Shown: positions 1 to 51,249 of the stretch, piece by piece | Layout: the number at the start of each line of letters is the position of its first letter | How positions within the stretch are numbered: the first letter of the stretch is position 1 | Origin: a virus | Taxonomy: Duplodnaviria > Caudoviricetes | Length of the DNA: 51,249 nt | Reading direction: 5' to 3' (one strand) | Virus record (IMG/VR): IMGVR_UViG_3300033145_001039 | Location: 1 to 51,249 of that record | Made by a program: the position numbers and the translations under genes | The notes under the pieces: generated by a model | The model's input: the letters and a program-made list of their open reading frames with translations, nothing else | The model's database searches: none | What the model was told of the DNA's origin: nothing

Positions 1-114
1 TCCCCGAGAATCCACCGCCCGTATCTACGTCATAGTAGATGTTGTAGTGCGAGAACCGCACCCATGAAGATTTGGGAAGCCGAAACTTGATAAAGATGCG
101 CTCCCTGCCAACTA
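1..114. repeat. Terminal direct repeat (identical to 51136-51249); circular assembly overlap
   Basis: tccccgagaa...ctccctgccaacta is present at both ends, and a tail ORF reads in frame across the junction. Confidence 0.95.
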
Positions 115-616
115 AAACAGATTCGGCATTTCCTGTAGACCAATCATCTACCACGGGATCGGGAGGGACATCCTCTTGTGCCCAACCGCTTGCTGAAACT
201 TCGCTACTAAGATCAGAGGCGTTGCCCTCGGTATCCATGGCCTGTACAGCGAAATAGTAAGGTCCCGGACAACTTGAGGGATCCGGGATGGTGAATGTAA
301 ACCTCTCTCCGTTGATCCATTCTTTACCATCATAGGATGAGGGATCGGTAGGGTCTATGCCGGGACTATCACCCCAATACAGCCAGAATCCAGCCAGCTC
401 TCCCGTTTTAAGCAAGGTCCCATCGGCATGAGTTGTTGGCTTAGACCAAGTTACCACGATGGATTCTAGCGCTCCAGATGCAGATACATTAGAGGGAATC
501 GCGGGGCCGCTTGGACGTGTGGGCATCTGGGTAAATACGGGAGTAGACCAATCAGACAGATTGGCCCTGACTCCATACACTCCGCTGCGCGGCAACCCAC
601 TAGTTGAACCCAGCAT
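1..616 (-). CDS. N-terminal part of FN3-containing tail tip/fibre protein; joins 50006-51135 across the circular junction (about 581 aa in total)
   Basis: Manual translation is open from ATG at 616 (RBS GGAGTGAGGA): MLGST...SDWSTPV...IVVTWSKP...YYFAVQAMDTEGNASDLSSEVS... (FN3-like), in frame with ORF 50006..51196; missed by the ORF track. Confidence 0.85.
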   Translation of the reverse strand, partial: MLGSTSGLPRSGVYGVRANLSDWSTPVFTQMPTRPSGPAIPSNVSASGALESIVVTWSKPTTHADGTLLKTGELAGFWLYWGDSPGIDPTDPSSYDGKEWINGERFTFTIPDPSSCPGPYYFAVQAMDTEGNASDLSSEVSASGWAQEDVPPDPVVDDWSTGNAESVLVGRERIFIKFRLPKSSWVRFSHYNIYYDVDTGGGFSG

Positions 617-677
617 TCCTCACTCCCTGGACGATGTGCCAGTCTTTTAGATGGACTCCGATTGCTTTATCTGCCAT
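600..677 (-). CDS. Possible 25-aa peptide MADKAIGVHLKDWHIVQGVRNAGFN overlapping the tail gene start
   Basis: ATG preceded by purine-rich GAGGGGGAGAGGA; no homology evidence. Confidence 0.3.
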   Translation of the reverse strand: MADKAIGVHLKDWHIVQGVRNAGFN

Positions 678-729
678 TCCTCTCCCCCTCTTCCCGTTCC
701 GCCTTCCGCCCTTTTCTTTGGGAGGGTTG

Positions 730-1224
730 CTATGCTACTCGGACAACGATTAAAAACGTGTTTTTTTCTCCACTCAGGATTGTCTGGTCAGTGCCAGTAG
801 TGTTGTAAATAGTCAAGTATATTTTGTCCCCGGCGTTCAGAGACACCATAGTAGAAAAGCGGACAGCCGCGGCCATGACTGTAGGCACCGCATAAGGGAC
901 AGTTACATATGGGGTGCTATGGCTATCTGCAACAGGCGTGAAATAATTCCAGAGGACTGTATCAGCAGGTGCGTTGTCCCACACTACCTGCCCCATAACT
1001 AGATATGTACCTCCTTGATGTGCCTCAAAACAATGGGCAGTTGTATCGAATTCACCTCGTTGATCTATAGTTACAGCGTTGAGATGGATTGAGTGGTCTC
1101 CCGATCCACATATCTGGCCTTCGCCTGACAGATAGGCTTTCACCAGGCTGCGTTTTTTCCCCAAGAGGACATGTCCGTCTACTCGGTAGTTTTCTAGTAC
1201 GTTGAATTCTACGGGCAATCCCAT
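730..1224 (-). CDS. Tail-associated protein with C1q/TNF-like beta-sandwich C-terminus
   Basis: D..GEFDTTAHCFEAHQGGTYLV...VSLNAGDKIYL...TFLIVVRVA pattern typical of C1q-like domains; tail module position. Confidence 0.65.
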   Translation of the reverse strand: MGLPVEFNVLENYRVDGHVLLGKKRSLVKAYLSGEGQICGSGDHSIHLNAVTIDQRGEFDTTAHCFEAHQGGTYLVMGQVVWDNAPADTVLWNYFTPVADSHSTPYVTVPYAVPTVMAAAVRFSTMVSLNAGDKIYLTIYNTTGTDQTILSGEKNTFLIVVRVA

Positions 1225-1236
1225 TTCGATCCCTCC

Positions 1237-2850
1237 TTATAAGTCAAGATAGGCAATTCCAAATTTCCTAGCTGTATCACTCTCATCGCCGCCTTCATAT
1301 ATACAATACAACCTTCCGTTCTCTATAATAAAAGACTGCGGACCGTACCGAAGTACCTCGTCCCATTCGCCAGGATCTCCGGGCGTTATGACTAGAGGAG
1401 CAACTTCCGACCAAGTAATACCGCCATCTTGTGAAGTGAAGAGGTACGTCTTTTTAGACTCGCTGCCTGTTTGCGTCTCTACAGGAGCGAAAATGACTCC
1501 CTCATGAATAAAAGGATGGTCCATCCTGCCGATCATGTCTTGTGTGGTTACGGCATTGTTCATGATCTTGCCAAAAAATGTAAAGTGTTTTCCGTCAGGA
1601 TCATCGGCTATTGCAAGGCAGGTCTTTCTCAGCGTCTCGCCTTCTAGGCTCTTCGTTCCATAGAACATGCGAAGCTCGCCCCCTATGCTGATGACTTCGG
1701 GGCAATGCAGCTCGATCTGCGTATCACTCTGATAGCCGGGCTCCCCCTTGTCCGGATCGTCTAACACAGGCTGCGTGACTCCCTCCACTTGATACTTAGT
1801 CCACGAAAAGCCGTCTGTGGACGTAGCCTTGCCAATCCTCCAGCCACCGCTTCCCTCCATGTCAAACCACATGTGCCACATGCCATTGAAGAAGAGCACA
1901 ACGGGGTCTGCCACAGCAATCTCGTCAGGATCTCCACTTACTCCAGTGTAAGTGATGATAGGATTGCCAGCGTATTTAGTGTAAGGTCCGAATATATTAG
2001 AAGACGTCGCCACACCAATTTGCCAGTCATGCGCAGTAGCAGATGAGGTTGCTTCGTAAAAGATGTAGTATGTATCTCCGTGTTTAACCCAACAAGCACG
2101 ATGGATCATTCCCGCGTCCCACCCTGAATCAGAAGGAGTAAGAATTGGATTACCGCTGTATTTCGTCCAAGGAATGTTTTCACGTAGGGGCAAATAGGCT
2201 CGTCTAGTTTTATCTGCAGGACGATGGATTACGCGCAAAAGACCCCTAACGGAGTGGCCATTCGCATCGAGATCACCATTGAGGGGAACCGAGCCATCAG
2301 CAGCCAGAATGCCCGCTTCACTCGGCGTTTGATTGATCCATTTCCCAGATCCAGAGTCATAGGTCAGGAGCTCATTGTCCGTCGGGGCATCGACAGTAAC
2401 ATCACTAAGATCGCTAATGGCGTGGGTGTGCCCAGCCTCCGCTAGCCCGGCTTCGGCAGGAGTTTGGTTAATCCATTTCCCCGCCCCCGAATCGTATGCC
2501 AAAACTTCATCATTCACAGGAGAGCTGATAGTTACATCAGAAAGGCTACCGAGGGTTTCTCCTTTGCTCGCCAAGTAGACATCATTCAGCATTTCATTGG
2601 CTGCCGTAAAATCATAGTCTGTTTTAGATAATTCTATTTTTATTCGGGGATTGGTTTCGACGTCTACATAGAATTCGGCTATACCATCAACGCCGGTTGT
2701 GAATGGATTCCCCTTTGTGGTTCCTGCCCGATCACTATAGATAGTAATGGGATCCCCTGTATCAGGGTCTTTTACTGTAACAGTTACTGACGGTATGACA
2801 ATGCCGCTATCGTCAACAATCGTATCTGCCCACTTGACATAAGTTGCCAT
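1237..2850 (-). CDS. Tail fibre/receptor-binding protein with C-terminal five-bladed beta-propeller glycoside-hydrolase-like domain (GH43/GH130-like)
   Basis: N-terminal NPFTTGVDGIAEFYV virion-attachment-like motif, duplicated LSDVT..P...E.L.YDSG.GKWINQTP.EAG repeat, repeated W/YTKY.GNPI(L) blades. Confidence 0.7.
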   Translation of the reverse strand: MATYVKWADTIVDDSGIVIPSVTVTVKDPDTGDPITIYSDRAGTTKGNPFTTGVDGIAEFYVDVETNPRIKIELSKTDYDFTAANEMLNDVYLASKGETLGSLSDVTISSPVNDEVLAYDSGAGKWINQTPAEAGLAEAGHTHAISDLSDVTVDAPTDNELLTYDSGSGKWINQTPSEAGILAADGSVPLNGDLDANGHSVRGLLRVIHRPADKTRRAYLPLRENIPWTKYSGNPILTPSDSGWDAGMIHRACWVKHGDTYYIFYEATSSATAHDWQIGVATSSNIFGPYTKYAGNPIITYTGVSGDPDEIAVADPVVLFFNGMWHMWFDMEGSGGWRIGKATSTDGFSWTKYQVEGVTQPVLDDPDKGEPGYQSDTQIELHCPEVISIGGELRMFYGTKSLEGETLRKTCLAIADDPDGKHFTFFGKIMNNAVTTQDMIGRMDHPFIHEGVIFAPVETQTGSESKKTYLFTSQDGGITWSEVAPLVITPGDPGEWDEVLRYGPQSFIIENGRLYCIYEGGDESDTARKFGIAYLDL

Positions 2851-2866
2851 CCGACCGCCCCCTTAT

Positions 2867-4642
2867 TTACCGCTCTATTCCACGCGGCACCGTCGCTACC
2901 TCTGCCATTATATAGGCTCCCTCTTTAAGACCAGGCACCTGCACATAGGGATATTTGTCCGTTGAGACCACATTGTAGTCGCCACTAGGCTCCAAGATTA
3001 GATATGATTCTCCCGCCGATGGAGCATCATCCCATGCCTCCTCAACTATGATTTCTGTAGCTGTATTGGACAGGATCTTGCGGATTATGTTAGTCCCTTT
3101 GCGCCCGCTACCCTGGAGGGCCACATAGAATCCGCGCCATTGGTCTGTGCCCCACGATTTCGATGTATCTTGGAGAGTTGTGGCAGTTCCCCCTGTAGCC
3201 GTACCATAATCGGAAAGAGTTAGCTCCTTGTAACGAACCCGGTAACCCTTTGCCAGCCAATCCCGCGTACCGTGCCAATGAACATGTAGTACGGGAGCGG
3301 GACTTCCATCCTCATTCTCTCCCCATATCCCTATGGCCTCTATCTCTGTAGGAGGACTAGGGGTAACCCCGTGAAGGTCATCTCTGTCCCTATCGTGCTT
3401 TCCTATCCAATCCGTGCGTCCACGCACAAACCAGTATCGGGTAGCCCCCACACGCCGGCCAACTGCACCCCTGATTACTGTGCTCCCCATTACATCCTCT
3501 GGAGAGGCTATATTCCACTCTATCTCTGTGACACCAATATCGATGGTTTCGGATGGAGTCTCTATCCTTACCAGATCGCCGCCTTCTACCCCCAAAACCA
3601 GCCACGGGATAACTGCTTCAGCCCCAGGACATGGAGTAGACAGATCATGTAGCGCTGCATTGGCCTCTTTCTGTGCTTCGGCTCGCGTGTCGATCCATGA
3701 ACCATCCTTCTCTACGATCCTCATATAGCGGTGCAGTCGGCCGCCGCTGCCATCAGGAACGCCATAAATAGTCCTGGCTGTATCATCTTTTGAATCTGCA
3801 TGAGCCTGTTTGCCTGTAGTGCGGTCCGTATATAGCACCCTGACCCATGTCCGCACATTGGCCTCCGTGTAGGTCAATCTAGTAGTACGGATATTTCCGC
3901 CCAGGTCTATATCGGGAGTGGTATTGCTCCTCTGTGGGTCAACTACTGTGGGCCTAAACTCCCCAGCCGTAGCGTTGTATTTCTCCATCAATAGGTAACC
4001 TATGGAGTTAACTGGCCTCATAATCGCATCGCCTATACTGGTATCCCCGATAGCATAACGGTTCACGTAGTAATTGGGGTCATCTTGGACAACGATTACA
4101 GGAGCGAATCCGTAGTCCTCCAGGATTTGGTTGAGTACATTCACGGAAGCCGAAAGATAAGTCTCCTTGTATTCTCGTCCGTTTTCTTTGTCTATATAGT
4201 AATCAAAGTACGGCTGCATAGTACCGTAGAAGTCAACTGTGATGTAGTCCTCCATCTCAACATCTTCCCCGCTCGTAAGATCGCCTGGTCCAACAAAGCC
4301 CTGGAACACTAGCCCGGCCGCACCACCGCCTTTGCCGATCTTGATTCTGACATCATGATAGGCCCCCAAGAGGGGAACGCCACTAGGATTGAAGATGCTG
4401 GTATGACCAGGATCAAGAGACTCATTGGCCGCCCGAAAATCTTGCGTGTTGAAAATGATAGCCTGTGCCCGCCATCGCCCATCTACATAGCGAAACGACA
4501 ATGCTTTTATTCGGGACTTGCCCGGAAAAGAGCTCCCCGCCGGATTGGTAAGATCAATCCAACTGGAACCATTATATATCTCCACAGACTGGGAACTGAT
4601 TTTGGCCTGACTATTGGCATTCGCTATATCTGTTCTAGCCAT
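2867..4642 (-). CDS. Tail tip/baseplate hub-like protein with C-terminal FN3-like region
   Basis: Directly downstream of tape measure; hub-like E.GDLVRI motif; FN3-like PPTEI..LHVHW..YRVRY..VPGL. Confidence 0.7.
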   Translation of the reverse strand: MARTDIANANSQAKISSQSVEIYNGSSWIDLTNPAGSSFPGKSRIKALSFRYVDGRWRAQAIIFNTQDFRAANESLDPGHTSIFNPSGVPLLGAYHDVRIKIGKGGGAAGLVFQGFVGPGDLTSGEDVEMEDYITVDFYGTMQPYFDYYIDKENGREYKETYLSASVNVLNQILEDYGFAPVIVVQDDPNYYVNRYAIGDTSIGDAIMRPVNSIGYLLMEKYNATAGEFRPTVVDPQRSNTTPDIDLGGNIRTTRLTYTEANVRTWVRVLYTDRTTGKQAHADSKDDTARTIYGVPDGSGGRLHRYMRIVEKDGSWIDTRAEAQKEANAALHDLSTPCPGAEAVIPWLVLGVEGGDLVRIETPSETIDIGVTEIEWNIASPEDVMGSTVIRGAVGRRVGATRYWFVRGRTDWIGKHDRDRDDLHGVTPSPPTEIEAIGIWGENEDGSPAPVLHVHWHGTRDWLAKGYRVRYKELTLSDYGTATGGTATTLQDTSKSWGTDQWRGFYVALQGSGRKGTNIIRKILSNTATEIIVEEAWDDAPSAGESYLILEPSGDYNVVSTDKYPYVQVPGLKEGAYIMAEVATVPRGIER

Positions 4643-7600
4643 TCACACCCCCAATGGAGCCAGGTTGTATCCGCTTGCTACGTTGTTATCTCGCCGTAGT
4701 TCTCTGAGTACAACACGGGCAATTTTCTCATTGCCAATGTGTATATTGAAAATGAACGGTCCTTGATTTTCTTTGCCCATGAATTCGGGCAGCTTGGAGA
4801 GGGGGAGCACGGCTTCTGGCCCCGCTTCCCCTATGCGAGCAAATCCCGGCTTCATTGCAATGCCGCCCCCGGCAAACGTCCCGAGCCATTGGTGAAGTAA
4901 GTATGCTAGACCGATTCCCCCGGCAACTCCTAGAGCAGCGCCCCCTATGGCCGCCCACCCCATAATGGGATTCATCGCGGCCATGGCACCAATCAGAGCC
5001 CCCGCTGCGCCGAACATTGCATAGATCAGTCCCGCCTTCAAAGCGTTTAGCGTACCAATCAGTCTATCCAGTGAGGTGCGTACCTGATCCCAGGATGGAA
5101 GTTTGTCCAGTTCGTCGATGAATCTGTCGAACGCCCCTCGGATGTCATCCCACGAAGGAAAGTTACGAACGACCCAATTCCAGACATCCTTTCCAAGCTT
5201 GAATAATCCCAGGATGAACTCTGTAATATCGGCCGCTATCTGAGGAAGATTTTGAATTACCCAATCTACCCCTTTGGCCAACCACTCGGCTATAGAGTCC
5301 AAACTGACCCCGTGCTTTGCTAATACTTCTCCTACCGTTGCAATTGCACCGGAAATGGATTCGATGATGTCTGGCATCTTGCCGGTTAGCCAATCCCACA
5401 TCCCTACCGCGGCATCCCGGAATGCGGATAAGAGATCAGTCCAGCTATCTATGCCGAATCCTTGCAATAGGTTCATTATGTACTCGGCAATCTTCTTTCC
5501 GACGGCATCTGCCCAGGCAGGAACCTCGGTACCCGCAGTAGTTTCTAGTAGTGGCTCTCCTGGAGTAGCAGCCCCATACCTGATCCGTTCTGCCTTCCAG
5601 CCCACAGGAACATTTAGACTTGAGGCTACTTGTCTATTGACTTCATCTTGTATCCCTAGCCATTCTTTCAGGTGGCGAATGATTGCCACTAGCGGCCACA
5701 AGAATTCACCAAATAGGTCGGCTATGGCTTTCCAAACTGAATCCGTTTCCTTTTGAAGTGCCGAGTATGCCTCAGATTGCTTGATTAAGTTGGCAAAGCT
5801 ACTGGCAAGCTGGCCGATGAATCCCACTAGCATATTGATCCCCTCAGTTAGTAGCTCGACTCCCGAAAGAAAAGTCATCTTGATTGCCGAGGTTATGGCG
5901 GCCATGAGGGCTCCGAAAAGTCCACTAAGCGGCCCCCCAAGGCCCAGGGATAGCGATTGAACCAGACCGGCAATGGCCGAGCCCAACTGCTTGAAACTGG
6001 ATATGTAGAAATCCATGATCTTTTCAAGCTGGGCCTTCTTTTCTTGCAGTGCGGCTATCACAACTGCAAAGACCGTCTGTAGGCCAGTTATAATTGCTTG
6101 CTTGACGTCTCCCTTGAAAAGGCTGTCGATTGCACTGCGAGCTCCAGCTATGGCTGTGGATATAGCTTTCGGAATATCCCCCATGGCACTGAGTGCTTCG
6201 TTTAGAATATCCAGTCCCTCTGCGGCCCAGCCAAACTTTTCCTGGGCTTTCTCCCACCACGTAAGTCCACCCCTAGCAGCTACCTGTAAATCATTGAGGG
6301 CCTTGGCAGCCTTTGTGGTATCCTGGCCGAACTTTTCCATAATTCTAATTTCATCCTCAGCCTCAGAAACAAGCTCATCCAGAAATTTGGCTACTAGAGT
6401 AGGATCAAAAGTTTCGGCCAATTTTCGCAGTTGTTCCCCGGCTCCAGTGGCATCCGCTTTCCAGGTCGCTCTGATCTCATCAAATGCGGACCGCAAGCCC
6501 TCGGGCAGGGTAAATGATTCCTTTATCCTCTCGTACTGTTTCTGCAATTCGGCGGCGAGATCAAATTTTCCCGCTAGCTGTGCCAGTCTAATCCTGTCTT
6601 GCAATGCCGATAGCAGTTGCCGCTCGGCCCCCATTAGCAACTGGAGGACATCTCTCTCGTCAAGTCGCTTGCCGTTGACCTCTGCAAGTGCCTGGGCTTC
6701 TTGGACCAGATCATCGTACATTTGAGCCATCTCGTGGACGGCTTTGGCTGCACCCTCCCAGTCGCCGGTTGCCAGGGCGCCTAGGGCGGGCAAGTCGAAC
6801 TTACGCTTGAATGCCTCTTGCGCCTCTCGGGCTGCCTCCTCGGCTGCCCTTTGGGCTTCACGGGCTGCCTTCTCCCTCTCTCGCCGGGCCTTCTCCGCCT
6901 CCCTCTTTAAGCGCTCGGCCTCTCTCCGTCTCTCTTCCGCTATTTCTTCCGGGGTCTTGCCACTCGTGACCGAATCTATATATTTCTTTAGGACCTCAAC
7001 TGAATTCTGGAGATCTCCCGCGCCGGCCCCGACTCGGTACAATCCCTCGCGAAAGGCCTCTACTCCACCTTTAAGTGCTTGTAGCTCGCCCCATAGCTTT
7101 AGCCACTCACCTACATTTTCCACATCCCCAGTGCGCAGTTTCTCCACAATTTCTCCGGCTCGGGGGATAATATCTCCGATATTTGCCAAAGAAAGGGCGT
7201 TGAGTTGGTCGGCTAGGCTCTGAGCCGCACTCGTAGCATTGCCCAGGGCATTGGCCAGTGCTTGGGCCGCACTTTCTGCTTCCTCTGATGACAGGCCCAG
7301 GCTTTCGAGGATCGGCACCAGCATCTCGTACCGGTTTTCGAGATCTTGAAGCCTTTGGTAGTGATACACAAGCTGTTCAGCATCATCTGCATTGGCCCGC
7401 ATATGATCTTGGACAATACCGATGAATTCTTCTATGGACAGAGTTCCATCATCTAGTTGCTTTATCCACTTATCCCACTGTTTGGCCCATTCCTCTTGAC
7501 GGCTTTTGGTTTGCTCTATCTGAATGGTGTATTCTTTGAGTTGCTCAATTAGCCCCTGGACATCTGTCTCTGATATGCCCGCCCCAGCCCGCATCTCGGC

Positions 7601-9538
7601 AGGAAGAGCAAGCCAGTCCTCTAGAATGCCTATCAGTGTCTCGGCTGTGTCGGCTGCGGCTAGCATGGCACTGGGAATACCTTTGAATGTGCCGATAAAT
7701 TCTGTAAGGGCACTTACGGCTTTGATAGGATCTTCAGCTAGTTGGTCAGTAAGCTTGTCCAGCTCCTCCTGCCACTTTTTAGCTGCTTCTTCTGTAGCAT
7801 CGGCTGCCTTTTCTGTTGTGCTGGCTGCTTCTTCTGCTGTATCGGCTGCCTCCCCTGTTACTGATTTCAGCTTTCCCATCTTCTCTGCATAATTCCTAAT
7901 GGCCTGTGATGCTTCTTCAATCGTCAAAGTGGGGCTGGGCTCTATTTCAAATTCGGTCAATCCGGCCGCCTCGGCAATTTGTCGTGCGGCCTCTACGATA
8001 TTCTCGGCACCTTCCTGCAAAGTATCGGCAAAGTCCTCTGTTGTTTGCTCTAATACCTCAGACTGCTGTTCTACTCTGTCAATGCCCAGTGTATATGGTA
8101 ACGGGGCCGTAATTTCTAGTTCCTCTGGCGGAATTGGTTTCTCCGGGCCTTCAGGCATCTGCATGGCAGCTTCTACTGCTTCCTGTTGCTCTTTTATGGT
8201 TTTTAGTATCTCTGTTTTTGCCGTTTCGACGTCGATAGGTTCGATTCCTGTCCCCAACTCACGCATGGTGTCTACTAAATCCTTTATCATGTTGACCAGA
8301 ACAATAAGTCCGCCGATAATTCCTCCAATGACACCGCCGGACAGGCCGCCGAATAGGGCACCTAGGGTGGTAGTGCCCAGCACGGTGACAATATGCTTGA
8401 GTGCATCGCCCATCTTGGACAGGGGGCCGATTATGCTCTGCACTATCCGCAACAGTTTGCTAATTTCGGGCAGGAACGTTTCCCCTAGTGTAGTAGCCAC
8501 TTCAGCGAAATAAGCCTTGACCTGTCGTAGCTGAAATGCCAGCCCCTTCTGTTTCTCGAATGCCGCTGCGGCTGCACCTGTAGCATTTGCTATCTCTTTC
8601 ATGTCCTCTGCATATTCACCCGCAGATGTAGTAGCAAGAGGGAGCACAGCCAGTACAGCTCGAATATTCGTGAACATGTCTGATAATTCAATGTTGTGTT
8701 CCTTGGCATAGTCAGTCACTTCGGCAAGGGCCTCAGCAAACCCGAGTTCTTCCATCATAGCCGCGCCTGATTCATAGCCCAGAGCCTCAATCACTTTGGC
8801 TGTTTCCTCAGTAGGACGTGCTAGCTGAACAATTGCTTGCCTTACGGCAGTAACTGCTTCATCGGTAGAGATTCCCTGTCTGGTCAAAGTCGCCAAAGCA
8901 GCCGTAACTTCTTCAAAACCGGCCCCAAGCGGTGCCGCAATGCCGATTAGGCGGCCAATGCTGGATGACAATTCGCCGAATGTAGTTTTGCCACGTTCGA
9001 CTGTCTTGAACAGCACGTCATTGACATAGCTTGCCTTATCCGCAGACATCTTATACGCATTAAGAATAGAGGTGGTAGCGTCTGCCGCCGTGAAGACATC
9101 TGTAAGACCCGCCGCTGCCCCAATCAAAGAAGCTTTGAGTACCTCAATGCCCTCTGCCCCCTTGTATCCCGCTGAATAGATTTGATATAGGGCCTTAGTG
9201 GCTTCTGTGCCTGCTATGCCGAACTTCGGGGCCAGATCGCGTACTTCCTGGCCCACCTTCTGCATCTGCTCCCATGTTGCATCAGTTAGAGTCCACACAT
9301 TGCGCAGGGCTTCATCGAAAGAGGCGAAGGCCCCCACTGCGGACTGTATTCCCCGCTTGAGGGCATACAATCCTGCTCCCACCCCGATCAGGCGGGTCAA
9401 AGAACCAGTTATCCTGCTTGCCGATGCCGTGATGGAGCTTGCACCAGACCGAAATGTGCTTTCGGCCTGCTTAATTCCAGACACAAACTTACTCTGGTCA
9501 AGAACAAGCTCAGCATAGGCAGTTCCTATCTTTTCTAT
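4643..9538 (-). CDS. Tail tape measure protein (TP901-like core); probable ATA start at 9538
   Basis: More than 1600 aa, Ala/Glu-rich helical; core motif ...TVERGKTTFGELSSSIG...; frame extends upstream of 9484 as IEKIGTAYAELVLDQSKF to an in-frame stop. Confidence 0.92.
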   Translation of the reverse strand: MEKIGTAYAELVLDQSKFVSGIKQAESTFRSGASSITASASRITGSLTRLIGVGAGLYALKRGIQSAVGAFASFDEALRNVWTLTDATWEQMQKVGQEVRDLAPKFGIAGTEATKALYQIYSAGYKGAEGIEVLKASLIGAAAGLTDVFTAADATTSILNAYKMSADKASYVNDVLFKTVERGKTTFGELSSSIGRLIGIAAPLGAGFEEVTAALATLTRQGISTDEAVTAVRQAIVQLARPTEETAKVIEALGYESGAAMMEELGFAEALAEVTDYAKEHNIELSDMFTNIRAVLAVLPLATTSAGEYAEDMKEIANATGAAAAAFEKQKGLAFQLRQVKAYFAEVATTLGETFLPEISKLLRIVQSIIGPLSKMGDALKHIVTVLGTTTLGALFGGLSGGVIGGIIGGLIVLVNMIKDLVDTMRELGTGIEPIDVETAKTEILKTIKEQQEAVEAAMQMPEGPEKPIPPEELEITAPLPYTLGIDRVEQQSEVLEQTTEDFADTLQEGAENIVEAARQIAEAAGLTEFEIEPSPTLTIEEASQAIRNYAEKMGKLKSVTGEAADTAEEAASTTEKAADATEEAAKKWQEELDKLTDQLAEDPIKAVSALTEFIGTFKGIPSAMLAAADTAETLIGILEDWLALPAEMRAGAGISETDVQGLIEQLKEYTIQIEQTKSRQEEWAKQWDKWIKQLDDGTLSIEEFIGIVQDHMRANADDAEQLVYHYQRLQDLENRYEMLVPILESLGLSSEEAESAAQALANALGNATSAAQSLADQLNALSLANIGDIIPRAGEIVEKLRTGDVENVGEWLKLWGELQALKGGVEAFREGLYRVGAGAGDLQNSVEVLKKYIDSVTSGKTPEEIAEERRREAERLKREAEKARREREKAAREAQRAAEEAAREAQEAFKRKFDLPALGALATGDWEGAAKAVHEMAQMYDDLVQEAQALAEVNGKRLDERDVLQLLMGAERQLLSALQDRIRLAQLAGKFDLAAELQKQYERIKESFTLPEGLRSAFDEIRATWKADATGAGEQLRKLAETFDPTLVAKFLDELVSEAEDEIRIMEKFGQDTTKAAKALNDLQVAARGGLTWWEKAQEKFGWAAEGLDILNEALSAMGDIPKAISTAIAGARSAIDSLFKGDVKQAIITGLQTVFAVVIAALQEKKAQLEKIMDFYISSFKQLGSAIAGLVQSLSLGLGGPLSGLFGALMAAITSAIKMTFLSGVELLTEGINMLVGFIGQLASSFANLIKQSEAYSALQKETDSVWKAIADLFGEFLWPLVAIIRHLKEWLGIQDEVNRQVASSLNVPVGWKAERIRYGAATPGEPLLETTAGTEVPAWADAVGKKIAEYIMNLLQGFGIDSWTDLLSAFRDAAVGMWDWLTGKMPDIIESISGAIATVGEVLAKHGVSLDSIAEWLAKGVDWVIQNLPQIAADITEFILGLFKLGKDVWNWVVRNFPSWDDIRGAFDRFIDELDKLPSWDQVRTSLDRLIGTLNALKAGLIYAMFGAAGALIGAMAAMNPIMGWAAIGGAALGVAGGIGLAYLLHQWLGTFAGGGIAMKPGFARIGEAGPEAVLPLSKLPEFMGKENQGPFIFNIHIGNEKIARVVLRELRRDNNVASGYNLAPLGV

Positions 9539-9849
9539 TCTGGCCCCCTCACTCCTTTAGCCTCACATTCCTTGCTGATCTCCTCAATATATGCTTCACT
9601 GATTGCTAGCGGTTTGGGTGCCGCCTCCATAATCTTTCTTCTGGTATCTTCCCCAGCCATGGCAGGAGGATTTAAAGCCATGTTCCACCTCCCGATTGCA
9701 CCCAATCCCGCAAGCAGATACCCAAACTGCTCATCATCAAGCTCCCATATATCATCTAGGCTGAGTCCGTACGCTGCCGAGACGATCGGGATGAAGTCGA
9801 GGTAGTTGATTTCTTTGGTGGCTTTCTCTCTGATACTTTTGGGTTTCCC
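9535..9849 (-). CDS. Tail assembly chaperone C-terminal (gpT-like) extension reached by -1 frameshift
   Basis: Slippery GGGAAAC (9843-9849) followed by CCCAAAA; -1 frame is open: ...KEINYLDFIPIVSAAYGLSLDDIWELDDEQFGYLL...GVRGPE*. Confidence 0.8.
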   Translation of the reverse strand, partial: GKPKSIREKATKEINYLDFIPIVSAAYGLSLDDIWELDDEQFGYLLAGLGAIGRWNMALNPPAMAGEDTRRKIMEAAPKPLAISEAYIEEISKECEAKGVRGPE

Positions 9850-10451
9850 ACCAACTGTTCTATCATGTCATCTAGAGTTGTAGCGACATCTTGGGCTTCC
9901 TTCTTATCCGGCACATCTACAAGACCCAAAACCCAATGAAACATGGTCTCGATCTTTTGCGCCGGTTCATTCGATAGAAGCCGATCCACGAACTCCTTGT
10001 TCACGACTATTGTCTCGTCCCCTTCCTCTATCTCCATGCCGTATTCCTGTTGGAACGCCAGCGTCAGTGCTTCCAACATGAGATCCCGAGGGGAACGATC
10101 GGGATTGTGGTTAAATGGCTCAAAAATGGCATCTACATACGGTCCCCACTTGGCTATAATGCCTGCCTTGAATCGAGCCATCCATAGCCGTGCCTCATCC
10201 TTGCTCTTGAATTGATCGGGGAGCCCTTCTTCCCTCAACGCACCCAAGACACTATCCACACAGTCCGCAATTGCCATAGCAGCCTTGTTGCGGATTGCGC
10301 CCAAGTTGATTCCGGCCAACTTTTCAAATTGGGCCTGGCGAAGCAAGGACAGACGGGGCAGGATGATTTTCTGCCCCGCCACCTCAAACTCCCGCTTGTG
10401 AGCCTCTTTGGCCCCAGCCTTATAAGCTTTGAGCAAGCTAGACTTGCCCAT
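9756..10451 (-). CDS. Tail assembly chaperone (gpG-like)
   Basis: Position between tail tube and tape measure; contains slippery heptamer near the 3' end. Confidence 0.75.
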   Translation of the reverse strand: MGKSSLLKAYKAGAKEAHKREFEVAGQKIILPRLSLLRQAQFEKLAGINLGAIRNKAAMAIADCVDSVLGALREEGLPDQFKSKDEARLWMARFKAGIIAKWGPYVDAIFEPFNHNPDRSPRDLMLEALTLAFQQEYGMEIEEGDETIVVNKEFVDRLLSNEPAQKIETMFHWVLGLVDVPDKKEAQDVATTLDDMIEQLVGNPKVSERKPPKKSTTSTSSRSSRQRTDSA

Positions 10452-11347
10452 TACGCCTCCTTAGTCGCCCCGATAATGCCGTTTACCTGTAGCGTGATGT
10501 TGCGATTCTGTACTCCTTCGAGCGGAATCGTGTGTTCTACGCCCTTTATATATGCCCAGAACTCAAACCGATCTTTGACGGTCCCCTTCTGTGTGAACAA
10601 AGCCACGAATACTGGGGTATCAGAGTCGATTTCCGGATATTCCTCGGTTGTACCCCAGTACGTAGTCACGGGAATCTCATCCGCCCGCTTGAGTGTCATG
10701 GTAAACGACCTGTATCCATCGTTGGCTTGAGCAGAAGCAAACGTAGTGGTGTCTTGGGCCTCGGCCACCAAGTTGACTCCCAATGTGCCATAGGCCCCCG
10801 CAATCTGCTCCATGAAAGCCACTTCGCAGTTGTCCACGTACCAGGTAAAGGCCGCTGCGGAATAGACCTCGAACTTGGCCTTCTTGGTATCCACGGGTGC
10901 CGATGTAAGGATTGACCATAGCCCCCAATCCCCATCCTCGCCTAGATATGGAGTGGACGATATAGACCGGGTAGCGCTGCCAAGTTCTACATCAGAGGCA
11001 TCTAGGAACGTGACCTTAAGAGTAGCTGTATTGCCACTCGCTAACTTGGCATAGCAGCGTGCAATGCAGTCACTGGCCTCGGTAAGGGCCGAATCGAGTG
11101 TAACTGTTTGCTCTAGTTCAACTCCCAATCCATCGTCCACGATCTTGACGCCTTTGGAGTTAATACCATAACCCCAATCTCCGACCGTAGCTGTACCAGT
11201 ACCAGTATCGCCAATGTTGACCGTCCACCCAGTGAGGTCGCCAGTCTCGAAATCGGGGTTCGTAAGGAGCTGATGCAGCGTGCTCCCTCCTACGGCCACA
11301 CCTATAGATTTATAGATGGCCGCCAAATACCCCTGAATTGCAGTCAC
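10451..11347 (-). CDS. Second tail-tube-like protein with inserted carbohydrate-binding (CBM4/9-like) domain
   Basis: N-terminus MTAIQGY resembles MAGIAGY of the neighbouring tube gene; LLTNPDFETGDLTGW...WYVDNCEV jelly-roll insert; tube-like DTTTF...YRSF...ITLQVNG C-terminus. Confidence 0.6.
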   Translation of the reverse strand: MTAIQGYLAAIYKSIGVAVGGSTLHQLLTNPDFETGDLTGWTVNIGDTGTGTATVGDWGYGINSKGVKIVDDGLGVELEQTVTLDSALTEASDCIARCYAKLASGNTATLKVTFLDASDVELGSATRSISSTPYLGEDGDWGLWSILTSAPVDTKKAKFEVYSAAAFTWYVDNCEVAFMEQIAGAYGTLGVNLVAEAQDTTTFASAQANDGYRSFTMTLKRADEIPVTTYWGTTEEYPEIDSDTPVFVALFTQKGTVKDRFEFWAYIKGVEHTIPLEGVQNRNITLQVNGIIGATKEA

Positions 11348-11358
11348 TGGCTACCTCC

Positions 11359-11760
11359 TTACAGGTTGTCCGTGGTTGGTGCGCCATTCAGCAAGAACTC
11401 GATGGTGTACTCCTGGTACCCATCCATAGTTGTCCTCCAGCCGCACTGCGTCACCAGATAATCCGCGACCCAAAGCGTGGTCCCGGATTCGGACTCAATC
11501 GTCATTGTGACCGTGGTCTCGTTTGTCCAGGCCGTCCGACATGCCGCAATGGCTGCATTGGCAGCTTCATATCTCACTGGGAGAGAGAACCGCTGCTCAT
11601 CCACCAAGCCCAAGATATAAGTCCGGTATGGTAGCGAAGTATCCCCCAGTGCCGTCTCGTCAATCGAGGCTTTCGCCTTGGTCACGACCACATCCCCCTT
11701 TACCGGGAGAATGTCGGTCCCTATCTTCACTACGCCTTTGTAGCCCGCTATACCAGCCAT
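11359..11760 (-). CDS. Major tail tube protein
   Basis: MAGIAGYKGVVKIG...IDETALGD...RTYILGL...EYTIEFLLNGAPT pattern; follows tail terminator. Confidence 0.75.
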   Translation of the reverse strand: MAGIAGYKGVVKIGTDILPVKGDVVVTKAKASIDETALGDTSLPYRTYILGLVDEQRFSLPVRYEAANAAIAACRTAWTNETTVTMTIESESGTTLWVADYLVTQCGWRTTMDGYQEYTIEFLLNGAPTTDNL

Positions 11761-11771
11761 GTGTCACCTCC

Positions 11772-12191
11772 TCAAGAGCACAAAAGTACCCAATACCTAT
11801 GCATCCCCCGGAAGTACGTGACTCCCGCCTCTTCCTCTCTCTCCACAAAACCTGTCGGCAGAGGGAAGACCCGTACCGACCCCCAGCCCGACACTGTTAG
11901 TGTTGCAGTGGCCAATGAGACAAATAGAGCGTCCCCGAGCTGCACTGCCTCGGTATAGCTGGTGCTATACCAATCCACCTGGAACCGGACCCAACTAGCA
12001 GCCGGATCTACCACACCTAGCACATACTCGTGGCGCGAGGAGATCGGGAGCGTATACGTGATGTAGGGCATGGCCGGATTCTCGGCTACCCCCGCAGGGT
12101 AGACCCGGGTATCGACAAAAGTGGTAATGCTGTCATCGCCCACTATATGAGCACGCAAAGCCTTGGCCAGCTCCTCCATCCACGCATTCAT
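11772..12191 (-). CDS. Tail terminator/completion protein (DUF3168-like)
   Basis: RVYP...MPYITY...RFQVDWYS motif; start refined to ATG 12191. Confidence 0.8.
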   Translation of the reverse strand: MNAWMEELAKALRAHIVGDDSITTFVDTRVYPAGVAENPAMPYITYTLPISSRHEYVLGVVDPAASWVRFQVDWYSTSYTEAVQLGDALFVSLATATLTVSGWGSVRVFPLPTGFVEREEEAGVTYFRGMHRYWVLLCS

Positions 12192-12568
12192 ATTGCCCCC
12201 AGCATTCGCTTCCAGTCGCCCCACACCTGGTCCATCGTGAGAGACAGCCAAGGTCGCTGCTTCATGTGTTCGGTTCCTACTTCCAGCCAGTATGCATAGT
12301 CCAGTGATTTGCCCTCGGCTTCTCTTTTCAGTACACCCCACCTACCCACTATCTGCGTTGCCCCAACGATTAGCTCAAAGGTGATATTGTCGCGCAAAGT
12401 GCCATAATCTACGCGGGGATAGCCACCCGGTGGCGAAGGCACGTCCATGTGGAGCATATTGTCCTTGGCAGTCTGTACGGCCAGGGCCACACAATCTCTC
12501 ACCCGATCTTGGGCATTGCCCTGAACTGAAGCGATAAATGATCGTGGAGCCCAAGTCACTTTTTTCAC
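12188..12568 (-). CDS. Neck/tail completion protein (HK97 gp10-like)
   Basis: PRVDYGTLRDNI...YAYWLEVGTEHMKQRPWL motif. Confidence 0.85.
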   Translation of the reverse strand: MKKVTWAPRSFIASVQGNAQDRVRDCVALAVQTAKDNMLHMDVPSPPGGYPRVDYGTLRDNITFELIVGATQIVGRWGVLKREAEGKSLDYAYWLEVGTEHMKQRPWLSLTMDQVWGDWKRMLGAI

Positions 12569-12903
12569 GATGTTACCCCCTCCACGTACACAGCCCAGGC
12601 CTCTTTGTGGTGGCCCATCTTGTCCACGTCTTCTACCGACAGAATTTCATAGTATTCATTGAGGAATGCCACCCGATCCCCGGGCCTCACATCGGCTGTG
12701 CTATAGAACAAGATCTTATGTGTAGCCACCTCGTGTTCTCCCCCTGCCACCGCTGCCATTCCCTGCCTCTCCAAAGGAGACGCCGATATAATCCGGGCCT
12801 GAACCGCTGCCGTTACCGTTGCCCAAGTCTTTACGGGTTCCCCGAGGTCATTTACGGTCTCGGTTGCTCTCTCTACGCTTACCAGTTGATTTAGCCCTAT
12901 CAT
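12565..12903 (-). CDS. Head closure/stopper protein (SPP1 gp16-like)
   Basis: ND.GEP..TW...DVRPGDRV...YYEILSVEDVD pattern. Confidence 0.85.
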   Translation of the reverse strand: MIGLNQLVSVERATETVNDLGEPVKTWATVTAAVQARIISASPLERQGMAAVAGGEHEVATHKILFYSTADVRPGDRVAFLNEYYEILSVEDVDKMGHHKEAWAVYVEGVTS

Positions 12904-13505
12904 TCGATCACCGGTAGCTTGAACTGATCCAGACGCCGCAAGAGATCTGCCATATCGTCTTCAGGCGATACAAATACAGCGGACATCTCCCCTACCGTGA
13001 TCCTTTCGGCGTTCTTGTCCTCTCGGTACCGCTGGTCAATCCTGAGCAGCCATCGACAGGCAATCTCCAGCACTATCTCCTTCAGCTCAGACGGAATGGG
13101 GATGTGATCCCCGGAATCGTCAGAGTATCCGCCGACATACGTGATGGATATAGCCTTCGGATCGCGCTCAAATGGCGCCCGGCTCTCTAAGTCACGCAAC
13201 CGAGTTCCCTCTATGTAGATGTAGAACGGATAGATATAGAAGTCATCATTCTCGGCAAGCGCGACGCCGTTATAGGTTAAAGATGAAACGGACACGATGG
13301 GGGGACGAGAGATGCCGATGACCACCCCCCCATCGTGTTCTTCGGTTACCTCTGCTTCATCAAAGGAGCGGTGGCAATAAGATTCGGCAAATGCCTTGGC
13401 TCTATCCAGAAGCTCAGACACATCGAGCCCATAGGAGGTTGCCCCATCAGTCAAGGCAATCCCCGTACGAGCCTCTACGTCACTAGCTGTAGGCCATGAC
13501 ATCAC
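12900..13505 (-). CDS. Head-tail adaptor/connector protein
   Basis: A.AFAESYCHRSF...PPIVSVSSL...ITYVGGY...IPSELKEIVL pattern. Confidence 0.8.
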   Translation of the reverse strand: MMSWPTASDVEARTGIALTDGATSYGLDVSELLDRAKAFAESYCHRSFDEAEVTEEHDGGVVIGISRPPIVSVSSLTYNGVALAENDDFYIYPFYIYIEGTRLRDLESRAPFERDPKAISITYVGGYSDDSGDHIPIPSELKEIVLEIACRWLLRIDQRYREDKNAERITVGEMSAVFVSPEDDMADLLRRLDQFKLPVIE

Positions 13506-13522
13506 CGACCGCCCCCTCTAGC

Positions 13523-13912
13523 CTAGCTCGCCGGAACCTGGAATCTATTCCAGCCCACCACAACTGCACCAATCAATGCATTCTTGGCGTTGGTCACTTT
13601 ATACTGGATCCGCACATACCTCTTGAGGTTTTTAAGCTCATAGGCATGTACGGCATTGGCTCCAGTATTCGTGAAGGACTGGTCCGCGCTGAGTACATCC
13701 GCAGCCCCGGTCCCCGAATCATCCTCCGCCGTTTGGCACTGAATAGTGACTGTAGTGGCAGCATCAATGGCGCCCGCCGAGACAAGCAGGACGCCATCCC
13801 GGAAGTTCTTCAAGTCCACCCAGCTGCCATCATGCTCAGACCCATCGCCAGAGATGGTCTGCGGATCTAGCAACTGGACAGCGTACTTGCTATCGCTATA
13901 GTTCTCCCTCAT
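13523..13912 (-). CDS. Putative capsid decoration/auxiliary head protein
   Basis: Small beta-rich protein immediately after the capsid gene; G.WVDL...LKRYVR motif. Confidence 0.55.
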   Translation of the reverse strand: MRENYSDSKYAVQLLDPQTISGDGSEHDGSWVDLKNFRDGVLLVSAGAIDAATTVTIQCQTAEDDSGTGAADVLSADQSFTNTGANAVHAYELKNLKRYVRIQYKVTNAKNALIGAVVVGWNRFQVPAS

Positions 13913-13924
13913 CTATATCACCTC

Positions 13925-15121
13925 CTACGAGGTGGTCACGCCAGTCAGAATCTGGAACTTGTCCGGCTGGCGAGGCACGCCGTCTACCCGATGCACGGCC
14001 CGAATTCCAATCTGCAGATGCTCAGCATAGCGCTCTCGAAGCACCTTGATCTCGATACCGCCGCCCTCTGCGATAGCGAAGTCCGGGAAGTTCCCAAGCA
14101 CGATGAAGGACTCGTTGCCGCCCGCACCCAGGTTCACGGGGATCTGCGAAGTGGTATAGACCGGCAGACCCAAGATCCGGTTCGGTGGAGTATTCGACAG
14201 ATCAAGCACATAGTCGTAAGCAGCCGCACCGGTCTTGTGCTTGCGCAGGTAGTACAGGATGTTGGAGTGCATCAACCAGGCGTTGTATTCTCCATCCCGA
14301 GCTTCAATAGAAGCCATGGCATCAATGAGGTCATCGAATGTAGGGGTCCCGCCAATGGATGTAGTGTTGATCTCTGGATTATTGTATATGCCCAGGGGTT
14401 GATCCCCGCCGGTGCCAAGGAGAAACGCATAGTCCTCGGCAAGGGCAATCTGTTGCACCAAGTCATTCCGGACCACGGTCTCCGCAGACACTACCGAGTG
14501 AAGAAGCAAGTCCTCATCAATCTTAGTCAGCGCAGCCAAGCGCCGCAGATCAAGGGTGACTTGCCCGAAGGTCTGTTCGCTGGCCGTAATCGTGGAATTG
14601 GATTGCCCCACCCAGTATGCTGTAGCGCTTCCAGTGAGCCGCGGGATGTTAAGCCGTTGTGGAGCATTGGGAATGACCAGGGCACCCGCAGCCCTCATCA
14701 CAGCCTTAGCCCGTAGTTTGTCAATCAGCTCACTAGAAAGCTCCGTGGGCACCAAGAACCCGCCGGACGTGTCGTCTTCAATGTTGAGTTCCTTCATCGT
14801 GTACTGCACCCACTCTTTTTCGAGGTCCGCATCCTTCCACACGCCCAAGGCTACGCCTCGCACCGCTTTGGCGATGCTGAACTGTTTCAACTCCTTGGGC
14901 TTCTTGGGATGAATCGCGGGCTTGCCAAAGGTAGCTTCGTTCTCGCGATTGACCGCATCCTCCGGGTCAACCGCAGCTACCTTCGTGGGATCTTTGCGCT
15001 CCACCCCCTCGGTCTTGGCAGACTCTTTGCCCGCCTCTTCTGCCTCTAGCTTGGCCTTGGCCGCAGCTATTAGCTCCTTGACTTCCTCATTCGTCAGGTC
15101 ATCGAGGATTTTTTCCTCCAT
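13925..15121 (-). CDS. Major capsid protein, HK97 fold
   Basis: GGFLVPTELSSELI...FGQVTL...ILGLPV...GNF...IRAVHRVDG; start refined to ATG 15121. Confidence 0.95.
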   Translation of the reverse strand: MEEKILDDLTNEEVKELIAAAKAKLEAEEAGKESAKTEGVERKDPTKVAAVDPEDAVNRENEATFGKPAIHPKKPKELKQFSIAKAVRGVALGVWKDADLEKEWVQYTMKELNIEDDTSGGFLVPTELSSELIDKLRAKAVMRAAGALVIPNAPQRLNIPRLTGSATAYWVGQSNSTITASEQTFGQVTLDLRRLAALTKIDEDLLLHSVVSAETVVRNDLVQQIALAEDYAFLLGTGGDQPLGIYNNPEINTTSIGGTPTFDDLIDAMASIEARDGEYNAWLMHSNILYYLRKHKTGAAAYDYVLDLSNTPPNRILGLPVYTTSQIPVNLGAGGNESFIVLGNFPDFAIAEGGGIEIKVLRERYAEHLQIGIRAVHRVDGVPRQPDKFQILTGVTTS

Positions 15122-15126
15122 AAGCC

Positions 15127-16515
15127 TCACCCCCTCAGTATGGTTCGAGCTGCCAATTCGGCACACTCTTTTCTCCACCTGGCCGCCTCTTTATTGGCAG
15201 CCCCCAGCTCCTCCTCCATCCGCCGCACGATCTTCCCGATCAGGGCAAATGCTTCCTCGGCCCCGATGGCCCCCGCTACCCATGCTATCCGCACATCATT
15301 GGGCGTCTTCAGGTCGTCATATGCCTCCGGGAACAGCTCTACGAGCTCCTCCGCCGTGTAAGCCCGGAACTCGGGTGGCTCCTTGTCAAACTCCTTGTAG
15401 TGCTTGACCAAGTGGTTGTAGCAACCTTTGCGATCACTATCTGGGATGTTGACTCCACCCCGGGCACCGAACAGTACTCCCGTAGCCGCAGCGACACCCC
15501 GCCACACCACAGCATGCCCCTTCGCTTTGTGGTGGGGGAGCTTGTAAGAGCCCTTGACATCAGGCTTCTCAGAATCGTACCAAGTACACATCACCTTGAG
15601 ATCCGCTATATCCGCCGCCGTAACTTCGGCCGATCCATTCCAGGGCTCATCTTCGGGAGCCTTCGGTGTCCCATTGGGATGAGCAGCCCCGTAAGTAATA
15701 ACGCCTTTTTCGATATCTTCTGTTGTAGGGATGTCCTCTATAACGATCTTGACGGCGCCGATAGGAGGTATTTCCTTCGAAACCGTCCATGCCGACGTAT
15801 CCGGAGTAGCTGTGCCACTGTCAATTCTCGCTATAGGGTCAACTGTGCCATTGTCAATCCTCGCTATAGGATCATCGGTGGACCATACCCCTCCAGCAGC
15901 GCCCTTGACCACAGCAGGCCAATACTTCTTGGCAGAGTCAGTTCGCAATGCCTCCTGATTGGCCGGGACAGTCACAACAGAGAATTCCAGTAGCTCCCAT
16001 TCCGGAAAAGCGAGACCGCTAAATCGGATCCCCCCAAACTTCCCATCGGCTTCATCGGCCGTGATGATTTCCCGAGGCAGAAAGCCTATTGAGGTAGCAT
16101 TCAAGAATCCCCCCGCCCACAGTTTGTATGCATACTCGGCCAATGGATTCTCATCAGCTCGCGCAAACTCCCACTCTGCGACAATTTTCTTTTTCTGCCG
16201 TTCGAGTTTGCTTGTCCTCCCTATAGGAAGCCCACCATGGTTATGGTTTAGCAGTACGACGGGATTCTTTTCATAGTTCTCGGTAATTGCCCCCGAAGGA
16301 ACCACCACATCGCCGTCCCGGTCCTGGACCAGAGACGTGATAACAGCACGACCGAGCCGCCCCTCTGAATTCAACCGTCCGACAGACAGTTTGTAGATCG
16401 CTGCAAGTTCCCCGGCCTTATACGCTTCTATCACGCCCTCGGCTGGAAGGACTAGGGGCTTGTCCTCATGTGTTAGAAGGACTTTGGTCGCAACCGGCCC
16501 CGTTTTCACTTTCAC
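15127..16515 (-). CDS. HK97-family prohead protease with long C-terminal extension
   Basis: DRDGDVV...NPVVLLNHNH..LPIG...SIGF...ELLEFSVVTVPAN; extra domain with YKLPHH. Confidence 0.9.
   Translation of the reverse strand: MKVKTGPVATKVLLTHEDKPLVLPAEGVIEAYKAGELAAIYKLSVGRLNSEGRLGRAVITSLVQDRDGDVVVPSGAITENYEKNPVVLLNHNHGGLPIGRTSKLERQKKKIVAEWEFARADENPLAEYAYKLWAGGFLNATSIGFLPREIITADEADGKFGGIRFSGLAFPEWELLEFSVVTVPANQEALRTDSAKKYWPAVVKGAAGGVWSTDDPIARIDNGTVDPIARIDSGTATPDTSAWTVSKEIPPIGAVKIVIEDIPTTEDIEKGVITYGAAHPNGTPKAPEDEPWNGSAEVTAADIADLKVMCTWYDSEKPDVKGSYKLPHHKAKGHAVVWRGVAAATGVLFGARGGVNIPDSDRKGCYNHLVKHYKEFDKEPPEFRAYTAEELVELFPEAYDDLKTPNDVRIAWVAGAIGAEEAFALIGKIVRRMEEELGAANKEAARWRKECAELAARTILRG
15811..15873. 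repeat. 33-bp imperfect tandem duplication within the protease linker (DPIARIDNGTV/DPIARIDSGT)
   Basis: tgtgccactgtcaattctcgctatagggtc / tgtgccattgtcaatcctcgctataggatc. Confidence 0.8.
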
Positions 16516-16652
16516 TTTTTCACCTCCCTGGCTTTCCTTCGAGTTTTGCGGATAGGGAGCCGCCCCAACTTAAGCATAGGTGAACCGCATCTGGGGCACT
16601 CTCGTGCCCAGCCCTTGACTATCATGCCGCAGTTAGGACATACCATCCGCAT
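16512..16652 (-). CDS. 46-aa zinc-ribbon protein (CPNC...CPRC) with basic tail
   Basis: Manual translation MRMVCPNCGMIVKGWARECPRCGSPMLKLGRLPIRKTRRKAREVKK; RBS GGAG; stop overlaps the protease start. Confidence 0.7.
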   Translation of the reverse strand: MRMVCPNCGMIVKGWARECPRCGSPMLKLGRLPIRKTRRKAREVKK

Positions 16653-16660
16653 ATCTCCAT

Positions 16661-17365
16661 CTAGCTACCTGGGGTTCCAGTAGTCCAGTAGATATAAATC
16701 GTTGCGGAACCCGCAGAAGCATCTCCGTTTTGACCCGTGTAAGAACCAGTGATAGTTAGATCGCTGCCCCCCACATCCCCGATATTGGCATACGGCATAG
16801 TGGCCCCACTCCCCATCCTTGCTACACCCTCAGAGTTAACATCATGGTCATCGACAAGGGCATCTGGATCGGCAGACCACCCAACATTTAGCAAGTCTGT
16901 CCCAGAATCATCAAAAGCCGTGTCTACAATTACGACCACATCTACGATGTCAGCATCCGCCGGCAAGACAAACAGATCTTTAGCTGTAGAATCGGTATAG
17001 GCCACAGTATTTACTGACACAAAGACCGGCCCTGCATTGGTTGCGGAAGCATGAGAGATATTGGCACTCCCCACTAACTCAAGTTGGTCATCGCTTTCAT
17101 CCCACTGCAGAGCAGCCCCGGCGGTTGCCCCGTAGAAGGTGATGTCATAGCCAGTGTCGTCCTCCCCCACAGTAAGGGTGCCGGACAGACTTATATTGCC
17201 TCCGAACGTTGCCCCGGCCAGCGTATCTAGCCGTCCACTGGCCGTTATCCCTGCAATTACCGTGTCGCCGCTTACCCAGTAGATCCAGTAATTGGACGCA
17301 GTTAGGGCAAACGCACTCAAGCCCGCCATTACGAGCAGGCCCACAACTGCCATAAACTTCTTCAT
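16661..17365 (-). CDS. Signal-peptide-bearing beta-rich protein in the head module
   Basis: MKK + hydrophobic core + AFA cleavage-like motif; Gly/Thr/Asp-rich virion-like composition. Confidence 0.7.
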   Translation of the reverse strand: MKKFMAVVGLLVMAGLSAFALTASNYWIYWVSGDTVIAGITASGRLDTLAGATFGGNISLSGTLTVGEDDTGYDITFYGATAGAALQWDESDDQLELVGSANISHASATNAGPVFVSVNTVAYTDSTAKDLFVLPADADIVDVVVIVDTAFDDSGTDLLNVGWSADPDALVDDHDVNSEGVARMGSGATMPYANIGDVGGSDLTITGSYTGQNGDASAGSATIYIYWTTGTPGS

Positions 17366-19524
17366 GCCCCACCTCCTTCACCCGCCATCTCAAGGAAATA
17401 GCGGACATATCTGTCTCCTTCGCGCCTGAAAAACGCGGCCAGCTCCTCTTGGTACTTGTGCCCTTCCCCTTGTTCAACGCCCAGAAGAAACACGTCGAAC
17501 TCTTTCCAGTACTCCTCGTCATTGATCTTTGCGCCCTCTATTACAGGCGCCTCGGTACAACGGCAATTTATGATGTTGGATGCAGACGCACCCAAACTAC
17601 CATCCCTGGGATGCATCATCTGCTCTATATCGCCATTCTCATTGGGCACCTCGAACGGTTGATCCATGGGGCGTTCTTGACGGTGAATCTGCATGTGCCA
17701 ATCCCTCACTCTCATATCCAACGTCGCTATCCACATGTGCCTTTGGATGCCTACATCGTTGTACAGCTTGTGTTGTCCAAAAGCCGTAGCAGCTCCTGCT
17801 TCAGTTCGTGCTATGCGCTCAGCCCGTACCGTAGACATCCAGTCGAACCGTCGCCGAATGCGGCTAGCTATTGCCTTTGGCCCTTCCCCTTCTCTCATTC
17901 CTTCCCGAATTACTCGTACAATGTCGCGCCGGGTGACCTCGTCAATGCCCTTGATTAGCTTGCCCATGCGCTGGTCTATCCAGTGCTGAATCGCATCAAT
18001 GAAGTTGAACCGCTCTTCCCAGTCAATCGGCACCGGATGGCCCAAATCACCAAGGGTATTGACCGCATGCTTGGCCCCCAGTAAAGCCAGAATAGGCAGG
18101 AACGATATGTGAACCCGCCGCTGGTCTTCCAAGCTCTCGCTTTCGGGAGGCAAGAATGCTTCGGGAACTCCTCCCGCGGGCTTGTCTTTTACAATGGATT
18201 TGTTGGCAAAAGATTTTTGAGGGGCAACCGTTCCCGCAGCCTGTACATTGATCGGGAGAATGACAGCATCTACAAGGTCCCCTTCAGCCCTAGGTTTGCC
18301 CCACCAATTGCGCAGCTCGTTCTTAGTCCAGCCTTGATCGGTAAGAAGCCGCCCAACCCTGGCCTTTTCTGTCACATCCTCCTGCAGGGCCTCGATCGCA
18401 GACACATCGAATACCAGCCGGACATTCTCTCCATCAGGGACTAGAGCATAGTTCAGCACAGATTCAATCTTCCCTAGACGGGGGAGAACTGTATTTTCAT
18501 AGAACAGCCGCCGCATGGTCTGTGCCGCTGCTCGGTTCACATCCTTGTAAAGCCCCACCACGATGGGCGGTACCCCGTATACAGCCAGGACCTCTTCTCT
18601 GGTCCAGCCACGCAACTCCAGGAAACCCATGTCCCTGTGAGAGGGAGATACGGGTTGATATTTGAGTCCTTTGCCGAGCACTGCCGTGCGGTGGGCCTTG
18701 CGCGGCCCCCGGTAGCGCTCCTCCCACAGCGCCCGCATAGCCCGAGATTGAGCCGGAGTAATATCTTGCTCGGTGCTCAAAACACCGCCGGGAGTAGCAT
18801 CGTTGTCGAAAAACATCCTATTCCAGTCAATCGCCCGCAGGTCGGCAATCAACGCCTGGCGCAGGACCTCAGTAGGGGCTAAGCCATAGTAAGGGTTCTC
18901 AGGATGGAAATATTTGAAGGCCACAATCTCATCACTAGCGAATACAATTGCATTAGCTCCGCGCCTATAAATATACCCTTGTACCAGTTTGTCTTCGCCG
19001 GGAATTACCCAGATATGTCGCGGGTCGATGTAAGGCCACAGCCCTCGAAGGGTTCTCTTGGCCTGGTCAGCAAAAATCTTCTCAGCATAAGCCACCCCCT
19101 CCAGCTCAAGATAGGTTACTATGGCCTCTAGAAACTCATGTCGCGTGATGTGGGCCTCGGGGAGCGGATTCTCCAGCACTGAAAGGAGAGGATGATTTTC
19201 AAGAACCTCGCCCCCCTCGGCCTTGACCCGCTCTAGTACATCCTCCCAGCGTTTGATCCCTAGAATAGACTTGTATGCGATTAGGGACTTCGGGATTCCG
19301 CCCTTAACACGTATTACCCGCAAGGGCACATCGGCAGCAGCTCGGGCAATGGCCTTTACTCCCGCATGAACCCACGGGTGGACGCGATACGCCTGAGAGA
19401 GGTCAGTCCACCTCCCACTATGGGAAGCCTCAGCCCCTGCATAATCGGCCCAAGCAGCCACAACACGGCTGCCTGTTTCGGCCTTGATCCCTAATCCCTT
19501 CTCTAGCGCCGCCAGTATTCCCAC
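17362..19524 (-). CDS. HK97-family portal protein fused to a C-terminal MuF/gp7-like minor head domain
   Basis: Portal motifs YYGLAP...FFDNDATPGGVL...YGVPP...TKNELR; MuF motifs RAERIARTE...RVRDWH...HP.D...NIINCRC; start refined to GTG 19524. Confidence 0.9.
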   Translation of the reverse strand: MGILAALEKGLGIKAETGSRVVAAWADYAGAEASHSGRWTDLSQAYRVHPWVHAGVKAIARAAADVPLRVIRVKGGIPKSLIAYKSILGIKRWEDVLERVKAEGGEVLENHPLLSVLENPLPEAHITRHEFLEAIVTYLELEGVAYAEKIFADQAKRTLRGLWPYIDPRHIWVIPGEDKLVQGYIYRRGANAIVFASDEIVAFKYFHPENPYYGLAPTEVLRQALIADLRAIDWNRMFFDNDATPGGVLSTEQDITPAQSRAMRALWEERYRGPRKAHRTAVLGKGLKYQPVSPSHRDMGFLELRGWTREEVLAVYGVPPIVVGLYKDVNRAAAQTMRRLFYENTVLPRLGKIESVLNYALVPDGENVRLVFDVSAIEALQEDVTEKARVGRLLTDQGWTKNELRNWWGKPRAEGDLVDAVILPINVQAAGTVAPQKSFANKSIVKDKPAGGVPEAFLPPESESLEDQRRVHISFLPILALLGAKHAVNTLGDLGHPVPIDWEERFNFIDAIQHWIDQRMGKLIKGIDEVTRRDIVRVIREGMREGEGPKAIASRIRRRFDWMSTVRAERIARTEAGAATAFGQHKLYNDVGIQRHMWIATLDMRVRDWHMQIHRQERPMDQPFEVPNENGDIEQMMHPRDGSLGASASNIINCRCTEAPVIEGAKINDEEYWKEFDVFLLGVEQGEGHKYQEELAAFFRREGDRYVRYFLEMAGEGGGA

Positions 19525-19534
19525 GACCGCCCCC

Positions 19535-19620
19535 AAAAATTAAGGCCCCCGCATAGCGAGGGCCGTGTGTCTCACGGGCTACCTTGTGCCTATTCTACCA
19601 CAATCTGCGTTACTAGTCAA
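19535..19620 (-). promoter_or_regulatory. sigma70 promoter (TTGACT-17-TGgTAGAAT) + conserved leader + terminator-like hairpin upstream of portal
   Basis: -35 at 19615-19620, -10 at 19592-19597; hairpin GGCCCTCGC-TAT-GCGGGGGCC then TTAATTTTT. Confidence 0.7.
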
Positions 19621-20285
19621 GCCAATTGTCTGTCTTCAAGACGAGAAATTATCTCGGCCATATAAAGAAGTGCCCTTCCATGTCCCTTGCGATCATTTCC
19701 AAAACCGCATAGATCAGCTATTCTTTCAATCTGGCTCATAATGGTTTCTTTCTCGACTTCATCTCTTACGACAAAACTTAAGGTAATGGCACTTGAAGCC
19801 GACCCTTCCTCGGCTTCCGCTGCGACCCGATCCCAGTCAAAGTCAATTAGGTCCCGGACATCATTAAGCTCCTCCATATTCCATGGCACGGTTTCCTCAA
19901 AGTCCTCTAGGCTTATCCCGCCGTCCAAGACAATCTGTAGGGCTTCGGCCTGTTTGATCGGATCTACCTCGAAGTACTCGACAACTTCGTGCGCAATGCG
20001 TATTGCCTCTTCTTGGGAGATTGGTCCATGATCGTAAGCCAGTACCTGTTTGATTCCCAGCTCTTTGAAAGCAATCAGACGATGGTTTCCATCGATCATT
20101 TCATAGCGTCCATCCTCTAATTGACGAACATTACAGTTTTTGATCTGCCCATTGCGGCGGATGTTCTCTGCCAGTTTTCTAGCCTTATCTTCGTCATCTT
20201 GCTTAAAGTTCCAGGGAGCTGGTACTATCTTGTCAATCGAGATCATCTTCAGTTGCGCCGGGAGCTTGGCTTTAGTACTAGACAT
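19617..20285 (-). CDS. ParB/Srx-like N-terminal domain protein
   Basis: IDKIVPAPWNF...LAENIRRNG...YEMIDGNHRL motif. Confidence 0.85.
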   Translation of the reverse strand: MSSTKAKLPAQLKMISIDKIVPAPWNFKQDDEDKARKLAENIRRNGQIKNCNVRQLEDGRYEMIDGNHRLIAFKELGIKQVLAYDHGPISQEEAIRIAHEVVEYFEVDPIKQAEALQIVLDGGISLEDFEETVPWNMEELNDVRDLIDFDWDRVAAEAEEGSASSAITLSFVVRDEVEKETIMSQIERIADLCGFGNDRKGHGRALLYMAEIISRLEDRQLA

Positions 20286-21072
20286 TCCAGTTCACCCCCC
20301 TCTTTTCCCAAAGTCTATTCAAGAACTCTTCCATCTTTAGTAGCTCGCGTACATTGTGGGCATTTCGTTCTAAGTACGCACTACGTTTGATAATACCAGG
20401 CCCGATTCTATTGATTGCTCTTTTGGGGTTTTTCCGTGGAAGAGCAGTCGATATCGTGCCATTCCGAAAACCAAGAACCATGCCAAATCTACCCCCAGCA
20501 TTCCACGTTGTAGCATCGCAGGAGTACGCGGGTACCCACTTAAGAACAGAACAAGAGGAGACTCCAAACAAGTGAATCCTGGTCCCGCGCTCAAAAGCAT
20601 ACTGAATAGGACGTGCGATCCGAGCCAAAAGCCCCTTCCAAGAGTTCTTTTGCTTGCCCACTATTCCACCAATAGCTACATAGTTAAAGTCTCTACAGTA
20701 GTCTTCAAATATTGACCAAGCCCAGCCAGGATGCCATACAGGGACGGGCTTCAGGCCAGCTTTTAGAAGACGATATAGATTAGCATTGGATTCATCAGGA
20801 GAATCAGTATCCAGATTTGCATATGCACTTAGATAAGGCCCTAGCTGGTGCAAGCAGTCTATATAGACCCCAATGTCTATCTGGGTCCCTGACACGCGGG
20901 CACTGTATCCTCCCGAATCCATGAAGATGTCCAATTGAGACGCATCGCGCATAATATTGGCTACTGTCTTGGAATCAGAATAGCAAAAGGAAAAAAGAAG
21001 CCGCGTAACGCCGCATGAACGCAGCAGCTTATAGAATTTACTCGACTCGCCACCCGCAAAGTACAATTTCAT
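20278..21072 (-). CDS. dpdA: TGT-fold transglycosylase, putative DpdA-like 7-deazaguanine DNA insertase
   Basis: MDSGGYS, YANLD, PVPVWH, YVAIGG, IHLFG, SCDATTW motifs; adjacent to the que genes. Confidence 0.75.
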   Translation of the reverse strand: MKLYFAGGESSKFYKLLRSCGVTRLLFSFCYSDSKTVANIMRDASQLDIFMDSGGYSARVSGTQIDIGVYIDCLHQLGPYLSAYANLDTDSPDESNANLYRLLKAGLKPVPVWHPGWAWSIFEDYCRDFNYVAIGGIVGKQKNSWKGLLARIARPIQYAFERGTRIHLFGVSSCSVLKWVPAYSCDATTWNAGGRFGMVLGFRNGTISTALPRKNPKRAINRIGPGIIKRSAYLERNAHNVRELLKMEEFLNRLWEKRGVNWNV

Positions 21073-21992
21073 TGATCACCGTTTCGCGCCACAAATGCAG
21101 CATTGATTCCGCTCTTGTTAAGAGCATTTATAATGTCCTTGGCTGCCACTATAGATATTTCTTCATGGGCTAGCGCATAGCCCCTACAATGGACACGTAC
21201 AGCCTCTCTTATCTTTTTATTAATCAGAGGGTCATTAAGATTCGGCGGGGGAGATAGCCACTTTTCATCCTGGGCAATGCCATTGTTTACAAAGGCAACC
21301 CACCGCCTAAAGCATGCCTGACATGCTCCACAATGGATGCTTTTCCCTTCCTGACACGATAGCGTGTCCAATATGTTTGCTTCGTTGACATTTTTCAGCC
21401 ACCATCTGACTATATCGGTCTTGCTCCATCCCGAAAAAGGAAAGTATACGCGCACAGGATAGGGCCTAGTCCCCAGCACAGCATTCAAAGCTCCCCAGAA
21501 CTGCCAGCTCTTATCACCACCACGGGGCTTGATCTCTCCCTCGGTAGCGGATAGCCAGATCTCCCCACCCTTATCAAGGAGCTCGGAAGCAGCCATTATG
21601 AAAAGCAAGTTACGGCCAGGAATCATATAGCCGTAACGCTCGCGATTATGAGTGAAATCTGAAAAATCCAAGATCAATGGGTCGATCCCCAGCTTTTCAA
21701 GCGCCCTCAATTCAAGATCCTCATAACCGGTCCGAATCTTGCAATATACTGGTATTGCCTCACCCCGGGCTCGTCTCTTCGCCATGAAGTAGGCTGCCGA
21801 GCTATCTAGCCCCCCAGACACAAGAACCACAATATCATGCGCCGGCTGGCCAACTAAAAACTCTACTTCCTGCACCATGTGGGGATGATAGAAAGCTTCT
21901 TGAAGAAGGGTGCCCCAGATTCCAGGAGGCAAAGTTACGGGCTTCCCTTCGGCCACATCCCTCATTAGCTTTAAGATATCTTTAGCGGTCAT
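21069..21992 (-). CDS. queC: 7-cyano-7-deazaguanine synthase
   Basis: SGGLDS PP-loop, IPGRNLLF, K.DIV, SC...HCGACQACFRR. Confidence 0.88.
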   Translation of the reverse strand: MTAKDILKLMRDVAEGKPVTLPPGIWGTLLQEAFYHPHMVQEVEFLVGQPAHDIVVLVSGGLDSSAAYFMAKRRARGEAIPVYCKIRTGYEDLELRALEKLGIDPLILDFSDFTHNRERYGYMIPGRNLLFIMAASELLDKGGEIWLSATEGEIKPRGGDKSWQFWGALNAVLGTRPYPVRVYFPFSGWSKTDIVRWWLKNVNEANILDTLSCQEGKSIHCGACQACFRRWVAFVNNGIAQDEKWLSPPPNLNDPLINKKIREAVRVHCRGYALAHEEISIVAAKDIINALNKSGINAAFVARNGDQ

Positions 21993-22573
21993 TTCATCCC
22001 CATCAGTCGCAAGAACTCCTCACGAGTTGCGGGGTTGTCTTTGAACGCCCCCCTTAGACAAGATGTCACCATCTCGCCTTGAGACTTGGCACCCCGAAAT
22101 CTCATACAGGAATGAACCGCCCTTATAACGACCGCTACGCCATGAGGGGCAAGATTAGGATTGTCAATAGCATCGGCGATTTCTTGGGTAAGCCTTTCCT
22201 GTAGCTGTAGCCTAGCAGCTAACGCATGAACTACCCGTGGGATCTTTGACAATCCCACTACCTTTCCTTCGCTAGGGATATAGGCCACTGACGCAGTTCC
22301 GAAGAAAGGCATCAGATGGTGTTCACATAGAGAGACGAAAGGAATATCCTTGACTACTACCATCTCATCGTATTCGGTACGAAAGATCTTTCCCAGAATC
22401 TCTTTTGGATCTGCGCCGTAGCCCCAGGTCATTTCTTTGAGAGCCTTAACTACCCGGTAAGGAGTCTCGATGAGCCCTTCCCGGGAGACATCCTCGCCCA
22501 GATACTGCAGAAGCCCACTTACGAATTCCTGGGCCTGCTTTGTCGTTATTCCGACCGCCCCTTGATTAGACAC
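21989..22573 (-). CDS. folE: GTP cyclohydrolase I
   Basis: REGLIETPYRV, SLCEHHLMPF, GLSKIPR, LQLQERLT, HSCMRFRG. Confidence 0.96.
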   Translation of the reverse strand: MSNQGAVGITTKQAQEFVSGLLQYLGEDVSREGLIETPYRVVKALKEMTWGYGADPKEILGKIFRTEYDEMVVVKDIPFVSLCEHHLMPFFGTASVAYIPSEGKVVGLSKIPRVVHALAARLQLQERLTQEIADAIDNPNLAPHGVAVVIRAVHSCMRFRGAKSQGEMVTSCLRGAFKDNPATREEFLRLMGMK

Positions 22574-23207
22574 CTCGTGCCTCCTCTCCCCAGATCACTT
22601 TGTGCCACTGAATTTGTATGGCGTAGTTATAGGCAATACACCATTGGGCTAACTCTTTAAAAGGCATCGCTCCCCATACGGGACTAAAGATCGGAAGCGC
22701 CTCAGTGGGGTAGCGCTGTAGAAGTTCGTGAGCATGATCGCATTCCTTTATGGACGAAACCACGAATTTCACATCATCTATTGGCCTCAACTTGACCAGA
22801 TTTTCTAGGCACATCTCATCTTGCATTCCCGAGGCCTCGGTCTTGATGTCCATGACATAGCGTGCACGAAGGGGAACGAGGGCTATACTGCCATTGGTTT
22901 CTATCTCAATGGCTTCTTTCTGAAAGCCCATTCGGTTGAGTTCCATAACCAAAGCCCATAATCCATCCAGTTGGATCATGGGCTCCCCCCCAGTAATACA
23001 GACGCGACTGGCACCGCTTTCGGAAACTCTTTCAACAATCTCCTTTATGGTTAGCTCTTTGCCTCCCCCAAGATCCTGGGCATACTTTGTGTCGCAGTAC
23101 AAGCAGCGAAGATTGCATCCCTGGAAACGCACAAAGAAAGTGGGTCGGCCCGCATAGCGACCCTCTCCTTGAATAGAATAGAACAGTTCATTTATCTTAA
23201 CCTTCAT
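22566..23207 (-). CDS. queE: 7-carboxy-7-deazaguanine synthase (radical SAM)
   Basis: ELFYSIQGEG, GCNLRCLYCDT, ITGGEP, IETNG, QWHK. Confidence 0.95.
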   Translation of the reverse strand: MKVKINELFYSIQGEGRYAGRPTFFVRFQGCNLRCLYCDTKYAQDLGGGKELTIKEIVERVSESGASRVCITGGEPMIQLDGLWALVMELNRMGFQKEAIEIETNGSIALVPLRARYVMDIKTEASGMQDEMCLENLVKLRPIDDVKFVVSSIKECDHAHELLQRYPTEALPIFSPVWGAMPFKELAQWCIAYNYAIQIQWHKVIWGEEARGV

Positions 23208-23541
23208 ATATGACTCCTTGATTGGGCGTCTCCCATAGCTCTATGCGCTCCAAGGCCACAGAATCGGGCAACTTCCATTCAATCTCTCTCCACAGATGGA
23301 AAGCTATTTCTTCGGCCGTGGGATTAGCTATTAAATCATTCAATAGCCTATGGTCAGGGAGGGTACTATTAACAATTGCCTTTATCTCATTGAAGTCCAA
23401 TAGCATGCCGGTTTTCTCGTCGATGTCTCCAGACAGGTAGACTACAAGCTCCCACCTATGCCCATGTAGATTTCCACAGGGACCGTAATAGCCGGGAAGG
23501 TAATGTGCAGCATCAAAACTTGTTCTGTAAACCAGCCCCAC
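23197..23541 (-). CDS. queD: 6-carboxytetrahydropterin synthase
   Basis: FDAAHYL, CGNLHGH, DHRLLN, PTAE, LWET; start may be GTG 23541 or ATG 23565. Confidence 0.95.
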   Translation of the reverse strand: MGLVYRTSFDAAHYLPGYYGPCGNLHGHRWELVVYLSGDIDEKTGMLLDFNEIKAIVNSTLPDHRLLNDLIANPTAEEIAFHLWREIEWKLPDSVALERIELWETPNQGVIYEG

Positions 23542-23580
23542 TCTTCGACCGCCCCGCATAGCCATGATGCCTCCTCTCAC

Positions 23581-23669
23581 AAACAAAGGCCCCCGCCCTT
23601 TCGGACAGGGGCCTGTGTCTCAGGCTATACCTGCTGTCATATTATAGCATTCAAGATGCCCTGGGGCAA
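23581..23669 (-). promoter_or_regulatory. sigma70 promoter (TTGCCC-17-TGcTATAAT) + conserved leader + terminator-like hairpin upstream of queD
   Basis: -35 at 23664-23669, -10 at 23641-23646; hairpin AGGCCCCTGTCC-GAAA-GGGCGGGGGCCT then TTGTTT. Confidence 0.7.
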
Positions 23670-23741
23670 CTGCGCAAGGTCATTCACCCGCATTATTTAA
23701 CAGAAGACCTCTTAGGTTAAAAAAATCCCCTCAAAAAGGAC

Positions 23742-23770
23742 TTGACACATGGACCGAAACATGTTATAAT
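23742..23770 (+). promoter_or_regulatory. Consensus sigma70 promoter TTGACA-17-TGtTATAAT for the plus-strand gene block
   Basis: Perfect -35 and extended -10, A-tract upstream, strong RBS AAGGAGG before 23827. Confidence 0.9.
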
Positions 23771-23826
23771 ACTAGTAGAAAGGGGGAGGAAAGAAAGCCC
23801 CCGAAAAAGAAAAGGAGGAGACAAAG

Positions 23827-24159
23827 ATGAACTTGAATGAAAGGATCGAGGCACTAAAGAAGGCCCAGGAGACTTATTGGAGGTCCGAAGTTGAGGACCG
23901 AGATCTTGAAAGGATGCTCGACAAGCTAATCTTTGTCCTAGAGCAAGCAGCCGACAAAATGCGCTGGATCCGTAACGGCCTAGAAAAGGTAGAGCAAGGC
24001 GGCCCCGTTGGCTGGAACAGCCTGGGAGAGCTCCAGTCTACCGCAACCGAGTTCGAGGTAACGGTAGGTCAGGCAAAGGTTTTGGCGGACCTGCTTGTTC
24101 TCAAGATCAAGCATGGTGTGCCAGAGGATCTGGCGGATAGCATCCGCCAGGGGCTGTAA
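23827..24159 (+). CDS. Hypothetical protein (helical)
   Basis: Strong RBS; first gene after the promoter. Confidence 0.75.
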   Translation: MNLNERIEALKKAQETYWRSEVEDRDLERMLDKLIFVLEQAADKMRWIRNGLEKVEQGGPVGWNSLGELQSTATEFEVTVGQAKVLADLLVLKIKHGVPEDLADSIRQGL

Positions 24160-24171
24160 AGGGGGGCAGAG

Positions 24172-24399
24172 ATGAATCAGGACCTTATCAAAAAGATCTT
24201 GGAAGATGCCCCCGAGCCAGGCTGGTCCGATCCAGACCTGGCAGGATGGAGGCTCCCGAACGGGCTGGTGCTATGCGCCGAGTGTTCGGGACGAATTATG
24301 ATGCGTGGATTTAATCTCCCGAATGCCTCGACCCCACTTTGGCGGGATCGAAAGTTTCCCATTACGAAGTGCGCGGGGTGCGGAAAGGAGGTGGCGTGA
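24172..24399 (+). CDS. Small zinc-binding hypothetical protein
   Basis: CAEC...CAGC; RBS; coupled to the next gene. Confidence 0.7.
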   Translation: MNQDLIKKILEDAPEPGWSDPDLAGWRLPNGLVLCAECSGRIMMRGFNLPNASTPLWRDRKFPITKCAGCGKEVA

Positions 24400-24617
24400 T
24401 GGCAAAGATAAGTGCACGAGGAGATAAGGAACTAGACAGAGCCAAGTTTGTGGATGGTTCGGCCCTGATCCTTACATGCCAGGGCCGGATCTTGTTCAAG
24501 GATCCGGTGGATGGAAGAATACGGCTACTGGCTACCAGGAAACAGGTCCGGGACCCACGTGATGCCTTCAAAAGGCTTGTAGCTTCTCGGACACAGAAGG
24601 TTGATAAGAGGAGATGA
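24399..24617 (+). CDS. Hypothetical protein
   Basis: RBS GGAGGT; TGATG overlap; MAKISARG... Confidence 0.65.
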   Translation: MAKISARGDKELDRAKFVDGSALILTCQGRILFKDPVDGRIRLLATRKQVRDPRDAFKRLVASRTQKVDKRR

Positions 24618-24622
24618 TTATC

Positions 24623-24656
24623 CTACCCCGTCAGGTGAAAGATCCTGGCGGGGTAG
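24623..24656 (+). terminator. Stem-loop between plus-strand genes
   Basis: CTACCCCGTCAGG-TGAAAGAT-CCTGGCGGGGTAG inverted repeat; no clear U-tract. Confidence 0.4.
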
Positions 24657-24712
24657 CCAGAATCGAACCACCCAGCCCCTGAGAGGGTGGTAAAGGGGCA
24701 AGGAGGAGAAAA

Positions 24713-24898
24713 ATGACATATAGGTGGAACAATCCGCATGAGTGGTTGGCGTGGTACGTTCAAAATGTACCCGCCCAGGAATTACCCGCAATCATCATGG
24801 ACCTAGCCCGCCATTTGGATGGAGACGTAATCCAAGATCTATACCAAACCGAGATGGAAAAAAGCGGATATTTCGAAGAGCAAAAGGAGGCAGCATGA
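24713..24898 (+). CDS. Hypothetical protein
   Basis: RBS AAGGAGG. Confidence 0.7.
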   Translation: MTYRWNNPHEWLAWYVQNVPAQELPAIIMDLARHLDGDVIQDLYQTEMEKSGYFEEQKEAA

Positions 24899-25023
24899 GC
24901 GATCGGGATAGGGCTTGGGCAAAAGCATTAGAGGTAGCCCAGGAGATCGGATTCCGCGATCCTGGGCAAGCTCACGAGTGGGCATTTGAGCATCTAGAAG
25001 AGTTTATGGAGGAGGAATCATGA
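24895..25023 (+). CDS. Small hypothetical protein
   Basis: ATGA overlaps on both sides; RBS AAGGAGG; MSDRDRAWAK... Confidence 0.6.
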   Translation: MSDRDRAWAKALEVAQEIGFRDPGQAHEWAFEHLEEFMEEES

Positions 25024-25505
25024 GTGCTTTTGTACCAGACAGAAAAGAGATCTGGTATCTTGTGAAGGCCGCGGAAATGTACCGGCCCCGATTGGGGTTT
25101 CACTACTGGAATGGAAAGCTACATAAAATTGCCGACATCAAAGATGCGCTTCGAATAGCGCAAATGCTGTGGGATGAAGCCCTGCATGCTGTCTGTATCC
25201 GCTATCCTGACGGTGAGATCCCCGGGCCAATTGATGAAGACTTCATCATTAGGGAAGAGGACCACGGCCAATATACCTGGTACCACATTGACCCCGTACA
25301 GGTCCTCAAATCCTGCGCGTACTACGAATATCAAGCATGCGAGGATCCCGAGTATCACAAGTCCGAGGCCAGGGCCTTCATTGAGGCTCTAAGACACCGG
25401 GCAATACAAGCCCTGCCAGGGTATGAAGAAGCTATATGGGGAGCTCCGGAACCGTGGGCCTATATGCCCAAAGGAGGGGTGAAATGGGCTACACGCGAGA
25501 AGTGA
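25020..25505 (+). CDS. Hypothetical phage protein
   Basis: RBS GGAGG; LKSCAYYEYQACE...LPGYEEAIW motif. Confidence 0.75.
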   Translation: MSAFVPDRKEIWYLVKAAEMYRPRLGFHYWNGKLHKIADIKDALRIAQMLWDEALHAVCIRYPDGEIPGPIDEDFIIREEDHGQYTWYHIDPVQVLKSCAYYEYQACEDPEYHKSEARAFIEALRHRAIQALPGYEEAIWGAPEPWAYMPKGGVKWATREK

Positions 25506-25714
25506 AGTATTTCAAGCGGATAGGGCCGTACGCCTACGAACCCCATAGCTGTTCCCGAAGGGACATGAAGAGGGAGATGGAGTTCAGGGCAGAGCACCTG
25601 GGCATCGTGGAAGCGTGGTGTCCAGAGTGCCGGGCTGTGGTGGAGCCAGAGCCAGAGCTGAACGCTACCGGCATAGATCATGTGTGTCCGTGGTGCGGAA
25701 CCAGGTTGTACTAA
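25484..25714 (+). CDS. Small zinc-ribbon protein
   Basis: CPEC...CPWCG; RBS AAGGAGG. Confidence 0.65.
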   Translation: MGYTREVKYFKRIGPYAYEPHSCSRRDMKREMEFRAEHLGIVEAWCPECRAVVEPEPELNATGIDHVCPWCGTRLY

Positions 25715-25717
25715 GGA

Positions 25718-26167
25718 GTGGGGATGAACACATTAGATCTAACAGCAAAACAAGTGGCAGAGATCGCAAACGTTCCAGCCCCGACATTCGGGCACTGGCT
25801 GGTAACCGGGCTAATCCGCCCTATCCGTGCATGGGGACATGGGCGTGGCCGCCGCTATGTGTTCAGCCTAGCGAACGTCGTCGAAGCTATGGTAGTAACA
25901 GACTTGCGGAATCGGCACGTGCCTAAGCACAAGCTATACGCAGTGGTCAGAGAGATAGAGAAACATCGCTCACTCGTGGAAAGTGGCAAGGACATGTTGA
26001 CATTAGTGACCGATACGGTAACGGCAAGGGCCATAAAAGGGGAACAGGAATTGGCGCGATTTGTTCGCAATTTCGATGGAGGCCCGTTGATTTCAGTGCC
26101 TTTGGACACGCTAAGAGAAGAAGCATTGGAGAAGCTTCGTTGGATGTGCGAAAGGAGGGCAGAATGA
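25718..26167 (+). CDS. MerR-like helix-turn-helix DNA-binding protein
   Basis: LTAKQVAEIANV...W...GLIRP...GRGRRYVFS..NV pattern. Confidence 0.75.
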   Translation: MGMNTLDLTAKQVAEIANVPAPTFGHWLVTGLIRPIRAWGHGRGRRYVFSLANVVEAMVVTDLRNRHVPKHKLYAVVREIEKHRSLVESGKDMLTLVTDTVTARAIKGEQELARFVRNFDGGPLISVPLDTLREEALEKLRWMCERRAE

Positions 26168-26382
26168 GGCCATGGACTAGGATGAAAGGAGATCCACGAT
26201 GGATAGAGGCCAAATACGGTGGTCTGTGCTCTCAGTGTGGGGCAGAACTGCACCCTGGGGATCGCATTCTCTATTGGCCACGAACTCGCACTGTGATGTG
26301 CGAAAAGTGCGGCGAATCTGCCTGGCAACGGTTCGTCTCGGAAGCCGCGGATGAAGAATTCATGTCTGGCGGCCTATTCTAG
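26164..26382 (+). CDS. Small zinc-binding protein
   Basis: AKYGGLCSQCG...GDRI...CEKCG. Confidence 0.65.
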   Translation: MRPWTRMKGDPRWIEAKYGGLCSQCGAELHPGDRILYWPRTRTVMCEKCGESAWQRFVSEAADEEFMSGGLF

Positions 26383-26390
26383 GAGGTAGC

Positions 26391-26636
26391 ATGGCAAAAC
26401 TACCAGGAGGATTATATCGGATCTGGAAAACAGGCAGCCAGCGATTCGTTACCATCCCATTGGACAAGGTACGCCTACTTGATATCCCAGACAAAGCCTT
26501 CGCCAAGTGGCATGTTCCCGCAGCCATGCCCAGGGAGCGGCTCAAGCAATTGCTCAAGAAGCGGGGCGTGCTGCTTTTGGAAATCATTGTACCGGACAGG
26601 GATAGCGAGGGAGGAATCCATGAAAGACATGATTGA
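26391..26636 (+). CDS. Hypothetical protein, possibly AbrB-like N-terminus
   Basis: RBS AGGAGG; RIWKTGSQRFVTIP. Confidence 0.6.
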   Translation: MAKLPGGLYRIWKTGSQRFVTIPLDKVRLLDIPDKAFAKWHVPAAMPRERLKQLLKKRGVLLLEIIVPDRDSEGGIHERHD

Positions 26637-26784
26637 GGGAGCACGCACGTTTTTGATTTTGTACCATAAAAAGCCTTTTCGTTGGCTCCAGGCCAACGAT
26701 GAAGAGGTCATAACTGAGCTGGCCAAGATCTGGCAAACGTTTATTGATTACATAGTTGAAAAACTGACAGAATGTAATCAGTAA
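26620..26784 (+). CDS. Small hypothetical protein
   Basis: RBS GGAGG; MKDMIEGA... Confidence 0.55.
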   Translation: MKDMIEGARTFLILYHKKPFRWLQANDEEVITELAKIWQTFIDYIVEKLTECNQ

Positions 26785-27163
26785 TCAATGTTCATTGACA
26801 GCAACGTTTTAGTGGCCCTCCACTATTGTGAAGGGCCACTATTACTAACATGCTAACAACGGCATACTAGCGTGCCTAGTAAGCATGCTAATCAGCATGA
26901 ATAGAATCCATTCTCCCCGTGGATGGATTTCAGCCGCCGGTGTTACGATATATTGGTTTGCTACATGATCCTTACCTGCTAGTGTGACTTATATGCCCCG
27001 AACTAACAGATCGTGCTACTCCACTTGACATCAGAACGCGAAAGGAGCAAAACTTTTGCGCCTTTCGTGCGCCTTTGTCAGGTGGCGTGCTATCCCACAG
27101 ATTCAGCGCAATAACTTGCCAAATTTGGCAAGTAAGTAGAATGCACCCCCTAACTGGCCGTCC
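26785..27163. other. Hairpin-rich non-coding region between convergent gene blocks
   Basis: Stems 26810-26841 and 27021-27085; perfect 20-bp palindrome 27114-27133. Confidence 0.6.
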
Positions 27164-27415
27164 TCATTCTATCAGATCTGATAGAGCTAATGTCTGGCGG
27201 CTGGCCGCACATTTTACAAGCAACTTGTCGAGGTATTCGACAGCCTCATATCGGGCCTCGAAGCCTTCCGTAATAATAGAAGCCCATCCCAGCGGCGGTC
27301 GTACCTCTACATACCAACGCACCTCTTCACGAAGATTAGTGCGACACACCACACGGACACGAACTCCAGTTTCGAGACATACCATCTCGTCCGGGGCAGT
27401 TCTAATCCATGTCAT
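27164..27415 (-). CDS. Hypothetical protein
   Basis: RBS GGAGG; last gene of the minus-strand block. Confidence 0.65.
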   Translation of the reverse strand: MTWIRTAPDEMVCLETGVRVRVVCRTNLREEVRWYVEVRPPLGWASIITEGFEARYEAVEYLDKLLVKCAASRQTLALSDLIE

Positions 27416-27445
27416 CTGCTCTCTCCTCCCCCTTTTTCTCTCTTC

Positions 27446-27841
27446 TCAATTGCCCCACTCCCATTCATCAAGTTCCCGTATCCAGAGCTCTACTCTCGGC
27501 TCCCGCCTATCCCATTTCTTCTCTGAAACTTTTCTCACAATATAACGGTCATCAGATATCACGTCGGCTTTTTCCAGGCAATCTTGAATAAGCTCCAGCG
27601 ATAGATCAGATGTCCACTTGTGCCGCATAAAGACTCGTGCTTGCAACTCCAGTGGATGTTTTTGGGAGCCTAGTCTCTGCCTTGCCCATTGTGGTACTTG
27701 CCGCTCAAAGGTCTCCTCATAGTGAAGGGCTTCGGCGCTCTTTATAATCATCCAACGACCCGTCCTTCGATCACGAACGATTCGCCGAGAGTTGGACTTA
27801 CGCGCCGGCTGCCCATAGATGACCAGGTGAATGCCCTTCAT
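27446..27841 (-). CDS. rusA: RusA-family Holliday junction resolvase
   Basis: GQPARKSNSRR...DL...IQDCLEKADVISDDRYI...PRVEL. Confidence 0.8.
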   Translation of the reverse strand: MKGIHLVIYGQPARKSNSRRIVRDRRTGRWMIIKSAEALHYEETFERQVPQWARQRLGSQKHPLELQARVFMRHKWTSDLSLELIQDCLEKADVISDDRYIVRKVSEKKWDRREPRVELWIRELDEWEWGN

Positions 27842-28788
27842 AATACTCCGTTGAAGTAGGCCAGCGCAATATCCCGAGTCTTTCGTTCCACCAACTTGCG
27901 GGCAGCCCGAAAGTCAAACTTGCCAACTCTGTGCTTTTTTACAAAGCCCCAAAGCTCCTCGTTGAACACATCATGCCATGCCCGCCCTAGGATCTCGGGC
28001 ATATTGCGCACACTCACCGAGCCCCGCTCATCACGTATCTTGTCAATGATCTTGAGCACTAGGTGCTCAGTTACACAGGCTGCGGCAAACTGAAGCTCTA
28101 CTGGCTCTTTATGCCCAGCACCGAAATGCAGTTTGTTCTTTTCCCTGAAATCAGCAGAGACCAACTTGCCCCATACCGTACGGCCATAGCAGTTTACAAA
28201 GTCATATCTCTTAGCCACTATACCTTCGCGTTCACCACCACCCAGCAGGCTAGGCTCCTGGGTCAAAGGGACAAGATCCGCCACGGTAGGATTCTCCATA
28301 ACTGCAATATGTGGCACCATTTCAATCTCGAATAAAGAGAGAACATCTTTGTATTCTTGCCAAGGAATATAACTGCCATCCCGAAGCTGCACATCGAACA
28401 CGTACAGCTTGTTCATGTACTCAATGGGATAGACAACGCTATGACGAACTAGCCACTCACCTCGCAAGATCCAATCAGGATGGGATTGGAAAAGTTCTTT
28501 GATTCCATCGTGGGCTAGCACATATTCGACAAGGCCCCTGAAACCGTTAGGAGGTTCACCGCCAATAGATATAGCCCGGTTACGTGTACAAACTAAAAGC
28601 CCAGCATCCTCATCCCATGCTACGGTGGCATTAGCTCCATCAATCTTCTCCTGTACAACTACCGTGCCATCAAGCAGGCCGTCTACTTCATCGTCGCCAA
28701 GTCGCTCGACATGTTGATAACGATATAGCCAGTCACCGTACAGCTTCCTTTGCTCTCGCAGCTTGGCCTGGAATTCCGCTGCCTTCAC
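27838..28788 (-). CDS. ATP-dependent RNA ligase (Rnl2-like nucleotidyltransferase)
   Basis: Motif I QEKIDGAN, GEW, FDV, EGIVAK, GKLV. Confidence 0.8.
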   Translation of the reverse strand: MKAAEFQAKLREQRKLYGDWLYRYQHVERLGDDEVDGLLDGTVVVQEKIDGANATVAWDEDAGLLVCTRNRAISIGGEPPNGFRGLVEYVLAHDGIKELFQSHPDWILRGEWLVRHSVVYPIEYMNKLYVFDVQLRDGSYIPWQEYKDVLSLFEIEMVPHIAVMENPTVADLVPLTQEPSLLGGGEREGIVAKRYDFVNCYGRTVWGKLVSADFREKNKLHFGAGHKEPVELQFAAACVTEHLVLKIIDKIRDERGSVSVRNMPEILGRAWHDVFNEELWGFVKKHRVGKFDFRAARKLVERKTRDIALAYFNGVL

Positions 28789-28984
28789 GACCGCCCCCCT
28801 TGTTATATCCGACCGCTGGAACTAGGTGTAGCCTCTGCTCGCCTCCGTCAACTAGCACTGCTCCTTCAATAGTAATCCTGCGAATGCGCCCCTGATGCAT
28901 ATGCACCACTAGCTGCCCTGTATATCCCAGATTGGCTAGCTCTTGTAACTGACGATCACACAGCTCTATATCGGCAAGCGACAC
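28733..28984 (-). CDS. Small hypothetical protein (DUF2292-like)
   Basis: GYTGQLVVHMHQGRIRRI pattern. Confidence 0.45.
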   Translation of the reverse strand: MSLADIELCDRQLQELANLGYTGQLVVHMHQGRIRRITIEGAVLVDGGEQRLHLVPAVGYNKGGGREGSGIPGQAARAKEAVR

Positions 28985-29377
28985 CTAGCTCCTCCGCGGC
29001 CGCCATGATACTGGACACACCCCCCACTCCCCATTTTCATCGGGTTTATAGGGTTCGCTCTCTTTTATCACACGCAAAGTACCAGATAGCCACCGCAGAG
29101 GATAGCCACCCGTAGGACTTAGTAACAGCTCGACATCAACTTCGCGCACAGTCTTATCATTCCATCCTGGAACTTTGCGCACTCGTTGGATTTTATATCC
29201 TTGAAAGACCGGGATAGCGGGCTCCGCCTTGGAATCCCGAAAGGTTAGCTGGGCAAACTCACGCCAACTCTTCCTGGGCTTATCTTGAGGTCCCCTCATT
29301 AGAGCCTCAAGAAACCCCTTGACGACAGCCTTGATTGCTGGTACCTCTTTCGGCCCAGGCTTACCTTTCTCAGTCAC
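28985..29377 (-). CDS. Hypothetical protein
   Basis: Coupled ORF; C-terminal E..PYKP...GEWGV motif. Confidence 0.7.
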   Translation of the reverse strand: MTEKGKPGPKEVPAIKAVVKGFLEALMRGPQDKPRKSWREFAQLTFRDSKAEPAIPVFQGYKIQRVRKVPGWNDKTVREVDVELLLSPTGGYPLRWLSGTLRVIKESEPYKPDENGEWGVCPVSWRPRRS

Positions 29378-29688
29378 GGTGTCCCCTTGTAAGGCCCTAC
29401 TACGTCTACTGCACGTACCTCTAAGGTGTGCCCGTCCACATCGATAATGCCGGTCTCGCCTTCAACTCCTACATATTGCAACATAGGCCCTACCAACATG
29501 GCACGGTCTACCGTCTTGATATATTCACCATCAAGATAGATTTCGTAGTCGGCCACGTTGGGGCTGGGCACTGGCCCAAGCACGCCCCACTCATACCCCC
29601 ACATCTCGCCGGGGACCACCGAAAACACTACGGCTAGCCCCACCAGCACCACCGATATGCCCACCACTACACCAATCCACCAATTCAT
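29374..29688 (-). CDS. Membrane-anchored hypothetical protein
   Basis: N-terminal hydrophobic helix. Confidence 0.65.
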   Translation of the reverse strand: MNWWIGVVVGISVVLVGLAVVFSVVPGEMWGYEWGVLGPVPSPNVADYEIYLDGEYIKTVDRAMLVGPMLQYVGVEGETGIIDVDGHTLEVRAVDVVGPYKGTP

Positions 29689-29945
29689 GTTTCACCCCCC
29701 AATCCTTTCCCCTTAAAGACTCCCCTAATAGGGATTTCTACGCGGCCCCGCCCCAAAGATTTCTGCCCCGGAGCCCCCTTTGGACAATATTCCAGTACCA
29801 GCATAGGACTTTCGTTTCGTATGTCGTGGAAAATACCGATCAACGTCAAATGCTTGATGTGTTCCCCATTGATATAGATATTTGTCGCCCAAGGTTCCTC
29901 AAAGCGTATCTCTACATCCTGTGCGAGTTTTTCTTCTATATTCAT
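29685..29945 (-). CDS. Hypothetical protein
   Basis: RBS AAGGAG; MNIEEKL... Confidence 0.6.
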   Translation of the reverse strand: MNIEEKLAQDVEIRFEEPWATNIYINGEHIKHLTLIGIFHDIRNESPMLVLEYCPKGAPGQKSLGRGRVEIPIRGVFKGKGLGGET

Positions 29946-30175
29946 GCCATACTCCTTATCAGTGCATTCCCAACTGCCCAAGCAGCAAGCCCCAATGTAA
30001 CGGCTATTGCCACCAAAAGAACCCATTGCCCGACCTTGTATACCACGCGCCCTTTCTTGGGCAACCGCTGCGCCTCTCCGTCTGATGTAGTCACGTAGAA
30101 CCAGACAGACCAGCCCATAGCTGCTAGAGTAAGAAGCACAGCAAATCCCAGGAATGGAGCTGCTATATTAGGCAT
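29942..30175 (-). CDS. Two-transmembrane-helix small protein
   Basis: Two hydrophobic stretches; RBS GGAGG. Confidence 0.6.
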   Translation of the reverse strand: MPNIAAPFLGFAVLLTLAAMGWSVWFYVTTSDGEAQRLPKKGRVVYKVGQWVLLVAIAVTLGLAAWAVGNALIRSMA

Positions 30176-30365
30176 GGGTCCCTCCAGGAAAAACAATTAT
30201 CCCCTCATCCCCAGCGCATACTTCAAAGCCCGCCTCTTCCAGCACATGCTCGACAACCTCTGTGAGATCCGATGTGGGCTGCAAAACAATCGCCCATTGT
30301 CCGGGTTCAGCACTAATAGTGATCTGGGGATTCAGACAAGCTTTCCTAACGATCTTTGCATGCAA
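30168..30365 (-). CDS. Small hypothetical protein
   Basis: TTG start directly after the GGGGGCGGTCGG motif. Confidence 0.5.
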   Translation of the reverse strand: MHAKIVRKACLNPQITISAEPGQWAIVLQPTSDLTEVVEHVLEEAGFEVCAGDEGIIVFPGGTHA

Positions 30366-30408
30366 ACCGACCGCCCCCTCTGGTCACATTCTACACAATC
30401 TGGGCCAA

Positions 30409-31953
30409 TCAGACAAACAACTGTACCCGTTGCCAAATTGGCCTTTCGTCCCGAACCACCTCAGAATACGTAAATGCATGGGCATAGTGATCCGGCCCGC
30501 TCTCTACCCAAGATGCGTACTCCTTTCCACCGCCCCGTACGATCTGCCTAGTTAGCACCCGGAAATGTCTGATCACCTCCTCTGGCAGATCCTCGGGCAC
30601 TGATTCTTCCTTGTTCAGTATGCGGGCAAAAGCACGGTCCATCGCCTCTGTCCTAGGGACCGTGATAATCGTTACCCCATCCTCCTGTGTCTGTTTCCCC
30701 CCAATCGCCGTCGGGCTGGTATGGTAGCGTATAAGCACGACGCGCCCGGGGAACCTCCTGGCAAACTCTTTTGCCTTAGTTGTCTCTGGCATCGCATCAA
30801 TGCCGCACATCTGAACGTTGTACGCCTGCATTTTTCTTTCCAGCTCATGCCAGTCACACGTTCCTGTCCATACCGTGCCCCCCTCTATGCGTCGTATCCA
30901 CACATGAAGCACAGCCCCCACATCAACCCCCATAACCGTTGGCCGATCGGAGCTAAGGGCCATCTGGCCACCCCTCGGCAAAGCTCTGAATGCTTGCTCA
31001 TCTATCCGTGCCCCTTCTTGGGCATACGGCAGGCCAAGGTGAAAGTTAAAGAATACCTGTAGCTTAGTGGCGTCTCCCTTGGCCTCTTTCCAAAGCTCCA
31101 TCAACTCCCAAGGTCGCACCGTGGGAGATATGAGCTGCGACATTCTAAATGACCGATAGGGGGCATCCGGATTAAGTGCCCGCCACTTGCCCGAATACTT
31201 ATCAATGGGGCATCCACACTCGGGACAGACAATACTTTCCGGTTTCCCGGGGTCAATACTATCCGGCCAACGCGGTTCGGCTCTTGTCCCACACTTCGGG
31301 CATTCAATCTCCCAAACTTCCTGCGTGCCCTCTAGGTAGGCCAGATGAATCCCGGACTCGGGAAACTGTGGGTTCGAAAGGTCAACTTTGTACTTGTACC
31401 GGCTAGCGCCCAAACGAGATTCTGCTTGCTCGCGCCCCTCGGGGTCCATGGCCCCAAACTCATCTCGCACCAAGGCACCGACCGGAATCTCAAGCAGTTT
31501 TTGCTTTGAGTTAGCACCGCGCAGATACAGAGACTGCCCAAACCCAATCTTGAGCCCTACGTTATCTGTGTCCGTAAATGCGTGCTTGAGGTAGGGAGAC
31601 AGTTTGATCGCTTTGTTTACCCGAGCTTGGGCAAAATCTGAAAGCTGGCGATCCGTGGGGAGCATGTACAGCACGCCCTCTTGCCGTCTGTCCATAAACC
31701 AGAATGTGAAGTTTAAGGCTGCTTCGGTCCAACCACTCTGAGCACACTTCATCACTACAATGCGCCCACCAGGTAAGAGTGCGCCCATGGCCTCATATAT
31801 CGCCATAAGATACGGTTGGCGGAACGGCTCATCTGCAATGCTGTATGCCCCGCCATCCGGCATTCGCCGATGTGCTACAGCCCACCAGAGAGGGGTAGTC
31901 CCTTCCAGGGCTCGTATGCGTTGAGCTACAGCAACCGGACTAATCACCGGCAT
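30409..31953 (-). CDS. terL: Terminase large subunit, lambda gpA-like
   Basis: VVMKCAQSGWTE, YMLPT, RDE Walker B, LSNP, CPKCG/CPECG, MGVDVG nuclease, DHYAHA. Confidence 0.9.
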   Translation of the reverse strand: MPVISPVAVAQRIRALEGTTPLWWAVAHRRMPDGGAYSIADEPFRQPYLMAIYEAMGALLPGGRIVVMKCAQSGWTEAALNFTFWFMDRRQEGVLYMLPTDRQLSDFAQARVNKAIKLSPYLKHAFTDTDNVGLKIGFGQSLYLRGANSKQKLLEIPVGALVRDEFGAMDPEGREQAESRLGASRYKYKVDLSNPQFPESGIHLAYLEGTQEVWEIECPKCGTRAEPRWPDSIDPGKPESIVCPECGCPIDKYSGKWRALNPDAPYRSFRMSQLISPTVRPWELMELWKEAKGDATKLQVFFNFHLGLPYAQEGARIDEQAFRALPRGGQMALSSDRPTVMGVDVGAVLHVWIRRIEGGTVWTGTCDWHELERKMQAYNVQMCGIDAMPETTKAKEFARRFPGRVVLIRYHTSPTAIGGKQTQEDGVTIITVPRTEAMDRAFARILNKEESVPEDLPEEVIRHFRVLTRQIVRGGGKEYASWVESGPDHYAHAFTYSEVVRDERPIWQRVQLFV

Positions 31954-32539
31954 TATCTTCCCCCTTAGCCATCATCGTTGCCCTGCGCCACACCCGTTGG
32001 AGTACCTCTGCTTCCTCATCTGTGACCTCTATTGGCCGCTCTGTCATCTCTATTCGCTCTGTAGGCTCCCCCATCAGTAATTGCTCGATCCGTATCAATT
32101 CTCCCGCCGTGCGCACAATCTGGGGCAGCAACCTCGCACGCGTAGCAGCTGGCAACTGTGCCCATGCTCTGCGTATCTCCTGAATCGTCTCCTGGGGATC
32201 ATTGGCCGTAGGGACTAGGCCCCGACCCACTTCCCGCGCTAGCCCTACCAAGTAATCTCTCAGCCACTTGATCATCTTGGCAGTCCGCTCTCTTTCAGAT
32301 TCATTGCCTCGAACGGCCCGGGCCGCGCTCTGCCTAGCACTTTGTTTGAGATTATCCACAACCGTAGTTCTCCAGTATGATTCTCTCTGTGCCCTCCATT
32401 GCTCTTGTGCGGAATATTTTTCGACTGTGCGGATAGCCACACCATACTTTGCGGCAAGTGCCCGCAGTGATGGCCGCTCCGGTGAGGTCACGTACTCAAC
32501 CCGGATCGCTTCTTTAAGGGCTTCTTCTAGTTTTTTCAT
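31940..32539 (-). CDS. terS: Terminase small subunit
   Basis: N-terminal HTH (SLRALAAKYGV...EQW), helical, GEPTERIE; overlaps the terL start. Confidence 0.75.
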   Translation of the reverse strand: MKKLEEALKEAIRVEYVTSPERPSLRALAAKYGVAIRTVEKYSAQEQWRAQRESYWRTTVVDNLKQSARQSAARAVRGNESERERTAKMIKWLRDYLVGLAREVGRGLVPTANDPQETIQEIRRAWAQLPAATRARLLPQIVRTAGELIRIEQLLMGEPTERIEMTERPIEVTDEEAEVLQRVWRRATMMAKGEDNAGD

Positions 32540-32545
32540 CGTGTT

Positions 32546-32776
32546 CTATTCTAGCCCTCCATCTGCATGTGGGCCAAACATGATGCGGATACCGAACATC
32601 TCCCACAGTATCTTTCGGTAATGTCGAGAAGGGACTTCCTTGCCTCGTTCCCACTTGCCCCATCTATTACAAGACGCACCAAGTGCAAGAGACATCTCTG
32701 TTTGAGTGGCTCCACGCTCTTTGCGCACATCTTTTAATATCGCCGGCAAGTCCGACCGCCTCATAATTGGATACAT
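32546..32776 (-). CDS. XRE-family HTH protein
   Basis: LKDVRKERGATQTEMS..LG...WGKWERG...P. Confidence 0.8.
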   Translation of the reverse strand: MYPIMRRSDLPAILKDVRKERGATQTEMSLALGASCNRWGKWERGKEVPSRHYRKILWEMFGIRIMFGPHADGGLE

Positions 32777-32785
32777 ATCACCTCC

Positions 32786-33000
32786 CTATATCTTGCCGCA
32801 AGAATGCTCTACAAACTCTCTGCTTTTCTCCCTTTCGGTCTTCATGCAAAGTGGCACAAGGCTGAACCCCCAATTGATCCAATACTCCTTTCCACATACT
32901 GGGCACGTCCATGTTTCCGTCTCGGGGGTACAGCAAGCCCCGTCATGGCTTCCGCAACTCGGGCAAACTATGTCAATGATCCATCTGGTTCCCACGGTTA
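32786..33000 (-). CDS. Small zinc-ribbon protein (start uncertain)
   Basis: CPSCG...WTCPVCG in the 3' part of ORF 32786..33211. Confidence 0.5.
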
Positions 33001-33189
33001 GTCCACCAATAGCCTGGCTACAGACACTGCCAATGCAGCCAGAACCGACGGTGCTGCAATTGCCAATAGCCAGCTTGCCCACAAAGGAAATGTGTCCACT
33101 AGAACCCAGCCGCCAAGCCACCCCAACGAACCGAACAGCACGTATTCTCCCAAGATACCCCACATCATCTTGGTCTCTTTGCACATCAT
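32998..33189 (-). CDS. Small two-TM membrane protein
   Basis: RBS AAGGAGG; hydrophobic. Confidence 0.55.
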   Translation of the reverse strand: MMCKETKMMWGILGEYVLFGSLGWLGGWVLVDTFPLWASWLLAIAAPSVLAALAVSVARLLVD

Positions 33190-33320
33190 GTCCTCCTTTC
33201 ATTCTCCACAATCATACCCGGCCCATTTGGCCCACTCGCGCAGAGTGGGCTTTTGTTTGGTCTCCTCTTTGTCCTCATCGATCGCTCGATCAAGCAATTT
33301 CTTCTTAACCATCGTCCTCT

Positions 33321-33668
33321 TTACCATTCTGTCTTAACCGTCACGGGCCAGCCCCACCGCAGTAACCACTCCTCTAGGTAGCGCTGGAGCCCATCTGCAC
33401 CGGGATCGGCCTCATCCACATGGGCTACGTACAATTCACCACGCTTCTCGACGTGCGTACAAGCAAGATCGCCAAAGTTCACGGCCCCCGGATCGCCCAC
33501 CAGCCGGTCCAGCCGTTCATCGTCAACTGCATACTGCAACTCCGCATCCGGGCGATATAAGACCACAAGGAGGAAGTTCACACAATCTTGTATGATCTCC
33601 TCCGCCGGTGGGCGCAAATCCTCCGGCAACTTCTCCCATTGCTTCTTCCTCATTGCATGAAAATACAT
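33321..33668 (-). CDS. Hypothetical protein
   Basis: RBS GAGGAGG; ends WGWPVTVKTEW. Confidence 0.7.
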   Translation of the reverse strand: MYFHAMRKKQWEKLPEDLRPPAEEIIQDCVNFLLVVLYRPDAELQYAVDDERLDRLVGDPGAVNFGDLACTHVEKRGELYVAHVDEADPGADGLQRYLEEWLLRWGWPVTVKTEW

Positions 33669-33743
33669 GGTGCCTCCTCTCCTCCAGTATTTCAATTATC
33701 TCTTCATGCAGCAAGAGGGCTGGGTATGCAAAGAGTGTCCAGT

Positions 33744-34082
33744 TCATTTTCTCTTTTTGAGAACCAAAAACGTCGGCTTCAACTGAACCGTGAATGTGGG
33801 TGCAACATAGTAGACAGCTCGCAGATGTTCGCCCCAATCAAGAATACCTTTTTCGCGACAGAATCTATCAAAACACGATATGCAGACCATGTCCAGCCGT
33901 AAGTCTTTCGGTTTGTCACCCATGACTTGCTGCCAAAACCGATCTGTGACTGAAAAATCGAACTGTATCTTTCGCCCACAGGCTGCGCATACGCCCTCTT
34001 GATTTGGTACAGCCTCAACCCGATCTGAAGCATCTTCAAGCTCGATCACCAGAGGCCGACCTATATCCGCAAAAGCTTTCAT
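33744..34082 (-). CDS. Zinc-binding hypothetical protein
   Basis: CAACG...DFSVTD..W...CISCFD; RBS AAGGAGG. Confidence 0.7.
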   Translation of the reverse strand: MKAFADIGRPLVIELEDASDRVEAVPNQEGVCAACGRKIQFDFSVTDRFWQQVMGDKPKDLRLDMVCISCFDRFCREKGILDWGEHLRAVYYVAPTFTVQLKPTFLVLKKRK

Positions 34083-34121
34083 GGCTCACCCTCCTTTCTC
34101 CTGCCGCACAGCCGCTTTCGC

Positions 34122-34331
34122 TCATTTGTTAGCTTCCTCCCACAGTCTTTCGTAGACCTCCTCATCCGTCATCCCTCGATCGATTCCTCCCTCTTAAGTG
34201 TGGCCACACTTGCACCACCAGAACCAAGGATATTGCAGTGGATATGAAGCCAGTACGCGCGGTTCGTAACGTTTGATCATCCGCTTTCCACATCGAGGGC
34301 AGACACGAGTTTCGCTCATGGACGGTTCCAT
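34122..34331 (-). pseudogene. Possibly frameshifted small zinc-ribbon gene
   Basis: ...CPRCGKRMIKR...YPWFWWCKCGHT* (TAA 34194-34196), then GGIDRGMTDEEVYERLWEEANK* in a shifted frame. Confidence 0.35.
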
Positions 34332-34335
34332 TCCA

Positions 34336-34770
34336 TCACGCCCCTCTCTTTCTCAATCCCAAATCGCAACGCTTCTTGGCCACCGCATTGCGGTTCCTTA
34401 CCTTTCCTCGTGCTCGGTTACAGGGAAGGTCACTTATCGCTCTGGCAAGCTCTTCATCGGCCATGTACTGCCAGTTGGCGTACAAATACTCTATTTCTTC
34501 CCGAAGCCACCTATCTTTGCTATCCTGAATGCGGTGCGCTGCAGCGGTCCGAGCAGATTCTCTAAGCTTTCTCCATTTCATGCTCTGCCTATAGCAGCGT
34601 GTGCGAAACAGACTCCACACAAACTCTTCGGTATCGCCATATTTCTCTGCCAACTTCTTTACCGTTTCAGGTTTGGGTTGCCCCCTATAAGCATCAACCT
34701 CCCGAATCAGTTCTTTGAGCTGAGTCTGTCTCCACAATGTCCCTTTAGGAGTAGACACTTTTACTAGCAT
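34336..34770 (-). CDS. Putative DNA-binding protein (HTH/Myb-like)
   Basis: W..EEIEYL...MADEELA...RNRNAVAKKRCDLGL pattern; RBS GGAGG. Confidence 0.6.
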   Translation of the reverse strand: MLVKVSTPKGTLWRQTQLKELIREVDAYRGQPKPETVKKLAEKYGDTEEFVWSLFRTRCYRQSMKWRKLRESARTAAAHRIQDSKDRWLREEIEYLYANWQYMADEELARAISDLPCNRARGKVRNRNAVAKKRCDLGLRKRGA

Positions 34771-34781
34771 TCGCCCTCCTC

Positions 34782-35300
34782 CTATTCCACCGCCGCCCTG
34801 ACCAAGACCGTGTAGATAATCTCGTTGTGCCCTGGAAAGGTCTGAAAGTTCACGGAACGCCCTGTAAGACGCAACCACCAGTAACGCAACTTGCTCCTCA
34901 GAGACCATGTAAGCAGGCGGTCTATCCTCATCTTTAGCGCCGTATTCCCCAGGAAGATGCGATGATAGAGGGCAAACTCTCGGCGGCATTCATTCTCCAA
35001 ATGAGTTACGGCATAGTCCAAGGCCCCTGCAACGTCCGGTACACAGACCTGAGCACGCCACTCCCGGACCTCCAGCCGCTTTCGCTTGGGTTCAATCGGC
35101 TTGTCAGACTCAATATCTACCGATATGGCATCCGGCAACTCAAACATCTCCACCGTATCTACGTGCTTAGGTATCCCTTGGACAGTTTTTCCCTCAGTGA
35201 TAGCAGCACCAATCTCGGAAGGAAAGCAAAGCTCTGTCTCTTTAAGTGTAACGCTAGTAGGACACCGAAAGCGTTCAAATATTAAATATAGCCTAGTCAT
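34782..35300 (-). CDS. Hypothetical protein
   Basis: RBS GGAGG; MTRLYLIF... Confidence 0.65.
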   Translation of the reverse strand: MTRLYLIFERFRCPTSVTLKETELCFPSEIGAAITEGKTVQGIPKHVDTVEMFELPDAISVDIESDKPIEPKRKRLEVREWRAQVCVPDVAGALDYAVTHLENECRREFALYHRIFLGNTALKMRIDRLLTWSLRSKLRYWWLRLTGRSVNFQTFPGHNEIIYTVLVRAAVE

Positions 35301-35733
35301 CGGTTCCCTCCTCCAATGCTGCAAGGGCTTCTTCCAGCGCCTGGAACCGTTTGGCCGACTCTTTGATCGGATCGACTGTTTCAAACTGCCTTCCCAGTAC
35401 CACATAAGCCCGTGCTGCCTCGATCACCGCTTCCGACCGTTCTAATCGTGCAAACAGCTCTCGCACAACTTGGCACAGCCAAGGGTTATCCTCACGGCAC
35501 GCAGCGATGAAATCAGCATCTGCCTGGCGCACTTCAACGGAAAGACAGTCCTCATCCTCTGGATATGGGCCAAGCACTTCGGGGTCTGACAGCCATCTGT
35601 TCTGCGACCATAGCCCCCAATACCTTCCCGCACCATCTTCAGGGATTTCATCCCACTTCCACGGCCCTGGCGTCGCTTTGGCCGCCCGAGCTTCAATCTC
35701 TTCGAGCCGCTTGAGGATCTCTTGATTCATCAT
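35293..35733 (-). CDS. Ead/Ea22-like phage protein
   Basis: RLEEIEARAAKATPGPW...DADFIAACREDNPWL motif. Confidence 0.75.
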   Translation of the reverse strand: MMNQEILKRLEEIEARAAKATPGPWKWDEIPEDGAGRYWGLWSQNRWLSDPEVLGPYPEDEDCLSVEVRQADADFIAACREDNPWLCQVVRELFARLERSEAVIEAARAYVVLGRQFETVDPIKESAKRFQALEEALAALEEGTDD

Positions 35734-35947
35734 TCACCTCTTTCAGCGCTCTGAGAGCTTTCCCCAAGTCCATCATCGCGCCTAATAATCCAGGCATTTC
35801 TCTTTCGAGGGTCTGCCACTCAAATTGACGATGCAATAACAATTGCACCCTCCGTGCCGTCTCGGCCACTTCCTCTAGCCTTTCCATTCGGTCCAGTAAA
35901 TCCTGAATGGCTTCCCTCCTCATTTTGTCCAGCTTTTCACTCTGCAT
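35693..35947 (-). CDS. Hypothetical protein
   Basis: RBS GGAGG; coupled ORF. Confidence 0.6.
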   Translation of the reverse strand: MQSEKLDKMRREAIQDLLDRMERLEEVAETARRVQLLLHRQFEWQTLEREMPGLLGAMMDLGKALRALKEVNDESRDPQAARRD

Positions 35948-36347
35948 CGCCTGCCTCCATTACGGCCAGCAAAGCGGCTCGGGAAATGGCGAAGGGCAAA
36001 GACTTTGCCCTAACATTGACAGAACTCATCCCGTTCTTCGTGTCATACCAGAACATTGCAACCCACTCTTTGTTTTTCGTAAACCAAACACCATACATCA
36101 CCGGTATCATGCCCCGATTGTATAGGACTTCCGCCACTTCCCACGCCACCGCAATGTCGGTGGAAGGGGACCAATCGAGGTTGCCCGCCGGGTCTTCAAA
36201 TGCCCGGTCAAACCCGGTATCATCTCTCCAATAAGCACACCCTACCAGAACCTTGTCAATTGTGCGTTTCCATCCCATTACTCGCTCGGCTATAAGCCGA
36301 TTGAGTTTTGGGCCAGGTTCCATCCTCAAGATCTCTTCGCGGGTCAT
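35937..36347 (-). CDS. BC1872/phage ABA-sandwich-like protein
   Basis: LNRLIAERVMGW...SPSTDIAVAWEV...LPFAISRAALLA. Confidence 0.75.
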   Translation of the reverse strand: MTREEILRMEPGPKLNRLIAERVMGWKRTIDKVLVGCAYWRDDTGFDRAFEDPAGNLDWSPSTDIAVAWEVAEVLYNRGMIPVMYGVWFTKNKEWVAMFWYDTKNGMSSVNVRAKSLPFAISRAALLAVMEAGDAE

Positions 36348-36610
36348 TTCACCTCTCCCAACGACACATTTCCATGGCCGTCAACTGTTGCATAGCCCCA
36401 GGCAATCAACTGAAGCACAGCCCCACAAGCAACAGTAAGCCTGGCTGCCCTTTTAATTCCTATTGGCTCAGGTATAGCATCGGCTATCTGATCAACTAGT
36501 TTGGCATATCTCATACTTCCCTTTTGTAGCCGATCTACTGCCAGCTGCAGGGCCTCCTTCAATGCTTCCTCAACTTCCACAGTTGACTTTTTAGATTCTT
36601 TGTTCATCAC
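36344..36610 (-). CDS. Hypothetical protein
   Basis: Coupled ORF. Confidence 0.6.
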   Translation of the reverse strand: MMNKESKKSTVEVEEALKEALQLAVDRLQKGSMRYAKLVDQIADAIPEPIGIKRAARLTVACGAVLQLIAWGYATVDGHGNVSLGEVK

Positions 36611-37491
36611 GATAAAGTCACCCCCATTTTTTGAACTATCACTTCTCGTAGCCCCTCAGCCAACTTTCGTATTTCCCATTGAGCACTTGGAGATGTCCTT
36701 AGTTCAATAAAATGTTTCCACATCTCCAAGCTCATGCTCGCCACAAGGTTAGTCTTAGCCCCCAAGGGATAAATGAACCGGGCATCTTCTTTAGGCACTC
36801 CAGCTTCTATTAACCTGGTATATGCTTTTTCCGCATAAGCCACCGCAGCGAAGAATGTGCCCGTATGATGTGAATTATTTATACTAGGAGGAACTTTGAC
36901 CCCATTCTTTGTGGCATAGCAGTACCGTTGTGATTCTTGCATATAGCTAGCGATCCTGTGACGCACTATCTGATTAGCCGCAATCCGGGAAATCCGCCGG
37001 AAGTGTACTGTAACATAACTGTGGCGTGGCAGAAATCTAGCGGGCACAGGGGGCTTGTAAGCATCCATGAGATATACATTGCCGTCTACCACAGGAGCTG
37101 GCTCGGGATTTCCTTCTAGTAAAGCTTTCCATGGCCCGGGGAGTAAGGACACCATATCGCCTACTAAGTCACTACGCCGTTGTAGTAACTCATATATGGT
37201 CCTTGCATTCAAAGTGAGATAGACAGCACCACGATCCAATGATGCAGCCCATCCGTGACTATCTGCCATTATCTCCACCACTTCTTCTCGAACTTGCCGG
37301 AACCCGTTAGGGCTAACATAGAAGGTGGCTCTGGCAAACTCTAGAGATGAAAGGTGTCCAAGCTCAATTAGTTTGCTCACTAGCCGGGCGTTATTCTGGG
37401 GAGATGAAACCGCAAACGAATTATGGGAAACTCTAGCACAAGCAGCTATTAACCCCACCGGGTTCTCCGTGCAATCGATCAGCTCAAACAT
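36607..37491 (-). CDS. thyX: Flavin-dependent thymidylate synthase
   Basis: GHLSSLE, QIVRHRIASYMQESQRY, EDARFIYP, AQWEIR; start refined to ATG 37491. Confidence 0.92.
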   Translation of the reverse strand: MFELIDCTENPVGLIAACARVSHNSFAVSSPQNNARLVSKLIELGHLSSLEFARATFYVSPNGFRQVREEVVEIMADSHGWAASLDRGAVYLTLNARTIYELLQRRSDLVGDMVSLLPGPWKALLEGNPEPAPVVDGNVYLMDAYKPPVPARFLPRHSYVTVHFRRISRIAANQIVRHRIASYMQESQRYCYATKNGVKVPPSINNSHHTGTFFAAVAYAEKAYTRLIEAGVPKEDARFIYPLGAKTNLVASMSLEMWKHFIELRTSPSAQWEIRKLAEGLREVIVQKMGVTLS

Positions 37492-37506
37492 GCCGTCCCC
37501 CTTTGG

Positions 37507-37569
37507 GTGGTGGGGCGGTCGAAAAAGGAGGTGATAGGCAGAATCGCCATGAACCGACCGCCCCATCAC
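37507..37569. promoter_or_regulatory. Inverted repeat of the GGGGCGGTCG motif enclosing a perfect SD/anti-SD sequence, in the thyX leader
   Basis: TGGGGCGGTCG(37511-37521) AAAAAGGAGGTGAT...CGACCGCCCCA(37555-37565). Confidence 0.6.
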
Positions 37570-37577
37570 GCATAATT

Positions 37578-37865
37578 TTATTCCTCTTTGGACTCTAAGT
37601 CAAGCACACAAATCCTGCCGATCTTCTGCATGATTCTGCGCCTGAACGATTTGTCCCAAAGTCGCGCGATCCACAACTTTGAGTCTCCGTACTCCATGAG
37701 GAGATCTATCTGGCCGCCTAAACTTACTCGCGGCCACGATTGCATTATGCTATTGGGGATGCCATCTGGTTCTATGCCCTTCCAACGACATACTTCCTCT
37801 GCAACGCCAATCGCAAGTTGTTTCGCAAGTGCTTCTGTGCAATGCAGCGTGATTTCAGAGTACAT
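37578..37865 (-). CDS. Hypothetical protein
   Basis: RBS AAGGAGG; MYSEITL... Confidence 0.6.
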   Translation of the reverse strand: MYSEITLHCTEALAKQLAIGVAEEVCRWKGIEPDGIPNSIMQSWPRVSLGGQIDLLMEYGDSKLWIARLWDKSFRRRIMQKIGRICVLDLESKEE

Positions 37866-37921
37866 CGTGCCTCCTTTCGGCAGTCCCACTACCAATCCCC
37901 ATTTCGCGTCGGTTTGTCAGG

Positions 37922-38113
37922 CTAGCCATTTTCGCCCTTTTCTCCAAACTCTTTCAAGATATCTGCCAGTTGCTTTGTCTCATCTTTATCGAATGTAATA
38001 TGAAAACCATAATCCGTGTAGACATGCAAATCTCCCAATTTATCCACACGAGCAGTAAATACATCACCCTTGTACTCTCCCACATTGCTTGCTCTCAGAT
38101 CCTGTAAATACAT
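37922..38113 (-). CDS. Small hypothetical protein
   Basis: RBS GAGGAGGT; MYLQDLR... Confidence 0.6.
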   Translation of the reverse strand: MYLQDLRASNVGEYKGDVFTARVDKLGDLHVYTDYGFHITFDKDETKQLADILKEFGEKGENG

Positions 38114-38958
38114 CAGTCCACCTCCTCTTGGTCTTGGCCAATCACAATGCTTCCACCATGAATTACCATCTCGTCTGGCCCATACTCTACCTCCTCTATT
38201 GCCCTTGCTTTCACCGTCCGCACCGGGACGCGTGGAAGTACCCGGAACGTCCTCATACGCTCTTTCGAATAGCGTTGATTGAACTGCTCCCATGCCTCGG
38301 CCGGGGGCAGTTCAGCAAACCATCCCAGTACTTCTTCCAGGTCTCCTTCCGGCACACGTCGCAAAGCACTCGCCACGTCTATATCCACAACCTCTACGGC
38401 ATCCCGCAAGTCTTGTTCTTGAGCCCATCTAGAAGCCCGGATGAACCGCTTTACTTGTGCGCTGGTATAGCCAAGGGCCGCCCCGAGCTCGTAGACATCG
38501 TCCCAACCCACCATGAAGGCCACGTCATGCTCTTTGAACCAGCGGAATATATCGGCGATTAGCCACATGGTAGCCCGGACGCTACGAGCCGCCATCGAAA
38601 GTGTTGCTAACTTTTCCTGGGCGAGCTTGGCATTCTGTCTGTGATAGAACCAGAGTTTTTTATGAGGAACCCTGCGCCCTTCACGGTCCACGACCTCCAG
38701 GCCGGCAGTCAAATCTCCCGGATTCCATCGCACGATCTGGTATGGAATGCCAGGGCCGTGGAGTTTCATGTGACACTGATGACAAACCAAAATGAGGTTG
38801 TCAGGTTGATTGACCTCGGATTCGGGAGAATCCCCACCCATGCCTTGGTGCCTGATATGGGCTATTTCGAGCCCCTCTGTTACAGGCCGATTGTGAAACA
38901 GTTGGCACTCGCCGCCGTCACGTTCCCAAACGTACTTCCGAACTTGCTCGCTGATCAT
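38113..38958 (-). CDS. HNH endonuclease domain fused to a helical/HTH-like C-terminal region
   Basis: VWERDGGEC...EIAHI...NLILVCHQCH..LH. Confidence 0.8.
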   Translation of the reverse strand: MISEQVRKYVWERDGGECQLFHNRPVTEGLEIAHIRHQGMGGDSPESEVNQPDNLILVCHQCHMKLHGPGIPYQIVRWNPGDLTAGLEVVDREGRRVPHKKLWFYHRQNAKLAQEKLATLSMAARSVRATMWLIADIFRWFKEHDVAFMVGWDDVYELGAALGYTSAQVKRFIRASRWAQEQDLRDAVEVVDIDVASALRRVPEGDLEEVLGWFAELPPAEAWEQFNQRYSKERMRTFRVLPRVPVRTVKARAIEEVEYGPDEMVIHGGSIVIGQDQEEVD

Positions 38959-39578
38959 CGACCGCCCCTTTCATTGAGCTTTGTTTGCCAATTTACTGCC
39001 CGTATTTCCCCGACCTCCTTTATGCTCCAGTTTGGCCCCGTGATAGGGATAATCCTCGCATCCGGGGCCAAGAACCGCCGCATAATCCGGGGATCGTACC
39101 TGCGCTGGAACTCATCGTCCTCACCTCCTACCACTAAGTTAGTTGTCACGATTAGGGGTTTCTGATCTCTCCACCTGCGGTCCACCAATACCTCAATCGC
39201 CTCTAGTGCGTACTCAGATGGCTTCTCTACTCCCAAGTCATCTATTACAACCATGGTAGCATCTATGGCCCGCTTAAGTGGATCTTCTCCTCCATGCTGG
39301 ATTGCCCACCTGCGTGCTAAGGCAAGCTCGGCCATAGGCCAATAGACATACCGCCCATGTGGCCATTTAGCATCAAGCTCGTTCAGTAAAGCCGTAACTA
39401 GTCTAGTCTTACCCCGTCCCGTCTTGCCCCACAGAAGGAGAGACCATGATTCACCCGCCACTATCTTTTGACAATATTCAAGGGCTTCGGCAATTCCGTC
39501 GTGTACTTCTATGGCCTCGAAACCACCGTGAAACCGCCGCCCTAGGGGTGCCCCCAAGATCACGTCCCCCTCCCGCAA
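38955..39578 (-). CDS. DnaC/IstB-like AAA+ helicase loader
   Basis: GKTGRGKT Walker A, VVIDDLG Walker B, IVTTNL. Confidence 0.9.
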   Translation of the reverse strand: MREGDVILGAPLGRRFHGGFEAIEVHDGIAEALEYCQKIVAGESWSLLLWGKTGRGKTRLVTALLNELDAKWPHGRYVYWPMAELALARRWAIQHGGEDPLKRAIDATMVVIDDLGVEKPSEYALEAIEVLVDRRWRDQKPLIVTTNLVVGGEDDEFQRRYDPRIMRRFLAPDARIIPITGPNWSIKEVGEIRAVNWQTKLNERGGR

Positions 39579-40435
39579 AGCCTTGCTACCGCCTGGTTAA
39601 GGTCCTCCTCTATGCGGGCAGCATTTGATAGCCGTTGACCGTTGCCGTTCCTCTTGGAAGGCTTTCCCTTTTCCCTCCACTCTAAGGCCCTCTCATAGTA
39701 TTCATCGTAATGCTCTTTACTGAACAAAGTCGCAGGCCGCAAATAGACCCGCATTTTATCATCATCCCCCCATTCTTGGGCGAAGTAGTCAACGATAAGC
39801 TTGAGATGTTCCTTGGGCTTTCCTTCCTTCAACCTCGCCCGGATATACTTCATCTGCCCGCTGTCGGGGGGGAACCGCCGGCTACATTGCTTGTTTAGAT
39901 ACTCCCGGATTTCTTGAGCATCTTCCTCTAGCTGGGGTCGCCCGCCGGGGCGACACGTAGTGTTTTTTTCTATAGTCTTTACTTTTTCTACGTTTTTGAC
40001 TTCTTCTATATGTACCCTGGAATCCCTACCTAGGGAATCCCTACTTACGGAATCCAGACTTGGGCCTTCCTGTCTCGTTTTCTCCCGCTTTGGAGCCGAA
40101 AGTAATGTGATCTTGAGGCCGATGCGGTGTCCTTTCTCATCTCGTTCTTCCTCAACTTCTATGAGGCCCAACTGTTTTAATTTTTCTCTGGCCTTGACTG
40201 CGGTTTCGTAGGTGAGCCCCGAGTAAGTACAGATAGCCCGCATCCCCCCGCGAAGCTCCGCAGTTCTAATGTCGCTCTGTCTCCCATGGTCTGACACTAT
40301 CTCGGTCAAGGCAAGATAAAATGAACGCATAGCAACCAACATATGCCCTGTATAGTGGTCTCGCATAAGACGCAAGGCTTCTTTCTCTTGCCAACACCAT
40401 GTTGCTACCCGCAGATCACGTACTTTTACATCCAT
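39560..40435 (-). CDS. Phage replication initiator (O-like)
   Basis: N-terminal winged HTH, low-complexity linker with iterons, C-terminal YLN...IRARLKEG...YLRPATLF; upstream of DnaC-like gene. Confidence 0.85.
   Translation of the reverse strand: MDVKVRDLRVATWCWQEKEALRLMRDHYTGHMLVAMRSFYLALTEIVSDHGRQSDIRTAELRGGMRAICTYSGLTYETAVKAREKLKQLGLIEVEEERDEKGHRIGLKITLLSAPKREKTRQEGPSLDSVSRDSLGRDSRVHIEEVKNVEKVKTIEKNTTCRPGGRPQLEEDAQEIREYLNKQCSRRFPPDSGQMKYIRARLKEGKPKEHLKLIVDYFAQEWGDDDKMRVYLRPATLFSKEHYDEYYERALEWREKGKPSKRNGNGQRLSNAARIEEDLNQAVARLCGRGT
39961..40063. promoter_or_regulatory. Putative replication origin: three 15-bp iterons plus T-rich tract inside the initiator gene
   Basis: GGAATCCCTACCTAG GGAATCCCTACTTAC GGAATCCAGACTTGG (40019-40063) next to T-rich 39961-40010. 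Confidence 0.7.
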
Positions 40436-40731
40436 GCCGACCGCCCCCTGTTTTGTTTTCCCGCACCATCCCCTTTCCAGCGCCAGACGCCAATAGGTCT
40501 ATGGTGACACTCCCTTCTCTTGCTCTTCTTATACCCTACGCACTCCCAGCCCGGTTCTTTGAAGACCGCTCCCAATGCCCGCAGGTCTACTGTAACAGGA
40601 AGAACCCCCAGACGTTCCCGTACATCATCAATTGTGACCGTGCCTTGTTCCCGAGCAATCTCCTTGGCTATGATGCGGCCAGCGTTGATGAGCCCCGCCC
40701 GGTCTTGTTCGAATAGGCCCATTACATGCAC
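40426..40731 (-). CDS. Hypothetical phage protein (wHTH-like)
   Basis: GTVTIDDVRE...ALGAVFK...GYKKS.R..CH.RPI.VW. Confidence 0.65.
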   Translation of the reverse strand: MHVMGLFEQDRAGLINAGRIIAKEIAREQGTVTIDDVRERLGVLPVTVDLRALGAVFKEPGWECVGYKKSKRRECHHRPIGVWRWKGDGAGKQNRGRSAWM

Positions 40732-40938
40732 TATCTACCCCCTTTCTTGACAGCGGCCCCCGGGGGCAGTACAATCACAATGCCGCCGGGGCGTCGCCGC
40801 CCAGTGTCGCATAAGCTCCCCGCCGGCCTGGAGCCGCCAACTCCAGTCCGTTCCGATTCCCCGCCTCCCTGAATTGGGAGGCCGTTTGCCATCTGCATTA
40901 TAACATGCTGCACGGTACAAATTCAACTCCCGCTGGTC

Positions 40939-41181
40939 TCATAATGCCTTCCCTATAAAGCGCTCAAAGCCAAGCTTCTTCCAGCATTCTTCACACAAGA
41001 CGACGTTGTAGAAGACCCAGCTTCCTTCATGTACATCTATCTCCTCCCTGCTATCGGGCCTGTTGAAAACCACCCGTTTGCTTATAGCCTTGGGCGCATT
41101 ACGACTGATTTCGAACTCGTAGTACACTTCCTTCGCCCTGTCGATCTCCTTCTTGCACTCGTCACAGATGTACTTGATCAT
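40939..41181 (-). CDS. Small zinc-binding protein directly downstream of the repeat array
   Basis: YICDECKKEI...LCEECW; RBS AGGAGGTGA. Confidence 0.75.
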   Translation of the reverse strand: MIKYICDECKKEIDRAKEVYYEFEISRNAPKAISKRVVFNRPDSREEIDVHEGSWVFYNVVLCEECWKKLGFERFIGKAL

Positions 41182-41198
41182 TTTTCACCTCCTAACTC

Positions 41199-41639
41199 TG
41201 GCTCGCTCGGTTCCCCTGGTTCCCTTGACCACTCTGGCTCGCTTCCTAGGCGTGGGTTTCTATTCGTTCACGGCTCGCTAGCCTCCCTCGGTTTTCTCTG
41301 TATTATTGGCTCGCTAATCCTTTCCGGTTTTCTTTAGGACCTCGGCTCGCTCCCCCACGTCGGGTTTCTGCTTTTGAGTGGCTCGCTTCGCGACAGCGGG
41401 TTTCTGTGGCGGCCTAGCTCGCTTCCTGCTATCGGATTTCTGGGGGCAAACGGCTCGCTTTCGCCCGCTGGTTTTCTCTCTTCCCAGGGCTCGCTGCCAA
41501 GAACTGGTTTTCTCTCTCTCCTTGGCTTGCTCACCTATCGCGGGTTGCTCTGTGCCGATGGCTCGCTGTGCCTTTTCGGTTTCCTTCCTTGCTCTGGCTC
41601 GCTGCGGTCTGATGGGTTTCTCCAGAATTCCGGCTCGCC
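41199..41639 (-). repeat. TIGR-like dual-repeat guide RNA array: 12 units of 36 nt, AGCGAGCCR-N9-AGAAA(A/C)CCR-N9
   Basis: GGCTCGCT (or a 1-mismatch variant) recurs on + at 41200 and every 36 bp to 41632, with GG(T/G)TTTCT at the half-period; intervening 9-mers are all different. Confidence 0.85.
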
Positions 41640-41692
41640 CTCTTCCAAACGGCTGGCGACCCGGGAAGCGGTCAAACTCCCCGGGCCGGAAG

Positions 41693-41804
41693 TGGCACCA
41701 CCCCAGCGGATTCGAACCGCCGACCGCAACGGTGGCGGAGGTTAAACCACCGCGCTGCCGGGTTGGGACCCCGGCTTGGCCCCCTACCTTGGGTCTAGGA
41801 TGGC
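41693..41804 (-). tRNA. Atypical 112-nt tRNA-like RNA (8-bp acceptor/5-bp T stem, 6-bp anticodon stem, anticodon CCC, long variable arm, G73-CCA)
   Basis: GCCATCCT/GGGGTGGT acceptor, GGCGG-TTCGAAT-CCGCT T arm, GCCGGG-GTCCCAA-CCCGGC, encoded CCA; D arm weak. Confidence 0.6.
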
Positions 41805-41818
41805 AGTTGTAGGCCATG

Positions 41819-42247
41819 TCAGAACGGGACTCCGTTCTTAGCCCGCTCTTGGGCACCCATAAGGGACTTGCCTACTCCAGGAGCCAAGTATTCTTCGACC
41901 TTCGGTCTGGTCTTACCTTCGTAGGTGTCCTTCTTTACCTTGATGTAGATTGTCTTATCGGGGAGTTCTGCACAACACCGATCTGCCAGATCTTGCAAGC
42001 CCTCGATCTCGTCCTCTGTGCTACCCCCGAGGGCTACCCACACCTGAACCCATTTCCAGGCTGCTTTTGCATTGACCGGGAGGTTGTCCCATATCATGGC
42101 TCCTTCCCAGCCCCCATTATTGACGACCTCCATCTGAAGTGAAACCATGGGATCGCCCGCTTTAGTTTTGCCTGTCGGATCTAAATCTTTGACCCGTACT
42201 TCGTAGATCCCAGGGTCAAGCACACTTATCAAGTCACCCACTTTCAT
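41819..42247 (-). CDS. DUF669-like single-stranded DNA-binding protein
   Basis: LDPGIYEVRV...TKAGDPM...IWDNL...acidic/aromatic C-terminus VPF; follows Sak4-like ATPase. Confidence 0.75.
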   Translation of the reverse strand: MKVGDLISVLDPGIYEVRVKDLDPTGKTKAGDPMVSLQMEVVNNGGWEGAMIWDNLPVNAKAAWKWVQVWVALGGSTEDEIEGLQDLADRCCAELPDKTIYIKVKKDTYEGKTRPKVEEYLAPGVGKSLMGAQERAKNGVPF

Positions 42248-43002
42248 TCCACACCTCCTGCGATAAGCTCCTCGGTGTGAGGCTTACCCTTTTCGGTTTT
42301 CCTTGTTTGCGCGGATTTGGGCTCAAACAATGCCCGCAGCGCCTTGTAGCTCATTGGACACGATCCGGCCTTGTCCAGGATCGGATTCCGGCTCCCAGCC
42401 TCGATGCCCTCATAAGGCCGGAATACGATCTTGCGCTCACCCTTTTCCGTGGTGCAGAACAGGACGTTATCCACTACGGCGAGGGCGAACCTGGCCAAGC
42501 GCCCCGGCAGGTCTATCGTGTGGCCTACCGTGACTTCGCCGATCACTGCCCACCTGGAATGCGCAATGACAAGTACATTGACAGGCAGTTGAGAGAATGC
42601 CTTGATGAGTTCGATTACCCGATTCCGGGCCGCCCCCCAGTCTGCGCCGTAAGGAGCTTGCCCAAGTTGGGTAATACCCATCTCTTCGCAGACCTCACGC
42701 TCGATCCAGTCATTCACCACGTCTATGGTGTCAAGTGCGATCGTCTGATAGGGCAGTTCCCCCTTGTCAACCATGGCCCTTAGCTGCGCGTATACCTCGC
42801 GCAACTCGCCCAGGTTTTTGATCTCAGCCACGTAAGCGCCCTCTACGTAACGGGTGCCGCCTTCCATATCCAAGATCAGGCACTCAGGCCATTGGGCTGC
42901 GAAGGAGCTTTTGCCGATTTTCGGTGCGCCGAATACGAGCCAAGTGCCCCTCTCGGGAAAGCCAGTATCGGCCTTCTTCTTCTCCTTTGGCAGCACTACC
43001 AT
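42244..43002 (-). CDS. AAA_24/Sak4-like recombination ATPase
   Basis: GAPKIGKS Walker A, LDMEGG, IALDTID, VIAHS. Confidence 0.85.
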   Translation of the reverse strand: MVVLPKEKKKADTGFPERGTWLVFGAPKIGKSSFAAQWPECLILDMEGGTRYVEGAYVAEIKNLGELREVYAQLRAMVDKGELPYQTIALDTIDVVNDWIEREVCEEMGITQLGQAPYGADWGAARNRVIELIKAFSQLPVNVLVIAHSRWAVIGEVTVGHTIDLPGRLARFALAVVDNVLFCTTEKGERKIVFRPYEGIEAGSRNPILDKAGSCPMSYKALRALFEPKSAQTRKTEKGKPHTEELIAGGVE

Positions 43003-43922
43003 GTCACCACCTCCTGCAATTCGCTGTGCTTTCGGGTCTGTCTAAATCCCATCTTCCGGGCTAACTTTGAATCATTGATGCAAAGCTCCCGGTATACACA
43101 CCCGTGATAGCGGCATGCGTCGGGGTTTCTCCATGTCGCTCCCTTTCCTATGGCTCTCGCAATTTCAATCAGTTCTTTGCCGATCTGATCGAGGTCATCA
43201 CCAGACTTTGCTATCGCCTCTTTTTGGTAGTACCACTCGGGCCGAGGCTGGGTGCCATTGAAGGGAGCCGTCAGCCCAACTTCAACGGACAACCGCTTAA
43301 AGTAGGCATCAGAATCCTCATTCTTTCTGATACGGATCTGTGGCTTGCGGATGAGGTAATAGATGATCCCGATGGGTTTGAGCCCCAGTTGCCATTGTGC
43401 CCACATGTAGTAGGCCATCTGGTCATCTATCTGGAGCCTGTCTGTGTCTAGCTCTCGGGAACCGGTCTTCCAATCCCACAGCCAAGCATTGCCATGCGGA
43501 TCTTTTGTAATGAGGTCGATCTTCCCGGCCAGGGAAAACTTAGGAGACTTGCGGCCAGTAGCAGTCTTGAGGGGCACGATAAACTCTTTCTCGACTGCTA
43601 CCACCTCGTGCTCCATAGCCCGGACTGGATCGCGGGCCAGGAGCCCTCCAACGAGCACTTCGGCTATGCCCATGTTGTGCTCAGCCTCATCGTCTCCCCA
43701 TGGCGAAGTATTGGAAGTCAGGTGCTCCCGCATGGCTTCGAACGGGTCTTGCCCCCCGTAGTGGGCTCCCAGCCCTACATGAACCAAGGAGCCGAAATAG
43801 GGGGCGGGCTTGGGTTTCAGCGGTTCAAGCCCTTCGTGGTACTTGAACCACCACTTACGCGGGCACGCTTTCCACGTGCCGATTTCCGAACTAGTCAGAA
43901 CTATGCGCTCCGACCGCCCCAT
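42996..43922 (-). CDS. PD-(D/E)XK nuclease, Cas4/RecB-like exonuclease
   Basis: CPRKWW...FGSLVH...VEKEF...GKIDL...DWKT...Q..YY...C...C..RELC; start refined to ATG 43922 (RBS AAGGAGG). Confidence 0.88.
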   Translation of the reverse strand: MGRSERIVLTSSEIGTWKACPRKWWFKYHEGLEPLKPKPAPYFGSLVHVGLGAHYGGQDPFEAMREHLTSNTSPWGDDEAEHNMGIAEVLVGGLLARDPVRAMEHEVVAVEKEFIVPLKTATGRKSPKFSLAGKIDLITKDPHGNAWLWDWKTGSRELDTDRLQIDDQMAYYMWAQWQLGLKPIGIIYYLIRKPQIRIRKNEDSDAYFKRLSVEVGLTAPFNGTQPRPEWYYQKEAIAKSGDDLDQIGKELIEIARAIGKGATWRNPDACRYHGCVYRELCINDSKLARKMGFRQTRKHSELQEVVTW

Positions 43923-43936
43923 GTCTCCTCCTTGTG

Positions 43937-44224
43937 TTATAATGGGGGGCCGCTTTCCGACCGCCCCAAAGTCTGAAACGCGGCTGGCCGCCCCGACCCC
44001 TTGGGGCGGCCACTTCTCTTTAGAGCAAGCTTGCCGCCCACGATGTCTATGCACCATGACCAAGGCGATTGACCATAGCACTTATCCAAGAGGATTTCGT
44101 GGGAGGGATACAGTTTTAGAAGACGAACTTGCACAATCCATGGCCCATCATCGAATAGCACGAGGGCCTTGCCGTGCTCTATCTGGGTAAGAGTCCCAAT
44201 GCGGGTACCATAGCGTACTAGCAC
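43937..44224 (-). CDS. Small protein with SH3/KOW-like beta pattern at the N-terminus
   Basis: GTG after GGGGGCGGTCGGA; VRYGTRIGTLTQIEHGKALVLFDDGPWIVQV. Confidence 0.45.
   Translation of the reverse strand: MLVRYGTRIGTLTQIEHGKALVLFDDGPWIVQVRLLKLYPSHEILLDKCYGQSPWSWCIDIVGGKLALKRSGRPKGSGRPAAFQTLGRSESGPPL
43949..44021 (+). ncRNA. Predicted ~70-nt sRNA carrying CCGACCGCCCC, the complement of the genome-wide start-site motif
   Basis: Extended -10 TGtTATAAT at 43935-43943 on +; seed at 43957-43967; hairpin TGGCCGCCCC-N8-GGGGCGGCCA then CTTCTCTTT. Confidence 0.55.
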
Positions 44225-44237
44225 TCCGACCGCCCCC

Positions 44238-44348
44238 TTGCCTGGATTCTCTGTTCGTGCTACAATACTTCTGGGAGTCATGCGAGGCTCCTTTCGAGGG
44301 GGGCACATTAGACTAGCGGCTCTGTGCCCCTCTCAGTTTTTTTGTTTA
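44238..44348 (+). ncRNA. Predicted OOP-like antisense sRNA unit (promoter + ~70-nt transcript + intrinsic terminator)
   Basis: TTGCCT(44238)-17-TACAAT(44261) with TG extension; GAGGGGGGCACA...TGTGCCCCTCTC then AGTTTTTTTGTTT. Confidence 0.6.
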
Positions 44349-44542
44349 TCTGCGATCTTTATTCCCAACACGCGCTCTAGGCGCATCCTAAACAGCCGCA
44401 ATGGCTTGGTATGTCCCTTTTCCCAGTTATAGATGGTCATGGGAGAACAGCCAAGCTTCGCGGCCAGTTCATCGCGACTCATTCCGAGCCGCTCCCTAGC
44501 AGCTCTGATCTGCATCCCCACCTCCTTTCTCTCTGTCATCAT
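44333..44542 (-). CDS. Cro-like XRE HTH regulator (leaderless)
   Basis: IRAARERLGMSRDELAAKLGCSPMTIYNWEKG..KP. Confidence 0.9.
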   Translation of the reverse strand: MMTERKEVGMQIRAARERLGMSRDELAAKLGCSPMTIYNWEKGHTKPLRLFRMRLERVLGIKIADKQKN

Positions 44543-44548
44543 CGAACT

Positions 44549-44577
44549 ATTATATAAAGTTTTGATGCAAAAGTCAA
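44549..44577 (-). promoter_or_regulatory. sigma70 promoter TTGACT-17-TATAAT for the cro-like/early operon, with an overlapping imperfect palindrome
   Basis: -35 at 44572-44577, -10 at 44549-44554; AGTTTTGATGCAAAAGT dyad; ATG 7 nt downstream. Confidence 0.8.
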
Positions 44578-44727
44578 GTCTTGGGGGAAAGCCTGTCTAG
44601 AACAGAGGCTTGCACTTTTGGCGTTGCGGGAAGAAGCAGTATCGCATGTACGGGCATCGGTATCAGCCAATTATATTGTGATTGTTTGCGCGTGACAAGG
44701 GCAACGGACCAATGTCCCGCATACTGG

Positions 44728-45135
44728 CTAATCGGGTTCTTGTCTGCGAAAGAGCGATGGCAGCATCCGCCTCCACCGGGGAACCCGGAGAAGATCCACC
44801 TGGCGCTCAAGCTCATTCAGCCGCTTTTCTAACTCATTGAGCCGGATCTGGACCAATCTGACCTCTTTTCTTAGTGCTGGCTCCCTCTCTTTGGTCAAGT
44901 CTAACTCCCTGCGCAATTCCTCCGAGGCTTGACGGATGGTTCGGCCCTCTTTGATAAGTTCGTGGAGCCGCTGTAGCAATGCCACTCCATTGTCCGTGAG
45001 TATGATCTGGTTATGGGGGCCGCGCCGGATCGCCTGCATAGAGTCCAGAATATCACGGATAGCATTCAAACGGGATCTTAGTTCGTTGTACTTCAACCCG
45101 AGCATCTTTTCGAGTTCCGGCAGGGTCAATGGCAT
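44728..45135 (-). CDS. HTH/coiled-coil protein (MerR/RacA-like architecture)
   Basis: N-terminal HTH-like, C-terminal coiled coil ending PRWRRML. Confidence 0.65.
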   Translation of the reverse strand: MPLTLPELEKMLGLKYNELRSRLNAIRDILDSMQAIRRGPHNQIILTDNGVALLQRLHELIKEGRTIRQASEELRRELDLTKEREPALRKEVRLVQIRLNELEKRLNELERQVDLLRVPRWRRMLPSLFRRQEPD

Positions 45136-45143
45136 ACCCTATT

Positions 45144-46325
45144 GTGACTATTCCCCGCAGATAAAGCAAGGGGCTTCTAGGGCCTTGCAGCCCAGGCTCT
45201 GTAGTCCCAGAGCCAATATGTTTAATGCCGCATTATGGTCACGATCCAAACGAAGACCACAATGAGGACATTCATGAATACGAACTGAGAGATCCTTGGG
45301 AACGATAGCTCCGCACTGGGAGCATCTCTGGGTAGTCCCGCGTGGATCAACTTCGATTACACGACGACCAGCCTCTTCCGCTTTGTACATCGTGAACTGC
45401 CGAAGCTGTCGCCACGCAGCATCACCGATGCTCTTGTTCAAGCTGTGCCAGTTCCCATTTTGCATCTTTTGAATCTCCAGTTTTTCAAAAGCCAGCAATT
45501 GAAATTCATTTACCAGACGACGGCTTAGCTTGTGAGCAAAGTCGCGGCGCTTGTTTGTAATGCGCTCATGGATGCGGGCCACTACCTTGCGCCGCTTCTT
45601 GTATTCAGGGGTTCCTTTTTTAGCTTGGCTGAACTTGCGTTGGGCTTTAGCCAATGCCTTCTCTTCCCGGCGGAAGAACCGTGGATTCTCAATCTGCTCG
45701 CCTGTCGAAAGAGTGGCAAAGCTCTCCAAGCCAACATCTATCCCAACCGCGTTAGGAACAGGGGGCAATCTTTTCGGTTTGACTTCTACTGAGAAGCAAG
45801 CGAACCACTTGCCGGTAGCAGTGCGCCGAATAGTCAGGGTCTTGATTTGTCCTTCGATGGGCCGGTGAAGCCTGATTTTAATGTCCCCGATCTTAGAAAG
45901 ACGCAGCTTTCCCTCCTCAGTGAGTTTGAATCCCGACTGGGGATAGGTGAAGCTATCATATCGCCCCTTTCCTTTGAAACGGGGATAACCGGCTTTCCCG
46001 TTCTTGGCTTTAAGCCTGCGAAAGAATCCTTGAAAGGCCAAGTCAACACGAGTACAAACCTCTTGAAGCACCTGAGAATAGACATCATTGAGCTGGGGAT
46101 ATTCCTCTTTAAGTTGTGGTAACATCTTAATAGTATCATAGCGTGCAAGGGATTCCCGCCGCTCAGACCAGGCTTCGCGCCTTCTAGCTAATATTTCATT
46201 ATAGACAAACCGACAGGAGTCCAAAGTCTGCTCCAGTCGAGCACGCTGGCCTTTCGTAGGAAATAACCGATATTTAAATGTTCTCCTCACAGTTATATTA
46301 TATGACATTTATGCGGCGGCGTCAA
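45144..46325 (-). mobile_element. tnpB-only (IS1341-like) element without tnpA
   Basis: Right-end-like GAAGCCCCTTGC-TTTATCT-GCGGGGAATAGTCAC ending TCAC at 45144; left side TTGACG-17-TATAAT; left boundary uncertain. Confidence 0.7.
45148..46290 (-). CDS. tnpB: RNA-guided endonuclease TnpB (IS200/IS605 family)
   Basis: FKYRLFPT, GYPRFK, GIDVG (RuvC-I), AFEKL (RuvC-II), CSQC/CPHC, DRDHNAALNI (RuvC-III); probable leaderless GTG at 46290. Confidence 0.95.
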   Translation of the reverse strand: MRRTFKYRLFPTKGQRARLEQTLDSCRFVYNEILARRREAWSERRESLARYDTIKMLPQLKEEYPQLNDVYSQVLQEVCTRVDLAFQGFFRRLKAKNGKAGYPRFKGKGRYDSFTYPQSGFKLTEEGKLRLSKIGDIKIRLHRPIEGQIKTLTIRRTATGKWFACFSVEVKPKRLPPVPNAVGIDVGLESFATLSTGEQIENPRFFRREEKALAKAQRKFSQAKKGTPEYKKRRKVVARIHERITNKRRDFAHKLSRRLVNEFQLLAFEKLEIQKMQNGNWHSLNKSIGDAAWRQLRQFTMYKAEEAGRRVIEVDPRGTTQRCSQCGAIVPKDLSVRIHECPHCGLRLDRDHNAALNILALGLQSLGCKALEAPCFICGE

Positions 46326-46345
46326 GTACACAAAGAAGGACATGA

Positions 46346-46588
46346 TCACTTTTCGACATCCCGCGTAGTACCCCCTAGAGCAGTTTGAATCAACAAAAGA
46401 TTGCTTTTGATCGCGGCCTCAATCTCCTCCCGGGCCGCATCCCGAATCCCCTCATATAGCTGGGCTTTCACCGCCGTCAATAAATCTTCACCCTGCTCAT
46501 CCAGATAATCACGAAATGCCCGAATGACTAGTTCTGTGACAATGCGGCCAAGCTCCTCGTAAAGATCATCAAGGGTATCATCGTCCAT
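46346..46588 (-). CDS. Acidic hypothetical protein
   Basis: RBS GAGGAG; MDDDTLDD... Confidence 0.6.
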   Translation of the reverse strand: MDDDTLDDLYEELGRIVTELVIRAFRDYLDEQGEDLLTAVKAQLYEGIRDAAREEIEAAIKSNLLLIQTALGGTTRDVEK

Positions 46589-47684
46589 AGCCGAGCTCCT
46601 CTGCTCCCCTATAAAGCCAATCACCTACTCGGCTTACATTACGAGCATAGAGGAAAGGATCATCTAGCTCTTGCTCAAGTATTTCGGGATCGGGGCGCAA
46701 TTCTTCCCAAACTAGATCGCCGCCGCGTACATAGAACAATGCACCGCCTATGGGCCTGAACGATTTTACCCTACGTGTATAACGCTGAAAGCCTCCGAGA
46801 GAGTGAAACGTAATGGAACTATTCCCCATGCTGAACCCCAGATTTAGCCAGTGCTGATGTCCATGTAAGATATGCTGCACTTGCTCTTCCGGTGGACGCA
46901 TGGCATTCAATTCCTGTATTCGCCGGATGGCATGATCTTGAAATGCCGGGCTTTGTGGGCGAAATCTAGAATATCCAAACCCATGTACCACTAGCATGCT
47001 TATCCCGGGAGCAAACTGAACGATTGCCTCAAGCGGGAAATAACTGATTTCCAAACCAAGTTTCTGTGCCTCTGTAGTGACCCACCATCCAAGATCCCCA
47101 CCGCTATCCCGGGACACATCATGGTTGCCCTGTACATATATGAATTCGGCATCAATTCCGGCTTGCTGAAACTGATAATAGATAACCCTTAGAGCCCAGG
47201 CCCCCACAATAGCCTGATGGTGTGGTGCATTGACAATATTGGAAATGGCCTGCCCCCGAAAGATTCCCGTGCCGCTGATAAGGTCACCGGGAATAATGAA
47301 CAGTATGTGCCTAAACCCGAGCAAGCTAACTCGCTCAATCGCCTTATCCAGGGCAGAGAAAAAGGATTCGTGCATACAGTCTACATCATTGAAATGCATA
47401 TCGCCGAACGCCACAGCACCATCAGGTGCGCCTACTACATCCAGAACAGAGCGGCCCCTGGGAACTCTGCTCGTAATGGATCTGATAATGTCGGCTATGT
47501 CACGCTTTCGTGTTTCTCCGGCTAGAGTTTTAGCAATTGTAAGAGTGTGGGGAGTGATGCCCTTCTTCCCATCCCGCCTGGGAATCTGTGTCGCTATTGC
47601 TTGATCTGACCAGTCGGGATGTTCTTCTTTAATCTGCCTGTACGCCTTTACTATCTCCAGTGCGCGCTCTTCTGATAACGGCAC
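46578..47684 (-). CDS. Calcineurin-like metallophosphoesterase with N-terminal HTH-like region
   Basis: GDMH, GDLISG, GNHD, VHG, GHQH motifs. Confidence 0.85.
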   Translation of the reverse strand: MPLSEERALEIVKAYRQIKEEHPDWSDQAIATQIPRRDGKKGITPHTLTIAKTLAGETRKRDIADIIRSITSRVPRGRSVLDVVGAPDGAVAFGDMHFNDVDCMHESFFSALDKAIERVSLLGFRHILFIIPGDLISGTGIFRGQAISNIVNAPHHQAIVGAWALRVIYYQFQQAGIDAEFIYVQGNHDVSRDSGGDLGWWVTTEAQKLGLEISYFPLEAIVQFAPGISMLVVHGFGYSRFRPQSPAFQDHAIRRIQELNAMRPPEEQVQHILHGHQHWLNLGFSMGNSSITFHSLGGFQRYTRRVKSFRPIGGALFYVRGGDLVWEELRPDPEILEQELDDPFLYARNVSRVGDWLYRGAEELGYGR

Positions 47685-47692
47685 GCCACCTC

Positions 47693-47956
47693 CTATTCCT
47701 CTTTCGATTGCAGCATATTTGCAAGATGCTGTAGAACATGCGTGTTGTGCTGTAGGGATTCGTCAACTCCCTCAATTACCTTGCGCATCTGTTTGCGTTC
47801 TTCTGAATCATGTTCTAGGTGATTTTCGATCAATTTGGAAAAGGGATTGACGATCCAGCGCAGGACACCGCGAAGAACTGCTACCAGGATAAATCCTGAC
47901 ACCAATAGAACTGCGACTGTCTCCGGTAGTCCTTTAAGTTGGCCTATCCAATCCAT
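47693..47956 (-). CDS. Holin-like single-TM protein
   Basis: N-terminal TM helix followed by coiled coil (IENHLEH); start refined to ATG 47956. Confidence 0.55.
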   Translation of the reverse strand: MDWIGQLKGLPETVAVLLVSGFILVAVLRGVLRWIVNPFSKLIENHLEHDSEERKQMRKVIEGVDESLQHNTHVLQHLANMLQSKEE

Positions 47957-48036
47957 CCGCCGACCGCCCCTTCTCTGCCCACCCCTGCCCCGCCGGGTAC
48001 CCGACCGCCCCACCAGACCCGGCATCCCATCTTGCG

Positions 48037-48285
48037 CTACTGGCCGCCCGTTGCCCCCTCATCCGGTACCAGCCCCGATACGAATTCAGCTAACTTCCTG
48101 AGAGCCAACACGAAGTTTTTTTGCCACTCTATGGGCATCTGTAGCATTGCCGAAACAATGTACGGTTTGATCCGATCCGCTAGCTCTTCCGGGTCAATTG
48201 AAGTGAGAAGCTGGGCCACGAGCTGAGGTGCCCATCTCTTGACAATCGCTACTAACAGTTTTTGCCACCAAGACATGCCTACCAC
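48037..48285 (-). CDS. Small amphipathic hypothetical protein
   Basis: Coupled ORF in the putative lysis/envelope cluster. Confidence 0.6.
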   Translation of the reverse strand: MVGMSWWQKLLVAIVKRWAPQLVAQLLTSIDPEELADRIKPYIVSAMLQMPIEWQKNFVLALRKLAEFVSGLVPDEGATGGQ

Positions 48286-48722
48286 CTCAGTTCAAATCTT
48301 AGAATGGTGTCGATATACCACCATCCCGCTCCATATATCAGACCCCAGGATACAGACCCGTTGAAGATCCTGAATCTGACACCGGCCAGGCCATACCATG
48401 GCGAGAAATACATGGCCGGATTAGTAATGTAGACTCCCACGCCCAGCCCTAAAGTGGGCTGCACGGCCACTTGGGAACTGATATTGATAGCAGGGAAGTA
48501 GCCCTGAGCATCCACAAGCCACGCCCCATCAAGCCCGAAATCCGCTGGGAAAACCTTGCTCGCCTGCACCCCAAAGTAGATGTCATCCCACCCAAAGGAG
48601 TAGCAGGGATACGCGGCCGGCACGCCCGGGTCTACAAACTGCCGAAAACCGATGAACGGTCCGGCAAATGCGACCGCCCCGAATAGTGCCGCCAGAATGA
48701 CCGCCCCAAATGCCTTTCTCAT
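48279..48722 (-). CDS. Exported beta-strand-rich protein, possible outer-membrane beta-barrel
   Basis: Signal peptide MRKAFGAVILAALFGAVAFA; alternating aromatic strands; C-terminal LRFELRW. Confidence 0.6.
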   Translation of the reverse strand: MRKAFGAVILAALFGAVAFAGPFIGFRQFVDPGVPAAYPCYSFGWDDIYFGVQASKVFPADFGLDGAWLVDAQGYFPAINISSQVAVQPTLGLGVGVYITNPAMYFSPWYGLAGVRFRIFNGSVSWGLIYGAGWWYIDTILRFELRW

Positions 48723-49015
48723 CCTTCGCCTCCTTTTTTCTTTTTTCCCGCAGGAGGATCTGGATACTCGATCCATCCCTCCTCAGGATTGTCAGATTGA
48801 AGATTCACCCTCCACTGACCGAATGCCCCGCCGGCCTTGGCCCTACGGGCCGCCCGCTCCATTGCCTCTTGCCACTTCTTTTCTAGTTCTTGCTTGCGCC
48901 GCTGCAACGATTCATACCTGGCCTGTAATAACTGTTCCTCTGCACCAATAGCACGTGCCTCCTGGTTTAGTGCCTTGAGCCTCCAGAAGTCCTCTTTGGC
49001 CAGCTTTGCTCTCAT
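48719..49015 (-). CDS. Coiled-coil hypothetical protein
   Basis: RBS AAGGAGG; MRAKLAKED... Confidence 0.65.
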   Translation of the reverse strand: MRAKLAKEDFWRLKALNQEARAIGAEEQLLQARYESLQRRKQELEKKWQEAMERAARRAKAGGAFGQWRVNLQSDNPEEGWIEYPDPPAGKKKKGGEG

Positions 49016-49037
49016 GCTGCCTCCTTGCGGGCTCAAG

Positions 49038-49126
49038 CAAAAAGCCCCCAGTCTTTCGACTGGGGGCCTTCGTCTAAGGCTCTGCCCGTCCAGACTCATT
49101 GTAGCACAAAGTCGCGCAAGGGGCAA
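49038..49126 (-). promoter_or_regulatory. sigma70 promoter (TTGCCC-17-TGcTACAAT) + conserved leader + terminator-like hairpin
   Basis: -35 at 49121-49126, -10 at 49098-49103; GGCCCCCAGTC-GAAA-GACTGGGGGCT then TTTTG. Confidence 0.7.
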
Positions 49127-49176
49127 GTCTTCTATGCGAAAGTAGCCCCCAGGATAATAATGCGATATAATATTGG

Positions 49177-49662
49177 GTGATTATGATGCGCATAGACCTG
49201 GGAATTGGGTTTTGGATTACGATCGTCCCGCTAGTGATAGTTGCTTTGACTGGCTCTCAGATCTATGTAGAAAGAATTGAAATTCAAACCGTATCCACAC
49301 ATCTGGGCTGGGCAATCAATATCAATCCTGTGTTTGTAGCAGAGCTATCCTTCCCCTTTCAGGCATGGGCTCTCCAGTGCGGATACCTTGTGATTATTTC
49401 AAAGGACATCTATACAATTGGCGTCTCTAGATGGGGAGATGGTTTTCCAAAGAATGTTCTAGAGCACGAACTTATACATGTACAACAATTCCAGGCCATG
49501 GGGCCTTTTCTCTGCTGTCCCGGCATAGAGCACATAATCCCAATAGAGGGATGCAGTTATCTGTACGAAGCCCGAAACATTGCAGCCTGTAATAGAACTA
49601 TGTGGCACCCTGGTTCTGGTGTGTGTATCTTTCCGTTTGTAAGTATAAGGCCCGATTATTGA
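49177..49662 (+). CDS. Membrane-anchored HEXXH zinc-metallopeptidase-like protein
   Basis: N-terminal TM; LEHELIHVQQ...EA motif; lone plus-strand gene with upstream TATAAT. Confidence 0.6.
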   Translation: MIMMRIDLGIGFWITIVPLVIVALTGSQIYVERIEIQTVSTHLGWAININPVFVAELSFPFQAWALQCGYLVIISKDIYTIGVSRWGDGFPKNVLEHELIHVQQFQAMGPFLCCPGIEHIIPIEGCSYLYEARNIAACNRTMWHPGSGVCIFPFVSIRPDY

Positions 49663-50009
49663 TCCAACAGACTCCGTTGGGCCTTCTTTTGGGCCGTGTC
49701 AGACAATTTGTCCAACACTAAGCCAAGTAAAAGCTCTTCTCTTTTCTCTCTAATTTCACATTCTATCTCATACTCTTCACGCAGCATCAGCCGTGGATTC
49801 CCTGTGCTATCTTGTATTACAATCCAATTATTCGGGGTTCCATCCCAAGGAATTTCCTCTGGTACAGTAAGCGCTCCTGCCCCCTTTGGCCAAAGCCCCG
49901 GATTTCTGCGATAATAGTTCAAAATAAGCTCTCGCTGTCCCCATTCAGGGTGGGGGTCAACTTTCAAAATATCGCCTGTTTTGCGATCATAAAAAACCAC
50001 TATGCTCAT
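49656..50009 (-). CDS. Small tail-associated protein
   Basis: MSIVVFYDRKTGDILK pattern; coupled to the tail gene. Confidence 0.6.
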   Translation of the reverse strand: MSIVVFYDRKTGDILKVDPHPEWGQRELILNYYRRNPGLWPKGAGALTVPEEIPWDGTPNNWIVIQDSTGNPRLMLREEYEIECEIREKREELLLGLVLDKLSDTAQKKAQRSLLDQ

Positions 50010-51249
50010 GCCGGAACCTCCAAGATAATCCAGTTTATTCCGTTCGTGTAATCAATAAACTCTGTTCCATCGTCTCGAACCAGTTTAACTCGATGTTGTA
50101 CATATACATCCACATCGGTATGGCTTCCTGCCGTCAAGAACCCAGTTACTATCGACCCCTCCTTGAATTCTCCTCCTACCTGAAACAGAAAATCATCCAG
50201 CGTCCCAATGTTCATATCAGTATCGTGGAAATACGTCTCCCAAGGAGAGACAATGACGATCCACCTTTTCCCTGTCGGGACTGTCACAGATGCCCAAGAT
50301 TTCACAATTGTATAGCCCGTGGTGGGATTGGAAATATATCCTGCATCTACTAGCCGTGCCCCTTGGAACTTACTATAGGAATCGAAGATCGTAGATCCCG
50401 TAGAATCTGTGACTATAATCGCATCGCTGCTAGTTACCTCCAGGCTTCCGCGCACAGTTACATCGTTGAACTCTGCGTTGCCGAGCCCCGTAATACGAAA
50501 ACCAGAATATCCAGAGACATAATTTTCTGACTGGATATACCCGCCCGATCCTATTGTCAGGCTGGCGGTATTGGTGCCGGCGGTGATTTTGCTAAAAGTG
50601 AGGTCTGCGATTTTAGCATCAGTGATGGTAGCGTTAGCTATCTTGGCATTAGTAACTGCCAAATCCTGGATCTGGGCTGTGCCCACCACGTCTAGAGTCG
50701 CCAGAGCGCCGGCATCGGAAAGGTTAGAGATCCCGGATCCGCCCTGAATGGTGACGTTGCCAATAATAGAAAGTGTTGTGCCATCCCATGAGAGTTTAGG
50801 TGAATCAGAGCCGCCTAGCTTGAATGTGGCATTGTCAAGGTCTATTTCCGTCCCGGCACTTGGTCCCCAGTTCAAGCTGCGCAGAGTACCGCCGATCAGG
50901 GTTCGTGCAGTCAGATCATATGTAGCGATAATATGCTGGGCTGCCACCACGTCGGCTAGAAGATTGGATTGGTTGGCTTCGTTCGGTTGATAGCCTGCCC
51001 CGGAATTGTCATGGATTGTCCCCGTGGTCTCTGTGCCGTCCTCGGCCACCACCGTGATCTTGTATCTGTACTTGTAGGATTCGTTAAGGGGAGAATGCAT
51101 AAATCCAACTACCTCAGAGGCTAGGTAGGTCCAGGTCCCCGAGAATCCACCGCCCGTATCTACGTCATAGTAGATGTTGTAGTGCGAGAACCGCACCCAT
51201 GAAGATTTGGGAAGCCGAAACTTGATAAAGATGCGCTCCCTGCCAACTA
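50006..51249 (-). CDS. C-terminal part of tail tip/fibre protein (continues from 1-616)
   Basis: FN3 end YKYRYKITVVAEDG; I.DLAVTNAKIANATITDAKI repeats; IQSENYVSGYSGFRI...GNAEFNDVTVRG (gpJ-like). Confidence 0.85.
   Translation of the reverse strand, partial: VGRERIFIKFRLPKSSWVRFSHYNIYYDVDTGGGFSGTWTYLASEVVGFMHSPLNESYKYRYKITVVAEDGTETTGTIHDNSGAGYQPNEANQSNLLADVVAAQHIIATYDLTARTLIGGTLRSLNWGPSAGTEIDLDNATFKLGGSDSPKLSWDGTTLSIIGNVTIQGGSGISNLSDAGALATLDVVGTAQIQDLAVTNAKIANATITDAKIADLTFSKITAGTNTASLTIGSGGYIQSENYVSGYSGFRITGLGNAEFNDVTVRGSLEVTSSDAIIVTDSTGSTIFDSYSKFQGARLVDAGYISNPTTGYTIVKSWASVTVPTGKRWIVIVSPWETYFHDTDMNIGTLDDFLFQVGGEFKEGSIVTGFLTAGSHTDVDVYVQHRVKLVRDDGTEFIDYTNGINWIILEVPA
51136..51249. repeat. Terminal direct repeat (identical to 1-114)
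   Basis: 114-bp exact duplicate of the window start. Confidence 0.95.

Follow-up and report, generated by a model that had tools for sequence, protein, structure and literature searches.

An invariant, strand-polarised 10-mer at or near gene starts: a candidate start-associated sequence in an uncultivated siphovirus-type phage

Results

An over-represented word with a single polarity

The 51,249-bp stretch of DNA analysed here (the window) constitutes a complete virus record and carries direct terminal repeats. Its genes lie almost entirely on the - strand, and the gene-sense form of the word that recurs along it is therefore GGGGCGGTCG. This word is present in 16 sense copies and one inverted copy (Table 1), where 0.14 are expected (mean of 100 dinucleotide-preserving shuffles, maximum 2). 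On the + strand it reads CGACCGCCCC at 16 sites, and the - strand carries that form once, at 37512. All 17 positions listed in a sequence-only reading of this DNA, 16 of them on the + strand and one inverted, were recovered as exact matches. The estimate made there, that a given 10-mer should occur well under once per 51 kb, agrees with the shuffles and with Markov models of order 0–3, which predict 0.08–0.12 copies on the gene strand.

GGGGCGGTCG is the most over-represented 10-mer of the genome and the most frequent one on the gene strand (16 copies versus one on the opposite strand), and it is asymmetric and non-palindromic. With up to one mismatch allowed, 22 sites were found against 3.6 expected; near-variants account for only five of these, and only two near-variants are close to starts. 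An origin by chance or base composition was rejected on the basis of the shuffles, the Markov expectation and the scarcity of one-mismatch variants. Protein-coding constraint was rejected as well: the copies within coding sequences occupy all three reading frames, and the constraint therefore acts on nucleotides. Around the word, G follows in 11/16 sense copies and A stands at -2 in 10/16, with no other conserved flank position. An Rfam scan returned no family at the gathering score, and GGCGGCCA, tested as a candidate, did not yield a second word family. The structural arm holds 3 of the 17 copies (depletion P = 0.06).

Table 1. Exact copies of the word and two one-mismatch variants; the strand is that on which the gene-sense form is read.
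Feature	Positions	Strand	Context
Copy, RBS position	2852..2861	-	ATG 2850 1 nt downstream; tail-fibre-like protein, 537 aa
Copy, RBS position	13506..13515	-	Head-tail adaptor, start GTG 13505 (0 nt) or ATG 13502 (3 nt)
Copy, RBS position	19524..19533	-	Portal gene; last G of the copy is the G of GTG 19524
Internal copy	22552..22561	-	FolE codons 5-8; GTG 22573 has its own GAGGAGG
QueD copy, ambiguous	23546..23555	-	Internal copy, or RBS of a shorter form: begins 1 nt past ATG 23559 and ends 4 nt before in-frame GTG 23541; earlier ATG 23565 behind GAGAGGAGG
Copy, RBS position	28788..28797	-	Last G is the G of GTG 28788; RNA-ligase-like protein, 316 aa
Copy at promoter-like site and start	30368..30377	-	2 nt before TTG 30365
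Sole inverted copy	37512..37521	+	Complement of the word in - strand RNA
Leader copy	37555..37564	-	63 nt before likely thyX start ATG 37491
Copy, RBS position	38959..38968	-	ATG 38958 immediately after; HNH endonuclease
Copy, RBS position	40438..40447	-	ATG 40435 2 nt downstream; DnaD-like replication initiator
Copy overlapping start	43911..43920	-	First G is the G of ATG 43922, Cas4-like exonuclease; this ATG has its own AAGGAGGAG
Distal copy	43958..43967	-	Ends 35 nt before ATG 43922
Ambiguous copy	44227..44236	-	2 nt before in-frame GTG 44224; also codons 16-19 of the ORF from ATG 44281, behind AAAGGAG
Copy, RBS position	47961..47970	-	ATG 47956 4 nt downstream; 87-aa protein
Further copy, sharing the 80-nt G-rich gap with 47961	48002..48011	-	Ends 45 nt before ATG 47956
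Internal copy	48671..48680	-	Codons 15-18, exported or membrane protein; ATG 48722 behind AAAAAGGAGG
One-mismatch variant, last base A	48698..48707	-	Codons 9-12, exported/membrane protein gene (ATG 48722)
One-mismatch variant, second base A	32753..32762	-	Early codons, 76-aa XRE-type HTH gene (ATG 32776)

Placement at gene starts

In 10/16 sense copies, an ORF of at least 60 codons has its start codon at -1 to +4 nt from the end of the word, a situation that holds for 8.8% of all positions. Under a stricter definition of starts the figures are 7/16 and 2.4% of positions (binomial P = 4e-8). The sequence-only reading had assigned ten copies to starts; eight of these are clear and two (44227 and 23546) are ambiguous, while the copies at 37555, 43958 and 48002 belong to leaders and do not count as start copies. 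Its assignment of three further copies to the early codons of the FolE, Cas4-like and exported protein genes was right, with the QueD copy as a fourth case. Altogether, 6–8 of the 16 sense copies lie off the RBS position, in early codons or 5' leaders: those of FolE and the exported protein, the overlap with the Cas4-like ATG, the thyX leader copy and the two distal copies, with QueD and 44227 undecided between the two categories.

The two classes of RBS that had been proposed from the sequence alone were borne out in a survey of 61 gene starts, of which 39 have a GGAG/GAGG core, eight the word at the RBS position and 14 neither. The eight word-fronted genes lack a further GGAG/GAGG within 24 nt; their start codons are ATG (five), GTG (two) and TTG (one). 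Among the 14 starts with neither feature, seven have a GGGG/GGGGG core; wobble SDs are therefore in use in this phage at genes other than those fronted by the word. The distance from GGGG to the start is 5–10 nt at word-fronted genes, and the spacing at canonical genes is mostly 4–9 nt.

The copies at 38959, 40438 and 28788 sit in overlapping gene junctions, the first of them within the last codons of the upstream DnaC-like gene (ATGA overlap), and the copy at 2852 occupies a 16-nt gap behind the stop of the upstream gene. A promoter-like site (19620–19592) and a terminator-like hairpin (19564–19544) precede the copy at 19524. The 65-aa ORF that begins at TTG 30365 has a stop overlapping the ATG of the next gene (30175). 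At 43958, the copy lies in the 3' end of an ORF (43937–44281), right after a 12-bp hairpin (43985–44012). The 87-aa protein behind the double site 47961/48002 has a hydrophobic N-terminal helix.

Pairing with the 16S 3' tail

Using ViennaRNA and a generic consensus of the 16S 3' tail, from which that of the host may differ, we obtained a pairing energy of -11.0 kcal/mol for the word and -8.7 kcal/mol for GGAGG alone. The value for the word ranks in the top 4.4% when its letters are permuted (360 permutations) and in the top 1.2% of 5,000 genomic 10-mers. A canonical extended SD pairs more strongly (-16.1 to -18.4 kcal/mol), and at 75 °C the pairing of the word drops to -2.2 kcal/mol, which matters if the host is a thermophile.

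The sequence-only reading had offered a wobble SD with two G·U pairs and one mismatch as one explanation of the word. ViennaRNA finds that very pairing, but it is insufficient for the invariance observed. Changing C5 to T or to G would improve pairing to -14.9 and -13.8 kcal/mol, respectively, and C5 is nonetheless invariant; G10 hardly affects pairing, yet never varies either. Pairing alone therefore cannot account for the invariance of the word. Measured against an ordinary SD, complementarity and spacing fit 8–10 copies, the degeneracy from gene to gene is absent and 6–8 copies are misplaced.

Conservation and lineage restriction

Queries of IMG/VR with TerL, the Cas4-like protein and the portal each recovered the same single relative, G001. 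All 15 copies that lie in DNA shared with this genome are retained (15/15), and G001 holds 14 sense copies and one inverted copy. Compared base by base at 14 sense copies, 0/140 motif bases and 84/1,680 flank bases have changed (P about 8e-4), a result that comes from one relative at about 5% divergence, with most flank changes at two loci. The copies at 22552 and 23546 belong to the que module, which is absent from G001. A role of the word as a target of DNA modification is unlikely, given that G001 keeps 15 copies and yet swaps the DpdA/QueCDE/FolE module for a different cassette; the two ParB_N proteins have no relationship beyond the domain. Logan contigs from four DNA runs differ from the window at 2,484 positions.

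Among 80 TerL-relative loci, with TerL identities of up to 64%, most hold no copy or 0–1 copies. The nearest genomic TerL match (60%) lies on a contig of 66% GC that belongs to a MAG titled Thermotoga sp.; TerL is all that it has in common with the window, and no enrichment of the word was found in that MAG. A scan of IMG/VR for tandem pairs of the word returned 89 loci, one of which is G001 itself. A widespread shared motif was rejected, as the other loci are Gly-Ala-Val coding repeats in high-GC phages, unrelated tandem arrays, and one family of about 45 members situated between an integrase and a Mob_Pre relaxase; each window ORF matches at most two of the 89 loci. A scan for the word, a loop and its complement gave eight ordinary hairpins, one of them in G001, and five other records with this arrangement contain 2–6 copies each, without strand bias. 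No other polarised carrier was found among these 89 + 8 motif-pair matches in IMG/VR. Among the records compared, the word is confined to this lineage. Relatives of the phage occur in marine-sediment and vent metagenomes, and no RNA run is listed as containing the phage.

These comparisons bear on an alternative account, in which the word is a good SD variant with the ribosome as its sole reader, and its exactness stems from recent spread or gene conversion in a young lineage. Pairing potential and spacing suit an SD, and GGGG-type cores occur at other genes. Conservation can be followed in one close relative only and so covers a short divergence, and the lack of the word in TerL relatives at up to 64% identity is what would be expected of something young. 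Against this, the canonical SDs of the genome are degenerate, whereas the word class consists of 17 exact copies with two start-proximal near-variants, and no motif base has changed where 5% of flank bases have. Copies 35–63 nt upstream of a start, in early codons or in inverted orientation have no SD role, and we know of no mechanism that would copy a 10-mer to 17 sites. We judge this account to be quite improbable.

Copies at promoter-like sites, in leaders and at a mosaic junction

Two copies, 30368 and 37555, lie exactly 10 nt downstream of the -10 hexamers of promoter-like sites (30416–30388 and 37603–37575, respectively), over the expected transcription start, and copies paired at 27–47 bp occur at several genes. 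This recalls the stoperators of Cluster A mycobacteriophages, described as 13-mers at more than 20 sites genome-wide, in promoters and short intergenic gaps, with an orientation that follows transcription, and bound in temperate phages by a monomeric HTH-plus-Stoperator repressor (PMC9283540). Like stoperators as described there, the word is asymmetric, dispersed and polarised with transcription (16:1), with other copies in short gaps (PMC9283540). In such a scheme, a phage repressor would bind the word as double-stranded DNA and block initiation and elongation in an orientation-dependent manner. The exactness of the word suits recognition by a protein, and the phage encodes three HTH proteins (69, 76 and 149 aa). 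However, neither an integrase nor a two-domain repressor of about 180 aa was found among the 70 window proteins with PHROGs or in Pfam scans, many small ORFs being unannotated. The sole 'integration' match is a TnpB-type transposase; the three HTH proteins do not resemble such repressors, the two small ones matching ordinary Cro/434-type PDB domains and the MerR-like one nothing. SD-like pairing and a fixed distance to the start are not stoperator traits: a DNA operator needs no start codon at -1 to +4 nt, as found for ten copies, and an anti-SD pairing rank in the top 4.4% would be superfluous. The word is missing from the near-consensus promoters at 44698, 44577 and 40926. A stoperator-like function of the word is conceivable but unlikely.

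The ops element is a 12-nt sequence found once per operon leader and read on the non-template strand by an RfaH-type NusG paralogue; RfaH-controlled genes are said to lack good SDs. Following the sequence-only reading, the word could be a related pause site, at which RNA polymerase would halt and recruit a NusG-family or other elongation factor that couples transcription and translation. Both are G-rich, lie on the non-template strand and have GGCGGT in common (the latter in the ops element quoted in that reading). The copy that follows a promoter-like site and a terminator-like hairpin heads the structural operon, a layout that suggests antitermination control. This proposal fared poorly in other respects: the word has C where ops has A, so that one of eight core bases differs; it is present in 16 sense copies beside individual genes, one per gene, and not once per operon leader; the scans of phage proteins revealed nothing KOW/NusG-like, though the reader could be host-encoded; and the invariant 5' GGGG is left unexplained. 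We consider it very unlikely.

In Bacillus, STAB-SDs are SD-like 5' mRNA stabilisers of the ordinary GGAGG type, located far upstream of starts near the 5' end of the transcript. A similar role would suit the leader copies at 30368, 37555, 43958 and 48002; unlike STAB-SDs, the word is an invariant, phage-wide 10-mer.

Homology to both G001 and a sediment contig (run X1) breaks off just past ATG 40435, which makes this a mosaic junction next to the copy at 40438, and the que module has copies within 60 nt of both its ends. At gene boundaries, the word might accordingly serve as a recombination linker, providing microhomology for module exchange by the phage's own Sak4/Cas4-like exonuclease system. 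Of the breakpoints between the 15 window–G001 alignment blocks, only one comes as close as 10 nt to a copy; as this holds for about 0.9% of the genome, the coincidence is not significant. Ten bases are short for annealing proteins, and strict polarity, spacing in the SD range and early-codon copies would be unexpected of a linker. We regard this explanation as very unlikely.

Discussion

The start-associated sequence (SAS) of Cluster K mycobacteriophages was described in 2011 and has no known function (PMC3203893). It is a 13-bp word, GGGATAGGAGCCC, with a canonical AGGAG core; each genome is reported to carry 11–19 copies that share one orientation, apart from a single reversed copy in several phages. 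Its sites are confined to the non-structural arm, mostly after gaps of more than 50 bp; an inverted-repeat ESAS lies upstream of about half of them, and there is a strong preference for ATG as the start (PMC3203893). Cluster EF Microbacterium phages are described with ten copies of a different 13-bp word, GGGAAAGGACCCC, unusually well conserved, at RBS positions, every one linked to a weakly conserved ESAS; the EF phage is lytic-looking, without integrase or repressor (PMC7302621), as the present phage also appears to be from the scans. The EF case shows that each lineage can have a distinct word.

The word of the present phage resembles the Cluster K SAS, as characterised in PMC3203893, in being a short asymmetric sequence of similar copy number, in one orientation with a single reversed copy, and, for 8–10 of the 16 sense copies, in its place a few nucleotides before starts. 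In both, pairing with the 16S 3' end is possible and non-pairing positions are nevertheless conserved, and in both, conservation goes far beyond that of an RBS and the word is specific to one phage lineage. The differences are also clear. The word is 10–11 nt long, has a wobble GGGG core and shows no sequence homology to the Cluster K SAS, and it also differs in sequence from the EF SAS. Three copies lie in the structural operon, several in overlapping gene junctions, and 6–8 in leaders or early codons, and the starts are mixed (five ATG, two GTG, one TTG). Unlike both known SAS, the word has no ESAS: apart from A at -2, no ESAS-like element was found within 80 nt upstream by shared k-mers or positional signal, and 7-mers shared upstream of the copies are no commoner than in random sets.

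With moderate confidence, we propose that the word is an SAS like those of Cluster K and EF phages, acting as an RBS and probably read by a second factor. The analysis establishes the enrichment, polarity, placement, pairing potential, invariance and lineage restriction of the word; that ribosomes bind it in vivo, that a second reader exists and that regulation follows is inferred. In the mRNA, the GGGG and GGUC blocks would pair with CCUC and GAUC of the 16S 3' tail, across one C-A mismatch and with two G·U pairs. The start codon would thereby come to lie 5–10 nt after GGGG, and we therefore propose that the word is the RBS of at least eight genes. The whole word is probably also recognised by a second factor, which may be a protein or an RNA and may come from phage or host; we propose this reader because the non-pairing positions never vary, and because copies occur in 5' leaders and early codons. 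It could place about 14 genes of the early, replication, packaging and structural modules under joint control. None of the phage proteins scanned (PHROGs, Pfam) or followed up (PDB, Atlas) emerged as a candidate reader. Two proteins were considered as autoregulated readers: the 87-aa protein behind the double site, with its hydrophobic N-terminal helix, and a 114-aa protein, which has a pLDDT of 41 and Atlas matches below lead level.

In the literature searched, SAS are reported from actinobacteriophages only. Here, the same phenomenon appears in an unrelated, uncultivated siphovirus-type phage, with a different word whose core pairs with 16S through wobble only. This suggests that such hyper-conserved start words, each specific to a lineage, are a strategy that recurs among phages rather than a peculiarity of actinobacteriophages. 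The present word is also a cleaner test case, as its positions 5 and 10 separate ribosome pairing from other recognition. A dedicated reader, if there is one, would give the phage a means of controlling early, replication and structural genes jointly through translation.

Against the SAS reading of the word stand the copies off the RBS position, the lack of an ESAS, a predicted pairing weaker than that of a canonical extended SD, and the thyX leader. A 12-bp stem is predicted in this leader, with the copy at 37555 as its 5' arm and the inverted copy at 37512 as its 3' arm, and the word locked in this stem is therefore predicted to be inaccessible to ribosomes at this site. In a more elaborate scheme, which we regard as highly improbable, the word would define a translational regulon encoded by the phage and served by a dedicated RNA reader: as a decoy or antisense RNA, the leader of thyX would shift ribosomes between genes with a canonical SD and word-fronted genes during infection. 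In the whole genome, the complement of the word occurs on the sense strand in the thyX leader transcript alone, and the loop between word and complement contains 12 nt that match the generic 16S 3' tail exactly, the sole such match on the sense strand.

A discrete word on the gene strand

The recurrent 10-mer CGACCGCCCC is a real, strongly non-random, lineage-specific and start-associated word. It has 17 exact matches in the window, 16 on the + strand and a single one on the - strand (37512), and each of the seventeen coordinates reported in the sequence-only reading proved to be an exact match. Shuffles predict only 0.14 copies and Markov models (order 0-3) 0.08-0.12, which confirms the over-representation proposed there. 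Read in gene sense as GGGGCGGTCG, the word is the commonest 10-mer on the gene strand (16 vs 1). Allowing one mismatch adds just 5 sites, with 3.6 sites expected in all, and the word class is therefore discrete rather than a fuzzy consensus. Among the flanking bases, only G at +1 (11/16) and A at -2 (10/16) stand out.

Placement of the copies around translation starts

The window is a complete virus record of 51,249 bp with direct terminal repeats (IMG/VR), and nearly all of its genes lie on the - strand. A start codon opening an ORF of >=60 codons was found -1 to +4 nt past the word for 10 of the 16 sense copies, compared with 8.8% of positions; under a stricter start definition, the figures were 7/16 and 2.4% (P = 4e-8). 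Ten copies had been claimed to lie at starts. Eight of them are clearly at the position of a ribosome-binding site (RBS), while 44227 and 23546 are ambiguous, as they also fall within longer ORFs. The early-codon copies described for folE, the Cas4-like gene and the exported protein were all recovered, the second of these overlapping the ATG itself. Copies 37555 and 30368 each follow the -10 hexamer of a promoter-like site at a distance of exactly 10 nt.

Word copies and genomic features. Genes are listed from right to left along the window; the RBS class of QueD and the 82-aa gene was assigned from upstream strings.
Feature	Coordinates	Description
Copies at RBS position (n=8)	Starts 2850, 13502/13505, 19524, 28788, 30365, 38958, 40435, 47956	No other GGAG/GAGG within 24 nt
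Ambiguous copies (n=2)	44227, 23546	In-frame GTG just 3', yet within longer ORF that has a canonical site itself
Copy overlapping ATG	43911	Shares its first G with an ATG preceded by strong AAGGAGGAG
Early-codon copy	22552	FolE codons 5-8
Early-codon copy	48671	Exported protein codons 15-18
Leader copy	43958	35 nt before a start that also has a proximal copy
Leader copy	48002	45 nt before a start that also has a proximal copy
Leader copy	37555	63 nt upstream of thyX start, if ATG 37491
82-aa gene	ATG 48276	
Small early genes	HTH 44333-44542	With Cro-type HTH; right end of window, early region 43-51 kb
Recombination set	Cas4-like exonuclease 42996-43922	With Sak4-like protein and SSB
Replication genes		DnaD-like and DnaC-like loaders, HNH endonuclease, ThyX
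thyX leader	37491-37603 (-)	Promoter-like site, word, 31-33-nt loop, inverted word, AAAGGGGGA, ATG 37491
GpA-type large terminase	30409-31953	With RNA-ligase-like protein
Opposite-strand block	23.8-27.5 kb	Short
7-deazaguanine cassette	19617-23565	ParB_N protein, DpdA-like, QueC, FolE, QueE, QueD
QueD candidate ATGs	23565, 23559	
Structural genes		Portal, protease, capsid, adaptor, tape measure, fibre-like
Window cassette swapped in G001	19587-23580	The 7-deazaguanine genes, from ParB_N protein to QueD
G001 replacement cassette	G001 27992-32742 (locus L100 7992-12742)	ParB_N protein, terminase-small-like protein, glutamine amidotransferase, acetyltransferase, unknowns

Two copies lie in an 80-nt gap (47957-48036, - strand) that is very G-rich, with six GGG/GGGG runs and the palindrome CGGGTACCCG, and could form a G-quadruplex. 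Another two, together with a 12-bp hairpin, lie inside the coding sequence of a 114-aa ORF (43937-44281, - strand). The C-terminus of its product is basic and carries two GRP repeats, which we take to be AT-hook-like; structure prediction was uninformative (pLDDT 41). G-rich words are strongly strand-asymmetric across the window (GGGCGG, 55 sense vs 5 antisense), the GC skew of the + strand is -0.05 to -0.21, and GGGGG-type Shine-Dalgarno (SD) sequences replace GGAGG at several genes.

Predicted pairing with 16S rRNA

Pairing was computed with ViennaRNA against a generic consensus 16S 3' tail, which may not be that of the host. Against this tail the word reached -11.0 kcal/mol, compared with -8.7 kcal/mol for GGAGG alone and -16.1 kcal/mol for AAGGAGGTGA. 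GGGG pairs with CCUC and GGUC with GAUC, with one C-A mismatch between them and two G.U pairs, the wobble scheme that the sequence-only reading had put forward. Among the 360 permutations of its letters the word ranks in the top 4.4%, and among 5,000 genomic 10-mers in the top 1.2%. When GGGG is superimposed on the GAGG core, the start follows after 5-10 nt; in canonical genes of the window the spacing is mostly 4-9 nt. By computed pairing with the generic tail, the word can thus act as an SD sequence. Among the 61 starts examined, a GGAG/GAGG core precedes 39, and the eight fronted by the word make up the second RBS class that had been suspected. A further 14 have neither core nor word; seven of these use a GGGG/GGGGG core, for example GGGGGTGA, so this phage makes general use of wobble SDs.

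That the word is a plain SD sequence with no additional reader would account for this energy and spacing, yet we consider it quite improbable. Substituting C5 would improve pairing (to -14.9 with T, -13.8 with G), position 10 is nearly irrelevant to it, and changing G2 or G7 to A makes pairing slightly better. All four positions are invariant in 17/17 copies, whereas the genome's canonical sites are freely variable. For an SD, six to eight copies are in the wrong place, and in the thyX leader the word and the single inverted copy form a predicted 12-bp stem. Taken together, the invariance of non-pairing or suboptimal positions, the misplaced copies and the copy in a predicted stem indicate that pairing is not the whole explanation. 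Pope et al. argued likewise that pairing with 16S is insufficient to explain the start-associated sequence (SAS) of Cluster K mycobacteriophages (PMC3203893).

Conservation in the sole relative and distribution elsewhere

IMG/VR searches with TerL, the exonuclease and the portal each returned only one relative, G001 (50,326 bp), which is mosaic with respect to the window and 85-97% identical in shared blocks. It carries 14 + 1 copies, and all 15 window copies within common DNA are kept. Compared base by base, the 14 sense copies had 0/140 changes in the motif vs 84/1,680 in the flanks (7 expected, P ~8e-4). Both copies without a counterpart belong to the que module, in whose place G001 has a different cassette. 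This difference amounts to the exchange of a likely DNA-modification module between two near-identical phages, whose ParB_N proteins are unrelated outside the domain. Because G001 keeps the shared copies but has the other cassette, the word does not depend on the deazaguanine system.

Just past the ATG at copy 40438, the window ceases to be homologous to G001 and to a contig of sequencing run X1. Over the whole comparison of window and G001, breakpoints show no significant excess at word copies, which leaves little support for a recombination linker. A TnpB-type transposase gene (45144-46352; 386 aa; PF12323, PF01385, PF07282) with its own near-consensus promoter is missing from G001, and a contig of run X6 bridges the segment; this is a recent IS insertion into the phage genome.

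The word is absent from 80 loci of TerL relatives (<=64% identity), and screening 2.9 million viral contigs for word pairs yielded no other polarised carrier. Partial relatives occur in DNA runs (X1-X12) from several studies of marine-sediment and hydrothermal-vent metagenomes. One MAG, titled Thermotoga sp., has a TerL relative at 60% and nothing else in common with the window; the word is not enriched in it (11 exact copies in 1.7 Mb; one-mismatch counts 333/230 vs 338/264 for the reversed control). One of its contigs, L182 (66% GC), carries 8-9 same-strand copies of TCCGTGGTCCGT. In some 45 loci (L013-L098; e.g. L039 11223-11269), a conserved non-coding region flanked by a tyrosine integrase and a Mob_Pre relaxase contains two exact word copies 37 nt apart. 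This region, which may be an oriT or regulatory region, belongs to lower-GC integrative mobilizable elements unrelated to the window phage.

Comparison with known elements

The Cluster K SAS is a 13-bp sequence with 11-19 copies, which share one orientation apart from a single reversed site; it usually lies 3-7 bp ahead of starts, pairs in part with 16S and is of unexplained function (PMC3203893). The Cluster EF Microbacterium SAS has ten copies, in phages with no identified integrase or repressor (PMC7302621). The overall anatomy of our word fits both. It differs in sequence and in its wobble core, in occurring also in the structural operon and overlapping gene junctions, and in having a minority of copies in leaders and early codons; no extended upstream element (ESAS) was found upstream of the window copies. 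The word is a fresh variant of a kind of element already known but unexplained.

Asymmetry, dispersal and polarity are also shared with stoperators (PMC9283540). A stoperator-like role on DNA nevertheless appears unlikely: the phage encodes three HTH proteins, but structure matches and family scans detected neither a stoperator repressor nor a temperate life style in the window phage, and the SD-range spacing would be left unexplained. Pausing of the ops type likewise has little support, as no NusG-like protein was found among the 70 window proteins (PHROGs) or in additional Pfam scans; no integrase or sigma factor turned up in these scans either. The most likely reading, to which we give about an even chance, is that the word acts on mRNA: it would serve there as a ribosome-binding site, and a second factor would also recognise it.

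An unrelated 107-kb high-GC phage, L156 (IMGVR_UViG_3300036791_000462), has its own conserved leader word, GACCGAGGAG, at 13 sites over 21 kb (11 forward, 2 reverse), 3-10 nt before start codons and mostly with a short hairpin and a -10-like TATGAT upstream. This is an SAS/ESAS-like cassette.

The thyX leader and the head of the structural operon

We take ATG 37491 as the thyX start, because SD pairing is best there and because the encoded peptide presumably resembles the ThyX N-terminus. Within the leader loop, a 12-nt stretch matches the generic 16S 3' tail exactly; no other stretch of the sense strand does so, and the 7-nt anti-SD core is present on that strand at only two places. On the + strand the stretch reads as a perfect extended SD, and the ATG that comes 10 nt later opens an ORF of just 8 codons. 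The stretch might sequester the thyX SD or have a role in trans.

At the head of the structural operon (19544-19620, - strand), a promoter-like TTGACT-17-TAGAAT with TG is followed by a hairpin, the word and the portal GTG. The hairpin is 9 bp long, GC-rich and terminator-like, with a T tract, and its innermost pair changes from C-G to T-A in G001, a compensatory exchange. This layout suggests late-gene control by antitermination.

Follow-up and report, generated by a model that had tools for sequence, protein, structure and literature searches.

The genome analysed here (the window, comprising the whole virus record of 51,249 bp) carries a dual-repeat TIGR guide-RNA array in the company of no recognisable tas gene, and three of the twelve guides in this array match sites in the closest sibling phage, designated G017, that are clustered around the very recombination slot in which the array resides. 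The reading that best accommodates these observations, to which we assign a probability of about one half, is that the array belongs to a guide cassette that would depend upon a Tas protein supplied in trans and would be aimed at sibling phages.

The array occupies positions 41199..41639 on the minus strand; it comprises 12 units, each 36 nt long, and ends with an additional edge repeat at 41207-41199. Specifically, when read on the minus strand from 41639, each unit is composed of an edge repeat (AGCGAGCCR), a 9-nt spacer A, a loop repeat (AG-NNNN-CCR), and a 9-nt spacer B, and this 9+9+9+9 phasing is exact through all 12 units, with no insertions or deletions. An earlier note on this DNA had described an exact 36-bp period over 12 units and had listed 12 spacer A and B pairs. 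The period is confirmed by the minus-strand reading, by the autocorrelation of 41199-41639 (0.573 at period 36 and 0.55 at period 72), and by a repeat search that returned one family of 11 copies with every spacing equal to 36, while the listed spacer pairs are identical to those read here. Consistent with these data, a sliding scan for periodicities of 28-49 nt across the whole window ranked the array at the top (0.59 at period 36). Tandem Repeats Finder does not report the array because the repeated part makes up only half of each unit.

Conservation within the array is concentrated in particular positions. The edge repeats agree with AGCGAGCC at all but 3 of 104 positions, retaining AG in 12 of 13 copies and CC in 12 of 13, and the loop repeats retain both the AG start and the CC at positions 7-8 in 12 of 12 copies while varying at the four inner positions. 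At the ninth repeat base, 23 of the 24 repeats counted (12 edge and 12 loop) have A or G. With regard to the ends of the array, the first edge repeat is changed at base 1, and the last is full-length, with a ribosome-binding site and then a gene coming after it; a 5'-truncated first edge, a 3'-truncated last edge, and a terminator, each a typical rather than a defining feature of TIGR arrays, are absent here. No reading frame is open across the whole array, as all three are interrupted. One frame stays open over 9 array units.

Dual-repeat TIGR arrays have been described as consisting of 36-nt units in which edge and loop repeats both start with a box D and end with a box C, and these boxes may diverge among loci, although edge and loop covary in them (Faure et al., 2025; PMC12045711). 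The same description includes an A-rich loop interior lacking a clear sequence-specific contact with TasR, and an edge repeat with an extra base pair (PMC12045711). The window array fits each of the dual-repeat characteristics given by Faure et al. (PMC12045711), with AG as its box D. Additional support comes from the closest array-bearing relatives (L008, L009, and L012), found by way of an HNH gene discussed below; in each of them, an array on the gene strand has the window's edge repeat together with a loop repeat almost identical to that of the window, and a 278-aa gene follows directly. The product of the L012-type gene matches solved structures of TasR (9mty, E 8e-24) and TasH (21kl, 9W03/9W04, E 2e-16). 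The proposal of a TIGR-type dual-spacer array made in the earlier note is thus upheld, as the same edge and loop repeats adjoin bona fide tas genes in many phages, and the repeats identify 41199-41639 as a true dual-repeat TIGR guide-RNA array belonging to the AGCGAGCC / AG-N4-CC family. Similarly, the remark that the repeats begin with AG instead of UG was correct, and AG is normal for this family; judged from the family's repeats it is the box D form of the AGCGAGCC / AG-N4-CC subfamily, which resolves the concern that the remark had raised.

Arrays of this family are found in viruses and prokaryotes alike. At least 147 IMG/VR stretches contain the pattern edge-N10-loop-N10-edge, as do 105 stretches of GTDB genomes, the latter including CPR bacteria, Dehalococcoidia, spirochaetes, and several archaeal phyla, among others. 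In the GTDB stretches, the AGCGAGCC repeat family is widespread in sediment and groundwater lineages. A Tas HMM built from 45 of the best 150 sequences among 4,489 representatives with E <=0.001 yielded a match no more than 2 kb from the array in 61 of 80 IMG/VR loci, on the array strand in 61 of 61, and a match near the array in 44 of 80 GTDB loci, many of the remainder being single-unit or having cut flanks. PF02371 is matched by 22 of the 45 array-linked Tas frames, one of which also has a weak HNH match. By these profile matches, many phages and prokaryotes supply the AGCGAGCC family with TasA-type proteins, and at least one candidate HNH-bearing Tas is also among its partners. Comparison with 1,530 distinct units from other loci, collected with AG at the loop start and at most one edge mismatch to AGCGAGCC, places the ninth-base variation of the window in context: in these units the edge repeat ends with A in 80% and G in 16%, and the loop repeat with A in 82% and G in 15%. 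Some tas-linked arrays are mostly G or A/G mixed at this position, and the A/G mixture of the window is therefore unusual but not unique.

The window is also not alone in carrying an array without an effector. Among the 80 IMG/VR loci, 19 have no nearby Tas; one of these (L032) shares a contig with tas-holding loci, and the other 18 are distributed over 15 records. A Tas search of these 15 records in their entirety located a tas gene farther off in 4 of them, leaving 11 where none was found. Of these 11, four are at least 93% complete (G003, G005, G009, and G013), and three of the four, G003, G005, and G009, contain real arrays of the AGCGAGCC family with 2-7 units and no tas, such that effector-less arrays constitute a recurrent minority of the repeat family. 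The 'array' of G013 proved to be a coding repeat, not a TIGR array, and another candidate, L092, was rejected as a false array. Related loci also show periodicities of 30, 33, and 45 nt, which were attributed to iterons or coding repeats and not to arrays.

The window has direct terminal repeats and is rated 100% complete by CheckV. Its Pfam gene set is that of a tailed phage (capsid, portal, protease, tape measure, and terminase) and further includes a 7-deazaguanine cluster, ThyX, RNA ligase, RusA, and TnpB, and a recombination/replication module, likewise recognised by Pfam, surrounds the array. Several approaches were used to search this genome for a Tas protein. Pfam analysis of 76 window ORFs at E <=0.01 identified neither Nop (PF01798) nor the IS110 C-terminal family (PF02371); tblastn of the L012 TasA against the window gave a best E of 1; and the 45-sequence Tas HMM, run with hmmsearch --max against all six-frame ORFs, gave a best window E of 6.6, the same HMM finding 4 of 4 positive-control loci with E of 4e-54 to 3e-112. 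Alignment by hhalign of 176 window frames of at least 90 aa to Tas reached a best probability of 13% over 13 columns (controls, 100%), and a search of the window's own virus record returned no tas. The absence of a Nop-like ORF from an apparently complete genome, as claimed in the earlier note, is accordingly borne out by Pfam, tblastn, the Tas HMM, and hhalign, together with the CheckV estimate, and at the level of sequence profiles this is a complete phage genome with no recognisable Tas or Nop protein.

Two proteins of the window were considered as possible effectors and set aside. The first is a 281-aa protein (38113-38958) with an N-terminal HNH domain, which might have been a hidden TasH. 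Its structure, the only one predicted for a window protein, was folded from a 14-sequence alignment with a pLDDT of 85.6; Foldseek matches to the model are confined to the HNH part, VIA-align assigns it an HNH domain (Z 7) and a ParB/KorB-like DNA-binding domain (Z ~6), and no Tas match was obtained by sequence or by Foldseek. The protein also turns up in phages that have no array, and L012 has it beside a true TasA; it is unlikely to be the partner of the array. The other, TnpB (45148-46308), lacks a Nop-like domain and works with an RNA of its own, and for these reasons it was not taken further.

Together with the gene that follows it, the array forms a variable, window-specific cassette of 770 bp (40883..41652, minus strand) that occupies a recombination slot in the early/replication region. 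Relatives hold 372, 597, or 1738 other bases between the same borders. The versions with 372 or 1738 bases come from contigs in two runs of one study, where 40882 connects to 41653 or 41660 across these other bases. In two further studies, contigs span the junction of the zinc-ribbon gene with the last array units, showing 8-10 differences over ~230-270 aligned bases. In the four sequencing runs examined, no contig covers the central part of the array (~41378-41608), and among the runs in which this DNA was located, none is an RNA run. The second component of the cassette is an ORFan gene (40939..41181, minus strand) encoding an 80-aa four-cysteine zinc-ribbon protein, with its ribosome-binding site located after the last edge repeat. 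It begins 17 nt past that repeat, in the place held by tasA in L008, L009, and L012. The protein has no relatives in IMG/VR and a single copy, 99% identical, in a set of 5.8 billion proteins; its look-alikes in the Atlas are unnamed small viral proteins.

Directly upstream of the cassette is a conserved tRNA-like leader (41693..41804, minus strand) with a 7-bp acceptor-like stem, an anticodon-like arm, a long extra arm, a GGTTCGAATCC T-arm, and an encoded CCA; neither ARAGORN nor Rfam, in gathering and E-value modes, made a call for this leader or for the array. Between the tRNA-like element and the array lies a GC-rich hairpin (41657..41692, minus strand) that is kept in the related contigs L001 and L166 and has no U tail, and upstream of the leader is a DUF669 / SSB-like gene (41819..42247, minus strand). 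A sigma-70-like promoter (TTGAAT-18-TATAAT with TG; 40897..40926, minus strand) is predicted, from its match to the consensus, for the downstream replication operon. On the minus strand from the SSB gene to the ORFan gene, no sigma-70-like promoter and no terminator were called. The array is probably co-transcribed with the surrounding minus-strand operon, this being the simplest assumption.

Close relatives of the window are few: searches found G017 alone in IMG/VR (the L001 contig), plus one 2.6-kb metagenome contig. G017, the closest relative, is a genome of 50,326 bp with terminal repeats that is rated 100% complete and contains neither array nor tas. Nucleotide identity to the window is 85% in the SSB-like gene, 79% in the leader, and 94% in the downstream region, and the slot of G017 (10004-10600) is filled by 597 other bases comprising a second tRNA-like element and a 128-aa gene.

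What a TIGR guide should match can be derived from published work. In the system described by Faure et al. (2025; PMC12045711), spacers A and B pair with neighbouring stretches on opposite strands, and cuts are reported to be set relative to the nucleotide pairing with the 5th spacer base, leaving 8-nt 3' overhangs (PMC12045711). By our own derivation, the target strand should read 5'-[spacer A][rc(spacer B)]-3', because the reported 3' overhangs need this order and the opposite order would give 5' overhangs. A scan covering all of G017, the window with its array masked, and G016, with gaps of 0-4 between half-sites and six half-site orders, produced, in the A + rc(B) order, three matches with no more than 2 mismatches, all of them in G017, as compared with none in the opposite order and one distinct match in the control orders. 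The search for spacer A joined to the reverse complement of spacer B that the earlier note had proposed thus gave three significant matches, in the closest sibling.

Each of the three matches falls at a definable place. The guide of unit 3 (41532..41567, minus strand) matches G017 9672-9689, within the SSB gene, with 1 mismatch; against the SSB allele of metagenome contig L166 it has 2 mismatches. The guide of unit 10 (41280..41315, minus strand) matches G017 10592-10609 with 2 mismatches, at a site that covers a TATAAT hexamer and the first hairpin arm at the right border of the cassette slot. The guide of unit 12 (41208..41243, minus strand) finds both of its 9-nt halves perfectly at G017 10674-10692, separated by 1 extra base, where a small ORF, the first to the right of the slot, begins. 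The unit-12 match depends upon a 1-nt gap between half-sites, tolerance of which is no established property of TIGR systems. The three sites span 1,021 bp of the 50,326-bp genome and all lie within ~330 bp of the slot at 10004-10600, that of unit 3 being ~320 bp to its left, that of unit 10 on its right border, and that of unit 12 74 bp past it on the right.

Agreement of this kind is seldom reproduced by chance. When letters were shuffled within spacers, at least three guides with at most 2 mismatches were obtained in 1 of 73,198 trials (1.4e-5), any perfect match in 6.8e-5 of trials, and any match of at most 1 mismatch in 0.003. Likewise, mispaired guides (A_i + rc(B_j)) matched with at most 2 mismatches in 1 of 132 cases. 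The remaining 9 of the 12 guides are unmatched in G017, the sole sibling genome compared. Taken together, the matches and their geometry predict three specific, statistically supported target sites in G017.

The carrier, by comparison, differs at every one of these sites, and with the array masked, none of its own guides matches the window at 2 mismatches or fewer. The window's own unit-3 allele in the SSB gene (41967-41984, minus strand) departs from the guide at 4 of 18 positions; the unit-10 counterpart (40875..40901, minus strand), which immediately follows the predicted -10 hexamer, is broken up by extra bases, with a 9-nt alignment gap at 40887-40896; and the unit-12 counterpart (40788..40810, minus strand) is a rewritten patch beside more than 100 nt identical to the sibling. 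Since its own alleles have diverged at all three sites, the carrier would be spared. A simple promoter scan calls no promoter at the unit-10 site of L001 and does call one at the homologous place in the window.

Application of the same test to the wider repeat family gave no clear excess: when 1,571 guides were compared with ~1 Mb of fetched DNA at up to 1 mismatch, the A + rc(B) order returned 8 matches, the opposite order 3, and the four control orders 0-5. In the absence of clear enrichment for A + rc(B) in this test, the guide-target pattern is established here for this phage only. No self-targets above controls were found in the tas-less G003, G005, and G009 or in the tas-bearing G016. 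The window spacers are not shared with other arrays, the best pair differing at 5-7 of 18 positions.

From the array anatomy, family membership, absence of tas, cassette borders, and guide matches with their geometry, we infer how transcription, processing, the source of Tas, and an effect on rival phages might be connected. The cassette would be transcribed with the early minus-strand operon, and a Tas protein of the same repeat family, provided by the host, by a resident element, or by a co-infecting phage, would bind the transcript and cut it into 36-nt tigRNAs; as described in the published accounts, dual-repeat systems need Tas itself for processing (PMC12045711; 10.64898/2026.09.09.750476). 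The resulting ribonucleoproteins would then bind sibling genomes beside the slot, at least 3 of the 12 guides being aimed at siblings that hold a different cassette there. The outcome may depend upon the kind of Tas that is borrowed. Nuclease-free TasA-type proteins are reported to repress transcription (Xu et al., 2026; 10.64898/2026.09.09.750476), and with such a protein the replication operon of the rival would be expected to be silenced or blocked through the two right-hand sites. With a nuclease Tas, cuts beside the slot would be expected, and they would favour copying of the cassette into the rival in a homing-like manner. A further reading, held tentatively and at well under even odds, is that the cassette acts as an RNA-guided selfish or warfare element, with guides directed at both flanks of its own slot in cassette-less siblings, a borrowed Tas, and rewritten sites of its own. 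The decoy and the 'different effector' put forward in the earlier note find no support of their own.

Of the alternatives to a cassette aimed at siblings, one is unlikely on balance and nevertheless deserves to be taken seriously, namely that the array is a recent relic. An ancestor possessing both array and tasA, as in L012, would have exchanged tasA for the zinc-ribbon gene by recombination at the slot, leaving an inert array whose matches reflect past activity. Such a replacement or loss would be expected to leave just the trace that is seen, given that tasA directly follows the array in L008, L009, and L012 where the window has an ORFan, and the slot is indeed a site of exchange with at least four different contents; moreover, sibling matches would persist for a while after a recent loss of tas. 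Decay is suggested by loop repeats and a ninth repeat base that are more variable in the window than in L012, but this variation sits at positions that Tas is not reported to read in the account of Faure et al. (PMC12045711), and the A/G mixture at the ninth base is found in tas-linked arrays as well. Nor does the remainder of the array look decayed, as its 12 units contain no indels, every loop preserves box C and box D, and the edge repeats have changed at only 3 of 104 positions. In addition, the cassette junction is present in two other studies, and G003, G005, and G009 (at least 93% complete) keep small arrays without tas, neither of which sits easily with a relic. RNA anti-CRISPRs offer a likeness for another alternative, in which the transcript would serve as a decoy or sponge that soaks up the Tas of a host or rival element regardless of guide content. 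The intact Tas-binding motifs and the absent effector gene are in keeping with this idea, and a matching Tas in the host community is plausible because the repeat family is widespread; it is nonetheless improbable, as a sponge has no need of 12 different guides and does not predict that three of them would match a sibling, in functional geometry, beside the slot.

Two further alternatives concern the window's own biology. Conceivably, a Tas acting in trans allows the guides to control the phage's own local promoter and genes and thereby the timing of its replication operon. Nuclease-free Tas proteins are described as transcriptional repressors (Xu et al., 2026; 10.64898/2026.09.09.750476), and two of the three sites fall in the regulatory region just downstream of the cassette; yet the window's own sequence offers no guide match at up to 2 mismatches, and the alleles that do match belong to the sibling, not the carrier, rendering such self-regulation quite improbable. 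The most doubtful alternative is that the repeats specify no guide RNA at all and are instead either iterons in the DNA, serving a protein of replication or partition, or repetitive coding sequence. In its favour stand the proximity of the replication initiator gene and a frame that stays open through 9 units. Against it, each of the three frames is interrupted, tas-linked TIGR arrays have these very repeats (on the tas strand in 61 of 61 loci), and the true origin iterons of relatives are unlike them, being 11-nt units inside the initiator gene.

The kind of array reported here, dual-repeat TIGR, is already known and published. The natural targets and biological role of TIGR guides are stated to be undetermined in the published accounts (Faure et al., 2025, PMC12045711; Xu et al., 2026, 10.64898/2026.09.09.750476). 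A literature search found no paper on orphan TIGR arrays, and none of the paper and preprint texts that it covered reports the tas-less state in a complete genome, the placement of a cassette in a slot, or targets in the flanks of a sibling. Should the reading as a selfish or warfare element be correct, it would supply the first natural targets of TIGR guides, together with a biological role for them. The pairing of a tas-less array in a complete genome with specific target sites in G017 makes three questions testable: what TIGR guides are aimed at, whether an array functions in trans, and whether silencing or homing-like spread results. For any such experiment, the carrier's own diverged alleles provide built-in negative controls.

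Several known systems resemble the cassette in part. Free-standing homing endonuclease cassettes of phages occupy variable slots, and the sites they recognise lie in the flanks of cassette-less alleles, while the alleles of the carrier are diverged and protected. The window shares this arrangement, having a cassette in a slot, targets in the flanks of the sibling, and diverged alleles of its own; it differs in that recognition would be by RNA guides, that no nuclease is encoded, and that with a TasA the outcome would be limited to binding. With the TasA-type dual-repeat TIGR-Tas systems (PMC12045711; 10.64898/2026.09.09.750476), as they are described, the window has in common the 36-nt units, the alternation of edge and loop, the two 9-nt spacers, box D and box C on both repeats, the position of the array on the sense strand of the operon, and the A + rc(B) geometry of guide and target. 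Unlike those systems, it has no tas in a complete genome, an ORFan zinc-ribbon gene at the tas position, no terminator after the array, AG rather than UG as box D, and A or G as the ninth repeat base. According to Xu et al. (2026; 10.64898/2026.09.09.750476), TIGRFinder examined the surroundings of known tas loci only, and because of this limitation arrays like that of the window fall outside its search.

A parallel in logic is provided by the virus-borne, cas-less mini-CRISPR arrays (Medvedeva et al., 2019; PMC6858448), which are likewise effector-less viral arrays with guides matching close relatives, and which presumably make use of another's effector to exclude siblings. As opposed to these arrays (PMC6858448), the system of the window is of the Nop-domain Tas type, employs split 9+9 guides, and has targets that cluster beside its own slot. 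Three marks of an effector-less viral guide array directed against siblings are present in the window: it encodes no effector, its guides match a close relative, and the carrier itself is unmatched. Finally, an array-less Tas branch has been described in compact viral genomes (Xu et al., 2026; 10.64898/2026.09.09.750476), in which, as in the window, the two halves of the system are uncoupled. The two cases are mirror images, the former being protein without array and the latter array without protein, and this uncoupling points to guides and effectors being able to come from separate genomes. If the cassette does act as a selfish or warfare element, TIGR arrays and Tas proteins would circulate and function separately, with the window as the counterpart of that array-less branch.

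Upstream of the TIGR array lies a conserved element of approximately 112 nt resembling an oversized tRNA (window 41693-41804, minus strand), which is also present in the contig of the closest sibling phage (L001 7381-7495) and in a second relative represented by a metagenome contig (L166 2461-2590). It comprises an acceptor-like stem of 7 bp and another stem of 6 bp carrying an anticodon-like loop of 7 nt, in which CCC is found in the window and L166 and CGT in L001, with compensatory changes in the stem. These features are accompanied by a long extra arm and a T-arm of sequence GGTTCGA(A/G)TCC, while CCA is encoded in the elements of both the window and L001, and a conserved GC hairpin follows. 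Neither ARAGORN nor Rfam returned a call for the element at 41693-41804. Through this element, the array transcript might acquire sites for processing by RNase P/Z. In the sibling phage (L001 7531-7700), the variable site that holds the array cassette in the window carries, in place of the array, a cysteine-rich gene of 128 aa and a second tRNA-like element, unlike the first, with T-arm GCCGGTTCAAATCCGGC and a 3' GCGCCA.

In L012, a relative encoding tasA, the 20-unit array (5506-6645) is open in three frames when both strands are counted, yielding ORFs of 379, 246, and 191 aa; TIGR arrays may therefore be annotated by gene callers as repetitive proteins. Additionally, the IMG/VR record G001 contains a Tas-profile match split by one in-frame TGA (24751-25527), with a small array of the window's repeat family approximately 10 kb away; this match could represent either a broken tas gene or a recoded stop. 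On the RNA strand, spacers are purine-rich, with an A+G content of 64% for the array of the window and 60% across 1,559 units of its repeat family, such that, with spacer A read together with the reverse complement of spacer B, targets would be purine-rich in the left half and pyrimidine-rich in the right.

Short tandem repeats, with units of 15-18 nt in the window (39965-40055) and 11 nt in relatives (L004 665-800; L007 1-165), lie within the replication-initiator gene, where they probably represent origin iterons. A 281-aa protein (38113-38958, minus strand) is a fusion in which an HNH nuclease is joined to a DNA-binding domain, ParB/KorB-like according to fold matches of the predicted structure, and to a small beta domain at the C-terminus; its conservation (43-95% identity) extends to 13 proteins from metagenomes and to 18 IMG/VR loci, in every case within the replication module. 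Elsewhere, a 7-deazaguanine DNA modification cluster (19617-23586, minus strand) encodes QueD-like PTPS, QueE-like radical-SAM, GTP cyclohydrolase I, QueC-like, tRNA-guanine transglycosylase-like (phrog_887), and ParB_N proteins. Finally, a full TnpB gene (45148-46308, minus strand; domains HTH_OrfB_IS605, OrfB_IS605, and Cas12f-like TNB) is located in the early region of the phage, at a distance of 3.5 kb from the TIGR array, and constitutes a second RNA-guided nuclease family in this genome, unrelated to TIGR.

Follow-up and report, generated by a model that had tools for sequence, protein, structure and literature searches.

Can a single small RNA, encoded opposite the early genes of a phage, reach the starts of genes in all of its other modules? 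The question is raised by a locus in the complete 51-kb genome of an uncultivated phage, which is the whole of the window analysed here (51,249 nt). The original prediction held that a compact transcription unit on the plus strand yields an RNA whose seed is the complement of a motif found at many phage start codons, GGGGCGGTCG (10 bases; 11-mer form GGGGCGGTCG(G)), and that this one RNA may silence or time the translation of more than ten genes. The observation behind it is confirmed as real, and its interpretation is partly supported. The explanation that we consider best, and to which we give a little less than even chances, combines a start-associated motif with a cis-acting antisense RNA resembling oop and sar.

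The motif is indeed repeated in the genome, with 17 exact copies of GGGGCGGTCG compared to a mean of 0.13 over 100 shuffles (maximum 1); 16 of the 17 lie on the minus strand and are therefore in the mRNA sense, one is reversed, and a reversed-pattern control returned 0/0. Allowing up to two mismatches to the 11-mer raises the number of matches to 36 (17.7 expected), about 19 of which are the 17 exact 10-mers together with 32752, a one-mismatch match, and 48697, with one mismatch within the 10-mer core. The copies are all-or-none in their exactness and have no halo of degenerate variants. A whole-genome count places no sense copy within the plus strand gene cluster at 23.8-27.5 kb. Two pairs of copies are arranged in tandem, 48011/47970 at 41 bp and 43967/43920 at 47 bp, and a single pair is inverted.

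The proposed association with translation-initiation regions is supported by the spacing between motif and start codon. A start codon opening a frame of at least 50 aa lies 9-14 nt past the first base of the motif in 10 of the 16 sense copies, compared to a background of 9.9% of positions with a start at +9 to +14 (binomial p = 4e-7). In six of the 16 it is also the first start possible (7e-8), and for six of the ten start-linked copies no alternative start exists. The remaining sense copies comprise three that follow a start codon and three that are orphan or internal. Counted more broadly, 13 of the 16 are placed between about -14 and +22 relative to a plausible start, which is roughly the footprint of the 30S subunit. 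The motif fills the gap of ~15-25 nt between upstream stop and start in most of the genes that it leads, and its G-run lies 5-10 nt ahead of the start in 10 of the 16 copies, the distance of a Shine-Dalgarno (SD) sequence; the run is a weak SD only, and its use as one is putative. Five of the ten linked starts are GTG or TTG only, and at a sixth, 13515, GTG at +10 stands beside ATG at +13. A peptide motif is ruled out because the copies are read in three frames, and a Chi-like site is likewise ruled out as it leaves the phasing to start codons unexplained.

All eight genes that had been named as carriers of the motif contain a copy on the minus strand, although the one in the holin-like gene is internal to the ORF. 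The sole possible start follows the copy in the BNR/GH43 tail-fibre-like gene (2851-2861; ATG 2850 directly after) and the RNA ligase gene (28788-28797; GTG at +9), as it does in an additional ORF of 65 aa (30367-30377; TTG at +12). The head-tail adaptor gene offers the two starts mentioned above (13505-13515), the portal gene begins with GTG at +9 (19524-19533), the HNH endonuclease gene with an ATG directly after the motif (38959-38968) and the replication initiator gene with ATG at +12 (40437-40447). The copy in the QueD initiation region (23546-23555) lies either after an ATG at -10 or 4 nt ahead of a GTG at +14. The holin-like membrane ORF harbours in its 5' part (48671-48707) the exact copy 48680, 42 nt past the ATG, and a one-mismatch copy at 48707-48698. 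One of the tandem pairs (47960-48011, minus strand) is made up of the orphan 48011 and, 41 nt downstream of it, copy 47970, which leads ATG 47956 of an 87-aa ORF.

In three genes, encoding the exonuclease, GTP cyclohydrolase and the thyX leader, the motif is located after the start codon. The exonuclease and GTP cyclohydrolase starts carry their own GGAGG-type SD upstream of it; the copy in the GTP cyclohydrolase I gene (22552-22561, minus strand) lies 12 nt past a GTG start that has a canonical SD upstream. Since the motif in these few genes comes after both a canonical SD and the start codon, it appears operator-like rather than a plain ribosome-binding site. The thyX leader (37512-37573, minus strand) combines a sense copy (37564-37555) with the sole reversed copy of the genome (37512-37521), and in the leader mRNA the two form a predicted 12-pair hairpin with CACCUCCUUU in its loop. 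The leader ORF runs for 29 codons from ATG 37573, ends in ATGTTTGA and overlaps the probable thyX start at 37491. Given that an exact anti-motif can pair in cis here, pairing between motif and anti-motif RNA is probably used at least once by this phage.

The motif is conserved beyond its surroundings. The relative G001 has 15 copies, 14 of them in the mRNA sense; each of the 14 sense copies that can be aligned matches exactly, with 0 changes in 140 motif positions compared to 27 differences in the 700 positions of their 25-nt flanks. Homology between the two genomes breaks just past the motif and ATG at 40432, in front of the replication initiator. A protein-pattern scan of IMG/VR, using the exonuclease and a four-sequence alignment, recovered one relative contig only, and a metagenome scan found one relative at 98% together with four at 41-47% that have no motif and other upstream genes. 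Two motif copies spaced 20-50 nt apart occur in 89 IMG/VR stretches. Judged by copy counts and contexts, only the stretch on the contig of the known relative belongs to this lineage; the 17 contexts read among the others are tandem arrays or an unrelated two-copy element. Among 80 loci of capsid relatives (38-48%), 18 of at least 8 kb were screened, and these have no comparably repeated oriented 9-mer, with the caveat that they are mostly structural regions, in which motif copies are sparse in this phage too (one screened locus, L154, is G001 itself and was excluded). The phage comes from sediment and vent metagenomes.

The candidate RNA gene occupies 43935-44022 on the plus strand. The predicted extended -10 element that had been reported, TGTTATAAT (43935-43943), is a perfect match and is followed by a GGGGGG discriminator and a predicted transcription start at ~43949-43951. 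No -35 match precedes it, which counts against the explanation that we favour. The word TGNTATAAT is found four times in the genome compared to 1.25 expected (3 of 100 shuffles reach four), and its other three occurrences are where a promoter would be expected, accompanied by a TTGACA or TTGAAT -35 box or by a leader. A GC-rich hairpin, TGGCCGCCCCGACCCCTTGGGGCGGCCA (43985-44012), begins about 42 nt downstream of the extended -10 and is followed by the tail CTTCTCTTTA to ~44022, together a candidate intrinsic terminator. The hairpin has 10 perfect pairs, or 12 in the plus strand RNA with one G-U, and its folding energy is -24.6 kcal/mol on the plus strand and -23.3 on the minus strand; the tail is T-rich on the plus strand only (6/10 T vs 3/10). 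It is one of only three perfect stems of at least 9 bp genome-wide (mean 1.07 in 30 block shuffles). A looser terminator scan is not evidence by itself because shuffles yield 2.1 terminator-like sites per 2.2 kb. The predicted fold of the entire unit has an energy of -36 kcal/mol (z = -5.2). A compact promoter-plus-terminator unit giving a ~70-nt RNA is plausible: the anatomy of promoter, hairpin and T-rich tail that had been described stands, and the -35 box is what it lacks. At gathering thresholds Rfam has no match in the whole window. Among the public sequencing runs, none from RNA is listed as containing the phage.

The seed CCGACCGCCCC (43957-43967, plus strand) is the exact complement of the motif, as proposed, and 16 sites in the genome are perfectly complementary to it. 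This part of the claim is correct; it carries no independent weight because the seed is itself a same-orientation motif copy, GGGGCGGTCGG, read from the opposite strand. The same seed would arise in every plus strand RNA that is read across one of the 16 sense copies, and the complementarity is therefore automatic. The hairpin arm GGGGCGGCCAG has two mismatches to the motif, not the single one proposed. Nor is the locus non-coding, since the minus strand codes across the unit for the C-terminal tail of a 95-aa protein, P0001: the motif copy GGGGCGGTCGG encodes L-G-R-S-E in this tail, the hairpin encodes GRPKGSGRP, with GRP codons that are self-complementary, and the stop codon TAA falls within the plus strand -10. 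Because seed and hairpin lie inside conserved protein-coding sequence, coding constraint may explain part of the anatomy, and the hairpin and the -10 could be by-products of coding. Close relatives with visible DNA are identical or almost so across 43250-44300, including the plus strand unit, and the two differences in L099, beside the hairpin, are both synonymous. For one contig of run X1, less than 90% alike, seven insertions are listed by position in the interval 43922-43975, and three of these (43935-43937) fall within the TG-T of the -10.

The surrounding genes place the unit at the beginning of the early operon. Two near-consensus sigma-70 promoters, TTGACT-17-TATAAT and TTGTCA-17-TATAAT (within 44549-44698, minus strand), probably drive this operon, the first gene of which encodes a cro-like HTH_3 protein (44333-44542, minus strand). 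As originally noted, no CI-type repressor gene diverges from it among the 60 ORFs scanned, and the same set contains no integrase or recognisable immunity repressor. Next comes P0001 (43937-44224, minus strand), starting at GTG 44224 or at an alternative in-frame ATG at 44281. A motif copy (44226-44236, minus strand) ends 1 nt ahead of GTG 44224, which is the start used in a relative of P0001 (P0086, MLVRHG.., 68-69% identical and known as protein only). The protein is predicted to begin with a small beta-barrel and to continue into a disordered, basic tail that contains two GRP repeats, and the tail residues GRPxGxGRPAA..FQTLGRSE are conserved in P0086. P0001 was rejected as a recognisable RNA chaperone, the model being a generic small beta-barrel with a pLDDT of ~82 only for residues 1-40; a comparison of the model with the PDB gave no match better than E = 0.18. 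The following gene encodes a PD-(D/E)XK (RecB/Cas4-like) exonuclease (42996-43922, minus strand; PF12705 on all 13 listed homologues). A further motif copy (43911-43920, minus strand) covers its start (ATG 43922-43920, preceded by the canonical SD AAGGAGGAG), so that the gene begins ATG-GGG-CGG-TCG-GAG, or MGRSE. Homologues that are 44-50% identical start MKRIV.. or MAIANV.. and are missing GRSE, that is, four extra codons. The copies at 43911 and 44227 that had been said to flank the locus are thus both present.

A second plus strand unit adjoins the first. A predicted promoter, TTGCCT-17-TACAAT with TG (44238-44266), directly abuts the motif copy at 44226-44236, and a strong intrinsic terminator with a 12-pair stem and T7 (44296-44345), which cannot serve the minus strand, would end a second predicted antisense RNA of ~70 nt between the cro-like gene and P0001. 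This terminator is kept in G001, where the adjacent 3' half of the cro-like gene diverges. At both plus strand promoters a motif copy abuts or overlaps the -35 position.

The counts, positions, orientation and conservation of the motif and the layout of promoters and terminators are observed in the sequence, whereas we infer the transcription of these RNAs, their mode of action and the reader of the motif. The word GGGGCGGTCG(G) would be start-associated: specific to this lineage, in the sense orientation and located where translation of ~13 genes from all modules begins. There it may serve some factor as an operator instead of being a plain ribosome-binding site. The unit at 43935-44022 most likely gives a real antisense RNA of ~70 nt, with the adjacent second one at 44238-44345, and both would run against the beginning of the early operon, immediately past the cro-like gene, in the manner of lambda OOP and P22 sar. 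The first RNA would act primarily in cis, on the junction between P0001 and the exonuclease gene; it owes the anti-motif solely to the motif copy in the last codons of P0001, over which it would be transcribed.

Both halves of this proposal have precedents. Lambda OOP and P22 sar are RNAs of ~70 nt with their own promoter and intrinsic terminator, features that are predicted here, and they run against the early operon near cro/cII-type genes and are fully complementary to the opposing mRNA (PMC12197685). The two putative units resemble them in being antisense RNA genes near a cro-type gene with a promoter and a terminator. They differ in having no sequence or Rfam relationship, in flanking one small gene as two tandem units, and in that one unit holds a word with 16 further occurrences in the genome.

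The motif itself recalls the start-associated sequence (SAS) of Cluster K mycobacteriophages, which is described as 13 bp long, present in 11-19 copies in one orientation apart from a single reversed copy, and typically located 3-7 bp before the start, with a function that was unknown at the time (Pope et al. 2011, PMC3203893) and was still so described in 2024-2025. In each case a short, asymmetric word recurs exactly more than 10 times, nearly always in the same direction, with a single reversed copy away from a gene start; in each case, too, the word lies a few nucleotides from start codons, is lineage-specific and is conserved beyond what rRNA pairing would require (PMC3203893). The sequences are unrelated, GGGGCGGTCG(G) here and GGGATAGGAGCCC in Cluster K, and there is only a 5' G-run in place of the AGGAG core. 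Without AGGAG or a match to GGGATAGGAGCCC the motif is therefore an analogue of the SAS and not a member by sequence. Further differences from the Cluster K SAS concern the distance to the start (0-4 nt compared to 3-7), the short gaps of ~15-25 nt in place of long intergenic ones, the inclusion of structural genes (portal, adaptor, tail-fibre-like) and not only the non-structural arm, the three genes with the motif after the start codon, and the phage itself, which is unrelated, uncultivated and from the metagenomes named above.

The reading closest to the original prediction makes the ~70-nt plus strand RNA a trans-acting master regulator whose loop-exposed CCGACCGCCCC blocks the 30S subunit at ~13 phage mRNAs, and we regard it as unlikely but not negligible. 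It draws on the promoter and terminator anatomy, on the predicted fold, in which a 5' loop leaves 7 of the 11 seed bases unpaired, six of them contiguous, and on the 13 of 16 sense copies near the 30S footprint. Copies are exact or absent, as a seed match predicts, the motif sits even in coding 5' ends behind a good SD, and the thyX leader provides for cis pairing between motif and anti-motif. Such exactness is commoner in base-pairing than in protein recognition and therefore favours a trans-acting RNA over a protein reader. Against this reading stand the automatic complementarity of any antisense transcript over a copy and the position of the seed within conserved codons. A plus strand promoter is found at only one of the 16 sense copies; the flank of the orphan copy 48011, read by eye, has no plus strand AT-rich promoter-like stretch or T-run nearby, and it seems, then, that orphan copies can occur with no sRNA unit of their own. 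By eye there is no flank complementarity beyond the 11-mer, and a single sRNA would be titrating a large number of abundant late mRNAs. Calculated duplex energies for the RNA against every initiation region mostly reflected the GC-rich terminator arms, did not cleanly separate the targets and were set aside. The more general version, in which an anti-motif RNA pairs at ~13 initiation regions and times or silences genes in every module, is to our mind equally doubtful; the candidates could be the RNA at 43949-44020 (plus strand), the reversed copy in the thyX leader, or both. For the SAS, Pope et al. kept 'RNA or protein' open (PMC3203893).

RNA-based control by phage antisense RNAs has been observed on a smaller scale. 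P4 CI RNA is a phage antisense RNA that acts on repeated targets with loop-presented pairing bases, and like P1 c4 RNA it addresses about two nearby targets in a single immunity region. The present case would differ in its ~13 targets over all modules, and nothing in it implies maturation from a longer precursor. The likeness to P1 c4 lies in an antisense RNA, distant short repeated targets and pairing bases in loops (PMC12197685).

It is rather improbable that the motif is a stoperator-like DNA operator, at which a phage protein binds asymmetric 10-11-bp sites and silences or pauses transcription through many genes. Cluster A stoperators, the sites of the L5 repressor, are many asymmetric sites of ~13 bp that are oriented with transcription and situated in short intergenic gaps, and the motif likewise forms many oriented asymmetric sites in short intergenic gaps that overlap starts and stops. 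The tandem pairs 41 and 47 bp apart, the inverted pair and the copies at the -35 position of both plus strand promoters would also suit such an operator, and several HTH proteins are encoded; candidate binders are the cro-like HTH protein, a 135-aa coiled-coil protein, a MerR-like protein and P0001, whose tail carries GRP repeats. However, an operator does not require the +9 to +14 start spacing of 10 of the 16 copies, protein sites usually come with degenerate variants, sense copies are absent from the plus strand cluster at 23.8-27.5 kb, and the 60 ORFs scanned yielded neither an integrase nor a recognisable immunity repressor; the tight phasing to start codons and the exactness of the copies are further differences from stoperators. 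Pope et al. themselves contrast stoperators with the SAS (PMC3203893). In T4 RegA-type translational repression, a single factor recognises the initiation regions of many phage mRNAs; its sites are loose and AU-rich, whereas the word here is exact and GC-rich.

A plain ribosome-binding or translational-coupling cassette, in which a weak G-run SD and a fixed spacer are spread by recombination and mark mosaic joints, is improbable. It would account for the G-run at SD distance in 10 of the 16 copies, six of them with no other start, for the filling of the stop-to-start gaps and for the end of G001 homology just past motif and ATG at 40432. It does not explain why CGGTCG is invariant across the copies, given that these bases seem to have no obvious 16S anti-SD partner, or why some copies follow a start codon that has a strong SD, some are orphans and one is reversed; the unchanged 140 motif positions next to 27 changes in 700 flanking ones also speak against it. 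Least probable is a phage-specific promoter or initiation site that would give leaderless or near-leaderless mRNAs and be served by a phage RNA polymerase or sigma-like factor that has escaped recognition. In its favour, ~16 exact oriented sites immediately upstream of genes resemble T7-type promoter sets, and a number of the large proteins match no family. Against it, the 60 ORFs scanned contain no RNA polymerase or sigma domain, the phage clearly makes use of host-type sigma-70 promoters, the variable distance of 0-4 nt to the start is unlike a fixed transcription start, and the five GTG- or TTG-only starts, with the GTG/ATG pair at 13515 as a sixth case, are poor substrates for leaderless translation.

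If the motif is a start-associated sequence, it has consequences beyond this genome. Since 2011 such sequences have been reported from Cluster K mycobacteriophages alone, and the present motif would be an independent, sequence-unrelated example from a phage in a quite different setting, implying that the phenomenon is not confined to mycobacteriophages. Three features point to recognition by base-pairing: the exact copies, the predicted cis anti-motif hairpin of thyX, and a predicted promoter-driven antisense RNA that carries the anti-motif. Should the motif be read by RNA, the phage would possess an sRNA regulon over its own genes and would offer a testable mechanism for the SAS of Cluster K, which likewise keep a single reversed copy. 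Should the RNA act only in cis, the locus would still be a tidy control region with two antisense RNAs for an early gene. As to the genome at large, it contains no tRNAs, the best relatives of its TnpB copy are 65-66% identical and occur in very different taxa, and the closest capsids in cultured phages are ~31% identical.

The exact 10-base word GGGGCGGTCG occurs 17 times in the window, against a mean of 0.13 and a maximum of one in 100 dinucleotide-preserving shuffles, and the motif read backwards, which served as a control pattern, has no occurrence there. Sixteen copies are located on the minus strand and are therefore in mRNA sense; this finding is solid. The sole whole-genome relative, G001, carries the word 14 times in one orientation and once in the other. 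Of the window's sense copies, 14 can be aligned with G001, and every one of them is exact there, with 27 of 700 positions changed in the 25-nt flanks; the four bases that separate copy 47970 from its ATG change from GCGG to ACGC and the 10-mer is unchanged. The two copies without a counterpart both reside in a 7-deazaguanine module that is replaced by other DNA in G001. The 10-mer is also found in unrelated contigs, namely a family of IMG/VR loci (L022, L024, L049 and similar) with two copies 27 nt apart in conserved non-coding context and further IMG/VR contigs that carry it within 35–49-nt tandem arrays, and it is therefore no marker of this phage lineage on its own.

The record is a complete virus, 51,249 bp long and bounded by direct terminal repeats, and the minus strand holds nearly all genes, apart from a small plus-strand cluster at 23.8–27.5 kb. 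Family assignments include a gpA-type terminase, a portal fused to a Mu-F domain, a prohead protease, an HK97-type capsid, a head–tail adaptor, tail and tail-fibre-like proteins, RNA ligase, RusA, ThyX, an HNH endonuclease, a DnaC-like ATPase, a replication initiator, a DUF669/AAA_24/PD-(D/E)XK exonuclease module and a cro-like HTH protein. No close cultured relative was found (blastn 0 matches; best capsid identity ~31%); contigs at least 95% alike are present in all four of the metagenome runs compared, which carry the labels marine sediment, sediment and hydrothermal vent. G001 (50,326 bp) likewise possesses terminal repeats.

The motif is tied to gene starts. A start codon opening at least 50 codons lies 9–14 nt past the first base of the motif in ten of the 16 sense copies, a property of 9.9% of all minus-strand positions (binomial 4e-7), and in six of the 16 the linked start is the first possible one after an in-frame stop that either immediately precedes the motif or lies within it (7e-8). 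By our count 13 sense copies are placed between about -14 and +22 relative to a plausible start. The three exceptions are 43967, in the last codons of the small 95-aa gene P0001 (43937-44224, minus strand), 48011, which copy 47970 follows 41 nt downstream, and 48680, internal to a holin-like ORF at 42 nt from its start. A conserved peptide as the cause of the motif was ruled out, since three reading frames are in use.

The original prediction proposed a master sRNA encoded on the plus strand at one of these copies. Its components are present: the extended -10 TGTTATAAT (43935-43943), the seed CCGACCGCCCC (43957-43967), a hairpin (43985-44012) and the tail CTTCTCTTTA. On the minus strand, coding extends across the whole unit, and the hairpin arm, described as a single-base variant of the motif, differs from it at two positions. 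There is no -35 match for the extended -10 at 43935. The element TGNTATAAT occurs four times against 1.25 expected, a number reached by 3 of 100 shuffles, and the three other copies are well placed: 23762 within a perfect TTGACA-17-TGTTATAAT promoter ahead of the plus-strand cluster, 23641 in the opposite direction ahead of queD, and 40897 with a TTGAAT box and a leader. Extended -10 promoters thus seem to work in this phage, and the one at 43935 gains credibility from this. The divergent promoters at 23641-23770 coincide with the switch between minus- and plus-strand genes, and the first gene of the plus-strand cluster has the Shine–Dalgarno (SD) sequence AAGGAGGAGAC, the same as the exonuclease gene.

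Perfect stems of at least 9 bp number just three in the genome (shuffle mean 1.07), and the hairpin at 43985-44012 is among them; its tail has six T in ten on the plus strand versus three in ten on the minus strand, and it folds slightly better as plus-strand RNA, with a G-U pair instead of an A-C mismatch. The 73-nt RNA has a predicted fold of -36 kcal/mol (z = -5.2), in which seven of the 11 seed bases are predicted to be unpaired, six of them consecutively in the 5' loop. The chance of finding one of four -10 elements at most 100 nt upstream of one of three hairpins with the tail on the correct strand is ~0.01, a rough and post hoc figure. On balance these features lean, by a small degree, towards the existence of a plus-strand RNA.

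The same DNA encodes the tail of P0001, with the motif copy read in frame as L-G-R-S-E and the hairpin as G-R-P-K-G-S-G-R-P. P0086, 68–69% identical and the only P0001 homologue found among 1.8 billion representative proteins, begins at the motif-adjacent start (MLVRHG..) and keeps GRPtGaGRPAAsFQTLGRSE; beside the hairpin, a close-relative metagenome locus shows two differences, both synonymous. GRP codons are self-complementary at a one-base shift, so the GRP..GRP repeat itself creates an inverted repeat, and selection may have acted on the protein tail or on the RNA structure; kept arms with a changed loop are consistent with both. The structural model of P0001 shows a small SH3/KOW/Tudor/Sm-like beta-barrel (pLDDT ~82 for residues 1-40) and a predicted disordered, basic tail with two GRP (AT-hook-like) repeats. 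Located between two putative antisense units, P0001 is a candidate nucleic-acid binder.

The second unit (44238-44345, plus strand), between P0001 and the cro-like gene, is, judged by its sequence, the clearer and better defined. It comprises a promoter (TTGCCT-17-TGcTACAAT, 44238-44266) and a 12-pair stem (44296-44334) followed by seven T, and is antisense to an AAGGAG and ATG at 44281. On the minus strand the stem is followed by GAAAGGAG, so it would terminate plus-strand transcripts only. G001 retains this terminator, with a single change in the loop and six T, beside a strongly diverged 3' half of the cro-like gene. The cro-like gene has two near-consensus sigma-70 promoters, and plus-strand transcription just downstream of it and its promoters is likely. 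Antisense units beside a cro-like gene recall lambda OOP and P22 sar, as described in a review (PMC12197685). From 44350 to 44700, a stretch that takes in the early promoter region as well as the 3' half of the cro-like gene, window and G001 differ by 20–40% per 50 nt, while the adjoining 43250-44300 is almost identical, a pattern that resembles an immunity-region swap.

Pairing between motif and anti-motif is suggested elsewhere. In the thyX leader (37484-37573, minus strand) the single reversed copy of the genome (37512-37521) and sense copy 37564 form a 12-pair stem in the mRNA, within a hairpin predicted at -33.5 kcal/mol (z = -2.1 only). Its loop contains CACCUCCUUU, anti-SD-like in appearance, which could pair with the SD-like AAAGGGGG of thyX. 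A 29-codon leader ORF, with an AGAGGA stretch upstream of its start and the motif 9 nt past it, crosses the hairpin, and its terminal ATGTTTGA overlaps the ATG at which thyX probably starts. The leader looks like a translational switch, and because its copies pair within the mRNA, such pairing is plausibly used at least once, in cis.

The best explanation, itself tentative, is that the plus-strand RNA of the unit at 43935 would be antisense in cis only and that the motif is read by some other factor. That the RNA instead acts in trans as a master regulator is an attractive idea, but one we consider unlikely. The exactness of the copies, their placement behind good SDs within coding 5' ends, the predicted loop exposure of the seed and the thyX precedent speak for it. 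The seed is indeed a perfect complement of the motif, but it is itself a motif copy oriented like 15 others and is not separate evidence; an anti-motif would occur in any plus-strand transcript crossing any sense copy, and the complementarity argument is weak. The orphan copy 48011 likewise counts against a trans role: on inspection by eye, the plus strand of its flank shows neither a T-run nor an AT-rich stretch resembling a promoter. Keyword searches in open-access text, and passages of one review (PMC12197685), yielded no phage sRNA acting on many of the phage's own initiation regions.

Somewhat less likely still is a stoperator-like DNA operator. There are 36 matches to the 11-mer (the 10-mer plus a trailing G) at up to two mismatches in the window against 17.7 expected, but the 17 exact 10-mers, together with 32752 (one mismatch) and 48697 (one mismatch in the 10-mer core), make up about 19 of them, and degenerate copies show no excess. 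A typical protein site accounts for such all-or-none exactness less well than recognition by base pairing or a recent spread of the motif. A plain ribosome-binding or coupling cassette is improbable. In start-linked genes the motif is essentially the intergenic spacer and its G-run lies 5–10 nt before the start, at SD distance; other copies show that it is not only a ribosome-binding site. The exonuclease gene (42996-43922, minus strand) has a canonical AAGGAGGAG and ATG first, followed by the motif as ATG-GGG-CGG-TCG-GAG. Homologues with 44–50% identity begin MKRIV.. or MAIANV.., without the four motif codons, and the motif is absent from four metagenome loci encoding exonuclease homologues (41–47%). 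Similarly, in the GTP cyclohydrolase I gene the motif lies 12 nt past a start with a GGAGG-type SD. We give very little weight to the motif being a phage-specific promoter.

The closest known counterparts are the start-associated sequences (SAS) of Cluster K mycobacteriophages, 13 bp long, with 11–19 copies in one orientation, typically 3–7 bp before starts, and a single reversed copy in four phages (PMC3203893). SAS are reported to be conserved beyond rRNA pairing, the factor reading them was left as 'RNA or protein', and later papers still call their role unknown. The defining behaviour is common to both, but the window motif has another sequence without the AGGAG core and is not confined, as SAS are, to non-structural genes or long gaps; we therefore class it as an analogue of SAS.

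Two further regions differ from G001. An IS605-type TnpB gene (386 aa, 45143-46353) is an insertion, with just 26 nt between the flanks in G001; its RuvC and zinc-finger motifs appear intact by inspection, and its best relatives (65–66% identical) are spread over very different taxa (a Caldimicrobium MAG, Methanocrinis/Methanothrix). The 7-deazaguanine/queuosine-precursor module (19586-23581) encodes QueD/PTPS, a radical-SAM QueE-like protein, GTP cyclohydrolase I, a QueC-like protein and a ParB-N protein; both of its motif copies lie downstream of canonical SDs and start codons, and G001 has ~4.75 kb of non-homologous DNA in its place. Finally, 48780-49650 (minus strand) has few ORFs and contains a 10-pair hairpin (49044-49067) followed on the minus strand by TTTTTG, probably a terminator or else the point where a non-coding transcript ends.
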